A stretch of DNA of 64,000 nt from an uncultured bacterium. GTDB taxonomy: Bacteria > JAGOEH01. Made by a program: the position numbers and the translations under genes. The DNA lies in contig CAZWDO010000010.1 in the NCBI GenBank assembly GCA_964632485.1, positions 1 to 64,000 on the forward strand. The letters are read 5' to 3'. This document shows positions 1 through 64,000 of the stretch, piece by piece (the stretch's first letter is position 1; each line of letters starts with the position of its first letter). The notes beneath the pieces were generated by a model. The model searched no databases. It saw only the letters and a program-made list of their open reading frames with translations, and was not told the DNA's origin.

Positions 1-5
1 AACCC

Positions 6-302
6 ATGACATATTTAACAAGTTTTGACGAGATCATTTTGCAGGAGAAATACGAGCAGGGATTGAAGGAGGGTAAGTTGGAAGGTAAGTTGGAAGGTAA
101 GTTGGAAGGTAAGTTGGAAGGAGAAATAAGGGGGAAGTTGGAAGGAGCCCGGGATGTGTTGATCAGCATGATGAATGCTCGTTACGGGGAGATACCTTCG
201 GAAACGATGTTAAAATTGAAGCGTATCCGGCAGGTGGAGAAGATAGAAGCGCTCGCGCGTCAAGTATTGGCGACGGAGGATATTCAACAATTAAAGCTAT
301 AA
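6..302 (+). CDS. C-terminal region of an Rpn-family/DUF4351-like protein (5' part probably lies outside the window)
   Basis: MTYLTSF...EQG(LKEG)(KLEG)n repeats followed by a small helical tail (ARYGEIP...IEALARQVL), typical of Rpn/PD-(D/E)XK nuclease C-termini. Confidence 0.7.
   Translation: MTYLTSFDEIILQEKYEQGLKEGKLEGKLEGKLEGKLEGEIRGKLEGARDVLISMMNARYGEIPSETMLKLKRIRQVEKIEALARQVLATEDIQQLKL
72..119 (+). repeat. 12-bp tandem repeat GGTAAGTTGGAA x4 (encodes GKLE)
   Basis: Four perfect copies read directly, with degenerate copies on either side; in frame within the Rpn-like ORF. Confidence 0.95.
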
Positions 303-400
303 GAAGAGTTTTGTTTTCAGTTGCGAGAATACAGGGTTAATACAATTTATTTTGAGAATGTAAGCGCCCGGAGTAAAAGAATATCGAGAACGAAGATACT

Positions 401-814
401 ATGTTGAATTCATTGGTTGATACCATCGCCAATCTACGAGGATTAACGGAAGGCATTTTTTCAGAATTGGCCGCGACGATTATTGTCGCCCTTCTTTCTG
501 CCATGTATTTTTTTTATATTGGTTTGTTACGAAAACGATCCATCCGAGCTATCGAGCAGAAAATCGAAGAAGCATTCCAAACTGCGGAGATTGATTCCAT
601 TACCGACATTCAGGCTTTGTTTGAAAATCTGCGTATTCGGTTATTGAGCATTAAAGAAAAACTCAATACTGAAAAGGAAAACGGGTTGATCGATAGTGAA
701 AAATATAAAAATGGTATTTTTTTTCATCGGAGGGGTTTTCTTGGTTGTTATATGGATGATAAAACCGGTACCTGTGAGCAAGATTGTCATTCAGTCCGGA
801 TGGTGCGCGAATGA
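401..814 (+). CDS. Hypothetical membrane protein (3' end doubtful)
   Basis: One TM segment followed by a helical region; overlaps the next ORF by 119 nt. Confidence 0.4.
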   Translation: MLNSLVDTIANLRGLTEGIFSELAATIIVALLSAMYFFYIGLLRKRSIRAIEQKIEEAFQTAEIDSITDIQALFENLRIRLLSIKEKLNTEKENGLIDSEKYKNGIFFHRRGFLGCYMDDKTGTCEQDCHSVRMVRE

Positions 815-1795
815 CACCCTGGAATTCGGATGGCGGCTTGCTTTGTCCGAGTCTCTGGAGCAATGTTCGGGACTGGAAGTGCTGGATGTGTTCAATGGCA
901 GCTTGCTATCATCGGTTAGGGATAGAATTGGCTTGAGGGTATCCTGCGATCTGTTGACCATACAAGGCAATGATTATCAATTGCGATTCATGCCGAACTT
1001 GCTCGCTGGGATTCTGCTGCGTTCATTAATCAACGCATGTTCCGACTTTTCTCCAACGATTCCACGCTCGAACTGTTTCATTTCAATAATGCCTGTTTGT
1101 TGGCTGAACAAGGTCAAATCGATGCCGCTCTGGCTTGTCTTGATTCAATGATGGATGAGGAGAATCATCCTGATGCAGGGAAAACCAAATCCCGGGTTCG
1201 CTGGCTCAAAGCAGAGCTCCTTCGGGAAAAACTCATAATAGACAGCGCGGATATGGAAACGCTTAAGTATCTTCAATACATTTCCTGTTACTTGATGGAA
1301 ATCGAGAGCTTCTCGCATAGTGATCCTTTCGAGAGAAAGCGATATTGGCCGCTGGCTAATTTATTTGCTCTCGATGCCTGGGCGCAGGAGTGGACCGATA
1401 AGAATCAGGCGCAAGGATTGCAATTGTATATCGATACCCTCTTGAGTCTGACACGGTTGGCTCCATTGACCCCTACGCCGTTTCATGCTCATTTTTTTAT
1501 AACTCGTTTTGCTTGCTGTCTTTATCGATTGGGAAAAGGAGAAGCTGCGCACGAACTCATTGATCGTGAGGTGTTTAGCCGCAACCCATTTTATCCCCCG
1601 GCACTGGCGCTTAAAACCGTTGGATTTATAACAGGCAATCAAGCCGATTCGGCCGCCTTTTATCAGTCGCGGCTTGATTCCGTATGCGGAGATAGAGCTT
1701 CCGTTTTTATCAATTCAGCGCGTCGTTGTCTGGGAATGGAACCAGCAAATCCATCTCAATCGGAAATCGGCAGCTCTGGACAATATATTGAATGA
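696..1795 (+). pseudogene. Probably frameshifted membrane-anchored TPR-like protein (ORFs 696-1151 and 1037-1795)
   Basis: First ORF starts with a signal anchor; the second frame is open from 974 and has TPR-like helices (LLAEQGQIDAALACL, LYRLGKGEAAHEL); frame switch near 965-990. Confidence 0.45.
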
Positions 1796-1831
1796 TGTAT
1801 TGATTGGCAAAATCCAGGTAAGGAGATAAAA

Positions 1832-2089
1832 ATGTTGATCCGTTTGAGCAACTTTTTTAGTTCCGGAGGCGTGGGCGGCAAATCTCAACCAGAAGACTGT
1901 GCGCTGATCAAATCCATCATAGCTGCCGAGGATAAGACGAAACCGCTCAGCGACGGAAAAAACAGCGCGATGTTTTAGAAATACAACGAGTTGCAGATCG
2001 CCCGCCGTACCGTGGCCAAATACCGCGAGCAAATGAGTATCCCCGGCGCCATTATCCGACGACGGCTGCTTCTCAACCACTCCGCCTGA
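1832..2089 (+). pseudogene. rpoN: Stand-alone sigma-54 C-terminal (RpoN-box) domain fragment with in-frame TAG at 1976-1978
   Basis: Manual translation: MLIRLSNFFSSGG...LIKSIIAAEDKTKPLSDGKNSAMF*KYNELQIARRTVAKYREQMSIP; exact RpoN box ARRTVAKYRE; AGGAG SD at 1821-1825; absent from the ORF track. Confidence 0.85.
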
Positions 2090-2309
2090 TTCTGAGAGCC
2101 CTAATTTTAGTTTTTTTTATCATGATCTGCTGGGGGTCAAGTCAACTCCCCATTTTGTAGTATGTTAGGGGTCAGAAGAAATCCTTACTTTCAGGGTAAG
2201 CCAACTCCCCAGTTTTGGGGGGGCGAATTAGGTAGCACTCTCCATTTTCATCTGATAAAAACATGCTTATACTTTAAATTGAAATTGTGAGTTTTTAATA
2301 AAAAAAATA

Positions 2310-2338
2310 TTGACAAATGATGTGAAAAATATTAAATT
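2310..2338 (+). promoter_or_regulatory. Putative sigma-70 promoter of the ABC/T9SS-cargo operon
   Basis: TTGACA-17 bp-TAAATT, with an A-tract upstream. Confidence 0.6.
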
Positions 2339-2390
2339 TAATAAATTTACTATTTTTAACCCAACCTAAACTCAAAAAAGGGGAAAAATC

Positions 2391-3920
2391 ATGACAAGAA
2401 AAATCTTTGTCGCTATCTCAATTTTAATGGTTTCAGTGGGAAGTCTCATCGCGCAGGCGGTATTTTCCGCCATGACTCCAACTGTCAATCCGTATCCAGG
2501 TAAAGTGCTGAGTTCTGACGTGGATAACCGCATGGTGCTGGATTTACTCTTTTGTCGGTTGTTTACCTGGAATACTAATGATGACATCGTTCCCGAGCTG
2601 GTGGCCAGCCATACCAGCCAGCAGGTGGGCAAGGATTTCGTTATCGACTTGACCCTGCGCAATGATTTTAAGTGGAGCGATGGTACGGCAGTGACGTCCA
2701 GTGACGTGAAGTTTTCCATGGATGTCTATAAGTCGCCGCAAAGCAATCTTTCCTCTCAGCCGGTGTTTCGCGTCCTCAGGAGCGTCCAGGTGGTCAGTCC
2801 CACGCAATTAAAAATTACGCTTAGCCAAAATGTGTTCTACGCGTTTGGCCAGTTGGGATTTTACATATTGCCGGCCCACAAATTCAGCAATGATCCCCAA
2901 AAGTATCTCGATATCGCTCAGGCCAGCGGCTTTCTAAATGCTCCAATTTCCTCTGGTCTTTATATACAGAGTAGAATTGGCAAAGCTTATAAATACAGTT
3001 TAAATACTAAAATGAGCAAGACATCCTCCTGTCTTATACAGGAAATGGAACGCCGGTTATTTTTAACTCCAGCAGCCATAGTGGCGGATTTAAATTCCAA
3101 AATCCCCGGAGCGCTAAATATTGCTCCCTATGTGGAGCTCACCTATCTACCGAGCCTTAATGCCAACAAAAATCTGACCCAATTCAAATGGGGCGGTTAT
3201 TCCATCAGTTTTCTGGCTTTCAATCACCGGACGGGCAGCGTCACCGCTAATGCGACATTGCGTAAGGCAATCTATACCGCGATCAATCGTCAGCAGATTG
3301 TCAGGAGCGATTTTCTAAATAGCTATACCGTGATCAATGGCCCCTTCCCGGCTGTTTCACCTAAATTTGACCCTACTATCAAAGATTATAAATATGATGT
3401 CGCTCAGGCGAAATCCCTGATAGCCGGCGCTTCTGTGACAAAAGAATTGCGGTTGATCGCGCCCAATACCGTTTCAACCCAGGAACAACAAGCGCTGGTC
3501 CAGATCAAGCAGTATTTGGAAGCGATTGGCATTAAAACCAGCCAAACCTTTATTTTCACTAAAAATGTTTATGAAGAAAAATTGAACAATGGCGATTTCG
3601 ATTTATACTATCAGACGATCTATTTTGATCATCTTTGTGATATTACCGATTTTTTCCTTAATACCGGTTCTCAGGTGGGCAATCAGAATTTTGCTCAGTA
3701 TCGGAGCGATCCGGTCAATAAATTGTTGCAGCAGGCGAGTTCGCTTTCAAATCCTGTTGAATATGCCAACGTTATGCACCAAATCAACCAGGTGTTAGTG
3801 GATGATGCTGCCTGGGTCTTTCTCTGGTCCCCGACTTCATTTGGTTTTTATAAGCAAAATGAAATTCAACGTTTCCTGCCGCATCAGATTTACTGTATGA
3901 TGTTTGTTTGTTCCAATTAA
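2391..3920 (+). CDS. Peptide/nickel ABC transporter substrate-binding protein (SBP family 5, OppA/DppA-like)
   Basis: Signal peptide; VPELVAS...LRNDFKWSDGTAVTSSDVKFS and LRKAIYTAINRQQIV family-5 motifs. Confidence 0.9.
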   Translation: MTRKIFVAISILMVSVGSLIAQAVFSAMTPTVNPYPGKVLSSDVDNRMVLDLLFCRLFTWNTNDDIVPELVASHTSQQVGKDFVIDLTLRNDFKWSDGTAVTSSDVKFSMDVYKSPQSNLSSQPVFRVLRSVQVVSPTQLKITLSQNVFYAFGQLGFYILPAHKFSNDPQKYLDIAQASGFLNAPISSGLYIQSRIGKAYKYSLNTKMSKTSSCLIQEMERRLFLTPAAIVADLNSKIPGALNIAPYVELTYLPSLNANKNLTQFKWGGYSISFLAFNHRTGSVTANATLRKAIYTAINRQQIVRSDFLNSYTVINGPFPAVSPKFDPTIKDYKYDVAQAKSLIAGASVTKELRLIAPNTVSTQEQQALVQIKQYLEAIGIKTSQTFIFTKNVYEEKLNNGDFDLYYQTIYFDHLCDITDFFLNTGSQVGNQNFAQYRSDPVNKLLQQASSLSNPVEYANVMHQINQVLVDDAAWVFLWSPTSFGFYKQNEIQRFLPHQIYCMMFVCSN

Positions 3921-3939
3921 TCGTTTAAAGGGGTGTATC

Positions 3940-4836
3940 ATGTTGAATCGCATTTATTATCAAGTGACCCTTTTGGGTAAATACCAAATCGTGGGTGAGT
4001 TTATTATTTATTTAATCCAGAAGGCGATCCGTTTTGTGTTTATCGGACTGGCGGCGATTGCCATGCTGGTTTTTTTTACGCAGTTAGTGCCGGGCAAGAA
4101 CCTGCCATTCTGGACGCAATTCTTTAACAGTCTAAAGTTTGATTTCGGCATCAGCAGTTGTTACGCTCCCTTACCAGTGAGCGAAGTCATTGCCGAGGGT
4201 TTGGCGACCTCCCTGCCGATCATTGGCGCCTCGATCGCGCTGGCGGTGATCATTTCCTGGCTAATTGCCAAATATACCGTTGAGAAGAAACTCACGGCCT
4301 ATATCATCCTGTTCTTGATGATTCTTTTTTCGTCCGCTCCGGCCTTTGGTCTGGCCGATTTTTTTCGTTCTATTTTAATGACCGAGTGGTTGGGCACACT
4401 AATCGATTATTTTCATCATCGCGATTTGTACAACCAGATTTTGGCGGTATTCGCCCTGGCGGTGGGGAATTGTTTGGTTATCGAATTGTTCCGTAATTTT
4501 CGCTCCATCCGTGAGAAAACCATGGGCAAGCAGTATAGCCGGGCCCTGGTAGCTCTGGGGATGAATCATGAGCGGGGCAGTTATAAAAATCGCGCCCTGC
4601 TTTATATTACCATCATTCTCTCCAAGTTCCCGATTATCATCGGTACCGCCGTAGTGGTGGAGCAGGCTCTGGATATCGGTCAGGGGATTGGTTTCATGGC
4701 TTATCAGGCCGCCCAGTTCCGCGATTTTTACCTTATCTCCGGCGTTGCTATCGTTGTCGTTGTGATTGTTTCGATCAATAATTTTATTTTATCGATTATC
4801 AATAAACTGGTCGATCGACGTATCGATCAAGTTTAA
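3940..4836 (+). CDS. ABC transporter permease (OppB/DppB-like)
   Basis: FDFGIS motif, multiple TMs, EAA-like YSRALVALGM, GIGFMAYQAAQFRDF; start moved to ATG 3940 after AGGGG. Confidence 0.85.
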   Translation: MLNRIYYQVTLLGKYQIVGEFIIYLIQKAIRFVFIGLAAIAMLVFFTQLVPGKNLPFWTQFFNSLKFDFGISSCYAPLPVSEVIAEGLATSLPIIGASIALAVIISWLIAKYTVEKKLTAYIILFLMILFSSAPAFGLADFFRSILMTEWLGTLIDYFHHRDLYNQILAVFALAVGNCLVIELFRNFRSIREKTMGKQYSRALVALGMNHERGSYKNRALLYITIILSKFPIIIGTAVVVEQALDIGQGIGFMAYQAAQFRDFYLISGVAIVVVVIVSINNFILSIINKLVDRRIDQV

Positions 4837-4845
4837 GGGGGGCTT

Positions 4846-5685
4846 ATGTATCAAAAGATTTTGAAACAGCCGAAAAAACGTACCTTGATTCATGAAGATC
4901 CATTGAAAAAGCAAAAAATCTGGGTATCGATTACAGCCCTGCTGTTGGTTGTGTTCTGGTTCATGCCGATGTTCCATATATGGCGCACGGGCGAGAAAGT
5001 GGTATTCAGTATGGACGGACAGTGGGAATTGGTGTGGAATAATTTGGTGTTGGGAATTTTAAATGGATTGCACGTCACTATGGGCGTATCATTTGGCGCT
5101 GCTTTGGTTTCCTGCATTCTGGGTGTCATTTTAGGCGTTTGGGCCGGCTATCGCGGCGGGCGGACCGAAAAAGTCATTGTCTGGCTCTTCGATTTTGTGG
5201 ATTCGTTCCCCAAGTTTATTGTGCTGATTTTCTCCCTAATGCTGATACAGAGCAAGACCGGTAGCGATAACTTGCTACTGGTGCTACTGGTTTGGGGACT
5301 GTTGATTTTCCCCTCGGTTGGACAGGTTATGTTGGAGCATATCCGCGACCTGCGTAAGGAAGAATTCATTCTCGGTGTGCGCGCTCTGGGCGTGAAACCA
5401 CGGCGGATTTTCTGGAAACATCTGGTCTGGGACGGATGCAAAAATATGATTTTCATTCAGTTCAGTTACTTGTTCGGTTGGTCGATCGTCATCGAAGCCT
5501 GCTTGAGCTATCTGGGAATCAACCGTAATTACGAGACCCTGGGTACGGTATATAAAGAAGTGGCTTCCAAACACTTTCTGGGATCGTTGATCCCCTTGTC
5601 CGTCCTGATCCTGCTGGTTTTTTTATTGAATTGGTGGGGTGATGTGTTGACCGAAAAATACGCCAAACACCGCGATGTCGTATAA
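4846..5685 (+). CDS. ABC transporter permease (OppC/DppC-like)
   Basis: GVWAGYRGG, EEFILGVRALG (EAA loop), IEACLSYLG. Confidence 0.9.
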   Translation: MYQKILKQPKKRTLIHEDPLKKQKIWVSITALLLVVFWFMPMFHIWRTGEKVVFSMDGQWELVWNNLVLGILNGLHVTMGVSFGAALVSCILGVILGVWAGYRGGRTEKVIVWLFDFVDSFPKFIVLIFSLMLIQSKTGSDNLLLVLLVWGLLIFPSVGQVMLEHIRDLRKEEFILGVRALGVKPRRIFWKHLVWDGCKNMIFIQFSYLFGWSIVIEACLSYLGINRNYETLGTVYKEVASKHFLGSLIPLSVLILLVFLLNWWGDVLTEKYAKHRDVV

Positions 5686-5701
5686 CAAGGAGAGTTGAAG
5701 C

Positions 5702-7639
5702 ATGGCGAAACATACAAATAAAATAACGTTTATGGAAAATCCAGCCAATTTGCTGGAAGTACGCAATTTGACCGGATGTGTCAAGATTCCCAAGGGTTTT
5801 TTATGGTTCCTGAATGACATTAGCTTTGATATCCAAAAAGGCGAAATCATGGGTGTCGTTGGCGAATCGGGGTCGGGAAAGACTCGGCTGGCTTATGGCA
5901 TTCTGGGACTCATTAATGACGTTCCCGGGGTAATTCGGGGTGATGTCCGTTACTTCGATCAAAAGAACAACCTCGTGATTGATATTAATGATGAGTATCT
6001 TAAACAGATTGGATTGGAACTCGATGATTCGGATGTGAAATCGTCCGTCAAGAACATTTCCGAAATCCGTATTCATGATTATATCAAACAGAACCGGGTC
6101 CGACGCGAAGCGTATCGTAAAGTGCGTGGGCGCGGGATTTCGATGATTTTTCAGGATGCCAAGGGCAGCATGAATCCCATTAAAACCGTCGGTTATCAGT
6201 TGATGTTGTGCCTGATCAATAATTCATCCCAGGATTGTACGCCGGCCTGGATAAACGGCTATCCACTATTTCAATATCTTTATTTGAAATTTTTTAAAAA
6301 AGAACTTTTTGGAAAATATAAACAGCAGATAATGAACTATCTGAATGCTGTCAAGCTGCGCGACCCGGACAAAGTGTTTGGCTCCCTGCCCTCTGATCTG
6401 AGCGGCGGAATGGCGCAGCGGGTGCTGATTTTGTTGGCGATCGCCTCTAATTCCTCAATCACTATCGTGGACGAACCGACCACCGGTCTTGATGCGGTGT
6501 TGCGACGCGAGATTATTGATCTATTCCGTCTTTTACAGGAAGACACTGTCAATATCGACCCGCAAAAGCAGGAAACGGGCGATCCCCTGCCCTATTATGA
6601 TTCTGTTTTGATTCGGGATGAAGCTGGCAAACCGCGCAAAAAGGATCGCGCTGTGATGCTGATTTCTCACGATATTCATTTGATTCCGCGTGTCACTGAC
6701 CGTATGATGGTGCTTTATGCCGGGGAGATCATCGAATACGGCCCTGTAGAGCATTTTCGCAATTGGTTGGAATTTATACAGGCCGATTCCCAAATCGATC
6801 TGGATTATATGAACAAATTAAAAAAATTGCGTCCCATTCATCCCTATACCTTGGGGCTTTTGCTTTCTAGTCCCGATGTGGACAAACTGGTGCTGATGAA
6901 GGAAATTATGCGCATCAAGGAGTGCCTGGTCGGCGCTGGACTGAATGCCGAATCGTCTGAGGAACTGGCAGAAAAAATTGATTTTCTGGCGAGGGTAATT
7001 GAAAATCCTACACCAAATAATGCGAAAAATGGCGAAACAAATGGCGCAGGAATTGTCGACGTGATTGAAAAGATCATGAGCTTTAAAGGCCGCAATAGTA
7101 TTGACCAACAAAAAAGAAGGTCACCGGCAGAGGACGAATATCATAATAAATTTGTTGAAGCCATTAAATGTGAATCTGAAGAGTTATTGGCCATGGTGCG
7201 GTTACGTAAAATGATTTCTGATTCCCTGAGCATTAATACCGTTCATGGCGAGGTTCCTGATCTGTCTGAACTACCCTCCGGATGCGCCTTTCATGCCCGA
7301 TGTCAGAGTTATGCTAATATTTGTGGCATATTGAACAAAGTCAACCATGGCTTATTACTCGATATTCCTCTCTCCCCGGAAAAGATCGAGATGTTCAAAA
7401 AAATGAAAAGTCTGTGCGATGGGTTGGAAAAGGATATTCATCCGCCATTGATTGAACTGACGGTAGATGATGAGATTCATCTCAATGACGTTTCCGGGCA
7501 GGCGAAAAACCGACAGCACCAGCTTCGCTGCTGGAAATACTGCCGCTCGAAGGACAGGAATTTCTATGATCTCTATTTCGAGTCTTTCGAATCGTTTCTC
7601 AAATCCAGTTTCGACAAAGAAATCAAACTTGACGCCTGA
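5702..7639 (+). CDS. ABC ATP-binding protein (OppD/DppD-like) with large insertions
   Basis: GESGSGKT, LSGGMAQR, IVDEPTTGLD, ISHD, HPYT, GCAFHARC. Confidence 0.92.
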   Translation: MAKHTNKITFMENPANLLEVRNLTGCVKIPKGFLWFLNDISFDIQKGEIMGVVGESGSGKTRLAYGILGLINDVPGVIRGDVRYFDQKNNLVIDINDEYLKQIGLELDDSDVKSSVKNISEIRIHDYIKQNRVRREAYRKVRGRGISMIFQDAKGSMNPIKTVGYQLMLCLINNSSQDCTPAWINGYPLFQYLYLKFFKKELFGKYKQQIMNYLNAVKLRDPDKVFGSLPSDLSGGMAQRVLILLAIASNSSITIVDEPTTGLDAVLRREIIDLFRLLQEDTVNIDPQKQETGDPLPYYDSVLIRDEAGKPRKKDRAVMLISHDIHLIPRVTDRMMVLYAGEIIEYGPVEHFRNWLEFIQADSQIDLDYMNKLKKLRPIHPYTLGLLLSSPDVDKLVLMKEIMRIKECLVGAGLNAESSEELAEKIDFLARVIENPTPNNAKNGETNGAGIVDVIEKIMSFKGRNSIDQQKRRSPAEDEYHNKFVEAIKCESEELLAMVRLRKMISDSLSINTVHGEVPDLSELPSGCAFHARCQSYANICGILNKVNHGLLLDIPLSPEKIEMFKKMKSLCDGLEKDIHPPLIELTVDDEIHLNDVSGQAKNRQHQLRCWKYCRSKDRNFYDLYFESFESFLKSSFDKEIKLDA

Positions 7640-7655
7640 GGGGGGAGAACGCTAT

Positions 7656-9086
7656 ATGGAAAAGAAAATTTTGTTGAATGTTGAAAATATGTTTGTGTGT
7701 TATCCCAAGCAAGTGGGAAACATTATCGATATCCGGGAACCCAAGAGCAAGGTGTTCGCTGTGGAAGACGTTAGTTTTCAAATAGACAAGGGCAAGATAT
7801 TTGCCCTGATCGGGGAGAGCGGTTGTGGAAAAACAACGTTGGGCAAGGCGATATTACGTCTCCTTCGTTGTAGCGTTCCACCGAACGGCGCCAAGACCAA
7901 GATCGAGTTCCGGGGGCGCGAGCTGTATTCTCTCAACAGTAAGGAACTTTTAAATGAGCGACGGTTTATGCAAATGGTGTTTCAGAACCCAAACGCAGCG
8001 CTCAATCCACACATGAAAATCGGGGAAATCATGCAGGAAAGCTTTAATGTCAAGGGTGGAAATTATTCCGAGCGCGATATCGTGGAATTACTCGACTCCT
8101 ATGGGTTGGGCGAGGAGAAAGATTATTATCCCTATCAATTGAGTGGCGGTGAAAAACGGCGCACTATTATCGCTCGCTGTATGGCGTTGAGTCCTGAACT
8201 GATTGTGGCCGATGAGATGACGGCTGATCAGGACAAAATCACCGAAGGTCAGATCGTGACCGAGGTCAAGGATCGCCAGATGCGTGAAAAAACAACCATA
8301 GTCTATATTTCGCACAATATCCATATTGTTTCCTATATGGCCGACTATATCGCCGTGATGTTCAAGGGTATCTTCGTACAGATCGGCCATGTGGAAAATA
8401 TCATTCCCGCCGATCTTAAAAAAATTGATTTTATTAAGGAGCCCTACGATCTGACAGCTAAACGAAACCTGTTGCCCTTGCATCCCTACACCAAGGAGCT
8501 AATCGGGCAATCGATGTATCGCAGCCAGGAAGCCAAGGGCGGAGTTTACCAGATTACCGTGAACAAACTCCCGGGGGAAATAGAGACCCAACGCCGCATA
8601 ATTTCTACGATCAAGAAGGTTGTGGATGTGGATTATTTGTATGATAAGGATTTGCGGCTGGTGATGGACAAAAACGGAAAACTGGCGCGGGAAAAATTGC
8701 CGTCTATGGCTATCCTGGTCGTGGCGTCGGCCCGCAAGAGCCTTGAGGAAATCGACGTGGAATTGGCAAAACTCTCCGGGGAAGTGCGTATCTCTGTTCA
8801 GAAGGCCAGCAATTTCGATGTGAGCGACGATTTTCTCAAAACTGAAAAACCCTGCCGCTACTTCAAACGCTGCAGCTTGCTGCGAATGCTCAAGGAAGGC
8901 GGCTATCTCTCTCCGGCTTGGACTGAGGGCCGTTCGATCTGCGAACAGCAGGAACCGGAATTGATCAAGTTGGACCCCTACGATGAAAGTATCAATGCCC
9001 ATTCAATCCGCTGCTGGTTTTGGAATTATTGGGATCGGGAGCAATGCCCCGGTTTCCAAAAAATGAATCAACCCGTTCAACTCTGA
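7656..9086 (+). CDS. ABC ATP-binding protein (OppF/DppF-like) with C-terminal insertion
   Basis: GESGCGKT, QMVFQNP, LSGGEKRR, IVADE, HPYT, CRYFKRC; start ATG 7656 after GGGGAG. Confidence 0.92.
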   Translation: MEKKILLNVENMFVCYPKQVGNIIDIREPKSKVFAVEDVSFQIDKGKIFALIGESGCGKTTLGKAILRLLRCSVPPNGAKTKIEFRGRELYSLNSKELLNERRFMQMVFQNPNAALNPHMKIGEIMQESFNVKGGNYSERDIVELLDSYGLGEEKDYYPYQLSGGEKRRTIIARCMALSPELIVADEMTADQDKITEGQIVTEVKDRQMREKTTIVYISHNIHIVSYMADYIAVMFKGIFVQIGHVENIIPADLKKIDFIKEPYDLTAKRNLLPLHPYTKELIGQSMYRSQEAKGGVYQITVNKLPGEIETQRRIISTIKKVVDVDYLYDKDLRLVMDKNGKLAREKLPSMAILVVASARKSLEEIDVELAKLSGEVRISVQKASNFDVSDDFLKTEKPCRYFKRCSLLRMLKEGGYLSPAWTEGRSICEQQEPELIKLDPYDESINAHSIRCWFWNYWDREQCPGFQKMNQPVQL

Positions 9087-9096
9087 GGAGCAACCC

Positions 9097-10428
9097 ATGA
9101 AAAGAAACATGTGGATTCTTTTTCTTGTGATAGCGATTGGCGTTCCGGGAATGTCGTGGGCGCAGAACAGCGCTGACTGTATCGACCAGGATGCCGTGCC
9201 CCGCACGCTCGAGGCCCTGAATAACTGGAATAAGATTGTCGATCTCAATTTTAGCACGTTACGAACGAAATCCCCCTCCCAATCGGCATTGCGCGAAGCC
9301 TATCAGGCGCTTTCCGGATGCCTGCAGACGCTTGATCCCGGCACGTTGAGCGGGAATGACCGCGCCACATGGCACCTGGCCTATGCTGTCAATCAGGCCA
9401 TGATGGGCTATGCCACTGAAGCCGCTCAGCATTTTATGCTGGCGGACCAGCACGGCGCGCCATCCGCGGATTTGAAAGCGCCCGCCGATGCTGTCAAATC
9501 GATTATCCTCGATAAGTTCGGCATTGTGGGCTTCGCCCTCGACGGGTTCTATACCATCGATGCAGGCGCGGGCACTGTCAATGTTATCCCCGGTATCAGC
9601 CTTGATACCTCCTTTGCCAAGCTGTTTCCCACTACCGCCACTTTGGGTGGACTTTTCAAGGAATCCAAGGAAGGATTCTTGCAGTGGTTGTCCCTTTATG
9701 TCCAAACCCATGGAAAAGGTATTGATCCGTTTATTTCTATGGAGTTGTATTGGGATAATTTTTCGCTAGCTCATTCGCTAAACAGCATGATTAAGTTCCT
9801 GGCCAAAGGCCCCAAGCTTAGCGATCTCGAAAAGGAACCGGGTCTGTATTGCGATGGTGAGCGCATTTATATGTGTTTTTATCTGCCCATGGATATTTCC
9901 GGTGTCGGACAATATACCATCCAGATTCAGAAAACCACTATCAATTTGGATGGCATCCCAGGTATCGCTTCGTTGAGCGATCCCGCCACTGGTCGCCTGA
10001 CCCGGGACGCTTTAAAACAGTTAACCGTCATCCAGCCCAAGATGACCTTCGATTTTTGGGTGGTCAATCGATGCGGCGGCGATATTCAAATCGATCTGAC
10101 CCAGGAGTTCGCGGACAGTTGGACTCCATTGAATCCAAAAATAATCGAAGATACAATTATTTTCTCTGATTTAAATTTTCGTTCTTCCGGTTACAAATAT
10201 GATCTTCTAATTCAACAACCGGGGTGCTTAACTTTTCATCAAAAAATTGGTATTGACCCCTATGGCAAGGTGATAAGACCCTATTTCGAAGGCGATTTGT
10301 TGATCCGCCCGGCCAAGAAAGGTGCGATCGATCGCATGAACTATTGTTGTTATCGTAATTACTGGAAATGGGTCGTTGCGCCGTTAGCCCTTGGCCTGGC
10401 CGCCGGCTGCTATACCATCAATCGCTAA
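9097..10428 (+). CDS. Exported hypothetical protein with C-terminal hydrophobic anchor
   Basis: GAGGAG SD, signal peptide, short TPR-like segment, C-terminal WKWVVAPLALGLAAG. Confidence 0.75.
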   Translation: MKRNMWILFLVIAIGVPGMSWAQNSADCIDQDAVPRTLEALNNWNKIVDLNFSTLRTKSPSQSALREAYQALSGCLQTLDPGTLSGNDRATWHLAYAVNQAMMGYATEAAQHFMLADQHGAPSADLKAPADAVKSIILDKFGIVGFALDGFYTIDAGAGTVNVIPGISLDTSFAKLFPTTATLGGLFKESKEGFLQWLSLYVQTHGKGIDPFISMELYWDNFSLAHSLNSMIKFLAKGPKLSDLEKEPGLYCDGERIYMCFYLPMDISGVGQYTIQIQKTTINLDGIPGIASLSDPATGRLTRDALKQLTVIQPKMTFDFWVVNRCGGDIQIDLTQEFADSWTPLNPKIIEDTIIFSDLNFRSSGYKYDLLIQQPGCLTFHQKIGIDPYGKVIRPYFEGDLLIRPAKKGAIDRMNYCCYRNYWKWVVAPLALGLAAGCYTINR

Positions 10429-10446
10429 ATTCTTGGAAGGATATAC

Positions 10447-11478
10447 ATGATGAAATTGATACAACTGCTTTTTGTGGTCCTGTCGCTGGCTATTGCGCTT
10501 TCAGCTCAGCCTTTGACTGAAATCAAATCGTCGCCCAAGGTAGCGACACTGAATCTGATCAATCCCACTATTTCGCCGGATGGCAAACGTATTGCCTACG
10601 AGGAATGGGTGTCGCTCAATATCCGTAAAACCAAAATCTGCGAAATCGGCAAACCGTTATGCAAACCGGTTAGTCCCTTGAACTATTCCGTGAACTTGAC
10701 TTGGATCCCCACAGATGCCGCGCAATATATATATGTAGCGTCCCCCGCCGGCAATCTGGACCTGCTTTCATCGAATTCGGCGCTCAATATCGCCTCGACG
10801 AGCGCGGAAAGCGACCCGCGTTTGCATTCGTCTGGAAAAATGGTCTTTACGGTCAACAATCAACTCAAGCTCAAACCGGACTACAAATCGGCTAAAGTGG
10901 TGGACCTGACGAATGGCTCCAACTATGCGGAAACGCTTCCGGTCATTTCACCGGACGGCGCAAGGGCGGCTTTTATTCTCCGTAAAGGGTCGAACACCAA
11001 TGAGGATTTGGCGATTATCGATCTCAGCGCCAAGTCGGTTCGGGAATTGACCGCGACAGAGGATTTATCAGAAACAAATCCCAGTTTTTCGCTCAATGGT
11101 CAGCAAATTGCCTTTTATCAGGTGAATAGCCAAAAAAAATGCAATCTGGCGGTGATTTCCGCCAATGGCGGTTCTCCCCGCATTATTGTGGAAGATGTTT
11201 ATTTTGAAAAGAGCGATCGCGAAGGACCGATCTGGATTGATGACCAAACCCTGCTGTATGTGAAAAACGACGCAGTTCGCAACAATCCCATCGAAAAGGT
11301 CGATCTAACTGCCAAAAGAACTCAAACCCTGCAAAGCGGTACGATTTTTAATCAGTTTTTAGACCTGGCGGTTCTTCCATCGGGAGTGAAAATGCTGGCT
11401 TTCAGCGGTCGTCCGGTAAAAAACAGTAATTACCATTGTATATATTACGGCGATTTAAGCCAACTTAAATTTCAATAA
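10447..11478 (+). CDS. TolB-like/PD40 beta-propeller protein
   Basis: Signal peptide; repeated PTISPDGKRIAY, PVISPDGARAAF, PSFSLNGQQIAF. Confidence 0.85.
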   Translation: MMKLIQLLFVVLSLAIALSAQPLTEIKSSPKVATLNLINPTISPDGKRIAYEEWVSLNIRKTKICEIGKPLCKPVSPLNYSVNLTWIPTDAAQYIYVASPAGNLDLLSSNSALNIASTSAESDPRLHSSGKMVFTVNNQLKLKPDYKSAKVVDLTNGSNYAETLPVISPDGARAAFILRKGSNTNEDLAIIDLSAKSVRELTATEDLSETNPSFSLNGQQIAFYQVNSQKKCNLAVISANGGSPRIIVEDVYFEKSDREGPIWIDDQTLLYVKNDAVRNNPIEKVDLTAKRTQTLQSGTIFNQFLDLAVLPSGVKMLAFSGRPVKNSNYHCIYYGDLSQLKFQ

Positions 11479-11507
11479 GCGGCCCCTTGGCGGGTAGGAG
11501 TTTCACT

Positions 11508-14500
11508 ATGATCGTAAAAAAAATCGTTACTTTCGCGCTCATGCTGATCGTACCCCTGGTTTTGACGGCGCCATCCGTTGTTCGCGCTGGCGCGCCAGGG
11601 ACTTTTTCAGTCAATGCCTTGGCGAATATGGCGTTGAATCCCTTAGAACTAACCACGGAGTTTTCCTGGCAGCCGGCATTAGACCCCGAGGGGGATGCCG
11701 TGACCTATCGGTTGGTGTTCATGGATGCCGCCGATACGCTATACAGTTCTGCATCGCTTATCGAGAATACGTATATGTTAACGAGCGATGAGATTAGTGT
11801 CGGGTTAACCGGCCGGGAAGGCCGGTTCGTCTGGCTGGTTATCGCTACTGATTCTCACGGAGAGAGTCAGATTTCGTCTAACCAGGGCTCCATTGCCATT
11901 GATTTTGCCGCGCCACGCGCCTCGCGCGTCCTGCCGATGCGTGATACTATTCCTGTTCCCGCAGAAGCGCAGGAACTCAATTTCCGCTGTTGGGAAGACG
12001 CTAATGACGGTACTGGCCTTGATACTCTCGCTGTATCCCTGGTTGCGATTACCGGATCGGAAAGCTATACCGTGGAACAGCTAAGTGTGGAATCCGTTAA
12101 TGAACACGAGTTTACGGTGATGGCGCTGGACACTACGCGCCGCGTATTTCTTCCGGGGAGTTCCGTCCGCTATGTCCTTCAGGTGGCGGATCGCCTGGGA
12201 AATTTTCTCACCGATACATCGCATCTCTATTTCATGCGTTTTGGTTTTGTCGCCGCGGAAAAGGAGCTTGATGAAGGCGATGCGCTCAGCGTACCGGTGT
12301 ATGGGGACTCTTCAGCATATACCCTGACGGTAGATCTGCTTGCCGATTCACTTTATATACTCAATGCGCCCCATCAGATTAAACATTTGTTATCAGCCCA
12401 ATCCCTTGCCATGCGTCTTGAAAAAACGGGTGAAGGTATGTTTACCGGCATCGTCGATTTTTTCGGCGCGCCAGGCAATGAGAATTTTTGGGGTATGGTT
12501 CGTTACCGCCTGAAAGCGGTCAACAAGTCCTTAACCAATCAAACGTTATACGATACCTTGACCGTGCGGATCTCGCCGGTAAACGATGTTCCATTGTTTC
12601 AATTTATGGCGCATCCGGATACAGTGATCGCTTCCAGGGATACTCTATGGCTGGAAGGCCACGTAGCGGATGCGGATGATCCGCTTAGCGCGTTGCAATT
12701 GCATTTTGATGCGGAGGCTAATCTGTCGGTCAAACTGATCGATTCGACGCATCTGGCTATTCTGTCCGCGGATGCCTGTCGCAGTCTTCCTCTCACGATC
12801 AATGAAGAGAGCTTGCGGCCGCGTTTCGTGGTTCACTTGAGCGATTCTGAAACCCAGTCGCCCGATTCGGTCTATTTTAATCTCGCCATGCTGCCGGTAT
12901 CGGCGTTCGAGTTGATCTGGCCAGTGAATGGCGATTCCATTCGCCTCAACGCGCAATCCGTCTGCCGCTGGAGCCAGGCTTCGATTGTCGCCGGTGCGGA
13001 TTGCGACTATTCGAAACAATATTTTGTCGAATACAGGGAATCCACGGGAAATGGATGGCGGCAATACTCGGTTTTTTCCGATACGCTCATGACCCTGAAC
13101 ACCCAGATGTTTCAGCCCGGGCATTCGTATGAATGGCGGGTTTTCGCGGAATACAATGGCAATCGTATTTATGCCGGCCACCATCGCAAATCCGCTATGG
13201 CCGATTTGAGCCGATCGTTTTATATTCAGTTATTGAATGCTCCCTCCTTTGATTCACGGCAAATCGATACGGTGCTTTTTACCAGTCAGGTTTCGCAATA
13301 TGCCGTTCCGTTCGCTTCATTGGTTGATTCACAGGATTCATTGCAGTATTTGCATTTCCGAATATATTCCGTCAAACCGCAAAGCGCGCGGGATTCGATT
13401 GAACTATCCCTGGGAAGCCGTGTGGACTCGGCATTTGGAGAAAATCTTTCCGTTATATACAGCCAAGCCGGCCAATTGATGATCGCGCCTACGGATCCCA
13501 TGGCCAATTCGTTTACTGCCGCGCAGCAGCGACGGGTAGTTCGCGTAGTCAATTCGCTGGGACAAGTTTCCGCGGATTCCATTTCGTTGCGTATCAATTT
13601 CCGGCGAATTCCCGCATTTTCATTGATTGATATTGCCGATACAGTGAATCAAAATCATCTGGTCTTGCGCTGGACCTCGGTTGCGAATAATGCGATACGC
13701 TATCGCGTTGAATACCGTCTCGGCGATGCGGGCGGTGAACCATTCCAGTCTAGTGGCGAATTGAGCGATACTTCATGGACACTGACCAACCTGCAGGATT
13801 TTCAATGGTATGAATGGCGCGTAACCGCTTATGACGTCAATNNNNNNNNNNCCTATCCCGCAGGGTCCTCTCTTCGGCATGTTAATGGCGATTTAGCCGA
13901 AAACTGCGGAGCGGATTTCTTTGTCAATTACAACCAGGCGCCCTTAGTCTTTACGCTTCTTTCCCCCGTATCTAACGCGGAAATCGATCCGCAAAACGCG
14001 CTGGATTTTGTATGGCATCGCGCTGTGGATGCCGACTCGATCGCTCCGTACATCGATGCGCTCACTTATCGGCTGATACTAACCTATCCGCTGAACAACC
14101 GTACGCTGATCGATACCGTGATTAGTGATACGACTCTTTTATTCAGCGCTGACCGCGTTCGCCAACTGCTCCTGTTGGGAGAGGTTTATACCTGGTCTGT
14201 AAGTGTTTCCGATGGTAACAACGCCACCACTCAAAGCCAATCTTCTTATGTGTTCCATACGACCGGCATTCCTTTTTCGGCGGCGCGAATTCTTTATCCC
14301 ACCAATCAGGATTATTCAAACCAGGTTCATTTACCATTGGTATTCATGTTTTCACTGGATTCGGCCTGTTTAGCCAATCCCAATTGTGGATACTCCAACT
14401 ACCGGCACAACATTATAATTGATGGCGTTAATCGTTTAACTGATCAAATCCTTGAATCGGAAATTGATACGATCGTCATGGATGCAACCGCCCTTAATGA

Positions 14501-15503
14501 TGGCGCGCATCAACTTATGATTCGAACCCATGCCGATGGCTATGAATCGATTGTTCGGTCATCTGAAGCTGTAACGTTCGTTCTTGATCGTCAGGCGCCT
14601 TTCATTTATTATACAGGCTCGCATACGGCGAAATACGATTTTATACAGGACCCTTTAGTGTTTAAGATCAAGGAATCCAACACTGGCATCGACACGGCAT
14701 CTTTGGAGTTACGTATTGACGGTGTCAGTCAGCCGGGAGTTATCCTGCAAGCGGGAGTCAGTGATACGACGATTGTCCGTTTTGCCAATCCCTCCGTATT
14801 CCAGTATGATCATGATTATAATCTGGAGGTGCAAATTGCCGATCGAGCTGGCAACCGCGACAGTATTGGATTAAGCGTGTCAACCATTCCCGCCAAGCCA
14901 ACGCGTCCGGTCTTGCTTTTCCCGGCGACAAATTTTCAAATCACATCCACTGCAGATTTGCTTTTCCATTTCGAGTGGCAGGCGTCACAGGACCCCGATT
15001 CCAATATTGTTCAATACGAAGTTTATCTCAATCAAGCGTTGTGGAACACGATACCTAATTATTCCGATTCTGCGGTTCTTCATTCCAGCGCGCTATTTGG
15101 TCTTGGAAACGGTACTTATCAATGGTATGTGAAAGTTATTGATACTCGCGGCAATGCGGACAGTTCCGAAGTGGCCACCTTTACTGTTAATATTGGAGAA
15201 CTGGTCAACGATTTTTACTTTTACCCCAATCCGGTGGATCGCGTCGGGATCGTGTCGCGGTTTCACCTTCTGCTTTCAGAGCCGGCTGAGTTGAATTTGC
15301 GAGTGATGGATTTGGCTGGCCAAATTGTAGCGGCCCCCGCTCGCGACCTGTCGTTGCCGAATGGGGAGCAAGTTATTGAATGGAATTTAGTTGATTATTT
15401 GGGTCGCGAATTGGCCAATGGCGTATATATTGCCGAGCTGCAAGCGAAACAACCAGCCGGAAAAGTCGAAAAAAAATTTTATAAAATAGCGGTTTCCCGT
15501 TGA
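11508..15503 (+). CDS. Large exported Ig/FN3-repeat protein with T9SS-type (FlgD-Ig) C-terminal sorting domain; spans an assembly gap
   Basis: Repeated W..A.DP.GD..TY...Y.W.V.A.D modules; C-terminal FYFYPNP...IEWN...LANGVY; Ns at 13842-13851. Confidence 0.8.
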   Translation: MIVKKIVTFALMLIVPLVLTAPSVVRAGAPGTFSVNALANMALNPLELTTEFSWQPALDPEGDAVTYRLVFMDAADTLYSSASLIENTYMLTSDEISVGLTGREGRFVWLVIATDSHGESQISSNQGSIAIDFAAPRASRVLPMRDTIPVPAEAQELNFRCWEDANDGTGLDTLAVSLVAITGSESYTVEQLSVESVNEHEFTVMALDTTRRVFLPGSSVRYVLQVADRLGNFLTDTSHLYFMRFGFVAAEKELDEGDALSVPVYGDSSAYTLTVDLLADSLYILNAPHQIKHLLSAQSLAMRLEKTGEGMFTGIVDFFGAPGNENFWGMVRYRLKAVNKSLTNQTLYDTLTVRISPVNDVPLFQFMAHPDTVIASRDTLWLEGHVADADDPLSALQLHFDAEANLSVKLIDSTHLAILSADACRSLPLTINEESLRPRFVVHLSDSETQSPDSVYFNLAMLPVSAFELIWPVNGDSIRLNAQSVCRWSQASIVAGADCDYSKQYFVEYRESTGNGWRQYSVFSDTLMTLNTQMFQPGHSYEWRVFAEYNGNRIYAGHHRKSAMADLSRSFYIQLLNAPSFDSRQIDTVLFTSQVSQYAVPFASLVDSQDSLQYLHFRIYSVKPQSARDSIELSLGSRVDSAFGENLSVIYSQAGQLMIAPTDPMANSFTAAQQRRVVRVVNSLGQVSADSISLRINFRRIPAFSLIDIADTVNQNHLVLRWTSVANNAIRYRVEYRLGDAGGEPFQSSGELSDTSWTLTNLQDFQWYEWRVTAYDVNXXXXYPAGSSLRHVNGDLAENCGADFFVNYNQAPLVFTLLSPVSNAEIDPQNALDFVWHRAVDADSIAPYIDALTYRLILTYPLNNRTLIDTVISDTTLLFSADRVRQLLLLGEVYTWSVSVSDGNNATTQSQSSYVFHTTGIPFSAARILYPTNQDYSNQVHLPLVFMFSLDSACLANPNCGYSNYRHNIIIDGVNRLTDQILESEIDTIVMDATALNDGAHQLMIRTHADGYESIVRSSEAVTFVLDRQAPFIYYTGSHTAKYDFIQDPLVFKIKESNTGIDTASLELRIDGVSQPGVILQAGVSDTTIVRFANPSVFQYDHDYNLEVQIADRAGNRDSIGLSVSTIPAKPTRPVLLFPATNFQITSTADLLFHFEWQASQDPDSNIVQYEVYLNQALWNTIPNYSDSAVLHSSALFGLGNGTYQWYVKVIDTRGNADSSEVATFTVNIGELVNDFYFYPNPVDRVGIVSRFHLLLSEPAELNLRVMDLAGQIVAAPARDLSLPNGEQVIEWNLVDYLGRELANGVYIAELQAKQPAGKVEKKFYKIAVSR
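13842..13851. other. Assembly gap (10 N)
   Basis: Run of N in the sequence. Confidence 1.
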
Positions 15504-15517
15504 CGGGGGAGGTGACC

Positions 15518-16504
15518 ATGAAACGATTTTATCTTTTTTTGTTAGTGATCATTGGCGCGGCATCGGTCATTCGGGCTGAGAGTTCCGATGCGGCGGCCAT
15601 GTTGAAATTTGCGTTTTCTCCCCGCGCAGCGGCGATGGGTCATGCCTATACTGCGATCGCGGAGGGGTTGCCCACAATTTTCTACAATCCGTCCGGATTG
15701 GGAAAGTCCCTCACCGGGCTGGAAATCGGCGCTAATTCCGCGCAACTTTCCGGCGAAACTGCCGACCTGGATAACCAGTATCATAGCGTTATGGTGGGCC
15801 TTCCCACCCAGTTCGGTAATTGGGGAGTCGCCTTTGTCTATCACTCCATCGGTGATATCGAACAAAGAGATGTGAATGGCGTTCGGTTGGGCGTTTTCGA
15901 TTTTTCCAGCTCATTGATTTATCTGAGCTGGGGTAAAACTTTTTTCCTGGGACCACTGGGAGATATGTCCGTCGGTTTGACCACGAAATATCTCTCCCAA
16001 TCGTTTGGCGGAGATTTGGGTTCCGCTAATGGTTTGGGAGGATTTGATCTGGGATTGTTGGTCAAACCCCTTGCTGGATTCGGCATGGACGAACTTTCCC
16101 TGGGCATTGTCATGGCCGATTTGGGTGGATCGGTTAAGTGGAAAAGCGGGCGTAAGGATGAAATTGATCCCAAGGCTAAATTGGGGCTCGGTTATGAATA
16201 TTTTATGAGCAGTCTAACTCTCAAAATCGCCATGGATGCCTGGCAATGCAAAGATGCCCCGTTGCGATTGAGCCTGGGTTCAGAAATCGCTTATCGGTCC
16301 AATCCGAAATATGTGTTTAAATTCCGCGCAGGAATTCGTGATTTTTTTGTCGAGGAACGCTACGAGGACATGGATTTTTCCACCAATGCTCAGTTCAGCC
16401 TGGGCCTGGGAGCCCAATTGTTCAAACATTTTCTGGTTGATTATGCCTATTTAAACCAGAATTACGGCAGCCTCAATTATTTCGGTATTGGTTACAAATT
16501 TTAA
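15518..16504 (+). CDS. PorV/PorQ-family outer-membrane beta-barrel
   Basis: SPRAAAMGHAYTAIAEG...FYNPSGL signature, amphipathic strands, VDYAY, terminal Phe; GGAGG SD. Confidence 0.85.
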   Translation: MKRFYLFLLVIIGAASVIRAESSDAAAMLKFAFSPRAAAMGHAYTAIAEGLPTIFYNPSGLGKSLTGLEIGANSAQLSGETADLDNQYHSVMVGLPTQFGNWGVAFVYHSIGDIEQRDVNGVRLGVFDFSSSLIYLSWGKTFFLGPLGDMSVGLTTKYLSQSFGGDLGSANGLGGFDLGLLVKPLAGFGMDELSLGIVMADLGGSVKWKSGRKDEIDPKAKLGLGYEYFMSSLTLKIAMDAWQCKDAPLRLSLGSEIAYRSNPKYVFKFRAGIRDFFVEERYEDMDFSTNAQFSLGLGAQLFKHFLVDYAYLNQNYGSLNYFGIGYKF

Positions 16505-16522
16505 TTAAAGGGACGCAATATT

Positions 16523-17923
16523 ATGAACTCTGAATTTTATCGCATCAAGCGCCATCTGACGCTTCTGTTTTTAGCGTTTCTGCCGCTTCTGCTTTTTTCC
16601 TGTAAAAAACCGATTCTCGTCAAGGTTTATAGCCTGAACGACTATATTGCTTATAATCAAAAAAAACCAGTTGCTGGTGTGACCATTAAGTTGAACGATG
16701 CAAAAAACAGCTCGTTTGTGACTAATGCTACCGGTCAGATTACATTGAGCGCTGAACTCACTGAAGATCAAAACAAGGGTAAGCAGAACCTTGAGGTTGT
16801 CTTCTATCACCCACAATATGTGGACAATCAGCGCTCACTCTATGCGAAAACTCGTTTCCTGTTCAATAAGGTGAGTCTCAAGAAATTTGAATCCCTTCCC
16901 ATGGAAGTGTATGTTTGGGATCCGCCCTTGGCGTTAACTGAGGTCAAAGCATCCACCATTAGTTCCATTACTCAGGAAATACTGGATAGTGTGAGCGTGC
17001 GTTTGGAATATGTTGGCCTTAGGATTCCTCAGGGGAACGGATTCATCTCCGCGAACGCTTTAAAAAACAGCCCATGGGAAATTGGACGTTTCGATGATGA
17101 ATATATTTCTTCCGATGCCGGTTCCAATAATCTGGATATCCAATTTGATTTTTTCATTTCCGATACGACCTATCAGATTGGTCGCTACCAGGCGCATCCC
17201 GATTCGATTGCTCCCGGGCGGCATGCCTGGTTGCCCGCCGGCCTTTATCGATTCGAGGCCGAGCGTAATCAGTATTATACCTCCAAGGATACTTTCTATC
17301 TTGATCCGGGAAGGGTCAACGAGATTACGATCGGATTGAAACCGAAATTTTTTGTTTGCCCCAAGTGTCACAATCGGTTAAATCGTCGCGATATTCTGCT
17401 CAATGACGGATGTCCGATTTGCGGGTATAGTTTGCCGGAATACCTTTTCAAGTGTCCGGTGTGCAAAAAGCCCAGTTTTATCGATGACTGCGCTGGCAAA
17501 TGTTGTTATATCGAATTGGGATTATGCCGCAGTTTGAGCTGTCCTGTCGATAAGAAAGTGTACAGCATGGAGAAGATCACCGAAACGCGCGGTAACTGTC
17601 CCGACCATCCCCAGGAGATGCTGGCGGACATGATCATGTGCCAAACCTGCGGTAAAAGCTATCTTGATTTCGAGTACAATCCCAATCCCGCCAGTTTGAA
17701 GCAGGATTTTTGCCCCAATGCCTTTTGCGCAAGCAATCGCTATATTTGCCCCAAGTGCGGAACGAAAGCTGCCGGCAATCAATTGATCGCCACGCGCGGT
17801 CTTTGTCCGAAATGCCAGTTCCGGATTATCAAAAAAACTCGTTGCGATAAATGCGGACTGGATGTAGAGTTGCAAAAAATCAATGGCAACCAATGCCCTA
17901 AATGCGGCAATCCCTTGTATTGA
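16523..17923 (+). CDS. Lipoprotein with C-terminal multi-CxxC (zinc-ribbon) array
   Basis: Lipobox LLFSC; 24 Cys in the last ~190 aa, mostly as CPxC pairs. Confidence 0.75.
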   Translation: MNSEFYRIKRHLTLLFLAFLPLLLFSCKKPILVKVYSLNDYIAYNQKKPVAGVTIKLNDAKNSSFVTNATGQITLSAELTEDQNKGKQNLEVVFYHPQYVDNQRSLYAKTRFLFNKVSLKKFESLPMEVYVWDPPLALTEVKASTISSITQEILDSVSVRLEYVGLRIPQGNGFISANALKNSPWEIGRFDDEYISSDAGSNNLDIQFDFFISDTTYQIGRYQAHPDSIAPGRHAWLPAGLYRFEAERNQYYTSKDTFYLDPGRVNEITIGLKPKFFVCPKCHNRLNRRDILLNDGCPICGYSLPEYLFKCPVCKKPSFIDDCAGKCCYIELGLCRSLSCPVDKKVYSMEKITETRGNCPDHPQEMLADMIMCQTCGKSYLDFEYNPNPASLKQDFCPNAFCASNRYICPKCGTKAAGNQLIATRGLCPKCQFRIIKKTRCDKCGLDVELQKINGNQCPKCGNPLY

Positions 17924-17936
17924 GGAGGTTAATTCC

Positions 17937-19787
17937 ATGAAAAGCTATTTGAAATTTGGAATAGTGTGCTTGGCATTGTTGGTTGCCATACAGGCGCAAG
18001 CGGGTGAATTGAAAATTGACAACTGTCTGCCGCAAGCCACACTTAAAATTGTTTCCCAAACATCCGGTGTCAAATTTGAAACGAGTTTTTCACCGGTTCC
18101 TAATCAAATGACATCAATCATCATTCCGGAAGATGTCAGGCGTTTCTCCCTGAGCCTATCGGCTGCCGGATATGATGCGCGGATTTATGACGATAAAAAC
18201 GCGGAAATTAAAACTGCGTGGGACAATTCCACCTCAGTTCGACATATCCGTTTGCTGGCGCATTATAATCTGGATATCAACACTTATCTCAGCGACGTTT
18301 TAATTACAATCAGTGTCGCTGATAATCGCCAGGCAATCATTCCCACCGCAGGTCTCCTCAGTGGAAAGAACGGCCGCTGTTCGGTGGATCTGGCTGCGGA
18401 TCCCAAGGCTGAACTTATTCTTATCGGGAAAAAGAGCGGTTATTCTGATTTCAGACTCTTTACCAAGTCGGATTTTATTGGGGGGAGTCGCATTAGTCTC
18501 GGCGGCGCTGCAACCCGTAAACTCGATTTATTTACCAAACTGGAATTGGAATGGCGGCCACACTATCTCTTCGAAGAGCTGAAACCTATCGCGGCCGAAC
18601 AAGACACCACTCCGCCCCAGGTTCGCTTCAAGGGGAAAAACGTTGCGTGGAATGCTGATAAACGTATTTTATCTTGTGTGTTGGGCGGTAAGGAATTCTA
18701 TCCCAGAGTCTCAATTATCAAACCCGGTTACTTAGCTGTGGATCGAGTGTTTCGTGATTTTGACCAGGCCGTTCCTGCCCGGCGTGATTTAAAACTGAAT
18801 GTTATTTCTTCTTCGGATATCGATGAATTCGAAGCAACATCTGTCGTCTTTGAATTTTTGAATGATCGCTATTCAATCCCAATTCTTGACCTGGAAAAAT
18901 TTGTGTCATGCGATCATCGCTATGAATTTGAAATACCCACGGATTCATATCAGGACCGGCAGAAAATCGAGAGCGAGTTTTCATTGATTCTGCATACTCG
19001 TGAATATTTTGAATTGGCTCGGGAAGTCTATTCCAATAAGGAGTATGAAAAAGCGGTCCGTATGATTCAACGGTTGATTTTCGCCCGCAAGGATAATCAG
19101 ACTATTCCCTATCTTTCAATTTTCTTTGCGCGCATGATCTGGGACTATTATGAAACCATAAAATCGGAGACTAAGGGACAGAAGGTTCTTCAAACTTTTG
19201 AATCATATTCGGCCCCTAGCGTTTATGGGGTTCGTATGAAAACCAGTGGCACCGATGTCAACGATATATGCTATGCGCTTTTTACTTGGGACGAAGGGAC
19301 GACGATTATCCCGATATTGAAGAAACATGGCGGATTGCCCCTCGCCGAAGTCAAAGACATGTTGGATAACGCTGGTTTGACTATGAATCAGGAAGAATTG
19401 GACCTGTTTTGGGAGTATCTCAAACAGCGGGAGCTCCTGGCTTTGATTACCGATCGGGAGCAATTGTCGTTTTTTACCGGGATGGGAGAGCTACAATCAG
19501 CGGTTTTTGCCCAGTTACCGGTTTTAAATCCCGCGTTTCAGGACGTGAATAATTCACCTTATCAAGGTTACGATCTGTTGACTGCAATCGACAACCAGAT
19601 TGCCAAGGGGATGCCACCCAGTCGTCGCGCCGTCTACCGCAATGTATTGCGCAGTTCGGTGATGATGTTCGTGGAGGCCAACCACATGAGCGGAAATCCA
19701 GCTTACTGCACCCGCAGCCAACGCGCTTATGATTATTTCACTCTCAAATATCCCGGAGTATCTATCGATCCGGTGCCCTGTCCCTGA
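17937..19787 (+). CDS. Exported hypothetical protein
   Basis: GAGGAGG SD, signal peptide AQA, beta-rich N-half and helical C-half. Confidence 0.75.
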   Translation: MKSYLKFGIVCLALLVAIQAQAGELKIDNCLPQATLKIVSQTSGVKFETSFSPVPNQMTSIIIPEDVRRFSLSLSAAGYDARIYDDKNAEIKTAWDNSTSVRHIRLLAHYNLDINTYLSDVLITISVADNRQAIIPTAGLLSGKNGRCSVDLAADPKAELILIGKKSGYSDFRLFTKSDFIGGSRISLGGAATRKLDLFTKLELEWRPHYLFEELKPIAAEQDTTPPQVRFKGKNVAWNADKRILSCVLGGKEFYPRVSIIKPGYLAVDRVFRDFDQAVPARRDLKLNVISSSDIDEFEATSVVFEFLNDRYSIPILDLEKFVSCDHRYEFEIPTDSYQDRQKIESEFSLILHTREYFELAREVYSNKEYEKAVRMIQRLIFARKDNQTIPYLSIFFARMIWDYYETIKSETKGQKVLQTFESYSAPSVYGVRMKTSGTDVNDICYALFTWDEGTTIIPILKKHGGLPLAEVKDMLDNAGLTMNQEELDLFWEYLKQRELLALITDREQLSFFTGMGELQSAVFAQLPVLNPAFQDVNNSPYQGYDLLTAIDNQIAKGMPPSRRAVYRNVLRSSVMMFVEANHMSGNPAYCTRSQRAYDYFTLKYPGVSIDPVPCP

Positions 19788-19803
19788 ACGAAAGGAGCTT
19801 TTC

Positions 19804-21570
19804 ATGAATCGTTTAAAATATGGTTTAATTGGCGGGCTGTTTTTAATAAGTCTTACTTTGATACTATTCTTCTGTTGTGGAAAGGATAAAAAATCCTGTA
19901 CGGACGATATGGTCAATGGCTGGCCCTCGTATTGGGCGAAACATTTCGGGGATATCGAAGCCTATAGCGGGCTTCAGGAAGCGCTGCGCTACCGGCAGTT
20001 CGAATTTGGAGAGTTGATGCTCCCGGACATGCTCGAAGGAATGCCGGAGGACACTTTGCTGCAACTGGGTATGGCGCGGTCCTATAGCCTTAAGGCGCGT
20101 TTCTACCAACTTTGGTATGAACGAGTCGCCCTTGAGCATTATGATTCGCTGTATGAATATAAAGTGATTATCAATGAGAAACAGCCTGAAATTCAGCTTT
20201 CTCCCTATTTTAATTTTTTTGGGGCTTTAGCCAAGATAGAAAAAGGCGAGTATGATCTGGCGCGACCGATATTGCAGGCTTTACGCGCTGAAAAGCGTCT
20301 CGATGGCGAAATATTGGCCTTGATCGGAACCTATCTTGCTGTGCTGGATATACAACAATCCGGCGCCGTAAATTATAAACCTGCCACATTGTTGGCTAAA
20401 GCCGAATGGGCGCGCTGGTTGATTAAGCTTGGTAAAACTGATATGGCTCAGCCTTGGATTGACGAGTTAAAGAATCTGGTTCCGGCAGGCGCCGGCTCTA
20501 CTTTGGATAACCTCGCGATCTATGATTTGGCTGAATGTCTGCTGGCAACGGGTGACCTCAACTCAGCGCTGGAGGTATTCGATCGTACCGGTGTAGGGGA
20601 GACTTATTTCGAAGTTTCGATTGGATCGATTAACAACCAGGATTTTATCATGCGTTTCGTGTTTCCTCATGCTTTGCGCGTGGTGTCTCACTGCTTTTAT
20701 GCTAAGGCGGAACTTCAATACGATCAGTTGGTTGCAAATGCGCCCGGCGCTGAAATCGCCGCGCAGTTTTTCAAGGGAGAATGTCTGTTGCAACGCGGTA
20801 ATTATGACGATGCGGAGATAAACCTCGCAGGGTTCGTTACCGCTCTGGATGCCACGGCGCCGCTCAATGAGTTCTTGCGCCTGGGTTCGCTTTTTACCTC
20901 CTGTTTTTCTCCCTTGCAATTCAAGATTCAGGCGCTGCTCAATCTCTGCGAGTCGCGTTGGGCCGCCGGCAAGCAGCCGGAACCTGCCTGGCTGGACGAT
21001 CTGAAAAAATCTCAGGAAGCATGCGCCGATCCTCTCTCCCTTTCCAAAATGAAGGTGTTGGACGCGCGCTATGGAGCGTCTCTTGCATCCTCGGCCAATG
21101 CTGCGCAAATTCTGACTGATGCCGATTTGACGGCGACGGCCATGAACAAGAAAGAAACTTATTTCGAGCCAGATAATTATTATACAGTGGCAACCGTCAA
21201 CCTGGGCATCGCTGATGCTTATACCAAAAATTTGACGAATGCCCGCGATCTGTTGAAAAAGTATATGGAAGGCTTTAAAATGTGGATGCCTTCACGTATC
21301 AATTCCCCGGAAATGATTTTTTATCTGGCCTCGATTGAAAAACAATATGATAAAAGCGCTATGGAAGATATGTATATCAAAAATAGGGATGAGTTTCGTC
21401 TGCAAATTGGCAATGCTGGCGGGGATGATCTTTATTCCCATCGTTGGGCGGATGTGTTCGAGCATTTTTATACTCTGTCTCAAGTCGAACATCTGCTCTT
21501 CATGCAGGTTTCCAGCCTCAAATCGGGCGGCCAGGCAAGCTCAAATGTGTCCGGTGATACCTCTCAATAA
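19804..21570 (+). CDS. TPR-like exported protein/lipoprotein
   Basis: AGGAG SD; hydrophobic N-terminus ending FFCCG; TPR-like LAKIEKGEYDLA, LLATGDLNSAL, LLQRGNYDDA. Confidence 0.7.
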   Translation: MNRLKYGLIGGLFLISLTLILFFCCGKDKKSCTDDMVNGWPSYWAKHFGDIEAYSGLQEALRYRQFEFGELMLPDMLEGMPEDTLLQLGMARSYSLKARFYQLWYERVALEHYDSLYEYKVIINEKQPEIQLSPYFNFFGALAKIEKGEYDLARPILQALRAEKRLDGEILALIGTYLAVLDIQQSGAVNYKPATLLAKAEWARWLIKLGKTDMAQPWIDELKNLVPAGAGSTLDNLAIYDLAECLLATGDLNSALEVFDRTGVGETYFEVSIGSINNQDFIMRFVFPHALRVVSHCFYAKAELQYDQLVANAPGAEIAAQFFKGECLLQRGNYDDAEINLAGFVTALDATAPLNEFLRLGSLFTSCFSPLQFKIQALLNLCESRWAAGKQPEPAWLDDLKKSQEACADPLSLSKMKVLDARYGASLASSANAAQILTDADLTATAMNKKETYFEPDNYYTVATVNLGIADAYTKNLTNARDLLKKYMEGFKMWMPSRINSPEMIFYLASIEKQYDKSAMEDMYIKNRDEFRLQIGNAGGDDLYSHRWADVFEHFYTLSQVEHLLFMQVSSLKSGGQASSNVSGDTSQ

Positions 21571-21582
21571 TCTCTTTCGGGA

Positions 21583-24500
21583 ATGGAGGATTCTCTTATG
21601 ACGACTCGGAAGTTATTGTTTTTTTTGATTTTTCTGATATTCGCCCTCCAGGTTGGTGGAAACGCAGAACCCGTATGGGATATTGTGGACAGTAAGATAC
21701 TGCCTGAAGGATATAATGCGTACAATATATATCGGGATAACTACTATTTTTATGTTCTCTCATCCAATCAGTTGAGCGGTGGGAAGAACGCTTTGTTTCG
21801 TTTCAGTTTGACCGGCGAATTGACCCTGCTTGCCGAAATGCCCGAACGTGTCGATCAGTCGCGGCTATTATCCGTATTTGATCTGTTTGTGGCGGATGAT
21901 GATGTGTATATCGCCGCGCGGATGATGGGCGCCAATCGGATGCCGGAGAGTCAAATTCTGGTTTATAATCTCGAATCGCGCGAGTTTCGGACTTTGCTTA
22001 CTGATTATTTGGGTAAATCGGACCTGATTGTCTCGATTACGCGTTGCCAGGAAACAATTCTGGCGCTGACAGAAGGCAATTTTTATTTTAAGATTATTGA
22101 CATGGCAAACGGAATCTGTTTGGGCGCAAATAAAGTACCCAGTCGCAACGCCATGCTCGCTCTGCGTAATGCTCTGGTTCTGCCTGGTCGCGATTACCAA
22201 CAGAATACGCCTTTTTTCGCCACTATTCGAATGAACGATGTCTATCTGTTTTCCAAATGGGAATACGGATCATTTGCTTCAAACGACATGATCGGCAAGT
22301 ACCGGATCGACCGACGCCGGACCCCGCCCTTGATCATTTCTGGCAATAGTTGGCCCGTTACCCCCGATTTCGATATTGAGGTTGACGATATCACCGGAGA
22401 TACTTCGATCCTGCTTTACGATAACCGCAACAATCGGATCATGAGCTACGGAACCGATCTCCATCCCCGGGAGTTGATTCTTGATTTAACAGTGGTTCCC
22501 AGTCTTTCAGGACCAGAATATACCTCGATCAAGAAACAGGGCGATTTTTTTATTCTGGCCGATAAAGGGAAGAATACAATCTTTGTGGTCGGCGATATTT
22601 CCAAAAATTTACAAATGAACTGGCAATATTCGTTGGCATTGGAAGATTTTCCTGGAATTTCAGGTTTTTTTGTCAATCCTGAAAACGGCCGGTTTTATAT
22701 TGACGATTCCAGCGCCGACCGTATTAATGGTTATTATTTTACCTCCATCAATCTCCGCAAAAGCGAGCCAGATTTTACTTGGCAATCGGATTTTTGGGAG
22801 GAACATGAAGAACGGCAACTGGCCTTCGTGAATGATCGCCAAATTTTCATTTCCGGGGAAGAGCTGACTTTTCGCGCAAAGCGCAGATCTGAAATAGTAT
22901 CCACGGGAGAAACTTATTGCCGGTCTCCCTTGGCGGTCGATCGTTTTGATAATCAGGATTATCTCTGGTATATCCAGAACCAAATCCTCAAGCGCGCGCA
23001 GATTTCCGAAGAAGGTTCTTTATCGGATATTCGCGGCATGGCTTACATATCTGTACAGGATGTCCGCGCTATGTCGGTAATTGCCGATTCCACACTGATG
23101 TTTTTGGGACACTCTGGATTGCAGCGCCATACGCGGCATGTGAACCACTATTATTATGCGGATGAAATCTTCGAGCAGCGCCTCAATAGCTTCAACCTTG
23201 GGGATATTTTGCATTTTGTTGTTCCTGAGCAAAATCAATCAGTATTTTTCGTTCTCCATCGACGATCCAACAATCTGTACATATCTAAATTCAACAAGGA
23301 TGCCACGGGACGGATCGGTGAACAACTGATTGCGACCAATGTCGGTTCTGTGAGTGGATATTTGGCGGCATTCAATAATAAGGAAATTTATTATTTGCTC
23401 GATGATGGGCGATTGGGTTTGGTTCTGGATTTGTTGGAAACCCGGCCGATTTACCTGGCGCCCTATGCTGATGCCGGTTTAGAACGCGTGATGATGACTG
23501 GTGATACTGCATGGCTCTCCGCGACGGGTTCCATCGATTTAAATGGCAGTCCATTGAGCTATACCTGGCAAGCGCTGGATTACTCTCCGACAACGATTTT
23601 TTCCGGCTCTCCTGCAATATTTGTGCCGGAACAAAAAGAAACCTATTTTAATCCCTTGTTGGGCGAAATCAAGGACACGATCGACTTCGAACTGGAAGTG
23701 AGCAACAACAATAACGAAAGCAAGTTCGATACAGTCCGGATATGGGTAAGGGATTTCGATCAGCGTGTGTCCTTTATCAATGCCTTAGATACCCTTAATT
23801 GGGGTAATCCCGATTGCGAGGAGAGCTGGTTGGAATCCGTCGATAGTAGTTGGGCGATAGTTCCACGGCAAAATGCGATTACTTGGTCGCGTTCGGTCAA
23901 AGCCGTTCCGGGCACATTTTTTCGATTGTGCGTGGAAATGAAAGCAGCACAACAGGGGAATTTGTTGACATTGAGCGTTGATGGTTTGCAAACCAATCCA
24001 TTGACCATTAATTATACCTTGGATACCTTGCGCGTCATCTATCAACTTGATGGTTATTCCGTCGATAGTATAGGAACAATTCGAGTGACGTGTGAGGGGA
24101 TTCCTGTGGATACGCTGGCAATCTATTCGATTGTCTGGGATGACCGCGCAATGAACGTGCCGCAATTTAGCGTCTTGGGCACGGTAACTCAGGCTGAGGA
24201 TGGCTCCCCGTTTGGCGGCGTCCGGGTCGAGGTATCGAACCTGGATGAAAACTATCAAACACTGAGTGATGAGCAAGGCGAGTGGTCGATTGATAATTTA
24301 GTCAAGGGTCAGTCATATACCCTACATTTTTCAAGTGCGGGATACCTGCCCGCTGATACTATATTGTATTTTTCCACGGCTAATCCCACGAGCGATACCG
24401 TGATAAATATGAGTTTGACGGCCAATTCCAGGCCCGTGGCCCAGGCCGTAACTTCGGTGGATTCGGTAGCCGCCGGCGAATATGTCACTTTACGTGGTGA

Positions 24501-25875
24501 TATGTCCTACGATCCCGAAGGAGAGTCTCTTACTTTCCGTTGGGATGAATGGGATGGCCAAAGCATTCGGGAAATATCGGATCAAGCGGTTTTCAGCTTA
24601 CGGATCCCGGAATGTAATGATGATACCTATCGGATTATATTGTCGGTATCCGATGGCGAATTTAATGCCTATGACACGGTGGCTCTGAAGGTGATTCGTG
24701 GACCCGCTGCCGAGTATGGCTACCTGGAATCATTGCCGCTGACCGTGAATCAATACAAGCAAAACCAGAAATGCGCGATTGACGCCGTGGGCCGCCTTTG
24801 GGTCGCCGGCCAGACCAGCACGACTGGCATTACGATATGGAATCCGGGAACCGGACAAATTGCTATAGAATTGAGTGAATTTGTTCAGGATTCACGCGTT
24901 TATGATTGTCGGAGCAATTGCTACGGTTTAGAGAATGGCGCGGATGGGTACATTTATTACTCGGGATGGGATAATGATAACGGTTACTATTTGTTGAAAA
25001 TTGAACCCGCAAGTTTGACCTGTACAGGATCATGGACTGCTTTGCGCCCGTTTGCCAAACCGGCCGTTTCCAATTGTGGCGATCTGTATTTCGTCCTGGC
25101 CGCGCAATTGAACGAAACTAATCCGATTGTCCATTGCGATGCCTCCGGGAATGTCAGTGGATCATTTACTTGCGACATCGAAGGACGAGTCGGTATGCTG
25201 GAGCTTTCCGCAGATGGTTCGCAGTTATTTGTCGCAATCAGTGAACCTCAAGGTGAAATTCACGTTATCGATCTCGCTGGTCCAACGTATGCGTTTTCAC
25301 TGCCAGGTCCCTTTGATGGGGGGATCACCGCTTTGGAGATCGATTCGCGAGGACGGTTGTGGACTGCTGATCGGCTGACTAATCAGGTTTATTTTTACTT
25401 AAATCCTTCCGACACATTGTCTCTGCGGCCGGCTCTCGAGTTCGATCCCGCGCTGACAACGATTACCGGAATCGCATTCTCCGATGGAGACTCCACTCTA
25501 TATTTTGTCGGAGAACAGGAAAACCTGGCTATCCAGAAATGGCTGGAAAGCGCATCGGATTTTCTCGTCAAGAATGCTGCGGGTTTGCCGGAACAAACCC
25601 GCGATCTGCGAAACTATCCGAACCCATTCAACTATTCAACACGGATCCGTTATACCGTGACGGAATGCGGGCCAGTCGAATTGTGCGTTTACAATTTGGT
25701 CGGCGAGAAAGTTAGAACCCTCGTCAATGATGTGGATCATTCTTCCGGTAGTTTCGATATCGTTTGGAATGGTCAGAACGATGCGGGACAGGAAATTGCC
25801 GCCGGAATTTATTTTTACCGATTGAGGTTTTCCGCGGATAAACAATTTACCCGACGTATGTTGTTTTTGAAATAA
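21583..25875 (+). CDS. Large surface protein: beta-propellers, PKD-like and carboxypeptidase-regulatory Ig domains, T9SS-type (FlgD-Ig) CTD
   Basis: PYADAG...LSATGSIDLNG..LSYTW PKD-like modules; GTVTQAEDGSPFGGVRV; C-terminal NYPNPFN...WNGQNDAG..IAAGIYFYRL; start may be 21598. Confidence 0.85.
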   Translation: MEDSLMTTRKLLFFLIFLIFALQVGGNAEPVWDIVDSKILPEGYNAYNIYRDNYYFYVLSSNQLSGGKNALFRFSLTGELTLLAEMPERVDQSRLLSVFDLFVADDDVYIAARMMGANRMPESQILVYNLESREFRTLLTDYLGKSDLIVSITRCQETILALTEGNFYFKIIDMANGICLGANKVPSRNAMLALRNALVLPGRDYQQNTPFFATIRMNDVYLFSKWEYGSFASNDMIGKYRIDRRRTPPLIISGNSWPVTPDFDIEVDDITGDTSILLYDNRNNRIMSYGTDLHPRELILDLTVVPSLSGPEYTSIKKQGDFFILADKGKNTIFVVGDISKNLQMNWQYSLALEDFPGISGFFVNPENGRFYIDDSSADRINGYYFTSINLRKSEPDFTWQSDFWEEHEERQLAFVNDRQIFISGEELTFRAKRRSEIVSTGETYCRSPLAVDRFDNQDYLWYIQNQILKRAQISEEGSLSDIRGMAYISVQDVRAMSVIADSTLMFLGHSGLQRHTRHVNHYYYADEIFEQRLNSFNLGDILHFVVPEQNQSVFFVLHRRSNNLYISKFNKDATGRIGEQLIATNVGSVSGYLAAFNNKEIYYLLDDGRLGLVLDLLETRPIYLAPYADAGLERVMMTGDTAWLSATGSIDLNGSPLSYTWQALDYSPTTIFSGSPAIFVPEQKETYFNPLLGEIKDTIDFELEVSNNNNESKFDTVRIWVRDFDQRVSFINALDTLNWGNPDCEESWLESVDSSWAIVPRQNAITWSRSVKAVPGTFFRLCVEMKAAQQGNLLTLSVDGLQTNPLTINYTLDTLRVIYQLDGYSVDSIGTIRVTCEGIPVDTLAIYSIVWDDRAMNVPQFSVLGTVTQAEDGSPFGGVRVEVSNLDENYQTLSDEQGEWSIDNLVKGQSYTLHFSSAGYLPADTILYFSTANPTSDTVINMSLTANSRPVAQAVTSVDSVAAGEYVTLRGDMSYDPEGESLTFRWDEWDGQSIREISDQAVFSLRIPECNDDTYRIILSVSDGEFNAYDTVALKVIRGPAAEYGYLESLPLTVNQYKQNQKCAIDAVGRLWVAGQTSTTGITIWNPGTGQIAIELSEFVQDSRVYDCRSNCYGLENGADGYIYYSGWDNDNGYYLLKIEPASLTCTGSWTALRPFAKPAVSNCGDLYFVLAAQLNETNPIVHCDASGNVSGSFTCDIEGRVGMLELSADGSQLFVAISEPQGEIHVIDLAGPTYAFSLPGPFDGGITALEIDSRGRLWTADRLTNQVYFYLNPSDTLSLRPALEFDPALTTITGIAFSDGDSTLYFVGEQENLAIQKWLESASDFLVKNAAGLPEQTRDLRNYPNPFNYSTRIRYTVTECGPVELCVYNLVGEKVRTLVNDVDHSSGSFDIVWNGQNDAGQEIAAGIYFYRLRFSADKQFTRRMLFLK

Positions 25876-25900
25876 GGAATGTTTTTTCTCACTCCAGGGC

Positions 25901-25940
25901 AAGCCTTCGTGTTTCCAATGGGGAGCGCGAAGGTTTTTTC
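25901..25940 (+). terminator. Probable intrinsic terminator ending the 2.4-25.9 kb operon
   Basis: AGCCTTCGTGTTTCC...GGGAGCGCGAAGGTT stem followed by a T-tract. Confidence 0.7.
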
Positions 25941-26050
25941 TTCAGAAATGGGTAGGTTAAAGTTTTTGCAATATTAACTTGAAACAAGAAAATCAAACGA
26001 TTTATTTCGCATTTCAGGTTGAGGCCATTGAAAACTGAATATGAAAAGGA

Positions 26051-27973
26051 GTGTCTATGCGAATAACCTTGCGGGATCGACTGAACTATTGGTTTGATAA
26101 CTACATGTCTCGAGGGATGATGGCGCTTATTGGCGGACTTTTCATGCTGACTTTATTTGTTATTGGCACAGCGTCATTTTGCATCGTTCATTTCAAAATT
26201 GTTCCTTCAGATCTGGATTCCGGTAGTTTCAATTTCCTGGAGGCAATGTGGGTTTCGCTGATGCGGACACTCGATGCCGGTAATATTGCCGGGGATGTCG
26301 GCTGGCTTTTTCGAATAGTGATGATCTGCGTTACGGCCAGTGGGATTTTTATTTTTTCTGCGCTTATTGGCGTATTGAGCCGTGGTTTAGAAGCGAAATT
26401 GGAAAATATGCGCAAAGGGCGCTCCAAAGTGATTGAATCCAACCATACCATTATTCTGGGTTGGTCGCCGTTGATATTTACCATTCTATCTGAGTTGATA
26501 ATTACGAACGAATGTCGGAAAAAATCCTGTATTGTCATTATGAGCGAATTGGATAAAATTGAAATGGAAGATCAGATCCATTTTTATATTGGTGATTCGA
26601 AGAATACGAAAATTGTATGCCGAAGAGGCAATCCAATTGATATAAACGATTTGGAAATTCTTAACATCCAGACTTCCAAATCAATCATTATCGTGAATCC
26701 CAAAGATGAGACACACGATATGGAGGTGATTAAAATCCTGTTGGCAATACTCAATTCTTCAACACGGCGAGTGACGCCTTACCATATAGTAACAAGAATC
26801 CGGAATTCAGAAAATTATAATGTTGCATCCCTTGTTGGAAAACAGGAAGTTGAATTTATTTTAGAAGATGAATTTACCGCCCGGTTGATCGCTCAGAGTT
26901 GCTTTCAGGGAAGGCTATCCGCAGTTTACAATGAAATTTTATCATTTAATGATAATGAAATATATATCCATAATGAACCTTCGCTCTATGGAATGAGCTT
27001 TAATGATCTTCTCGTTGCCTATAAAAATTGCTCTGTAATCGGAATTTTCAATCAACAGGATCATTTTGTATTGAATCCATCCGGTGACACCCCATATTTG
27101 CCTGGAGACCAATTGATCATGATAGCCAGGGACCGTTCCAGTATTTTTCCAGCTCCTATCAAAAAAATTGGGCGCATCCAACCAAATCAATGTATAGATT
27201 TAAATATTGAAATTGAAAAGAAGCGAGTATTGATTATTGGCTGGAATCCCAAAGCGAAGTACATCATCAAGCAGTTATCGCGTAATGTACATGCCGAGTG
27301 TAATATTACTGTCATTTTTGAGCATGAGATACCAGACGACGATAAACTCATGCTGACCAGGCTGGATAAAGAGATGACGATTGATTGGATTAAAGGAAAG
27401 ACTAATAATTATTCCTTTTTGGAATCTTTGCCCCCTTCCGGTTTCAACCATATCGTCGTTTTATCCGATTATACAATTCGTGATCGACAGGAAGCGGATG
27501 CCAAAACCATCATGGTTCTCTTATATATACGAGATATTATTTCAAGGTCCGACATAGCTCCGTCTTTAGTCAGCGAAATGCTAGATGCGAAAAATTGCCA
27601 GTTAGCAGAAATTACACAAGTAGATGATTTTATTGTGAGCGAGCGCATGATCAGTTTAATTATTACTCAGGTTTCAGAAAACAAGCATTTAAACGCCATT
27701 TTAAAGGAGCTTTTGGATTTTGGTGGATCGGATATCTATTTGGTGAATGCGGATCGTCTGGTGGCGCCGGGGGTTTCTGTGAACTTTTACTCGGTTATCG
27801 GTTCGGCGCGAAGAATGCATGCTATTCCAATCGGTTATAAATTAAAACGTTACATGACCGATCCTGCATACCATTATGGCATTGTCATCAATCCTGATAA
27901 AAATCAATCGATTTCCTATGATGCGGATGATCAGTTTATTCTGGTGTTGAATTCAGAAATGGAAAAATGTTGA
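26051..27973 (+). CDS. CASTOR/POLLUX (DMI1)-like ion channel, paralog 1
   Basis: TM-pore-TM with TLDAGNIAGD, RKGRSKVIESNHTIILGWS, and two RCK domains. Confidence 0.85.
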   Translation: MSMRITLRDRLNYWFDNYMSRGMMALIGGLFMLTLFVIGTASFCIVHFKIVPSDLDSGSFNFLEAMWVSLMRTLDAGNIAGDVGWLFRIVMICVTASGIFIFSALIGVLSRGLEAKLENMRKGRSKVIESNHTIILGWSPLIFTILSELIITNECRKKSCIVIMSELDKIEMEDQIHFYIGDSKNTKIVCRRGNPIDINDLEILNIQTSKSIIIVNPKDETHDMEVIKILLAILNSSTRRVTPYHIVTRIRNSENYNVASLVGKQEVEFILEDEFTARLIAQSCFQGRLSAVYNEILSFNDNEIYIHNEPSLYGMSFNDLLVAYKNCSVIGIFNQQDHFVLNPSGDTPYLPGDQLIMIARDRSSIFPAPIKKIGRIQPNQCIDLNIEIEKKRVLIIGWNPKAKYIIKQLSRNVHAECNITVIFEHEIPDDDKLMLTRLDKEMTIDWIKGKTNNYSFLESLPPSGFNHIVVLSDYTIRDRQEADAKTIMVLLYIRDIISRSDIAPSLVSEMLDAKNCQLAEITQVDDFIVSERMISLIITQVSENKHLNAILKELLDFGGSDIYLVNADRLVAPGVSVNFYSVIGSARRMHAIPIGYKLKRYMTDPAYHYGIVINPDKNQSISYDADDQFILVLNSEMEKC

Positions 27974-28056
27974 TGAAAAACCGCCATCATTCTGTTATTA
28001 AGTGAATGTTATTGCGGAGTGATATGGAACGTATAATGCATCAAGGAAAAACTTAG

Positions 28057-29982
28057 ATGGGAAATGAACGAATCCCCTGGAATCAAAGATTGCGGTATCG
28101 ATTTGATAACTATCTGTCGCGTGGCATACTGGCGTTAGTTATCGGACTTTTTTTATCGGTTTTTCTAGTTATTGGCATGACCGCGACTGTTATAGTATGG
28201 TTGCATATATATCCCGGAGGTCGGCCTGTTTCGTCCATGAATTTTTGGGAAGCTTTGTGGATTTCCTTCACGCGTACGATTTCTACCGGCGCCATCAGCC
28301 GCGATGATGGTTGGCATTTTCGCTTGATTATGTTATTTGTTTCGTTTTGCGGGATTTTTATATTTTCGTCATTGATCGGCGTACTCTCTAGAGGATTGCA
28401 AATGAAAATCGAATCCCTGCGAAAAGGGCGTTCAAGAGTACTGGAAACTGGCCATTTTATTATTCTCGGCTGGTCTCCTCAGATTTATACCATTATTCAC
28501 GAGTTGATTGACGCTAACAATCTACCATCGAAGTTTTGTATTGTTATTATGTGTGAACGGGATAAGGTCGAGCTTGAAGATGAAGTTCATTTCCATATTC
28601 CGGATCGCCGCCATGCAACCATTGTCTGCAGAACGGGGAATCCCATATCCAGGAAAAATCTTGAAATACTGAATATTCATTTGTCAAAGGCAATTATGAT
28701 TCTCAATTCGGGTTTGCCTAATTCAGATACCGAAGTGATTAAAACCCTGTTGGCAATTACCAATAGCCCGATACGTCCGGTCAAACCTTATCATATTATT
28801 GCCGAGGTATCCAATCCCCATAATTACGGGATAGTCCAATTGATTGGGAAGGAAGAAGTCGAGATTATTAAAAAGGATGAAATTATTGCTCGCATCATTG
28901 CGCAATGTTCGCTGCAATCGGGTCTCTCGGTCGTTTATAATGAGCTTTTCAGTTTTGTTGGTTCTGAAATTTATCTGAAGGAAGAACCGGGTCTTTATGG
29001 TATGCAATTTGGATATATTATGTCGATGTATGAAAGCGCTTCTGTGTTTGGGGTTTTAAATACGCATCAACAGCCTGTTTTGAATCCCGGGTATGATTAT
29101 TTGTATCAAAATGGTGAAAAACTGATTTTGATAGCCCATGATGAAGCCAGCATTATTCCAAAAAAAGAAAGGATTGCCGATTTAGTTACTAACTCTTTTG
29201 TAGACGATGCAGGCTCACGAAGGGAAGATCGCCAATCACCTTTAAAAATTTTGCTTGTCAATTGGAATTTAAGAGCGGAATTTGTAATCAGGGAACTCGA
29301 TGCTTACGTTCCTTCCGGTTCTTCGCTGCTGATCGCAACCAATTTTATCATGATTAAAAAGCAGGTCGAAAAGCTGATGCGGGTTTGTAAAAACCTTACC
29401 ATCGATTTTATCAAAGGGGTGATAGAAGATCGTGATTTTCTTAACTCATTGGATGTATTTCAATTCAATCATATCATCGTATTGCCGGGGAGCCTGGGCG
29501 TAAACGCTCAGGAAGCGGATGCCAACATCATCATCACCCTTTTATATCTCAGGGATATTGCCCAAAAGGCCGGTTTTCCATTATCGATTGTCAGCGAAAT
29601 GATGGATAGCCAGAATTGTCAATTGGCGGAAATATCCTATGTCAATGATTTCATTGTCAGTGAAAGGTGGATCAGTCTGCTGATGGCTCAAATCGCTTTT
29701 TCAAAACAGGTCTATCAAGTTATCAGGGAATTACTGGATGTGATAGGATCTGAAGTGTACCTGAAAGAAGCTTCACTATATGTGGAACTGAATACGCCGA
29801 TCGATTTCTATTCGGTTTTGAAGGCGTTTGATCCACGATATGAGATCCCCATTGGGTATAAAATCGCCCGGTTTGCAAAGGATCCTCTTCAGAATTTCGG
29901 ATTGGCGCTGAATCCAAATAAATCTCAATTGATTACTTTTTCCAGGGATGATAAAATCATTGTCATTGCTTCAGAAATGTAA
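28057..29982 (+). CDS. CASTOR/POLLUX-like ion channel, paralog 2
   Basis: Colinear with paralog 1; pore loop TISTGAISRD; two RCK domains. Confidence 0.85.
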   Translation: MGNERIPWNQRLRYRFDNYLSRGILALVIGLFLSVFLVIGMTATVIVWLHIYPGGRPVSSMNFWEALWISFTRTISTGAISRDDGWHFRLIMLFVSFCGIFIFSSLIGVLSRGLQMKIESLRKGRSRVLETGHFIILGWSPQIYTIIHELIDANNLPSKFCIVIMCERDKVELEDEVHFHIPDRRHATIVCRTGNPISRKNLEILNIHLSKAIMILNSGLPNSDTEVIKTLLAITNSPIRPVKPYHIIAEVSNPHNYGIVQLIGKEEVEIIKKDEIIARIIAQCSLQSGLSVVYNELFSFVGSEIYLKEEPGLYGMQFGYIMSMYESASVFGVLNTHQQPVLNPGYDYLYQNGEKLILIAHDEASIIPKKERIADLVTNSFVDDAGSRREDRQSPLKILLVNWNLRAEFVIRELDAYVPSGSSLLIATNFIMIKKQVEKLMRVCKNLTIDFIKGVIEDRDFLNSLDVFQFNHIIVLPGSLGVNAQEADANIIITLLYLRDIAQKAGFPLSIVSEMMDSQNCQLAEISYVNDFIVSERWISLLMAQIAFSKQVYQVIRELLDVIGSEVYLKEASLYVELNTPIDFYSVLKAFDPRYEIPIGYKIARFAKDPLQNFGLALNPNKSQLITFSRDDKIIVIASEM

Positions 29983-30048
29983 ACGGATAGAGAATACCCA
30001 TTAATAATTGCCGGTTGACTACCAGTTTAATAGCAAAGGAGATACCAT

Positions 30049-31950
30049 ATGACCGGATTTGATTTGAGAGCCCGTACCCGATATTATTTTGATAATTACA
30101 TGTCGCGGGGGACAATGGCGCTGATCGGGGGTTTGTTTGCGCTCACTCTGTTGGTGATTTTCCTGGCCGCTTTGATCGTAGTCGGCGCGGGGATCACCCC
30201 GGTGGAACAGACGGGCGAGCCATTGGATTTTTTAGAGGCGATCTGGGCCGCCCTGATGCGCACGATTGATACCGGGACCATTGCCGGGGATAATGGTTGG
30301 CAATTCCGATTGATCATGTTTGCCGTGACTGTTTGCGGTATTCTCATTTTTTCGGCTCTGATCGGCGTCTTGTCCCGCGGTTTGGAATGCAAGTTGGAAT
30401 CGCTGCGCAAGGGCCGATCGCGTGTGATCGAAGCCAATCATACGGTTATTTTGGGCTGGTCGCCGCAGATTTTTACCATTATCTCGGAGCTGATTATCGC
30501 CAATGAAAGCCAGAAAAATCCATGTGTTGTGATTATGAGCGAGAATGATAAAGTAGTAATGGAGGATAATATCCATTTTAATGTCCCTAATACAAAAAAT
30601 ACTCGTATTGTTTGCCGGACAGGTAATCCCATCGACATTAACGATTTAGAAATTTTGAGCCTTCAGACCTGCAAATCGATTATTATCTGTAGCCCGCCCT
30701 GCGATGAACCCGATGTTGAAGTGATCAAAACTCTATTGGCGATTGTCAACAGCCCCTCCCGCCGCGCGGAGCGCTATCATATTGTTGCCGAGATTGTGAA
30801 TCCCGAGAACTATGATATAGCCGCTCTTATCGGGAAAGATGAAGCGGAATTGGTGAAAACGGACGAAATTACCGCGCGCATCATTACGCAAAGCTGCCGG
30901 CAAACTAGCCTTTCGGTCGTGTATAATGAATTGTTCAGCTTTCGGGACAATGAGATTTATTTGAAAAGTGAACTAGCTTTGTACGGGAAGCCATTTCATG
31001 AAATCCAATTTGCTTATAATAAATCATCGGTCATTGGAATTATAGATGCCGGAAACATTCCAATTTTTAATCCCCCTGAAGAGCGTATTTACCAGGAAGG
31101 TGAAAAATTGATTTTTATAGCGGAAGATGATGCTTCGATTCATCTTTCAAAATCACAAATCGAAAAAACCAGTGCGCCCAGCGTGGTAGCGAGTTCGATC
31201 CAACCGGTTGGCCCTGAAAAAACTCTGATCATCGGATGGAATAACCGCGCCAATTATATCATCAATGAACTTCAAACCTATGTAGCTCAGGGTTCTGTGA
31301 TTTCGGTGGCGGTCGATGATCCGACGTCGGTGGAAGAAATCCGAGCGATGTGGGAGGAAGTGAATCAAATCAAACTCGAAACGGTAACCGGCGCTTTGAC
31401 GAAACGCAGTTTTTTGGAATCCCTGGACCCCTGCCGCTATGACCATATCATTGTACTTGCCAAGGAACGGTACCATACCCCTCAGGAATCGGACGCCCGG
31501 ACCATCATGATTTTGCTTTACTTGCGCGATATTGCCAATAAAGCGAATCATCGGCTGTCCATTGTCAGCGAAATGATCGATTCCAAAAACTGCCAATTAG
31601 CTGAAATAGCGCGCGTGGATGATTTCATTGTCAGCGAACGTTTGATCAGTTTAATTATAACTCAGATTTCCGAGAATAAATCCTTGAACGTGATTTTCCG
31701 AGAGTTGTTGGACTCCAAAGGATGCGAGATTTATCTGGAAAATGTCGAAAACTATGTGGAACTGGGTAAACCGGTTAATTTTTACACCGTCATCGCTGCG
31801 GGAATAAAGAATAAAAGAATCCCGTTCGGATATAAACTGAATCGTTATGCCGGGGATGCGTCACGGAAATACGGGATCGTCATCAATCCCGATAAATCCC
31901 AATTGATAACCTTTCAGCCAGAGGATCGCATCATTGTCATTGCGGAATAA
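30049..31950 (+). CDS. CASTOR/POLLUX-like ion channel, paralog 3
   Basis: Colinear; pore loop TIDTGTIAGD; AAGGAG SD. Confidence 0.85.
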   Translation: MTGFDLRARTRYYFDNYMSRGTMALIGGLFALTLLVIFLAALIVVGAGITPVEQTGEPLDFLEAIWAALMRTIDTGTIAGDNGWQFRLIMFAVTVCGILIFSALIGVLSRGLECKLESLRKGRSRVIEANHTVILGWSPQIFTIISELIIANESQKNPCVVIMSENDKVVMEDNIHFNVPNTKNTRIVCRTGNPIDINDLEILSLQTCKSIIICSPPCDEPDVEVIKTLLAIVNSPSRRAERYHIVAEIVNPENYDIAALIGKDEAELVKTDEITARIITQSCRQTSLSVVYNELFSFRDNEIYLKSELALYGKPFHEIQFAYNKSSVIGIIDAGNIPIFNPPEERIYQEGEKLIFIAEDDASIHLSKSQIEKTSAPSVVASSIQPVGPEKTLIIGWNNRANYIINELQTYVAQGSVISVAVDDPTSVEEIRAMWEEVNQIKLETVTGALTKRSFLESLDPCRYDHIIVLAKERYHTPQESDARTIMILLYLRDIANKANHRLSIVSEMIDSKNCQLAEIARVDDFIVSERLISLIITQISENKSLNVIFRELLDSKGCEIYLENVENYVELGKPVNFYTVIAAGIKNKRIPFGYKLNRYAGDASRKYGIVINPDKSQLITFQPEDRIIVIAE

Positions 31951-31974
31951 AAAAAATGGAAGTAAAAATTTTGC

Positions 31975-32003
31975 TTGACAAATTACATAAAAAATAGTAA
32001 TAT
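31975..32003 (+). promoter_or_regulatory. Putative sigma-70 promoter
   Basis: TTGACA-17 bp-TAATAT. Confidence 0.6.
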
Positions 32004-32217
32004 ATCATGATTGTGGTTAAATCCTGGTCGCGCTTTTCTTGAAGAAAAAAAGACCGAATTCTGTTAAGTGTGCATTGACAACTTTAAAAGGCGATTTAAA
32101 TGAGTCGGGATGTTAAAAAGGGTTCCCCGAGAGATTTATCTTTCAATATAGACATCGCATGCCTGAAATTTTTTCTATGGAAACCTATATGTAAAATCTT
32201 TTCAAGGAGGTATTATT

Positions 32218-33324
32218 ATTAATATTCACGTTAATCGCATTTATCTTGCTTTCTGTCTAGCGTTGGCATGGCTCGCGGCTTGCGGGACTTCGCCCCAGCC
32301 CCCCAAACCGGAAACCAAAGCGATAGCCGTCAGCATGTTGGATGGCGCCGACACAGTAACCACGATCGCGGGTAAATTATCCGCGGAGCAGAATGATGAG
32401 GATGAGAATTCATTGCCCCGGATTTTGCTGGACGACAAGCCGGTTTACACTTTCCAGGATCACTATGGCCTGAGTTTCAAGGCATTGTTCGATATGGCGG
32501 GAAGCTATCAGGGGATTCTAATCATTGCCACCAATTATGCCCATCCGCCGTGCCCCGTGGATTTGTATTTAATGACCCTCAATCCCGATCAGAGCGTTAA
32601 AGTATCCGATCCCTTCGGCACCTGCACCGATTATCTGAAATACGAAATCGACACGATCAAGCAGGCGGTTATCATGAAGAATGCTTCCCATGTCGATAGA
32701 CGTTTCCAGGAAGTGGAACCGGTTGGCGGCCATGAATACAGCTATTGGATTTACCAGGACAAGGAAGTCCGGGAGTTGGAAGGCTGGAATGAAGACGAGT
32801 CTGTCGCCGGCGATGAATCCGAGGGAGAGTATGATAGCGTCGATCGTTCCCTGTTTCAGATGCTGGGCATGAAGTTCCCGCTGACGGTAAGTGATTTTGT
32901 CGATCGAATGGGCGAGCCTGATAAGATGGAATATGACGAGGATGATCCCTCGCCCTGGGGACAGTTCTTTTACTGGCCGATACCGGATCAGAACCTGATG
33001 CTGACGGTATTGGGTTCCGGCAGCGGACTCGAGCCCCAGTATGATGAATCATGTATTTTTTTGACGCTTAAATCTCTGGAGTCTGACGATGGCGGAACGG
33101 TCCGTCACTTGCCGTCAAATGTAGATTTCGGCGACAGTTACGGCGTGGTCAATCAGGCTTTACTGCATCTGGTGGAATTGAATCCGAAACTTGAACTGTC
33201 CGGCGGCATCGAATCGCAGTTGATGCTGACGGATGGCGAATCCTATTTGTTTTATTTCTTTGATGATGATGGTGGCTTGAAGGAAGTGATGCTCTCCGGC
33301 ATCAATATCAATCAGGCCGATTGA
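32218..33324 (+). CDS. Acidic lipoprotein, probable ATT start (track start 32263)
   Basis: AAGGAGG at 32204-32210, then in-frame ATT giving a full signal peptide ending LAA-C. Confidence 0.7.
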   Translation: MNIHVNRIYLAFCLALAWLAACGTSPQPPKPETKAIAVSMLDGADTVTTIAGKLSAEQNDEDENSLPRILLDDKPVYTFQDHYGLSFKALFDMAGSYQGILIIATNYAHPPCPVDLYLMTLNPDQSVKVSDPFGTCTDYLKYEIDTIKQAVIMKNASHVDRRFQEVEPVGGHEYSYWIYQDKEVRELEGWNEDESVAGDESEGEYDSVDRSLFQMLGMKFPLTVSDFVDRMGEPDKMEYDEDDPSPWGQFFYWPIPDQNLMLTVLGSGSGLEPQYDESCIFLTLKSLESDDGGTVRHLPSNVDFGDSYGVVNQALLHLVELNPKLELSGGIESQLMLTDGESYLFYFFDDDGGLKEVMLSGININQAD

Positions 33325-33506
33325 GGAATCACATAGAAGTTAGCAGGTTTTTGAACGTTTTATGATGATCCTATATTGCAAAAACACCGAGAAACAACAG
33401 CTTTGATAGTATACTCGTTTTTATTTTTGTTTTTTCAACAATTGCCTGGCAGAATTTCGTTTTGCCAAATGTAGTTTTCAGGATAATTTAAAAAAAGGAG
33501 TGTGAT

Positions 33507-33890
33507 ATGTCCGACAAGATACGAATTCTGGTAGTGGATGACGATGCCAATCCCCACGATACAGCCAAAAAATTTCTGAATCCGGATTATGATACTGATC
33601 ACGCAGAAGGCGCTTATGCCTATGACAATGCTTTGATCAAGATTTTTGACGAGAGTAAAAAATATAATTTGATCATTACCGACTATCATCTGGGAAGTGC
33701 TGGAGATGCCTTTCAGTTGATCCAGGAATTGCGCGATGGGGGTATCGAATGGCCAATTATTGTCTGGTCGGCAGATAGTTCGAATGAAACGATTATGAAC
33801 GCACAGGACAATGTAAAATTCATCTCCAAGCCGCCGGAAAAATCAACCTTGCTGAACCTGATCAATAAAATGCTGAATCCAAGTGAATAG
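33507..33890 (+). CDS. Single-domain response regulator (CheY-like)
   Basis: ILVVDDD, LIITD, IVWS, ISKP; first gene of the che cluster. Confidence 0.85.
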   Translation: MSDKIRILVVDDDANPHDTAKKFLNPDYDTDHAEGAYAYDNALIKIFDESKKYNLIITDYHLGSAGDAFQLIQELRDGGIEWPIIVWSADSSNETIMNAQDNVKFISKPPEKSTLLNLINKMLNPSE

Positions 33891-36800
33891 GCAGAACAAT
33901 ATGGGTGTTATTCTTTTGAAAATACTTATTGTGGATGATGATCATGCTCAGCATGTGTGGATAAAAAATGAATTTCAGGGAATGAAATCCGAGGGAGTCG
34001 AATTTGAATTTAGCGATGCTTATAATGGCGCTGAAGCGATTGAAGTACTCAATAGTCAAGCTGATTTCAATTTGATCACGTTGGACATCAATATGCCGGA
34101 GAGCGATGGTAAGGATTTTTTAACAAAAATTCAAAAAAACGAGGCGTGGAAAAGACTTAATGTTATTATTCTTTCTACCGAAGAAGGCAAAGACGCGTTC
34201 CCTGAGCTTGAAAAACTAGGGGCTAAAAGGTTTTATCGAAAGCCTCTGAATCGGTCCAATGTCCATGATATTTTGAAAAATTTTCTTGGAAGTAAAGTGG
34301 AATACCCAGTATCTGAAAAACTACCAATGGAATTTGGGTTAATGATCAAGAGTTTTTTTCAAACTATCGAAATGCAGAAAAAAGATGGAAAATTCAAGGA
34401 AAAGCTAATTAAACAGTTTGAGGATTCAATTAAAAAAATTCGTGATGGATTGAATATATCAGAGCAAATTAAACTGGCAATGGAAACAATTGAAGTTGCT
34501 GATCGGGAAGAAACTGTAGTTAAAAACGAATTCAAGTCAATTATTGGGGAGTATATGGATTCTGAAACTGAAGCGGGTCAAAAAACCGAGTCGCTCATAT
34601 TGAAGCAGTTGAGTCTGGTGGAAGATAAACTAAACGAAATTGACGTTCAACTGATTCAACCTAAGAAAGATACGATCAATATCATGGCGGATTGGAATAA
34701 TATTTTTCAATGGACGCATAATGTGAAAGGATTTGGTGAACCTTCCTTCTTAGGAGGGCTTTTTACCTTGGTCAATACGGAACTCACTAATCTGGCTCGC
34801 GATTGTTCCAATAGCGTCAATTCTTCCAGTCTGGATACCAAAGCGATGGAGACACTGTTCAGTTTAGTCACTTTATTGAAACGATTGCTGCAATTACAGC
34901 CTGATTTGGATAATTTATTGCAAATCAAGAAAAAAATTGAGGAAATCACTTCGGATGAAAGGAAAAAAATAGAGCAAGCGTATGAAGAGTTAGAAAAAAA
35001 ACTGAACGGGTTCGATGAGGAATTTATTAAAAATCTTAAAACAAAAGATATTACTGAGTATGAGGCATTTAAACAGGAAATAATCTCAGCTTTGCGTTCC
35101 GGGCGTTTTGTTTTTCACTTGTCGTTAAAGTTCAATGATCAGAGCAAACGATCAGATTTTTTGAACATTAAAAAAATTTTTGAAAGCATCCGTGAATTGA
35201 AGCGTATTCAACGCTATCAACCGCCGGTTAAAGAGTTTACTATTAAGTATTTACTTCTGTTTCCAAAAAAAGAAGGATTGGAAAAAAGAGTTAGGGAATT
35301 GGTGGAGAGTATTGAAATTAAAGATAAAATGAAAGAGTGTAGAGTGAATATTCTTTTCAGTGATCAGATATCCGAACAAAAACCAAAAGATGAGGAACCT
35401 TCACAGAAAAAATCTCGTGGCAGTTCCCAGGGATCGATTCCGGTTCCGCTGGATGATCTGGAAAAAATTTATACCAATGTTGAAAAACTTTCGGAAGCCA
35501 AATCGGAGCTTCAACAACAATTGGACAATTCGGGTAAAGAGCATGAAATAGGATCAGGAGTAATCAAAAAATTGGGTGTGATTGCGCGTGAAATACATAA
35601 AACAGTATTGGATGTTCGCCAGGTTGATATTTTTGATATTTTTAAGCTGATTGAGCGGCGGATCAGTCAAAACAATTCCAATCTCAGGCATGACGATTTT
35701 GAAAAAATTAAGTTTATACCTCCGAAGAATGAACATGAAGATATTCGAATTGACAAGAAAGTCATGGATGAATTAAAGGGTTGTATCAATATTTTGACAG
35801 ACAACGCTTTTGCGCATGCCTTCGCTGAAATCCCTAAAGAATGTGAAATTTCTGTATGGGCAGAGGAAGATTCAAATTCCAACACGTTGCGTTTCCATTT
35901 TAAAAATAACCGTAAAGGATTAGATCGCGAAGCGATTAAAGCCCGGGCTATTGAACGGAAAATACTTGCCCCGGGTCAGGAATATTCCGATCAGGAAATA
36001 TTTTCCTGTATTTTTAATCGGGGGTTCAGTACGGCAAAAGTTTCCAACCAATTGGCCGGTAAGGGAATTGGCATGTATACCATCAAAGAAGTGGTTACAC
36101 GTAATTTTGGAATTATCCGCGTCAAATCAAAGGAACAGGAAGGTACGGAATTCATTATGGAGTTCCCCCGCAAGCTTTCTATCAATGATGGTTTAATTTT
36201 TAAACTGGCGGGGAAAAAATATGGAATTCCCATTGAATTCGTACGCACGATTCGATTAATGAAGGACGAACAATCTCAGCTAAAGAGTTGGGGTGGTTCT
36301 ATTTTTTCATGGGAAGTTGCAACTAAGCAATTAGGCTTGAAAATGAATAAAGAACAAAAAAATCTAACTCTGCTGCCGATTGTCGATCTTCGGGAATGGC
36401 TACAGGTGGGCGATTCAACCCAATACGATAAAAGCCAATTAGCTATTATTGATTATCGGAATAATCTGTTCGGTATTTTCATTGATGAAATATTACAGCA
36501 GGAAGAGATTGTCGTTAAGCGCATGAGCGAAAATATGTTATCAATTCAATGCCGGATAGATTCCCATACGGTTTTCCAAACCTATACTATTAGTGGGGAT
36601 GGTCAAATGATCCCGCTGTTTAGCATGGATGCGCTCAGTTCATTCTTAAACCAACAAATCCATAAGCTGGCAGTATCCAGTGATAACACCAATAGCAGTT
36701 CCGATTCTACCCAGAAGATAGTTTCCCTTATCGAAGATCGTTTTCATTTTATTATCAATAAAGAATCTTTTGTTATAAAAATGTCGGATATCAAACGCGT

Positions 36801-37749
36801 TTATTATAAACAAGATGTGACCATTTATCCCGATCAGGAGCTTTCCAGAAATTTTTCTTTTACAGCGGGGACAGGCTCTGTGGCCAACCAAAAGCAACAG
36901 TTTATTGTTATCGATGGCGCAGTTTATACCAATCCGCTCAAAGTGATCGATACAGAACGTAGTTTTGCGGTATTGGAAGTGAAGATAGATGCGACCGGAA
37001 GTATTGGTGTGATGGTGGATGAAGCAGTAGGAATGATCGACGGAGAAGAACTGACACAGTTGACTCCGGACACTACAGAGATTGCCTACTATGACTGGAA
37101 AGATACAAATAAAGACGAAATGATTCGATTAAAGGATTTGGAGCTGGAACAATTGCGGGAATTACCAAAAATATTCGCAAGTGATGAAAAGAATATCACC
37201 ACTGAAGAAAATAATCTGGATCAATCAATTAAAAAAGATACTAATCTTGTTATTTTCAATGTATGCGAATGGCAACTAGCAGTTTCAACCAATAATTTAG
37301 TGGAAATTAAATCCTTAAACGGAATTGAGCAATTTTTGTTGCCGGGATTTAAACCATTTGTTAAACATATTTATTATCGGGATGGCAAATTGGTGCCGTT
37401 TATCGATTTGAGCGCCATTCTCGATAAATCAAAATCTGAGACTTACGCAATGGTTTGGAATCGAAACTTGCATTGTCTGGTGCTGAGTCTCGAATTAAAT
37501 GCCGATGAGGCCGGATCCCAGAGAGAATGGATTGGTATTTTGGTCGATAAGGAACCCATTATATGCATGAATGATGACTTTCACTACAATTCGGCTGATG
37601 ATTTCCCTTGTCCTTTCGACCGTATCTGGGTTGACATGTGTGGTGAAATAACAAAAGAAATACTTATATCTGAAGAAATACCTAAATCTGATCGAATTTT
37701 TTATCAATTGAAACTGGATAAGCTGTTTAAAGAAATCATTAAACCCTAA
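33883..37749 (+). CDS. cheA: Hybrid CheA: N-terminal REC, HPt, dimerisation, HATPase, P5 plus two further CheW-like domains
   Basis: REC (IVDDD, TLDINMP, RKP); HPt IFQWTHNVKG; IFNRGFSTAKVSNQLAGKGIGM; three CheW-like modules; start may be 33901. Confidence 0.88.
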   Translation: MNRQNNMGVILLKILIVDDDHAQHVWIKNEFQGMKSEGVEFEFSDAYNGAEAIEVLNSQADFNLITLDINMPESDGKDFLTKIQKNEAWKRLNVIILSTEEGKDAFPELEKLGAKRFYRKPLNRSNVHDILKNFLGSKVEYPVSEKLPMEFGLMIKSFFQTIEMQKKDGKFKEKLIKQFEDSIKKIRDGLNISEQIKLAMETIEVADREETVVKNEFKSIIGEYMDSETEAGQKTESLILKQLSLVEDKLNEIDVQLIQPKKDTINIMADWNNIFQWTHNVKGFGEPSFLGGLFTLVNTELTNLARDCSNSVNSSSLDTKAMETLFSLVTLLKRLLQLQPDLDNLLQIKKKIEEITSDERKKIEQAYEELEKKLNGFDEEFIKNLKTKDITEYEAFKQEIISALRSGRFVFHLSLKFNDQSKRSDFLNIKKIFESIRELKRIQRYQPPVKEFTIKYLLLFPKKEGLEKRVRELVESIEIKDKMKECRVNILFSDQISEQKPKDEEPSQKKSRGSSQGSIPVPLDDLEKIYTNVEKLSEAKSELQQQLDNSGKEHEIGSGVIKKLGVIAREIHKTVLDVRQVDIFDIFKLIERRISQNNSNLRHDDFEKIKFIPPKNEHEDIRIDKKVMDELKGCINILTDNAFAHAFAEIPKECEISVWAEEDSNSNTLRFHFKNNRKGLDREAIKARAIERKILAPGQEYSDQEIFSCIFNRGFSTAKVSNQLAGKGIGMYTIKEVVTRNFGIIRVKSKEQEGTEFIMEFPRKLSINDGLIFKLAGKKYGIPIEFVRTIRLMKDEQSQLKSWGGSIFSWEVATKQLGLKMNKEQKNLTLLPIVDLREWLQVGDSTQYDKSQLAIIDYRNNLFGIFIDEILQQEEIVVKRMSENMLSIQCRIDSHTVFQTYTISGDGQMIPLFSMDALSSFLNQQIHKLAVSSDNTNSSSDSTQKIVSLIEDRFHFIINKESFVIKMSDIKRVYYKQDVTIYPDQELSRNFSFTAGTGSVANQKQQFIVIDGAVYTNPLKVIDTERSFAVLEVKIDATGSIGVMVDEAVGMIDGEELTQLTPDTTEIAYYDWKDTNKDEMIRLKDLELEQLRELPKIFASDEKNITTEENNLDQSIKKDTNLVIFNVCEWQLAVSTNNLVEIKSLNGIEQFLLPGFKPFVKHIYYRDGKLVPFIDLSAILDKSKSETYAMVWNRNLHCLVLSLELNADEAGSQREWIGILVDKEPIICMNDDFHYNSADDFPCPFDRIWVDMCGEITKEILISEEIPKSDRIFYQLKLDKLFKEIIKP

Positions 37750-37771
37750 TCTGAATGAAAAGAGGAACGCT

Positions 37772-39940
37772 ATGGCAAAATCAACCATGATGGACAATGC
37801 TGTTGATTCGGTTTTCAGCAAAAGCATTATCAAACGGACGACTTATTTTTTTATTATTTGTATTACTCTGATTTTTATTACATTCAACTCAGACTATGTT
37901 ACCAATCTGCTATTTTCAGAATCGGGCGGTTTTTCAGTGGATACACGCTACATGAAATCAGTACAAGAACTAGTTAAAGCCAGCTTTGCTCTTGAGGATT
38001 TAAATTCTCGTATCACACATTTGCTGGTAAATACAGATAAACAGCAAATGCGCAATTTTCTCATGGATGAACAACAATTGCGTACCCGCTATGTTCGCCA
38101 CCTTCATAATTCTCTGGCTGCATTTAGCAGCCCGGAAAAACAAACCTTGATCGATGAATTAAAGGATGATTTTGAAGTCATAATCAGCGCGGTTCATTTA
38201 ATACAGGATTCTTCTGCAACTGATATTTCAGCTTGGACTGCCAATGTACAGGGAAAATCTGCTGGAATGAAATCTCTCATTAAACGACAAATTGATCATG
38301 AGAACCAGGAATCCATTAAATCTTTAGAGAATGCGCAAGGCATTCTGAAACGTATGCAGAATTTAAAAGCATCCGCTCTGAACATCCTGATTTTGGTTTT
38401 TTCAGTTCTCTATTTCTTCATTTTCTGGAAACCAATGAAGCGGGAAATCGAGGAATTCAAAAATTACTGCGGACAGGTAATTCAGGCTCGGCCGGACTTG
38501 GATTTGATTCTTATGAAGTCACAAATCGAGTTTTCCGAAGATGTCGTCAAGATTGGGCAAATATGCCAGGTTTCATACCGGGTTGTTGAACGTCTGACGA
38601 ACGTCGCTAATAGTTTACGCGACTTGGTCGATACTGTGGATGGTCAGGTTGAGGACTATAAAAAGATTAACACATCTTTGAATGATGAGTTGTTTGGCAA
38701 AGATAATGAATTAAGTTCGAAACTCAATACAATTCAAACTATGACTGAAGAAATTGAAAGGTCTATTAGTGGTATTATAAAAGTAACTGGAGAATTGGAA
38801 AATGAGAATAAAAACATAAGTGATAATTCAAATAGTAACATTAAAAAATTGAAAACAATAGATGAAGATACAGCGGAACTGAAAAAGAAAATAATCGAGA
38901 TTATTAATTTGCGCAAAGAATATATGGTAAATATGAAAAATGTACAAAAAAATGATAAGGATTTGATTAAAAAAACCAATGATACTAATTTAAAAGACAC
39001 CAGAGAAATAAAAGATCAAATTGTAACCATATCTGAAGCTTCAAAAAGTATGAAAAAAAATTTTATTGAATTTAAGAAAAAAATTAGCACAATTCAGCAA
39101 GGTCTAACCAAAATTGATGAAATAAATATCAAAACGAATATTTTGGCATTGAATGCACAAGTTGAAGCTGCGAAATTGACTGGAAATAGTGAAGGATTTA
39201 CAGTCATTGCCGGAGAAGTGAAGAGTTTGGCTCTTCAAACCAAAACAACGAAAGAAGAAATTTCAAAAAATATGGATGCTGTTAATAAAATGTTCGAGGA
39301 TATAGAAGAGTTAGTTGAGAATACGAATAAATTGGTTCAGGGAATTAATAAGATCGCTGAAGAAAATTTTCTAGATTGTGAATATCTGAGTAAAGAAAAA
39401 GAAAAACAAGGGGAGGCTTCTGAAGGTAAAATTTCTCCAGATGCTAAAGAAATTAGAGAACTGATAGACAAAAATCGTACACTCTTTCAAAAGTTGGATG
39501 ATAGCTCTAAAGAAATAGAAAAAGCTTTGAATGCTGCTAGCGGTTTGGCCGACAAGGTTGATACTGACACTGAGCAAGTTAACAAAACAATTGAAGAAAG
39601 CATTAAAGATAATAATAAAAAAATTGAAGAAGGTATAGGTAAAATAAAGCGTTCAATCGAGGAGCAATCAAACGCGACAAAAAAATCTGAAGAAATTATT
39701 AAAATACTTGGAGATTTCATTAAAAAAATAAATCAATTAAAAGAAGGTTATGGTAAAAATGATATAAGCCTGCAAGATAAATTTAAAGCCGAGAAAGAAC
39801 AGATTGGCTTCATTAATAATGAATTCAAAAAATTGAAACAACTATCTAAAAAAGAAAAAAAAGTGATCGAGGAAACCGAAAGTCTTAAGAAAATCATAAA
39901 TTTGATTGACGATGACGAGGATGAACATGGAATCAATTGA
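37772..39940 (+). CDS. Methyl-accepting chemotaxis protein, long cytoplasmic domain
   Basis: Two TMs around a helical periplasmic domain; hairpin KTNILALNAQVEAAK..GFTVIAGEVKSLA. Confidence 0.9.
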   Translation: MAKSTMMDNAVDSVFSKSIIKRTTYFFIICITLIFITFNSDYVTNLLFSESGGFSVDTRYMKSVQELVKASFALEDLNSRITHLLVNTDKQQMRNFLMDEQQLRTRYVRHLHNSLAAFSSPEKQTLIDELKDDFEVIISAVHLIQDSSATDISAWTANVQGKSAGMKSLIKRQIDHENQESIKSLENAQGILKRMQNLKASALNILILVFSVLYFFIFWKPMKREIEEFKNYCGQVIQARPDLDLILMKSQIEFSEDVVKIGQICQVSYRVVERLTNVANSLRDLVDTVDGQVEDYKKINTSLNDELFGKDNELSSKLNTIQTMTEEIERSISGIIKVTGELENENKNISDNSNSNIKKLKTIDEDTAELKKKIIEIINLRKEYMVNMKNVQKNDKDLIKKTNDTNLKDTREIKDQIVTISEASKSMKKNFIEFKKKISTIQQGLTKIDEINIKTNILALNAQVEAAKLTGNSEGFTVIAGEVKSLALQTKTTKEEISKNMDAVNKMFEDIEELVENTNKLVQGINKIAEENFLDCEYLSKEKEKQGEASEGKISPDAKEIRELIDKNRTLFQKLDDSSKEIEKALNAASGLADKVDTDTEQVNKTIEESIKDNNKKIEEGIGKIKRSIEEQSNATKKSEEIIKILGDFIKKINQLKEGYGKNDISLQDKFKAEKEQIGFINNEFKKLKQLSKKEKKVIEETESLKKIINLIDDDEDEHGIN

Positions 39941-41654
39941 ATATTTACTCCAGGAATTGTCCTCGCCTGATTGGCAGGAACGATCGCATAGCGTCGCAAA
40001 ATATATTGCAGAAAGTGATCCGGCATTTAATGATTTTTTGATTGCGCATATTCATGATCGTAATACCAATCTGCGCAATGCGGTCAAAACACTTCTCATT
40101 CACCGTAGAAACAGCGCGATTCTTTTTGATTCGTTAAAGAACCATGACGAGCATGTTCGTATTGCTGCTGTCAACGCTTTGGGCCAGATTGCAGACCCCA
40201 TCTCGATACCTCCTTTGATGGAGTTGTATCATTCCGAGACAGCCATCAATGTGCGGTTATCGCTTTATGAAGCGTTCCAGCACCTGAAATCCTACGATAT
40301 ACAGGTTGAGCTGATACAGAAATTTTCAGATATGAACCCAATGGAAAAGCAATCTGCTATTTACGTATTCCGGGATACAGGGCTGGTTTCCTCTGAATTA
40401 CTGGCGCTGTTACATCGTCATATATTCAGAAGCGAGCTGCGAATTCCCATTCTTGAAGCATTGGAAAGACTCGGGAATAAAGATTCGTTGAAATATGTTG
40501 CTCATCATCTAAACCCGGAGTTTTCTCTTCAATTTCTCGCATCAGCACGTGCCATCGTCGCGATTGTTCAGCGATATACTGCTTCCCGGGAAGTGGCAAT
40601 CCAGTCGTTAAGCGAGCTCAAGGCTGTACAAAAAGATCATATCTGTCGTACTCTTGTCGATTTTGTCGCTAAAAACAAGAAGGATTTTTCCACAGCAATT
40701 GGATTGTTGTCTATGTTGGATGGCAATCTGATCTTTCCCTATCTATTTGAATTGATCCCTTATGCCCGTCAGGAGGTGATCAACGCTTTGCTGCCGATTG
40801 CTCAGGTACATGCTGAAAGATTGCTGCCCTATGCCATCAATCATGAAGCCGAAGCCCGCGCGGTTTGTGGTTTTGCAATACTGGCTGCTGCCCCATTGGA
40901 ATCTGCTCGGGAACTGATTCGTCTGCTGCCACTTGAACATGATCGTGAGGCTATGCGGATGAAGGTATTGGCATTGTATCAACGCCAGTCTGATGTTCTG
41001 AACATGGAGTTTCTTAGTGTAGCCATGAATCTTCTTCAAATCAGCGAGTTCAAACCTTTGTGGCATGATTTTGAGGCAATTCTCTTGAAAATTGAAGAAT
41101 CGAATCTGCAATCATGGTTGAAAAATTTGCTCGTATCCTATTCTGAATTGTCAGTCTTCGCTTTGGAATTGTTGACTAAAAAAAACATTACAATTCCTTT
41201 TGACTGGATTCAATCCTATTTGACAGACAGTAAGACCGAATTGCGGCGATTGGCTGTCCTTTGTTTATCAAAGATTAGACCATCCTGCAGTCCTGATCTT
41301 TTAAACAAGATTGCTATCGATAGTAATGATGAAATACGGAAAGCCTTATCGCAGGTTTTAAAAGAAGATCGGGAATCAGGAAGTCTGGTAGTACTGGAAA
41401 AATTGATGGTTGATACAGTTCATACAGTGCGTATCGAGGCAATCCTTTCATTGGCTGAGCGTGGTGTGGATCGGTTTGCAGAAGATTGGCTCAGGCAAAT
41501 TCAAATTCCGCCTGACGAGTATAGTCATAAATTAATTCGTGCTTTGTTGAAAATAAAGAATCCATCGATTTGCTCTTCCCTGGAACTGATTGCCCAACAG
41601 ATAGAAACGACTGATCCAATGGCTGCAGAAACCATCCGTGAATCTCTATCCTGA
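39927..41654 (+). CDS. HEAT/PBS-lyase repeat protein
   Basis: DEHVRIAAVNALGQI, ELRRLAVLCLSKI, TVRIEAILSLA; overlaps the MCP stop. Confidence 0.85.
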   Translation: MESIEYLLQELSSPDWQERSHSVAKYIAESDPAFNDFLIAHIHDRNTNLRNAVKTLLIHRRNSAILFDSLKNHDEHVRIAAVNALGQIADPISIPPLMELYHSETAINVRLSLYEAFQHLKSYDIQVELIQKFSDMNPMEKQSAIYVFRDTGLVSSELLALLHRHIFRSELRIPILEALERLGNKDSLKYVAHHLNPEFSLQFLASARAIVAIVQRYTASREVAIQSLSELKAVQKDHICRTLVDFVAKNKKDFSTAIGLLSMLDGNLIFPYLFELIPYARQEVINALLPIAQVHAERLLPYAINHEAEARAVCGFAILAAAPLESARELIRLLPLEHDREAMRMKVLALYQRQSDVLNMEFLSVAMNLLQISEFKPLWHDFEAILLKIEESNLQSWLKNLLVSYSELSVFALELLTKKNITIPFDWIQSYLTDSKTELRRLAVLCLSKIRPSCSPDLLNKIAIDSNDEIRKALSQVLKEDRESGSLVVLEKLMVDTVHTVRIEAILSLAERGVDRFAEDWLRQIQIPPDEYSHKLIRALLKIKNPSICSSLELIAQQIETTDPMAAETIRESLS

Positions 41655-41674
41655 TTTAGAAAGTACAGAATATT

Positions 41675-42508
41675 TTGACCGAACATCAATTTGAACTTTT
41701 TAGCAGTCTTGTGAAACGCCGTTTGGGGTTGCAATTTCCCAGCTCTTCTTATTTGACTTCTTTATTAAATTTTCGGTCTGCAAGTCTCATATCGGAATTG
41801 GATGCTCATTTCGATTCCATTATGATGGATCTCAAACTCTATCCATTGACATCAGATGTCTGGCAATCGTTCATCCAGGCGTTGTGCAACCCGGAAACCT
41901 ACTTTTTCAGAGAAATGGCACAGATTAAGAGACTGGCAGAACTACTCATTAAGGAAAGAAAACGACGTCTGCGTATCTGGTCAGTTCCATCGTCCGGAGG
42001 CGAAGAACTCTTTTCGATCATAATGGTGCTTGATGCGATTGGTATCACTGAAATTGATGGATTTGGGTCCGAAATTCGTCTGGACCTGGTTGGTAAGGCA
42101 AAGCGGGGAAGCTATGACAACCAGTCATTCTTCGATCCGCCGCCCAGCGAATATCATCGGTATTTTTCCGGCGAGAATCTTGCCGCAATCAGTCGTGTTA
42201 GCTTTAAAACACAAACTGTAAGCATTGCGCCATCGCTCATATCTCGGATTCAATTCCAATTTGGTAATATTCTTGATCCAATCACATACCCATGGGGGAA
42301 TTTTGATGTAATTTTCTGCCGTAATTTGCTGATCTATTTCGAGTCGGATGCGAACCGTCGTATCATAGCAGCTCTTTGGGATAAGTTATCTCCCGGAGGT
42401 TATTTGTGCCTTGGCAACAGCGATTTCATCTATGAATTCTTTTCCATCATGGACAACCTGGAGGATACCATCGGCCACAACATCTATCGCAAGCGCAACG
42501 GATCATGA
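41675..42508 (+). CDS. cheR: Chemotaxis methyltransferase CheR
   Basis: NPETYFFRE, RIWSVPSSGGEE, FDVIFCRNLLIYF, LSPGGYL. Confidence 0.92.
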   Translation: MTEHQFELFSSLVKRRLGLQFPSSSYLTSLLNFRSASLISELDAHFDSIMMDLKLYPLTSDVWQSFIQALCNPETYFFREMAQIKRLAELLIKERKRRLRIWSVPSSGGEELFSIIMVLDAIGITEIDGFGSEIRLDLVGKAKRGSYDNQSFFDPPPSEYHRYFSGENLAAISRVSFKTQTVSIAPSLISRIQFQFGNILDPITYPWGNFDVIFCRNLLIYFESDANRRIIAALWDKLSPGGYLCLGNSDFIYEFFSIMDNLEDTIGHNIYRKRNGS

Positions 42509-43089
42509 CGAAACGCCGCATCGAATGCGTGGTCATCGGCTCGTCAGCCGGCGGCGATTCGGCGCTCTATGCCATCCTGCCGGATCTGCCCGCCGATCTG
42601 TCGGTTCCGATTATCATCGCCCAGCATAATCTGGACAATACGCTTTTTGCCCGGCTGTTGCGCTCCAAAACAAGTTTCCCCGTCGAGATGGCCGCGGAGG
42701 GGCGCATTGTGGAAGTGGGATGCCCGCATGTCTATGTCGTGGGCTCGGATTGCCGCACGCGGTTGTCCGGCCGCCCGGGCAGCCAAGTGATCTTTGTCAC
42801 CGACCCGGTTCCCGACAAAAAAATGGTGTTGCCCAATATCGACGAAGTCATGCGTTCCGCCGCCGCGTCGTTTGGGCCAGCATTGCTGGGAGTCGTGCTG
42901 ACCGGCATGGAAGATGATGGCGCTCAGGGGATAAGGGCTATTCATTTTGCCGTCGGGTTGACGATGGTGCAGGATCCAGCAGATGCGGAATTCAAGGGCA
43001 TGCCCAGCGCTGCCCTGCGGACCGGAGTGATTGATTTTGTGGTTCCCCTTTCGCGTATCGCTGCAACAATCAACCGACTGACAATTTAG
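42505..43089 (+). CDS. cheB: CheB methylesterase lacking a receiver domain
   Basis: GSSAGG (Ser), AQH (His), LTGMEDDGAQG (Asp), GMP; ATGA coupling to cheR. Confidence 0.92.
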   Translation: MTKRRIECVVIGSSAGGDSALYAILPDLPADLSVPIIIAQHNLDNTLFARLLRSKTSFPVEMAAEGRIVEVGCPHVYVVGSDCRTRLSGRPGSQVIFVTDPVPDKKMVLPNIDEVMRSAAASFGPALLGVVLTGMEDDGAQGIRAIHFAVGLTMVQDPADAEFKGMPSAALRTGVIDFVVPLSRIAATINRLTI

Positions 43090-43142
43090 TTCATTAATGT
43101 CTATAAATAGCAAGTTTATACAAAAAAAAAGGAGTCCGAATT

Positions 43143-44249
43143 ATGGCGCATACCACAGGAAACCGCCGCAGTGAAACCAAAAAAAATCAAACCATTCATT
43201 ATACTCCAATCCAGATTAAAATTCTAAGAGAACGCTGGAATACTGATTTAGGTAAACAACGATGTCAGGAAATCAGTTCACTTCTGCAAGAGGGGAAGAA
43301 TAATTTTAAAAATGTAGTTGCTTTCCCTGAGAATCCGCTTCTGGCAGATGTGGCGGTTCCCCCGGAAAAAGATTTGCGCGGTATTTCCCTTAACAGCGTC
43401 ATTAAAGAAAAAACGCTATTGCAGGGATTTCATTTCTCCGGCGCCCAATTGGGGTGTACAATAAATAGTGTCATGTTTCTCCGTTCCCATTTCGAATATA
43501 CGGAATTCAGCGGCAGTAAGATTGAAAACAGTATTTTCAAAGGCGCCTTTTTTTATCGGACTGATTTCTATAATGTCAGCTATATCCAGAATCTCGATAT
43601 TACCAATGCGTTTGTCGATGATATCGAAATCTGCAACAAAGCTCAATTCAGCAAATTTATCCCCAGTTTCAACGATCTTTCGTATTTCGAAAAACAGTAC
43701 ACGCTCTATGCGCTGATCAAGCAACAATACAAACTGATGGGACGCTGGGACGATATGATTCCGTTTCATATCCTGGAAATGCGGGGCCGACGGGATGATC
43801 GCTATCGAGTGGCGGCTAAGCCAAAAAAAGAAACGGTTCTGGACCCCGAAACCGGAAAGAAAAAGACAGAAACGAAACCCAATTTGGATCCCGGAACAGG
43901 AAAAGAAAAAAAAGTCCGCAGAATACAATGGTATCTGGATTTGATTTTTTTTGACCTGCTGTGCGGATATGGCGAAAAATGGCAGAATGTGATCGCCTCC
44001 GCGTTTATGGTTATAATGGTCTATTCCTTCTTGTATTCTCTGGCGCCAATGCTGACGCCGGACGGACAAACGACGGCCTATTTCAATTATTTTTATTTCA
44101 GTTGCGTCACTTTTTCCAACTTGGGGTCGCCCGATATTCTGCCTTCCAATCTCGCCCAACGGTTTTTAATGTTTACCGAATCGTTATTTGGGCTTTTTCT
44201 GGTCACGATGATTATCGTGATTTTTACGCGTAAAATTATCCGGGAATGA
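43143..44249 (+). CDS. Pentapeptide-repeat protein fused to a two-TM channel (Ion_trans_2-like) domain
   Basis: DLRGISL/FSGAQ/FKGAFF pentapeptide-like units; CGYGEKW; YFSCVTFSNLGSPDILP pore-like loop. Confidence 0.8.
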   Translation: MAHTTGNRRSETKKNQTIHYTPIQIKILRERWNTDLGKQRCQEISSLLQEGKNNFKNVVAFPENPLLADVAVPPEKDLRGISLNSVIKEKTLLQGFHFSGAQLGCTINSVMFLRSHFEYTEFSGSKIENSIFKGAFFYRTDFYNVSYIQNLDITNAFVDDIEICNKAQFSKFIPSFNDLSYFEKQYTLYALIKQQYKLMGRWDDMIPFHILEMRGRRDDRYRVAAKPKKETVLDPETGKKKTETKPNLDPGTGKEKKVRRIQWYLDLIFFDLLCGYGEKWQNVIASAFMVIMVYSFLYSLAPMLTPDGQTTAYFNYFYFSCVTFSNLGSPDILPSNLAQRFLMFTESLFGLFLVTMIIVIFTRKIIRE

Positions 44250-44425
44250 TCCTTTATCCAACCCGTTATAAATTATGACTGTGAGTCAACTTTGTTTTTA
44301 CGATTGTTTGTTATTTTTGTGAATTATATTACTTTTTTATGTCATCACTTGTTCAAACTGTGCCAATAATATTCTTTTTAGGTGTGTCTATACTGACTAC
44401 CCGTAGTAAGGCGAAAGGAGTGAGT

Positions 44426-45754
44426 GTGTCCAAAACTAAAGGGATGGCGGATTATCGCTATCGGCTGATCAAGCGGTTTTACGCTTTCTGGCAAAAATAC
44501 CAACTGAAGACTGAATTGAAAAACATTTTGCGGCTCTTCTACCTGTTTATCATCACCTGGCTGGTCGGCTCGGTCATCACCATTTTCAGTCAGGTATTTT
44601 TTTCACCGGATATTCATCACACACTTCCTGATTATTTGCAATATTTTTGGATTGTCATCATCGAACTGGTCAGTGGATTCGATATCGGCGACATCCATCT
44701 CAATGCCTTCAGCCAGGTGATCACGGTCATCATGTTAATTGTCGGTATTGTCATCGTGGGTCTGTTCACGGGCCAGATTATTTCCCTTTTTGTTCACGTA
44801 CATCAGCGTAAGGACTACTTGCCGGAAAAACCGGAAACGTTCCATTTCAAGCGACCTTTGTTGATTTGTGGCATTAGCGCCAAAGTCGATGCCATTATTC
44901 ATCATTTGCGCAGCAATCCACAAACCCGGGACCAGGAAATCGTGATCATTGACGAAACGGCTGATCAGTACCTGATCCGGGATCAAGAAATTTATCGTGA
45001 TGTCTGGTGCGTGCGCGGCAATGTCGCGGATCGCAAAGTGCTACGTACGACTCTGGGGTGTGAGGAAAGCGTGGCAATCATTTTAGCCCAGGAATGCGAT
45101 CCCGGGAATATTTCCCTCTATAGCGATTCCAAGGCGATTCAGACCGCGTTGGCCATTGAAGCCTTCGATGAGAATGTGCATACGATTTTAGAGTTGATCG
45201 ACCGCCGGAATCTGGCGCATTTGATGCGCACCCGTATCAATGAATTCATCACGGTTTCCGATTATGGTGTGAAATTACTTTCGCAAACCGCTATGCAGCC
45301 GGGATTATCGAACATTTACGATTCCTTGATCGATCCCATGAATTCTGATGCTCAATCCCCCCATATTTATTTCTATCCGTTGCCAACTGATTCGCCGTTG
45401 ATTGGTATGAAATATGGCGACATTGTCAATCAGGCGCATCGGTTTTTTTCAGATTCAATGACACTTGTCGGCATGGCGAAATGGTTCGGCCCAATCCTCA
45501 ATACAGGAGATGTCGATCGTAACGAGCAAATACTCCAGGAATTGAGATCCCTGGGGATTGAACTTCGCAATACAAAATGGTATGTGCAGATCAACCCCCA
45601 CAAAAAAGCAAATTATTGTAAATTCGGGATCGATTTTTTTCAACAGCAAATTGAAGCCAATTCAGAAATCACTCTTTTTTTGACTCATGATACTGTCTTG
45701 CAAGAATATGACAAGCTTGTCTATTTGGCATCCAACCCAATAAAATTATCTTAA
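44426..45754 (+). CDS. Two-TM ion channel with RCK (TrkA-N-like) domain and non-canonical pore
   Basis: TM1, ELVSGFDIGD loop, TM2 (IVGIVIVGLFTG), LLICG...VRGN...SDSKAIQTALAIE; GTG start after AGGAG. Confidence 0.8.
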   Translation: MSKTKGMADYRYRLIKRFYAFWQKYQLKTELKNILRLFYLFIITWLVGSVITIFSQVFFSPDIHHTLPDYLQYFWIVIIELVSGFDIGDIHLNAFSQVITVIMLIVGIVIVGLFTGQIISLFVHVHQRKDYLPEKPETFHFKRPLLICGISAKVDAIIHHLRSNPQTRDQEIVIIDETADQYLIRDQEIYRDVWCVRGNVADRKVLRTTLGCEESVAIILAQECDPGNISLYSDSKAIQTALAIEAFDENVHTILELIDRRNLAHLMRTRINEFITVSDYGVKLLSQTAMQPGLSNIYDSLIDPMNSDAQSPHIYFYPLPTDSPLIGMKYGDIVNQAHRFFSDSMTLVGMAKWFGPILNTGDVDRNEQILQELRSLGIELRNTKWYVQINPHKKANYCKFGIDFFQQQIEANSEITLFLTHDTVLQEYDKLVYLASNPIKLS

Positions 45755-45769
45755 ATGGAGGTGGAATCT

Positions 45770-46618
45770 ATGACAAACCCAGCAAAACAACGCGGTGATT
45801 ACGGCATCGAAAATCATTATGTGATCTGCAATTGGACGCCCAAAGCGGATGTCATCGTGCGTCAGCTTCACAATGAAAGCGTTCACGACAAGAAGCCAAT
45901 CATCGTAATTACACGCAATCCTGAACAGGTTCCCCAGACGACGGATAAAGAGTATCGGGGATTGCTGATGATCTGCGGCGACCCGGCCGATCGCGAAATT
46001 CTCCAACGCGCCGATGTCCGTCATGCTCAAACGGTGATCGTGCTGGCCGACGAAACGGATCTGGCCAATGCCGATGCCAAATCAATCCTGATCGCCCTGG
46101 CGGTCGATTCGATCAACCCCAATGCCCATGTGGTGGTGGAACTGGTCAAATCGCAAAACAAAATGTACTTCGAATATACCCACGTCAACGAGATCGTCTG
46201 CCTGGAACAGTTGGCGGAAAAGCTGCTTTCGCAAACCGCCCTGACTCCGGGCCTCTCCCAGGTCTATATGGACCTGCTCACCCAATCCGCCGACACCAAC
46301 GAAATCTATCAGGAAGTGGTCCCCTCCCAGTTCGTGGGCAAACCCTATATTGAACTCGAACAGGCAATCAATGCCAATCATGACCTGGATGTGATCATCA
46401 TCGGTTTTGCCACCCGGGTTCAAAAAATGAAAGGGAATATCGCCATGACCAATGGCGGCGGCAAAGCCATCATGGAACAAAAAATCGTGATCAATCCGCC
46501 CAAGGACAGCGTCGATTCTCCCTATACCAAAAGCTATAAGCTCAACGAGGAGGATACGGTTTTTCTGATTGCCTACGAAAAACCCGAATTGTCCCAATAC
46601 TTTAATGTCAGGAATTGA
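45770..46618 (+). CDS. Soluble RCK/TrkA-N-like gating protein
   Basis: NHYVICNW, ICGDPADREILQRADV, ADAKSILIAL, TPGLSQVY; no TM; GGAGG SD. Confidence 0.85.
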   Translation: MTNPAKQRGDYGIENHYVICNWTPKADVIVRQLHNESVHDKKPIIVITRNPEQVPQTTDKEYRGLLMICGDPADREILQRADVRHAQTVIVLADETDLANADAKSILIALAVDSINPNAHVVVELVKSQNKMYFEYTHVNEIVCLEQLAEKLLSQTALTPGLSQVYMDLLTQSADTNEIYQEVVPSQFVGKPYIELEQAINANHDLDVIIIGFATRVQKMKGNIAMTNGGGKAIMEQKIVINPPKDSVDSPYTKSYKLNEEDTVFLIAYEKPELSQYFNVRN

Positions 46619-46643
46619 CAAGTTGACGCCGCAACGTTATAAA
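46615..46643 (+). promoter_or_regulatory. Putative internal sigma-70 promoter
   Basis: TTGACA-17 bp-TATAAA, overlapping the RCK gene stop. Confidence 0.5.
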
Positions 46644-46688
46644 TGTCTTGGGAATTAATCAAATGCTTACATGGAAAGGTATTTTAAA

Positions 46689-47582
46689 ATGCGAAATTTA
46701 GCTATATTTTTTATTATCGGCATGTTGCTGCTTGGCTGCGGGGGAGAGCCTCAACCCGCGTCTCAACCCTCTGTCCAAACGGCGCAGGATAGCGCCAATT
46801 CACAGGATCAAGCCGCCGCTGAGGAAAACTATGAAGAAGGCTATGATGAAAACCATGTCGTGGATTCCGCGCAGTATATCGCCGAGCATGAATATTTCGA
46901 TAAAGACAGCAGGCGGAATCAATTCTTTATTGCCTTTACCTATGGCGATGGCTTTATTGGGATTCATAAATTTCATTTGAATCAGCCAGTGGCTCTGTTG
47001 ATGGACAAGGCAATAATGGGTACGTCCGCAAGCTATGAAGCGAAAATTTATGACTATACTGAAGAACTGCACACCAAATTGAAATACAACAATGTGCCGG
47101 CGGATCAGCCGCAACGCTTTTTCCCGGGGTTGCTCTACCCGGAAATTGGTTCTTATGGGCAGATCCCTGTGGAATCGGAGTCAAATCCGATGATGATCGA
47201 CTCGTTGATCGATCGCGTGAAAAACTCGCCCCTCATGGACTCGCTGCGCAATAAAGTGCAAAATGGTGATGCGTTGGTCATGGATGAAAACAGCATTTTT
47301 CGCATTGTGTTCAGGGAACAAGCGTATCACCTGATTATAATGGGTAAAGTAATTTATGATGATTATGCCGGGCCCATGGTTTTGGTTCGCGATAATCGTG
47401 TGTTCCCCCTGATTGAGATCGAAGCCAACCGCACCATAAGAGCCTTTGAGCTCAATGGCGAACTCTATTGCCTGACGTTGAGCAGCACGACCGAGGGCGA
47501 TAACGACTGGCAATATGGAATTTTCAGGCTCAGCGGGGATGGCGTGGGCCGTGTTCATGAAGAATCGTATTGCAGTGATTGA
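46689..47582 (+). CDS. Lipoprotein, unknown function (alternative start 46671)
   Basis: Lipobox LLGC followed by a Q/E-rich linker. Confidence 0.75.
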   Translation: MRNLAIFFIIGMLLLGCGGEPQPASQPSVQTAQDSANSQDQAAAEENYEEGYDENHVVDSAQYIAEHEYFDKDSRRNQFFIAFTYGDGFIGIHKFHLNQPVALLMDKAIMGTSASYEAKIYDYTEELHTKLKYNNVPADQPQRFFPGLLYPEIGSYGQIPVESESNPMMIDSLIDRVKNSPLMDSLRNKVQNGDALVMDENSIFRIVFREQAYHLIIMGKVIYDDYAGPMVLVRDNRVFPLIEIEANRTIRAFELNGELYCLTLSSTTEGDNDWQYGIFRLSGDGVGRVHEESYCSD

Positions 47583-47613
47583 TTGAAAAAATAGCGGATT
47601 ATGAGGTAAAAAA

Positions 47614-48783
47614 ATGAGCAAAGCGCAACGAATTCACGATTTTTTTGAAAAACCGTCCTGTATTTGGGCCTATCTGGTTCAGGGATTGATTTTTCTGCTG
47701 ATTTTCATATCCGTGGGCATGGTCTATATCGAGATGGCCCAGGTTGAATTGTATCAGCGTTACGCGGGATGGTTTCAGTATGGCGAGTATATTGTTTTGG
47801 CGGTGTTTACCATCGAATATCTTTTGCGGATCCTGTCGGCGCCCCAAAAGCTGAAATTCGCCATCAAGCCATTGAATATCATCGATTTGCTGGCGATTGT
47901 ACCGACTTATCTCGAATTTTTCATCGGCATCGCCTTCAATACCTCGGGAATCCGGATCATTCGCGTGATTCGCCTGTTGCGCCTGAGCCGGGGATTGCGA
48001 ATCTTCAAGATTTTCAAATATGGTATGTTTTTTTGCCAGGTGTTCCGTTTTAAAGGTACGATTTTGCAGGCCATCATGCCGGTTATCGGTATGCTGACCG
48101 TGATGAAAGGCGCAATCCTTTTTCTCGAATCGCGCCATTGGTGGTTTCAGGATCCCGGTTTGGGCGAACTGTTCGCCATTATCGGCTTTGCCCTGGGTAT
48201 TATTCTGTCGCAGAAAATTGCGAGTACCTACGATAAATTTTTGCAAGTAGAGGAAAAGATCATTGGTCTCTACGGCACACTGAAATCACTCTCCTTAATT
48301 TTGGAAAAGGCTCGGCCGGGGCAGGGATACCGAACCTGCACCGATTGGGCCCGGGCATTTTTGGATAGTCTCTTGGATTCAAAAGGGGGAAATCGCAAGA
48401 TCGAAGCGGCAAACGAGCAATTGTTCCATATAATCGCAGAAGTGGAAGACGCCCCGGCGGAACTGGCCATTTTGCATGGCGATATCTGCCGCGATTCTTT
48501 TTTTGCACTGAGCAAGAAAACACGTCTCACTCCCAAACCTTACGATAATCTATTGCAACAGGCTACGGTCCTTTACCTTTTTCTGATCGCCATTTTTGTT
48601 CCCGGGTTCTCTGGGATGATTTCTACTATTGTGGCGACCTATATCCTTTATGGCATGTACAATTTGACTCAAGACCTGGATACGATCATCGGCGGCGAAT
48701 TCGATCTGATCAGCATCGATATTTCCGAAATGCGGGAATTCGCCAATTCCATGCTTGAACCGACCGTTCATCATACGTATTGA
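47614..48783 (+). CDS. Voltage-sensor (S1-S4) domain fused to a bestrophin-like C-terminal domain
   Basis: FTIEYLLR, NIIDLLAIVP, S4 RIIRVIRLLRLSRGLRIFKIFK; no GYG pore; C-half resembles bestrophin motifs. Confidence 0.7.
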   Translation: MSKAQRIHDFFEKPSCIWAYLVQGLIFLLIFISVGMVYIEMAQVELYQRYAGWFQYGEYIVLAVFTIEYLLRILSAPQKLKFAIKPLNIIDLLAIVPTYLEFFIGIAFNTSGIRIIRVIRLLRLSRGLRIFKIFKYGMFFCQVFRFKGTILQAIMPVIGMLTVMKGAILFLESRHWWFQDPGLGELFAIIGFALGIILSQKIASTYDKFLQVEEKIIGLYGTLKSLSLILEKARPGQGYRTCTDWARAFLDSLLDSKGGNRKIEAANEQLFHIIAEVEDAPAELAILHGDICRDSFFALSKKTRLTPKPYDNLLQQATVLYLFLIAIFVPGFSGMISTIVATYILYGMYNLTQDLDTIIGGEFDLISIDISEMREFANSMLEPTVHHTY

Positions 48784-48845
48784 GTTTGCGCAGCAATTAA
48801 CATTTGTTTAATCCGCATCCCGATGCGCCATAAAACTTTACCATC

Positions 48846-48910
48846 GCCCCCTTGGGGGAGAGGGCAGAGTGAGGGGATTCTCATGTATTCCGGGTCAAGC
48901 CCGGAATGAC
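48846..48910. repeat. REP-like palindromic elements
   Basis: CCCCCTTGGGGGAGAGGG..GTGAGGGG and ATTCCGGG-TCAAG-CCCGGAAT(GAC) inverted repeat. Confidence 0.5.
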
Positions 48911-49256
48911 GATGGGATGTCGGAAAGATTTGCAATATTAGAAAAAAATGACGGCATGAAAACTGCTGTTATTCAGATAAGTGGATCTCGCCAGGATGGT
49001 CATTAAAAGGGAGCAGGTCTCTTTAAAAAGAAGAAATGCGAGATGCGATCCCTTCTTTGCGGAACCGCTTCCCGCCGGATGCAGGTTTTAAAATATACCC
49101 GGCTAATTGAATGTTTGGTTAATATTGTATTGATTATTTGAAGGAGGTAACATCTATGTTTGAATTGCGATGGCTAAAAGTAACCTCGCGGATGTCTATG
49201 TAATAATTGCCTATTCGCTGCTCAACGGCTAATCGGCGTGCAAAAAGGAGAATATA

Positions 49257-51263
49257 ATGCGTTTTTTTCTAAATTTGCTGTTATTGACGTACATCCTGGC
49301 GTGTAGCGCGCGCCATTTTTACGCTCAAGGCGAGGGTTTTGGCGGGATTAAATTGAGCATCATTAGGGAAAATCAGATCACGCCCAATGACGAGGCGATC
49401 ACTGGCGCGTTTGTGCGGACGTTTTACAACACCCATTATTGCCGTCTTGACATCTTTTACGGCGGTACCGCTGTGGGTGGTGAAAACGGCGCGCCCAATG
49501 ATTCCCGATATCGGATTATGGCCCTCGATACGCTTTTGAATTCGATCAGCATTCACGATACACTGCCCTTCGCGGGCGCGTCCGACTATGCCATCACTCA
49601 GGGTGAAAGCGATTACTATATGCTAACCGGTATCCCCAACGGTTATCAAATCACCCGCTTCAATGCCGATATTCAAGTTACTGGTTCCGCCCAAATCAAA
49701 AATCTGGTTTTTCCTCAATATCGACTGAACGATCAGATGATGGGGTTTACCCATGGCCGAATCGTATTCTCCGCCAACAAACCAGGGACTTCAGGGGATT
49801 TCAGCCAGGGTGGTTTTAGGATTTTTGAAATGGATACCGCTCTTAATCTGTTTCGCGATCAGATCATCACCGGCACAGGTTTGTCAGTGGAAGGAGCCGG
49901 AGTTTGTTTTGCCAATAACTCCAACTATATCGTGGGTAATGTGGACCGGCCCTCAACTCAGCGTCCCGACAACATTCTCTATGCCCTGCAATTTGATACC
50001 AACTGGGTCTATCAATCAAAAATTGTCATTGATTCTCCGGCGATGTGGCCGCAAAGCATCCTTTACGAAGAGGGCAAATTCTATGTAGTGTATCAAAAAC
50101 AAGACGATAAACGCTTAATGAATATATTTCTGGGGATTTTTGATTCTCTGTGGCAGCCAGTAGCCATTCAACCTGTCAGTTTCTATTGCCAAGCCGTCGA
50201 TTCGGCCTCCGCCGCCAGACCGGGCATCCTCAAACGTGGAAACCATATCTATATTTCCTATGATATCGAAAGCTGGGGAAATAAACGCGATTGGCAGGGC
50301 GTCATCCGCCTGTATGAAATGTCTCAAGTAGCCGGTCCCGAACTCGTTCTCGGCGCACCCGCGCACGATTTCAATTTTCTGCGCATCGGAGCGACTGATT
50401 ACCGTAATTTATCACTTTACAATTATGGTATCGCTGCCCTGATAGTCGATAGCATAATTGTCCCCCCGGCCCTAAACGGAGTTTTTCAGGTAAGCGTGGT
50501 ATCCGGGTTTCCGCTGACGATCCCTCCCGCCGGAAGTTCCGAAATTAAGGCGGAGTTTTGGCCAACGTCAATCGGGCCCGTTCGTGCCGATTTAAATATT
50601 CTTCATAACGGGGCAGACGGTTCTACCCGGCTGACCCTGTTGGGAACTGGCGCGGATTCGATTGAGGCGCCCATGCGGATTCAGCCTCAGGACCATGCTG
50701 TCAATGTCGATGTTGCTACACTATTTCAGTGGTGGCCGGTTGACGGCGCTACGGATTACCAAATGCAAGTTTCGCAGGATTTAGCGTTCAGCGAACCGCT
50801 ATTCGGTTCGGATAATTTACCTCGGACTGACCTTCGCATTCCTTCCAATCAAGGGCTAGATTCCGGCCGGGTTTATTACTGGCGGGTGCGCGCCAAACGC
50901 GATTCGCTCGGGGATTACAAGGTCAGCGACTACTCCTCTGTCTGGTCCTTTACCACCGTCGGAATGGTTGCGGTGAATGAAAATTTTCGCGATAAAGAAT
51001 CGACCCCCGCTCTTTCCTCTCCATTGCCTAATCCGTTCAGTAATCGAATTATCATTAAATATCGGGCGCTCCAAACCTGCAGAGTAGTACTCACAGTCTA
51101 TAATATCATGGGGCAGGAAGTTACAAAATTGGTGGATACCGAAAAGACTCCGGGGCATTACCAGTCGGAGTGGGATGCGACGGGTCATGCGTCTGGAATC
51201 TATTTCTATCAGTTGACGATCGGAAATCGCCGCGAGACCCGTTCGATTCTGCTGTTGCGATAA
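49257..51263 (+). CDS. Exported protein with ASH/choice-of-anchor-D-like Ig and FN3-like domains and a T9SS-type CTD
   Basis: Signal peptide; LSLYNYG..L.V...FPLTIPP..LLGTG; YYWRVRA; PNPFS...YNIMGQEV..ASGIYFYQL. Confidence 0.85.
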   Translation: MRFFLNLLLLTYILACSARHFYAQGEGFGGIKLSIIRENQITPNDEAITGAFVRTFYNTHYCRLDIFYGGTAVGGENGAPNDSRYRIMALDTLLNSISIHDTLPFAGASDYAITQGESDYYMLTGIPNGYQITRFNADIQVTGSAQIKNLVFPQYRLNDQMMGFTHGRIVFSANKPGTSGDFSQGGFRIFEMDTALNLFRDQIITGTGLSVEGAGVCFANNSNYIVGNVDRPSTQRPDNILYALQFDTNWVYQSKIVIDSPAMWPQSILYEEGKFYVVYQKQDDKRLMNIFLGIFDSLWQPVAIQPVSFYCQAVDSASAARPGILKRGNHIYISYDIESWGNKRDWQGVIRLYEMSQVAGPELVLGAPAHDFNFLRIGATDYRNLSLYNYGIAALIVDSIIVPPALNGVFQVSVVSGFPLTIPPAGSSEIKAEFWPTSIGPVRADLNILHNGADGSTRLTLLGTGADSIEAPMRIQPQDHAVNVDVATLFQWWPVDGATDYQMQVSQDLAFSEPLFGSDNLPRTDLRIPSNQGLDSGRVYYWRVRAKRDSLGDYKVSDYSSVWSFTTVGMVAVNENFRDKESTPALSSPLPNPFSNRIIIKYRALQTCRVVLTVYNIMGQEVTKLVDTEKTPGHYQSEWDATGHASGIYFYQLTIGNRRETRSILLLR

Positions 51264-51264
51264 G

Positions 51265-51400
51265 TGGCTGCGTCTCGCAAATCCTCATACGCCATATACT
51301 CGTCATGCGTCATCCTCGCGATCTCCACCACCTCGAAAAACTTACTGAATATCTTGTCCTGAAGCTTCGCCGGCCGCTCTATCAACAGCTTTGAATAGGC
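51265..51400 (-). pseudogene. Remnant of an Rpn/PD-(D/E)XK nuclease family gene
   Basis: ERPAKLQDKIFSKFFEVVEIARMTHDEYMAYE matches the pre-C-terminal Rpn motif; no proper start or end. Confidence 0.6.
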
Positions 51401-51430
51401 TGCGCAGCCAAGCAATGTCGCCTGGTTACA

Positions 51431-52300
51431 TTAAGACCTGTAAAAGGTACCTCTGGCCTTAGCCAACCATTCCTCGGGGTTTGGCATTGGATAATAATAT
51501 TCTATATCCGTGTCATATTTTTTCAAAATCTCAAAGCCCTTGAGGTAATACTCGATTTTATCAATACTTGGGAAAAAAAAACTATTACTCAGGTAGCCAT
51601 TCTCTAAATCATATTGAACATATTTGGCCGCTTCCACCAACGACCCATTTTTTTCCTGACGTACCTGAAAAATTTTATCAAACATACCAGCCAGATAATA
51701 CGCCCGGTGAAACTTTGTAAAATCCTTCAACGTGTTATTATAATTCCTTTGCAAATAATCGTAACAATAATCCAAATGGATAAAATTATATTCTTCTCCC
51801 TTGACCATATATGAATTATCATCATCAATCAATAACGAATCCGCTAATTCCGATTCCGGAGCCACCACCGAACCCAGCTTCTTTTTCCGTTGCCCATAAT
51901 ATACGCTTTGGTATCGGGATATATCGTCCTCTTTCATAAATCCTGAAGTATCAATACAATCTTCGCGTGAATAAACTTTATACCCGACTTCCGATACTCG
52001 ATCGCCAAACGCTCTTCGCATAAAATCTTCCGCGAATGGAACGTTTCGCTGCTTTATTCCCGTGCTGAAAAAAATTAGATTAGCGCCCAACTCATCCAGC
52101 CAGCGGAACAGAGCGTAGAATCCTGGAAAAATATGATGAGCATAGCCCAAGACCTCAATCGTATGCTTTTGATAATATTGGTCATCAAATTTTTCTCCGA
52201 TTTCCTTAATAATTCTTTCAGCATCATAATCGGCAACAACGGTTAGAGTGCCGTCGATATCAAATATAAAATTCCCGAAAAAGGTTTTGCCATTTATCAT
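51431..52300 (-). CDS. HAD-superfamily protein, NIF/FCP1-like phosphatase fold
   Basis: FIFDIDGTL, FFST, VYSREDC, LLIDDD; AAGGAG SD before ATG 52300. Confidence 0.65.
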   Translation of the reverse strand: MINGKTFFGNFIFDIDGTLTVVADYDAERIIKEIGEKFDDQYYQKHTIEVLGYAHHIFPGFYALFRWLDELGANLIFFSTGIKQRNVPFAEDFMRRAFGDRVSEVGYKVYSREDCIDTSGFMKEDDISRYQSVYYGQRKKKLGSVVAPESELADSLLIDDDNSYMVKGEEYNFIHLDYCYDYLQRNYNNTLKDFTKFHRAYYLAGMFDKIFQVRQEKNGSLVEAAKYVQYDLENGYLSNSFFFPSIDKIEYYLKGFEILKKYDTDIEYYYPMPNPEEWLAKARGTFYRS

Positions 52301-52624
52301 AATCTTATCTCCTTTCATTTCTATAATAATATCTAATTTAGAAAAAGTCAAGATAGGAATTTTATTTGTAACTATCAATTATAATTTGACGTTGGGTACA
52401 GTAAATTTATACTTCAATGATCGTTTGCGATTTTGGCTTCAAATTCAGAAATAGATGCGGTAGAGTATGATGGAAAAAAAACGCAAACGAATTGTTGGTT
52501 TTATTTTTTCCGCTCTTCTCTAATTGTGAAGTGGAATTATTTCAAATTTGATTATAGCAAAACACTTTCAATTCGGTGAACACATAATTAAATTCACTCC
52601 TGAATCAGCGAAATAGTATTCAAC

Positions 52625-52653
52625 TTGACATTAAATGATAAATTCCTTATAAT
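52625..52653 (+). promoter_or_regulatory. Perfect-consensus sigma-70 promoter
   Basis: TTGACA-17 bp-TATAAT. Confidence 0.7.
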
Positions 52654-53051
52654 ATTTGCTGAGGAGAAAACATTTCGAGACTTTACTCATTGTCCTATTG
52701 TATCAGTTTTTCTTATTATGCCTGCAACTTAGGTTCATGAGTTATCAATCTTCTCTGCAATATTGTCATAAAACCGATGGTTTTTTCTGTTTAACTACTG
52801 TTGCGTTTTCAGAATTGAAAACCGATGTTTATGCATGAGCTAAATAATTTCTGATGGATCGCCCGATTGATTAGCTGAAAGATAATAATAAACAGAGGAG
52901 TAATACTTTGGAATCTGAATTGAAAGAAATCATTGATGAAAGAGACCTTGAATCTAATATGAATTTGATAATTTGTGGATTGACGTGATTCGCCACAATA
53001 ACTAACCGAAGCCCGGTATAAAATTATTTTTAGGAAAGTTGAATTTTTTAC

Positions 53052-53080
53052 TTGACATGATTACGTAATGGTGTTATATT
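53052..53080 (+). promoter_or_regulatory. Promoter of the merR-VIT pair with a palindrome in the spacer
   Basis: TTGACA-17 bp-TATATT with TG extension; ATTACGTAAT at 53060-53069. Confidence 0.65.
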
Positions 53081-53100
53081 AAGATTAAATGTGAAAGGAG

Positions 53101-53625
53101 GTGAGATTTATGAGTATGACAATGCGCATTGGAGAGTTGGCTGAGCAGGCTCTGGTGTCGCGTCGGACGATCCGCTATTATGTTCAGATGGGACTGTTGC
53201 CTCCCCCGGAAATGCTGGGCGCTTATAGCGCGTATGGACGCGAGCATCTGATACGGTTGTTGTTGATTCAGCGATTACAGGGACTATTTTGGCCATTGGA
53301 CCGTATCCGCCGGACGCTGGAAGGATTGACGATTGCCCAGCTTGAAACATTTCTGGAAAACGAACGCTGGCCCGAGGGGCATGCGCTTTCCCGGGGTCCT
53401 TCCACTGAAGCGCTTGCGCCAGTCGACGGCCCTGCAACCGATGCTTCCGGAACGGCTATGTTAGTTAAAATGGGCTTGCCGCTATCCCGGAAGTACTATC
53501 GTCTGATATTGTGTGACGGGCTGGAACTGCACTATGCAGAATCATGGCATGCTAAATTTTCTTCTGATTCTGATTTGTTCAGCCGGTCATTATTAAATTT
53601 TTTAACACAGTTTCCAAATCTTTAG
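53101..53625 (+). CDS. MerR-family HTH regulator
   Basis: MRIGELAEQALVSRRTIRYYVQMGLLPPP; start may be ATG 53110. Confidence 0.9.
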   Translation: MRFMSMTMRIGELAEQALVSRRTIRYYVQMGLLPPPEMLGAYSAYGREHLIRLLLIQRLQGLFWPLDRIRRTLEGLTIAQLETFLENERWPEGHALSRGPSTEALAPVDGPATDASGTAMLVKMGLPLSRKYYRLILCDGLELHYAESWHAKFSSDSDLFSRSLLNFLTQFPNL

Positions 53626-53639
53626 AAAGGGGCTTTCTT

Positions 53640-56069
53640 ATGAGCAATTTTGGTTTTTTCAATACGAAAAATGAGATTCAGTTCCCATTGCAATCGGTTG
53701 ATATCACGGGAACGGTGATGGACGCCTATGGAGAAATCGTTCAAACTCAGATTTACTATAACGATCAGCAGGATAACCAGGAAATATTTTACATATTCCC
53801 ATTGAATCATGAATCGATAATAACGGGTTTTCAAGCAACCATTAACGGACGGGTAGTGAAGGGTGTTGTCGAAGAGCGTAAAGAAGCGGAACGGAAATAC
53901 GCTAAAGCGATTCGAATGGGGGATTCGGCAATGATGCTGGAGGAACATCGTCCCAATATATACCAGATTTCGTTGGGGCAGGTCTTGAAAGGGGAGTCGG
54001 TGACAATCCATATTTCCTATATGATTCCCATTGTCAGGCGCGAGAATGATTTTGAGTTAATATTGCCCATGGTAGTCGGGCCGCGCTATATTCCCGGCAA
54101 TCCCAGAAGCAATAAAACGGGTCCTGGAACAGGCCAGCCCACTGATCAGACGCCCGATGCCGATTTTATTACTCCGCCGATTGGAAATACCGACTATCGC
54201 GCCAGTCTGAATCTGAAAATTGAAACAATTGGGAAACTGGTAAGTGTCCAGTCTTCAAGCCATCCGATTCGAACCACCCTGATTGACGGCCATCAGATCG
54301 CGTTGAGTTTTGCCAATGAGCGCGCGCCCTTGGACAGCGATTTAAAAATTAGCGTAAAAACAGCGGAAGAGGCCGGGGCTTTGGGACGGGTTTATCGCAA
54401 TGAAGTGGGAGAGACATTCGTTTATGCCGCTTTTATGCCCGATCTGGAGAATTTCATCAATGATGAATCCGCGATACAGCCGCGTGAATTTATCTTCCTG
54501 CTGGATGTGTCTGGTTCCATGGAGGGATCAAAACTGAAGCAGACCAAACGCGCTTTGCGCCTCTGCCTGCGTCAATTGAACGAACAGGATCGCTTCAATC
54601 TGATTGCCTTTGAATCATCGTTTAAATCCATGAATGCCCAACCGGTAGCATTTAACCAGCAATCTCTGGATGCTGCTGATGATTGGTTCTGGAAACAGGG
54701 AACGCGGGGAGGGACTGAATTGTTGAAACCGCTGATCCATATTCTGTCCAATTCGGCGCCGGATGCGGTCGTGGTACTGTTTACGGATGGCGAAGTGGGC
54801 AATGATGATGAAATTATTCAGTATGTCCAACATCATCGTCAACAGCGTCGCTTCTTTACCTTTGGAATCGATACGGCGGTTAACAGTTATCTGCTGGCTC
54901 GACTGGCGGAAGTAAGTTCCGGCCGGTTTGAATCCGTATCCCCCAACGAAAAGATCGAAGACAAAGTGGTGCGTCAATTTAGTCAGATTCAGGCATTTTA
55001 TTTGGAAAATCCTGAAATCCAATGGGGAAATCAAGTTAAGGCTGAATTTTTCCCTCATCGGTTGAATTGGGTGTGCCACTATGAGCCGATGGGTGTGGTA
55101 GCCCGGATCGAGGGCGAGTTTAACCGTGAATTAGCTCTTACTGGCCGGATCAGGGAGAAGGATGTCTGTTTTGTTGTTGCTCCGGAAGATATTACCGATG
55201 GTTCTCCATTTGTCGAACGTTTATGGGCTAAAAAGAAATTGGACGATCTGGAAAACTATGCGCAGACGATCAGGGAAAACCGCCGGGCTGACTCCTATAA
55301 GGAGGAGATTGTAGAACTATCGAAAAAATATCAGATATTGACGCGCTTGACATCATTTATAGCAGTCTATGAACGACAAGTGAAGGCCGACGGCCAGCCG
55401 ATGGAAGTGACCGTGCCGGTAGAACTGCCCGCGGAATGGGACGCAAAGCCCGCGTATCGTCAGGCTGCGGCGCCTTCCCCTGGGATGCATTACTGTCTCT
55501 GCAATTATACTTTGAATTCCCAAGCGCGCATGAAGAGCTCTCCAAAATTATTAAAGAGATTTTTTGGCGGAGCGGATAACGATATGCTGTCATTTGAAAA
55601 CGCCGACTATCCAGCTCCAATGGATAATGCGAGCGATCTATTCTCTAATAGACCGTCATTAGGGGATTCTTTACACGATTTTGCCCTCAATCAGCGCGCC
55701 GATGGTTCGTTTGAGTTTGCCCCTCTTGATTCACTCAGCTCTTCTTTACTGGCCTTGTACATTTTGACCGGTAATTTTGTCTCTCTCTATCGTCGGCCTA
55801 TTGAGAAAATTCTGGAATGGATTCTAAAACCCGAAATCATTGCAGAATTGAAAGCCGATCCAGCCAGGACTTCTCTTTGTCGGGCAATTATTGAAATGCT
55901 GAAAATGACTGGCAAATTCCACCGATTGAGTAAAAAGTTAGAAATGACCCTCGCGGGTGGCGATTTCCAGGATGAAGACCGGATCGCCTTGCCCGAGTCG
56001 ATGAAACAGCTTGTCGATCGTCTGGGAGAAAAATCGATTAAAGATTTAATCGAAAAAGTGTCGCTTTAA
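53640..56069 (+). CDS. VIT (vault inter-alpha-trypsin) + vWA domain protein
   Basis: VIT (VQTQIYYN..E..YIFPL), PMVVGPRY, MIDAS DVSGSM/GGT/FTDG; no signal peptide. Confidence 0.92.
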   Translation: MSNFGFFNTKNEIQFPLQSVDITGTVMDAYGEIVQTQIYYNDQQDNQEIFYIFPLNHESIITGFQATINGRVVKGVVEERKEAERKYAKAIRMGDSAMMLEEHRPNIYQISLGQVLKGESVTIHISYMIPIVRRENDFELILPMVVGPRYIPGNPRSNKTGPGTGQPTDQTPDADFITPPIGNTDYRASLNLKIETIGKLVSVQSSSHPIRTTLIDGHQIALSFANERAPLDSDLKISVKTAEEAGALGRVYRNEVGETFVYAAFMPDLENFINDESAIQPREFIFLLDVSGSMEGSKLKQTKRALRLCLRQLNEQDRFNLIAFESSFKSMNAQPVAFNQQSLDAADDWFWKQGTRGGTELLKPLIHILSNSAPDAVVVLFTDGEVGNDDEIIQYVQHHRQQRRFFTFGIDTAVNSYLLARLAEVSSGRFESVSPNEKIEDKVVRQFSQIQAFYLENPEIQWGNQVKAEFFPHRLNWVCHYEPMGVVARIEGEFNRELALTGRIREKDVCFVVAPEDITDGSPFVERLWAKKKLDDLENYAQTIRENRRADSYKEEIVELSKKYQILTRLTSFIAVYERQVKADGQPMEVTVPVELPAEWDAKPAYRQAAAPSPGMHYCLCNYTLNSQARMKSSPKLLKRFFGGADNDMLSFENADYPAPMDNASDLFSNRPSLGDSLHDFALNQRADGSFEFAPLDSLSSSLLALYILTGNFVSLYRRPIEKILEWILKPEIIAELKADPARTSLCRAIIEMLKMTGKFHRLSKKLEMTLAGGDFQDEDRIALPESMKQLVDRLGEKSIKDLIEKVSL

Positions 56070-56079
56070 GTCAGGAGTT

Positions 56080-56119
56080 TCCGGGCGCCCTCATCCAATG
56101 ATCAGGCGCGCCCGGATTT
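56080..56119 (+). terminator. GC-rich hairpin, possible terminator
   Basis: TCCGGGCGC...GCGCCCGGA then TTT. Confidence 0.5.
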
Positions 56120-56211
56120 GGATAATGTCAGTTTTCCCGCTAATTATTGTAACTTTTCCTTCTCGGGTGCGTATTTTTTAGTAGAAACCCATTTAACCAG
56201 AGGAGGAATCC

Positions 56212-56652
56212 ATGGAAAACCAGAATTTTCTTCACCGGCTTCACCGTTCGAATCGCGATAAATTTATCGGCGGAGTTTGCGGCGGATTAGGAGAAACGAC
56301 TCCTTTGCCGGCCTGGATTTGGCGTATTATTTTTGTTAGCTTCGCCGTATATGGGGGGTTAGGGCTTTTGCTTTATATTTTGTTTTGGATTTTTATGCCC
56401 AAATCTCAGGAGGATGAACAAGTAGCTAAGCATCAGGAGAACATAATGCGACGGTTTGCCCGCTCGCAAACCGACAAAAAAATTGCCGGAATATGTGGCG
56501 GACTGGGCGAGCTCAGTCCGGTTCCTTCCTGGATTTGGCGCATCGGGTTTATCTGCCTGACGTTTATTGGGCTTTCCGGATTGATTATTTATATTTTGAT
56601 CTGGATTTTTGCTCCAGCGCAAAAAATTCAGCCCCAGCCATATTACTCTTGA
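56212..56652 (+). CDS. pspC: Tandem (double) PspC-domain protein
   Basis: Two copies of RS..DK.I.G.CGGLGE...W.WRI...YIL.WIF.P. Confidence 0.88.
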   Translation: MENQNFLHRLHRSNRDKFIGGVCGGLGETTPLPAWIWRIIFVSFAVYGGLGLLLYILFWIFMPKSQEDEQVAKHQENIMRRFARSQTDKKIAGICGGLGELSPVPSWIWRIGFICLTFIGLSGLIIYILIWIFAPAQKIQPQPYYS

Positions 56653-56885
56653 TTAATTTCAGTTTTTAAGAAATCCGCTGGCGATACCATGCCCAACGGA
56701 TTAAATGGGACCTGTTGCCGGATATGTAATGCTTACTTTGTCATTTCCATACTTCTTTCTCTATGTGAAGTGGGAGCCCGCGCCATCCTGCGCGCATGGC
56801 CGAAGATATTCTTAAAATCGCGCTCTCGGATTCCCAAGGGGCCCTTGTGGAATATGGCAGCGGGTAATGGGAAAGAATTACGGTT

Positions 56886-58541
56886 TTAAACTATCAAATC
56901 GTTGATAGTAGTAAACAGCATTTCTTTGTTAATAGGTTTGGAAATGAAAAAATCGCAACCGGCCTCCCGCGCTTTTTGTTTATCCTCCGGAGTGGTATAG
57001 GCTGTTTGGGCAATAATGGGCAGTTTCGGCCGTAACTGCTTAATTTGCCGAGTGGCTTCAAATCCATTAAGTACGGGCATTTTTAAATCCATCAAAACAA
57101 GGCTTATATTGGGATTGGATCGACAGATTTCTGTAGCTTCTCTGCCATTTTTCGCATGAAGAATGGTTAAATTCCACTGGGATGTTTTCAGTAATATTTC
57201 GAGATACATATAATTGATTATTTCGTCTTCGGCAATCAATATGATAAAGGGTTCCCGAGTATCATCCTTTTTATCGATTTTCTGTTTCTTCTCTTTCTCA
57301 GGGACAGCTTCATAGGGAATGGAGAGAGTGAATTCTGAACCTTTGCCCTTTTCTGATGTAAGGGTGATATTGCCGTTCAGCAACAGGGCGTTTTCCTGTG
57401 CGATTGCCAGTCCCAGCCCCAATCCTCCGTAGTTTTGCGCTATTTCATCGCTTTCCTGGGTGAAGCGATGAAAGATGATGCCCCATTTCTCCGGCGAGAT
57501 TCCTATTCCGTTGTCCTTTATGCAAATTTTAATCAAGTGATCAGTTCGCTGGCAATTGATTTCAATCATTCCGCTGTGGGTAAATTTGACGGCATTCTCA
57601 ATCAAATTGCCGATAATTTTCTTCAATTTGTCGATATCCGTTAAAATGTGGCAAGTCTGACTCGCTATTTCTTCCGCAATTCGTAACTGCGTATTATTTT
57701 TGTAGGCCCTTTCCGCATAATTATTAACGATTTCAGATAATAAATCACTCAAACTGACTTCTGTTTTTGTTAAACATATTTGTTTTGTCTCCAGGGAAGA
57801 TATTTCCAGGATATCGTCAATAATGCGCAATAACTGCATGCTGCTGTCGATAATATAGTTACTATATGTTTTTCTTTGTTCATCGGTTAATTGCGAATTA
57901 TCCAATAATTCCGAGAAACCGATAATTCCATGAATCGGTGTCCTGATTTCATGGGACATGTTCCTCAGAAATTCGGTTTTCAGCCTATTGCTTTCTTCGG
58001 CCGCTTCTTTTGAAATAATGAGCTGCTCGTTGGCGCTTATTAAATTTTGTTCAGTTTCTTTTTGGTGTTCAATTTCTTTTTTCAACTGGTCGTTGACTCG
58101 TTCCAATTCTTGATTGCTTTGCTGCAATTCATTTGTCAATTCTTCGTTTTGTTCTTTTAATAAATACGATTCCAACGCGTTTTCAATTACTTCCTGAAGC
58201 CTTTCTTTCGTCCAGGGTTTTTGAACGTATTGAAAAATGCGGGCATTGTTAATGGCGGCTTCCAGGGCGTTAAAATCGGTATATCCGGTAATCAGGATGC
58301 GCCCGGGTTTTGGATTTTTTCCCAGGGAATATTGTAAAAATTCGATACCGCTCATTTCCGGCATCCGTTGATCGCTGAGTATCAGATCGATCTCCTGATT
58401 ATCGAGAATTTCGATCCCTTTGCGGGCAGAATTAGCTGTAAATACTTGATAATCACGGCGGAATGTATCCTTAAAAATCCGCAGATTGCTTTCTTCGTCA
58501 TCGACATAAAGTATTGAAAATTTATGTGCTGTTTTTTCCAT
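56886..58541 (-). CDS. Hybrid histidine kinase REC-HisKA-HATPase-REC
   Basis: MSHEIRTP, NLIENAVKFT, DNGIG, GLGLGL, two REC domains. Confidence 0.95.
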   Translation of the reverse strand: MEKTAHKFSILYVDDEESNLRIFKDTFRRDYQVFTANSARKGIEILDNQEIDLILSDQRMPEMSGIEFLQYSLGKNPKPGRILITGYTDFNALEAAINNARIFQYVQKPWTKERLQEVIENALESYLLKEQNEELTNELQQSNQELERVNDQLKKEIEHQKETEQNLISANEQLIISKEAAEESNRLKTEFLRNMSHEIRTPIHGIIGFSELLDNSQLTDEQRKTYSNYIIDSSMQLLRIIDDILEISSLETKQICLTKTEVSLSDLLSEIVNNYAERAYKNNTQLRIAEEIASQTCHILTDIDKLKKIIGNLIENAVKFTHSGMIEINCQRTDHLIKICIKDNGIGISPEKWGIIFHRFTQESDEIAQNYGGLGLGLAIAQENALLLNGNITLTSEKGKGSEFTLSIPYEAVPEKEKKQKIDKKDDTREPFIILIAEDEIINYMYLEILLKTSQWNLTILHAKNGREATEICRSNPNISLVLMDLKMPVLNGFEATRQIKQLRPKLPIIAQTAYTTPEDKQKAREAGCDFFISKPINKEMLFTTINDLIV

Positions 58542-58911
58542 TTTCGACGGCCTCCAGTATGATTTGTTTCAATTCATCGTATTTCCACGGTTTGGAGATA
58601 AATTTAAAAAGTTTGTATTGTTCAAACGCTTTTTCGATTTGATCATAATCGCTGAATCCCGAGACAATTAACCGCCCGGGAGGGATGTGGGGAAATTTCT
58701 GATTTATTAAATCGAGCAGTTCAACACCCGTCATCCCCGGCATGCGCTGGTCTGTAATTACAATGTCTATGGCCTTCTGTTCCAATACTTCCATCGCCTG
58801 ATATGCTGAAATAGCCAAAATTATTTCAAAATCGCGGCGGAACGTATCTTTAAAAATTCGTAAATTGCTTTCTTCATCATCGACATATAATACCCGGTAT
58901 TTTGTTTTCAT
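58522..58911 (-). CDS. Single-domain response regulator
   Basis: VLYVDDE, ITDQRMP, SKPW. Confidence 0.92.
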   Translation of the reverse strand: MKTKYRVLYVDDEESNLRIFKDTFRRDFEIILAISAYQAMEVLEQKAIDIVITDQRMPGMTGVELLDLINQKFPHIPPGRLIVSGFSDYDQIEKAFEQYKLFKFISKPWKYDELKQIILEAVENGKNST

Positions 58912-58917
58912 ATAGCC

Positions 58918-60909
58918 TCAACTTTGGGTTAAGGGTAGTGTAATAATAAATTCAGTTCCAGCGCCGATCTCAGAGTATAGTTCGATTGATCCCTTATGCT
59001 CCTGAATAATGCCGTAGGTAATCGAAAGTCCCAAGCCGGTACCTGCGCCGACAGCTTTTGTAGTAAAAAAAGGATCAAAGATTTTTTGTCTGATTTCTTC
59101 ACTGATTCCGCTGCCGTTATCTTTGATCGAAATGATAATTTTCAAATCTTCAGCATGGGTGCGGATGATGATTTTTCCATTATCTTTAATGGCATCAACG
59201 GCATTGGCGATAATATTGAGAAATGCCTGATTCAACTTGCCGGGAAAACATTCGATAGACGGCAGAGTATCAGCATATTCTTTGATAATCTCGATGCGAT
59301 TCTTGTATTTGTTTTTAAGAAGCAGAAGGGCTATATCGATACCTTCATGAATATTGGCGTAACAAGGCTTTTCTTCCTCACTGCGGGAAAATTGGCGCAA
59401 TCCCCGGATTATCTCGGCCGTTCGATCGGCCCCGAGTTTAATATCGTTAATAATCATAGGAATCGCTTCGATGGCTTCATTAAATGCGTTTTCCTCTTTG
59501 AGAATTTCGATTTGTTGGAGTTTTTCACTCAGATGCTCATTGTCCGGGGAGAGCGCGCAAATAGCCGTGATGATTGGCTCAATATCCTCAAAATCGCGAA
59601 GCAAGCTATTGATGCCGGCATAGACAAAATTGATGGGATTGTTGATTTCATGGGCGATTCCCGCTGAAAGCACCCCCAGTGATGCCATTTTTTCCGAATG
59701 GACCAGTTTCTGCTGCATTTTTTTTACTTTTTGAAGTGTTTCGGTCAGCTCCTGGTTGTTGTCGATAAGCTTTGAATTTACAGTTCGCAGTTCATCATTC
59801 ATCGTGGAAATCTGCATTTGCTGAATGCGTAATACCTCATTTTTTTGCCGGTTGGTCCGGTAGGCTTTGTATATAAATCCGATGAAGATTAATGTGATGA
59901 TTACAATAATCCCCATTAGATACATAAAAATCCGTTGTTGGCTTATTTTACTATCTTTCTGCCCCAGGAACAGATTGATCTCAGCCAGTACAAGGTTCAT
60001 ACTATCAATGCGTTCCGCTTTGGTTTCCAGTATCTTGTTCCTTTTATCGATTTCGGCTTGTTGTTCGCTGAGTACTGTTCCGTAAAACTTCAGGCTGTCG
60101 GAAAACTGTTTGATTTTGAGTTGCTGATCCTCTAATTGGCGAGTCTGGTTTTTTATGACCTGCTTTTGTTCCTGAATAAATTTCAATTGGGCGGTATGGA
60201 TTTTATTTTGCTTTTCAATATACTCTGACTGCTGATCTGAAAGCTGTTGAATGTGGGCTAAATTTTCATGGCTTTCTTTAAATACGACACTCAGACTTTC
60301 GATTCTGCTTTCAAAACCATTGATTTCTTTTTCCAGTTTTCGCAAATTTTTTTGTGATTTCATGTAAATTCCGGCAACATCGATTTCCGTTCCGCCCATC
60401 AATAGTATCTCTTCCCCGATACCCAGGTTTTGATTCAGGATGTTGGCTTTATTGATCTCAAATCGGATCGTTTTATCTTTAGTTACAAACAGATTGAGCA
60501 TAATAAGGCTTTTATCACGATACTCTTCACTTATCAACAAGATCGGTTTTCCTTCGATCTTGTCGAAAACATCCGGTTGGTAGGTGTTTCGTTCCGCTGA
60601 AATAAATATAAGTTGGGCGTCCAGCATCGATTCGTCCGGCTCGAACAAGACTTCGATTGAAATTGGCTTCTCTTTTATTTTTACAACCTCGGCCATTTGT
60701 TTAAATTCGTTGATGATGGCGTTGTCGGAACTGATCACCACCAGTTTGATGACCCCGTAGTGGGCATCAGGCCAGACGATATGGTTCGCAAAGTTTTTGA
60801 TATAGCTGCCAATTACCTTTTCGTGGAGAATCTGTTCAGGTCGTGAGGTTGCAGGAATCAGCAGAAGCATAAGGGAGATGTAAATCCGTGGGTTGAAAAT
60901 TGAGTTCAT
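58918..60909 (-). CDS. Sensor histidine kinase with periplasmic YfiR/DUF4154-like domain
   Basis: YIKNFANHIVWP...IRFEINK; Gln-rich coiled coil; TM; GIAHEINNP, FDPFFTTK, GTGLGL. Confidence 0.9.
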   Translation of the reverse strand: MNSIFNPRIYISLMLLLIPATSRPEQILHEKVIGSYIKNFANHIVWPDAHYGVIKLVVISSDNAIINEFKQMAEVVKIKEKPISIEVLFEPDESMLDAQLIFISAERNTYQPDVFDKIEGKPILLISEEYRDKSLIMLNLFVTKDKTIRFEINKANILNQNLGIGEEILLMGGTEIDVAGIYMKSQKNLRKLEKEINGFESRIESLSVVFKESHENLAHIQQLSDQQSEYIEKQNKIHTAQLKFIQEQKQVIKNQTRQLEDQQLKIKQFSDSLKFYGTVLSEQQAEIDKRNKILETKAERIDSMNLVLAEINLFLGQKDSKISQQRIFMYLMGIIVIITLIFIGFIYKAYRTNRQKNEVLRIQQMQISTMNDELRTVNSKLIDNNQELTETLQKVKKMQQKLVHSEKMASLGVLSAGIAHEINNPINFVYAGINSLLRDFEDIEPIITAICALSPDNEHLSEKLQQIEILKEENAFNEAIEAIPMIINDIKLGADRTAEIIRGLRQFSRSEEEKPCYANIHEGIDIALLLLKNKYKNRIEIIKEYADTLPSIECFPGKLNQAFLNIIANAVDAIKDNGKIIIRTHAEDLKIIISIKDNGSGISEEIRQKIFDPFFTTKAVGAGTGLGLSITYGIIQEHKGSIELYSEIGAGTEFIITLPLTQS

Positions 60910-60921
60910 ACTTTTTCCCGG

Positions 60922-62889
60922 TTATAAATCATAGGTGATTTTAAACAAAAAAGTGCGTTGCGCCTGGCGAAATCGTGTCGCAGTCAAGTTGGACGAATGG
61001 TAGTATTCCGTATTAAAAATATTTTTTACTGCCAACTGAGCATTAAAATGATAAATATTTATAACTGAAATTGTGGCGCTATACACCTGCGCTGAAGCGA
61101 TAGTTCTGAATTTGATGGGAATTGGAGCCGACGAATTGGGTTTGCTGCCAGTAAAATTGGCTCTGATATTGAATTGCAGATTATTGACCAAATAATAAGT
61201 GATCCCCGCGTTGATGGTTTGTTTGGGGATTTCTGGAACTCTTTCGCGTTTCTCATTGGCGCTGGAAATATAAGTATAATTGCCTAAAAATTTGATCCGT
61301 CGATAAAAATAGTGTGTTGTGAATTCAAATCCTTTGGTTTCTATCTTTCCCTGGTTAATCCATCGATAATCATCGCCGTCCCCTAAGGTCTCTTTGGTGA
61401 TCGCGCTGCTTAGCAAGTTTTTATAACCGGACAAACCGATTTGGGCGTACCGCGAGAGAAAATAGTTGGCGGACAATTCGATTGATTCCATTTCCTCCGG
61501 AACGAGTGAGGGATTGCCTGATCCGTTATAATAGTCCCACGGTTTGGGGGCGCGGAACGCTTGAGCGTAGATCAATTTAAGATTCAGTGGATTTTTGCTG
61601 AAAATTAAAGCGGCGCAGGGTGTTAAAACGTTTTCATAAACACTGCTTCGATCAAAGCGCAACCCGGCGTCAAGTATAAAATATTGCCGGGCTGTTATTT
61701 GGGATTTAATAAAAACACTGATCAGGCTGTTCGTTTCCATGAGTGGCGTCGGTGGTGGCGGTGGCTTGGTCTCGGATGATTCACTGTATGTTATGGAAAA
61801 ATTTTTGGCCAAATGATCGAACTCATAAGAGATACCCCCCGAAAACTGAACGTTTTTCCATTGGTCATAAAGAATGACGCTCTCGGCGCCCAGTAGATAA
61901 TTGGGTCGGTAATAGCCGGTTTGTTCCGTATCAGTTATTTTGAAAATAGTATTGTCGCTTACGGTTGCATTCCGTCCATAGAATGAGGTAGAAAGCGTGA
62001 GATGATCGGAAAGTTCGGTTTCATGTTTGATATACGCATTTAAAAAATAGATATTCCATAGAGTTCCATGATCCTGGTAGGGTGTTCCCACTGAAGGGTA
62101 TTGGGTGGAAACAGAAGATTGTTTGTTTTGGAAGTTAAGGCCCGCAAGAATTGAGTGGGCGCGTATTTTAAAATCCAGGGCATAGTCATCTTCAAATAGC
62201 TCCATGTCGTCGGTCCAGTTGGAGTCGCAGGCATTGCCTCGCAGTTCCGCTTTATGACTGGTTTTAAACATCGTTGAAATCCGCAATAAAAGATTGTTAT
62301 CGATCGAAGTGTAGGCATAATTTGCATTCGCATAGTAGGTGTTAAAACTTCCGGCAAGAATTTCGGCGCTCCTCTCAGGATTGGTTTTGGTGATGATGTT
62401 GATCACTCCCGAGATTGCGTTCGTCCCGTAAATTACGGATAGCGGGCCATAGACGACTTCAATGCGCTCGACATTGGCCAGATTAAATTGTCCGCCGGCA
62501 TAAAAACCGCCAGAATTTAGCTCATTGATCTGAATTCCATCAACTAATAGAAGTGTTAGATTATTTTGATTTGGAATGCCGCGCTGAAAAACATAACTGT
62601 TATACCCTTGGGGATTACGAAATGAAAACCCGGGCAAATCGGCAAGCGCTTCTTCCAGGGTAAAATAACCGTTCGTTTTAATGTCGGCGGCCGTGATAAT
62701 ATGAATTGTCGCCGGGGTCTCCTTGATAATCCGCGGAACTTTCTCGACGAGGCTAACTTCCACCCTGGAGAGTTCGAATAAATTATAGCTATAGGGATCA
62801 TTTGGATCGCTATGAATTTGATGTGGTATAGCGGCCAGCATCAACCATAATCCACAATCTACGGCCAATCTTCTCGACACTTTTTTCAT
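60922..62889 (-). CDS. TonB-dependent receptor
   Basis: Plug motifs LLLVDG, VERIEVVYGP.S..YG.NA.SGVINIIT; AFRAP; VKNIFN. Confidence 0.93.
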   Translation of the reverse strand: MKKVSRRLAVDCGLWLMLAAIPHQIHSDPNDPYSYNLFELSRVEVSLVEKVPRIIKETPATIHIITAADIKTNGYFTLEEALADLPGFSFRNPQGYNSYVFQRGIPNQNNLTLLLVDGIQINELNSGGFYAGGQFNLANVERIEVVYGPLSVIYGTNAISGVINIITKTNPERSAEILAGSFNTYYANANYAYTSIDNNLLLRISTMFKTSHKAELRGNACDSNWTDDMELFEDDYALDFKIRAHSILAGLNFQNKQSSVSTQYPSVGTPYQDHGTLWNIYFLNAYIKHETELSDHLTLSTSFYGRNATVSDNTIFKITDTEQTGYYRPNYLLGAESVILYDQWKNVQFSGGISYEFDHLAKNFSITYSESSETKPPPPPTPLMETNSLISVFIKSQITARQYFILDAGLRFDRSSVYENVLTPCAALIFSKNPLNLKLIYAQAFRAPKPWDYYNGSGNPSLVPEEMESIELSANYFLSRYAQIGLSGYKNLLSSAITKETLGDGDDYRWINQGKIETKGFEFTTHYFYRRIKFLGNYTYISSANEKRERVPEIPKQTINAGITYYLVNNLQFNIRANFTGSKPNSSAPIPIKFRTIASAQVYSATISVINIYHFNAQLAVKNIFNTEYYHSSNLTATRFRQAQRTFLFKITYDL

Positions 62890-63031
62890 GGGATTAACTC
62901 AATATTTTTAGATTGTGGGAAAAAGATGGTTTTAACGGGGGGCTGGGAGCCCTTGAACTTTACCGGTGTTTGTTGTTTCATGCCATGTTGTTGATGATAA
63001 GGTTAAATGAAAGATTTTGGCGCTCTCCTAT

Positions 63032-63122
63032 TCATAATTAATTTAATTATGATTGATAACTAAGTCAAGTTAAAAAAAAATCAAAAAAAATACTTGACAC
63101 ACCGGATTTTATTATTTATATT
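63032..63122. promoter_or_regulatory. Back-to-back divergent promoters with a 21-bp palindrome
   Basis: + strand TTGACA(63094)-17-TATATT; - strand TTGACT(63068)-17-TAAATT; TCATAATTAA-T-TTAATTATGA at 63032-63052. Confidence 0.65.
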
Positions 63123-63142
63123 GCTGTTAATGGAATATGCAA

Positions 63143-63198
63143 TGTTTGAATAAACTAAAATATGATATTTTTAAAGAGTTTTTTAGTTTATTCAAACA
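63143..63198. repeat. 18-bp perfect inverted repeat
   Basis: TGTTTGAATAAACTAAAA (63143-63160) and TTTTAGTTTATTCAAACA (63181-63198). Confidence 0.9.
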
Positions 63199-63230
63199 AT
63201 GAAGAAACTTAACACTAACAAGGAGGCCGA

Positions 63231-64000
63231 ATGATTGCCTGGCGCCGTCTGTTTTTTTTAGGGTGGTTGACCTGGTTTTGCTGTTTCATTCCAGGAACCC
63301 TCTGGTCAGCGAATGGCAAACTCGTGGGACGGATCACAGACCGTGAATCGCGTGAAGCCCTCGTCGGGGCCAGCGTCATAATTGTCGAACAATGGCTCGG
63401 CGATAAATCTTTTCCGCTCCAAACCCTTCAGGGAGCCGCCAGTGACGGCGATGGATACTTCGTTCTGACGAATGTGCCCCCCGGTACCTATAATATCCGC
63501 GCCCAGATGATGGGATACCAAACCCTGGTAAAACAACAGGTGCGCGTAAATTTGGATCGCACCATCACGGTGGATTTTCCATTAGTCCTCAGCGCGATAG
63601 AAGTGGCTGAACAAGTTGTGGTCGCGGAAAAAGAGGTGATTAAAGCCGATATCTCAGGTACTCAGGAAATCATTGTGACTGATCGGATCGATCAAACTCC
63701 GACGACTCGCATGGATGAGTTTATCAATAAAGTAAAAGGTGTTGAATTGAAATCCACGACTGACGGAAATGGTTTAAGTATTCGGGGGGGGCAGATCCGC
63801 GAGACCGATATCCGTCTTGATGGCGTTTCGATGCGTGATCCGCGATCCGATAACTCCTACCTTTCGCTCAATTCCACAACGATTGAGGAAATCCAGGTAC
63901 TTACCGGCGGTTTTGAGGCTAAATATGGCGATATGCGTTCAGGTCTGGTCAATGTCGTTACCCGGGAGGGCTCACGGGAAAAACTGGATATCAATTTCAA
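63231..64000 (+). CDS. TonB-dependent receptor with N-terminal carboxypeptidase-regulatory-like domain (truncated by window end)
   Basis: AGGAGG SD; manual translation GKLVGRITD..ALVGASV...NVPPGTY..MMGY...LSIRGG...IEEIQVLTGGFEAKYG...VNVVTREG; absent from the ORF track. Confidence 0.9.
   Translation, partial: MIAWRRLFFLGWLTWFCCFIPGTLWSANGKLVGRITDRESREALVGASVIIVEQWLGDKSFPLQTLQGAASDGDGYFVLTNVPPGTYNIRAQMMGYQTLVKQQVRVNLDRTITVDFPLVLSAIEVAEQVVVAEKEVIKADISGTQEIIVTDRIDQTPTTRMDEFINKVKGVELKSTTDGNGLSIRGGQIRETDIRLDGVSMRDPRSDNSYLSLNSTTIEEIQVLTGGFEAKYGDMRSGLVNVVTREGSREKLDINF

Follow-up and report, generated by a model that had tools for sequence, protein, structure and literature searches.

A conserved chemosensory operon with a pentapeptide-repeat ion channel as its candidate output

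Genes of the island and its chemosensory core

The stretch of DNA analysed here (64,000 nucleotides from an uncultured bacterium; hereafter, the window) carries an island of 15 ORFs at 26051..48783, all on the + strand. Their positions and order agree with the original prediction, as judged by an ORF check and Pfam. Pfam likewise recovers the REC, CheA, MCP, HEAT, CheR, REC-less CheB, Ion_trans_2, RCK-channel, soluble RCK and Ion_trans-fusion assignments, and none of the 15 proteins shows a flagellar, pilus or DNA-binding domain, as had been predicted. Intergenic gaps of 312, 182 and 89 bp divide the island into blocks. A sigma70-like site (31975-32003) falls inside the 312-bp gap; such sites are no more frequent in the region than expected by chance (62 sites versus 52 +/- 8 in shuffles).

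Seven of these genes form the core. The first encodes a CheY-like single receiver of a distinct clade (33507..33890; Pfam Response_reg), whose acidic pair, D59, S88 and K108 are invariant in 7/7 aligned sequences; the clade profile has one match per carrier genome. It is followed by CheA (33883..37749), which comprises a REC domain, an Hpt-like region, a HATPase and two to three CheW domains, supported by Pfam HATPase_c and CheW and by an NCBIfam CheA profile that begins at residue 272. The Pfam Hpt model does not match the window's CheA; its candidate phosphorylated histidine, H279, lies in an HNVKG sequence, and the motif HN[VL]KG recurs in 7/7 clade loci. The ATP-binding boxes (N, G1, F and G2) are intact in all six other clade loci. 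In the window, the G1 box reads NNRKG, with N675 and R677 where the other six have D and G. The Asp of this box binds adenine in GHKL ATPases, and the window's copy may therefore be a weak or dead kinase, judging from its sequence.

The remaining chemosensory genes encode a chemoreceptor (MCP; 37772..39940; Pfam MCPsignal), in which hydropathy places two transmembrane helices (about 19-37 and 200-218) on either side of a periplasmic sensor; a HEAT-repeat protein (39906..41654; Pfam HEAT_2) with orthologues at the same position; the methyltransferase CheR (41675..42508; Pfam CheR); and the methylesterase CheB (42505..43089; Pfam CheB_methylest), which lacks a receiver domain and keeps its Ser/His/Asp motifs. 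MCP, CheR, CheB and the phosphorylatable CheY all score above the Pfam cut-off and show catalytic motifs in alignments.

The last core gene (43143..44249) starts 53 bp after cheB, as originally stated, and encodes a channel composed of a pentapeptide repeat, a helical linker and a two-helix pore loop. The repeat is confirmed by profile and fold, and a single-sequence Pfam scan misses it. This channel belongs to a tight family of 25 members. Its filter reads TFSNLGSP in the window and follows the pattern (T/N)F(S/T)N(L/Y)GS(Q/P) in 24 of 26 complete rows. The TVGYG signature of K+-selective channels is absent both from this family and from the six channel-like proteins of the island, in which a motif search found neither TxGYG nor TxGFG, in line with the prediction. 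Conservation beyond the pore peaks in a cytoplasmic helix at 201-220. Profile comparison detects no kinship between this channel and the RCK channel encoded downstream. No family member was found in the viral contigs searched, and a plasmid search returned only four partial matches (28-33%).

Eight further genes surround the core. Upstream lie three CASTOR/POLLUX-like channel genes (26051..27973, 28057..29982 and 30049..31950), each correctly predicted, with Castor_Poll_mid scores of 93-100 bits against a Pfam cut-off of 26.7 and tandem RCK homology to plant CASTOR; the third, the only one compared, matches plant CASTOR 6o6j with an E-value of 3e-60. They cluster as one local clade and represent a triplication. 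Between them and cheY lies an acidic lipoprotein gene of no known family (32218..33324), which has a probable ATT start; only with an ATT start near 32215-32218 is the signal peptide complete. Downstream of the core are a two-helix RCK channel with an SGF filter (44339..45754; Pfam), an adjoining soluble RCK protein (45755..46618; Pfam TrkA_N and Slo-like_RCK) that is 29% identical to the RCK part of its neighbour, and a second lipoprotein of no known family (46671..47582), recognised by a lipobox in its sequence and matched by no Pfam, NCBIfam or PADLOC model. The island ends with a protein that joins a voltage-sensor domain (Pfam Ion_trans, residues 23-135) to a helical membrane domain (47614..48783). 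This fusion has a weak, below-cut-off match to a bestrophin family (Bestrophin_2; E 7e-6) and structurally resembles clusters in the ESM Atlas (TM 0.65). Its C-terminal part has no meaningful PDB sequence match, and its single-sequence fold reaches a pLDDT of 37. Because this protein lacks a pore-loop domain, the six channels originally counted become five pore-loop channels and one voltage-sensor fusion.

Conservation of the operon across genomes

The CheA clade is tiny. Among 1.84 billion representatives, three relatives were found, after which E-values fall off by 46 orders; a word-based search returned only generic CheAs (21-27%), and the clade is absent from 60 related or sampled genomes. 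The order cheY-cheA-mcp-HEAT-cheR-cheB-channel is shared by the window and five other loci (L022, L023, L024, L025 and L030), which together represent three lineages. The test proposed with the prediction, co-localisation of this CheA clade with channel genes, gave the same answer throughout: the channel directly follows cheB in 5/5 other complete loci, which belong to two further lineages with CheA about 30% identical, and the cheB-channel gap is 2-10 bp in L023, L024, L025 and L030. The predicted tie between a Che pathway and ion flux is upheld by this linkage, although it is the pentapeptide channel, and not the RCK rings, that serves as partner. The flanks of these loci are unrelated to one another. 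Identities between lineages are 47-51% for the channel, 30-32% for CheA, 26-28% for MCP, 27-30% for HEAT, 35-38% for CheR, 38-48% for CheB and 34-51% for CheY, which makes the channel the best-conserved large protein of the unit.

A shorter form occurs in one genome, at the Ignavibacteria locus L031, where cheY and the channel lie 43 bp apart and no other operon gene is present. The CheY of this locus matches a profile built without its own sequence at an E-value of 9e-33 and is the sole match at E <= 1e-13 in its genome. Among 401 genomes of the same class, the CheY profile matches three and the channel profile matches two of the same three. In the third, G301, the contig ends inside the HEAT gene, and the assembly also lacks CheR. 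The gene upstream of the channel is either cheB or cheY, and cheY is the only gene that accompanies the channel at every locus examined. The longest contig of a fourth CheA type measures 186,394 bases, as does that of a channel relative, and this agreement suggests that they share one contig. The eight loci correspond to four or five lineages, and the channel's context is covered for about 5 of 25 channel clusters and for 1 of 13 members of the L031 branch. Sampling of families and orders around the carrier genomes G061 and G062 amounts to one or two genomes. Five loci with only short generic matches (L026-L029 and L032) are excluded from all counts.

The conserved unit is these seven genes, and it is smaller than the 23-kb island. 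In the DNA examined at the seven other loci, no intact orthologue was found of the CASTOR-like, RCK-channel, soluble RCK, voltage-sensor fusion or lipoprotein genes (0/7), and conservation of the whole island as one unit was rejected on this ground. The CASTOR-like genes were likewise rejected as partners of the che genes, since they form a local clade and none of 40 control CASTOR-like loci has a che neighbour. Bacterial CASTOR homologues are common (at least 1840 matches, reaching 53%; in one class, 76 of 401 genomes have them), and a first genome scan with the third CASTOR-like channel gave no match. The gene is single in 40/40 loci examined, so that only the triplication is unusual.

No close orthologue of the RCK channel was found in 401 genomes, and broken remains of RCK channels lie near the operon in two of the seven other loci, which belong to two other lineages. 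In G301, a broken TAXI-2TM-RCK channel lies 6.5 kb from the operon and has the same unusual SGF filter as the window's channel. In G062, a 65-codon RCK scar, short and detected at a relaxed threshold (domain E 0.004-0.006), is fused to a channel fragment directly upstream of cheY. The SGF filter was seen only at two operon-linked places, whereas 30/30 other RCK channels examined carry TVGYGD. From the broken remains, RCK channels may be loose accessories of the operon.

The channel as candidate output

The presence of the same channel in every complete copy of the operon examined, together with a genome that has only cheY and the channel, suggests that the output is the gating of this pore and not the steering of a motor. 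We would give an even chance to the reading that the seven genes encode a chemosensory pathway with the ion channel as its dedicated output. Read purely from gene linkage, CheY phosphorylation would control a non-K-selective cation channel and convert a signal from the periplasm into ion flux. By established Che biochemistry, the single receptor would bind a periplasmic ligand, and CheA, with its built-in CheW domains, would autophosphorylate on the Hpt histidine and pass the phosphate to CheY; CheA's own REC domain could serve as a phosphate sink or in feedback, and CheR and CheB would reset the receptor. According to its phosphorylation state, CheY would act on the cytoplasmic part of a tetrameric channel and change its open probability, and the current, carried by cations without K+ selectivity, would alter membrane potential or the levels of Na+/Ca2+. 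In L031, which lacks cheA through cheB, the CheY-channel pair would be driven by another kinase. Nearby RCK channels would be optional modulators, and the CASTOR triplet a local addition. Co-folding of CheY with two channel copies scored 0.00 against a mark of 0.32 in a run whose controls did not fold, and counts neither for nor against an interaction.

A bolder form of this reading, to which we give somewhat less than an even chance, is that the stand-alone receiver domain directly binds and gates a HalA-like channel, that the chemoreceptor array with its adaptation would form a bacterial metabotropic receptor leading to depolarisation, and that RCK and CASTOR-like channels would shape the response in some hosts. 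If true, an ion-channel output would join chemosensory signalling with bacterial electrophysiology, and the large superfamily of pentapeptide and pore-loop channels would have a function outside phage defence. We know of no earlier receiver-domain-gated channel, and this would be the first. The claim can be tested on the two-gene unit of L031, which encodes just two small proteins (122 and 345 aa).

An unlikely alternative is that the operon works like Hailong, as a guarded anti-phage or stress effector. The open channel would be toxic, and CheY, instead of the oligo-dA made by HalB, would keep it shut. On sensing damage to the envelope or an infection, the receptor-kinase would release the channel, with depolarisation and arrested growth as the result. 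HalA (9nyi) is the top structural match of the predicted channel model (pLDDT 83; Foldseek E 3e-7; VIA Z 11.8 over 262 aligned residues, rmsd 7.9, TM about 0.3), the sole full-length VIA match and the only full-length solved relative found. The HalA sequence model weakly matches 11 of 27 aligned channel members (best E 1.7e-5), the distribution is patchy with unrelated flanks, one neighbour at L025 matches a PADLOC candidate model, and obligatory CheY retention would explain the two-gene form. However, the window's channel scores 15.2 bits against the HalA cut-off of 250, PADLOC matches none of the four channels scanned, and no nucleotidyltransferase lies beside any channel locus. Most flanking genes are housekeeping genes or encode secreted proteins, the channel's downstream neighbours being an RCK channel, pantothenate kinase, DnaE, a beta-propeller protein or a dehydrogenase. 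In addition, pentapeptide and Ion_trans_2 proteins form a broad superfamily, and CheR/CheB adaptation suits graded, reversible signalling better than suicide.

Slightly less probable is a motility or alternative-function Che system in which the HEAT protein, flagella or pili carry the output and the channel is only a co-transcribed passenger. Myxococcus Che7 is associated with a HEAT protein, and HEAT proteins are reported as its outputs; by inspection, the carrier genome G000 has a further cluster in which CheR is flanked by HEAT genes. Flagella or a PilT-like gene occur in every carrier: the flagellar switch is present in G000, G061 and G301, G301 combines FliG with a near-cut-off PilT, and G062 has a PilT-family gene just above the cut-off, so that control of a motor is conceivable in G062 and G301. 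Yet no one motor was detected in all carriers: searches found no flagellin, FliM/N or FliG in G062 and no PilT in G000 (98% complete) or G061. A GldM search gave no match anywhere, controls included, and is uninformative. In G062, the operon's CheA is the only CheA-type kinase and its MCP the only MCP. Nor would a passenger be expected to outrank the other large genes in conservation when the CheAs of the lineages are 30% identical, and the channel stays with cheY after the loss of five intervening genes, HEAT included.

We find it less probable again that the channel is an input or modulator, through which ion flux or conformation tunes the receptor-kinase array while CheY acts elsewhere. Gene linkage does not give the direction of signalling, and the operon in the window has several ion-sensing RCK and voltage-sensor proteins next to it. 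What stays with the channel in L031, however, is CheY, which stands on the output side of the pathway, and not the receptor or kinase. Least probable of all is that the whole island, RCK and CASTOR-like channels included, is one signalling module gated via RCK rings: the remains in G301 and G062 and the restricted SGF filter favour it, but the eight non-core genes, none of which was found intact at the seven other loci, the grouping of the CASTOR triplet as one local clade, the che-free CASTOR-like control loci and the shortness and relaxed-threshold detection of the G062 scar weigh against it.

Comparison with known systems

The outputs described so far for Che pathways are motors, second-messenger enzymes and transcription. 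The Che classes (F1-F17, Tfp and ACF) were reportedly defined by Wuichet and Zhulin. No description of a Che operon with such a channel was found in the literature, a weak negative given that subscription papers were mostly outside its scope. The type IV pilus class does not fit this operon, as G000 and G061 lack a match to the PilT-family retraction ATPase that it requires.

Among channels, KcsA, NaK and MthK have the same pore fold (VIA Z 10-12, 83-92 residues aligned, rmsd about 2-3), but the operon's channel lacks both the TVGYG filter and a gate of the RCK or nucleotide-binding type. Plant CASTOR/POLLUX/DMI1 channels have the same pore and tandem-RCK build, without TVGYG, as the products of the genes at 26051-31950; for plant CASTOR, Ca2+-regulated Ca2+ conduction is reported. 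The window's triplet, in contrast, lies outside the conserved che-channel unit. Hailong HalA (9nyi; NF051894), described in a review as a ligand-gated depolarising channel, resembles the operon's channel in its pentapeptide cytoplasmic part, helical linker, C-terminal two-helix pore, similar length and adjacent partner gene. The two are 11-12% identical, however, the partner is a receiver domain instead of the HalB nucleotidyltransferase, and no defence-island setting was seen at the channel loci. Membership in Hailong was rejected because of the low HalA score and the lack of an adjacent HalB.

The closest parallels in gene content are ACF-type Che systems, whose output is not motility (Myxococcus Che7, Pseudomonas Pil-Chp and Wsp), and which also gather CheA, MCP, CheR, CheB and CheY in one operon with a linked candidate effector; Che7 adds a HEAT-repeat protein to the likeness. 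In contrast to these systems, the operon described here has a CheA with an N-terminal REC domain and two to three CheW domains in place of a separate cheW, a CheB without REC, and, as its linked effector, an ion channel instead of a cyclase, transcription factor or motor.

Fixed linkage of the chemosensory genes and the pentapeptide channel

The gene content of the island was correctly anticipated: 15 genes lie at 26051-48783, all on the + strand, in the predicted order and with the named domains. The six genes cheY-cheA-mcp-HEAT-cheR-cheB (33507-43089, +) overlap or almost touch (-35 to +22 bp); 53 bp beyond cheB begins the gene for the pentapeptide channel (43143-44249, +), again as predicted. 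Within the operon, GC content is 59% in cheB (42505-43089) and 37 and 33% in cheA and mcp (33883-39940), with a genome value of 44%. The host genome (4.45 Mb, 98% complete, flagellated) has four further CheA genes; only two near relatives occur in the genome set compared, and the core unit was found in neither.

A metagenome scan with an alignment of the clade CheA returned eight loci, of which four with a full-length clade CheA were kept and four short generic matches dropped. All four (L022-L025; two lineages, GC 47% and 36%) carry cheY-cheA-mcp-HEAT-cheR-cheB with an orthologue of the channel directly after. In L024, a DDE transposase gene and a DUF4922 gene form one in-frame fusion (6724-8628) about 1 kb upstream of cheY. 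The reverse scan searched 185,579 species genomes with an alignment of the channel and yielded three loci, one of which, a 20-residue match, was dropped. L030, from a Bacteroidota MAG by its title, is about 91% identical to L023 and has all seven core genes; in L031, from an Ignavibacteria MAG, the unit consists only of cheY and the channel, with 43 bp between them.

With L031 left out of its construction, a CheY profile run on 401 genomes of that class matched three at E <= 1e-17, namely G061 (carrying L031), G062 (carrying L030) and G301, and the clade CheY matched once per genome in the carriers tested. The G301 locus reads cheY-cheA-mcp-HEAT and then reaches the contig end; neither CheR nor the pentapeptide channel was found anywhere in that assembly. 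We read this absence as an assembly gap. FliG is present in G301 with no CheR match at all, a sign of incompleteness. The G301 CheA is 65% identical to P0242, one of three database relatives of the window CheA; the P0242 cluster and a channel cluster each contain a member whose longest contig measures 186,394 bases, and the two probably share it. Overall, the channel lies in the unit at seven of eight loci with a clade CheY, the eighth being cut off by a contig end, and the clade CheY is present at all seven loci with the channel. These loci represent four or five lineages, and the genes flanking the core differ from lineage to lineage.

The CheA clade and the motors of its carriers

A word-based search found no relative of the window CheA above 27% identity among 8000 scored candidates. 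A full HMMER search with residues 140-1288 against 1.84 billion representatives gave 21,052 matches at E <= 0.001; besides the query, only P0241 (2e-96), P0242 (1e-81) and P0243 (2e-73) fell below 1e-30, the next match standing at 4e-27. By sequence, the window CheA thus defines a tiny clade, whose common build is REC, an Hpt-like HN[VL]KG motif, HATPase and CheW repeats. In GHKL ATPases, the Asp of the G1 box contacts adenine. The box is D-x-G in six of six other clade loci (DNGKG, DDGKG or DDGLG) and degenerate in the window copy only (NNRKG, with N675 and R677; residues 675-677 at 35905-35913); because the adenine-contacting Asp is replaced, the window kinase may be impaired.

No motor was found to be common to all carriers. 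The host and G061 have flagella and no PilT, and G301 has both; G062 gave no match for flagellin, FliM/N or FliG (completeness figures exist for G000, the host, and for G001 and G002 only), and a PilT-family gene is present. The clade CheA is the only CheA-type match in G062, which has one MCP. G061 lacks the clade CheA, has other Che-type kinases and retains the phosphorylation residues in its CheY.

The channel and the proposed output of the pathway

The channel family is sharply bounded, with 25 sequences at E <= 3e-91 and the next at 1e-20 (35 matches among 5235 candidates); its named members are Ignavibacteriaceae and Bacteroidota. L031 falls in a 13-member branch (support 98/100), for which genomic context is known for L031 only. 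In the predicted structure (pLDDT 83), helices at the N-terminus are followed by a beta-solenoid, a helical linker and a two-helix pore. The Hailong effector HalA (9nyi) matches it best, with a Foldseek E of 3.3e-7 and TM of about 0.3, and is the sole full-length-spanning structure among the matches listed, with a VIA Z of 11.8 over 262 aligned residues (rmsd 7.9, 12% identity).

In Che pathways, phosphate flows from receptor to CheA to CheY, and CheR and CheB give adaptation. Here, the receptor would pass its signal to CheA and then CheY, with CheR and CheB adapting the response; CheY would act on the cytoplasmic part of the channel, setting its opening, and the resulting flux would be cationic and depolarising. 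We give even chances to such CheY-set opening being the output of the pathway. This reading builds on observed features: the linkage is fixed, conservation is highest in the channel, the unit shrinks to cheY plus channel in L031, the build is HalA-like, the filter is of a non-K type, and no motor was found in all carriers.

A guarded defence effector is an unlikely alternative reading of the channel. Reviews describe HalA as a tetrameric channel kept closed by oligo-dA at its subunit interfaces, which once released depolarises the cell through Na+ inflow (PMC13434031, PMC13276650). The modelled build is HalA-like, but the family falls below the HalA model cut-off, has no PADLOC match in the four channels scanned and lacks a HalB-like (nucleotidyltransferase) neighbour. 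That the channel is a passenger of the che genes seems somewhat less probable again: across three complete lineages it is the best-conserved large protein (47-51% identity), above CheA (30-32), MCP (26-28), HEAT (27-30), CheR (35-38) and CheB (38-48%). The converse wiring, with the channel as an input to the pathway, we consider slightly more doubtful still; the reduced L031 unit keeps cheY with the channel.

Remaining island genes and known systems

The TxGYG filter is absent, as predicted, from every channel-like island protein: the CASTOR-like pores read LDAGN, ISTGA and IDTGT, the RCK channel LVSGFDIGD, and the pentapeptide channel TFSNLGSP, a non-K filter. Channel-like proteins are present, but the sixth predicted channel (47614-48783), in which a voltage-sensor domain is joined to a helical, weakly bestrophin-like membrane part, has no pore loop; it has unannotated look-alike clusters of 360-370 aa in the ESM Atlas, possibly a separate undescribed voltage-dependent family. 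At 32205-32220, AGGAGG precedes three in-frame ATT codons; the lipoprotein gene there probably uses a non-canonical ATT start, restoring its full signal peptide.

CASTOR-like proteins are common (at least 1840 matches among 7996 candidates, best 50-53%; 76 of 401 genomes). Among 40 of 79 matched places, picked for contig room and spread and covering up to 9 kb each side, none had CheR, CheB, CheW, MCP or pentapeptide channel (E <= 1e-5), contrary to the proposed partnership with che genes; one had a weak 23% kinase match, and the gene was single-copy in all 40. The window copies (26051-31950) are a tandem triplication with three different pore motifs, forming one clade against 47 homologues (SH-aLRT 100, a value that may be inflated by long branches and unusual composition). 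For the window RCK channel, the 401 genomes contained no close relative (39 matches at 20-26%), and all 30 examined relatives among these have TVGYGD.

The original prediction took the whole island as one module; co-localisation held for the pentapeptide channel, but the eight non-core genes have no intact orthologue in seven other loci (DNA up to 10-14 kb; L022 and the G301 locus L102 short on one side). Two remnants speak for the wider module. Between the upstream gene and cheY, G062 has a 560-bp scar (L042:1150-1710), missing from the 91%-identical L023, in which a channel-gene fragment (86 bp, 90.7% identity to the intact channel gene of G062) is joined to an RCK-like C-terminus of 65 codons (E 0.004-0.006 for the profile domain; score against the second and third CASTOR-like proteins reached by 0 of 300 shuffles). 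In G301, 6.5 kb from cheY, a broken gene (L102:14189-16400) joins a TAXI/NMT1 periplasmic binding domain, a two-helix pore with an SGF filter and RCK, a ligand-binding channel architecture. Odd-type SGF RCK channels may be accessories, often lost; the whole-island module is the least likely reading.

Upstream (2391-25875), a peptide/nickel-type ABC transporter precedes a long series of secreted Ig, fn3, PKD, TPR and zinc-ribbon proteins with sorting-type C-termini. Downstream lie short GC-rich palindromes resembling REP-type elements (48784-49256), consecutive MerR, VIT-VWA and double-PspC genes (53101-56652), and, on the - strand, one run of a TonB-dependent receptor, a YfiR/HmsC-domain histidine kinase, a single REC and a hybrid kinase (56886-62889).

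The core unit is a real, rare chemosensory variant with a dedicated channel, apparently undescribed. A literature search that included text from PMC13434031, PMC13276650, PMC9040617, PMC6697748 and PMC12422006 and a term search of PMC2577667 found no account of the operon; supplements of primary Che-class, Che7 and Hailong papers may list the gene order. CheY gating of the channel, if shown, would be new in kind. The modelled pore alone resembles KirBac, NaK and others (Z 10-12), and the channel's build belongs to the wide superfamily of pentapeptide plus Ion_trans_2 proteins.
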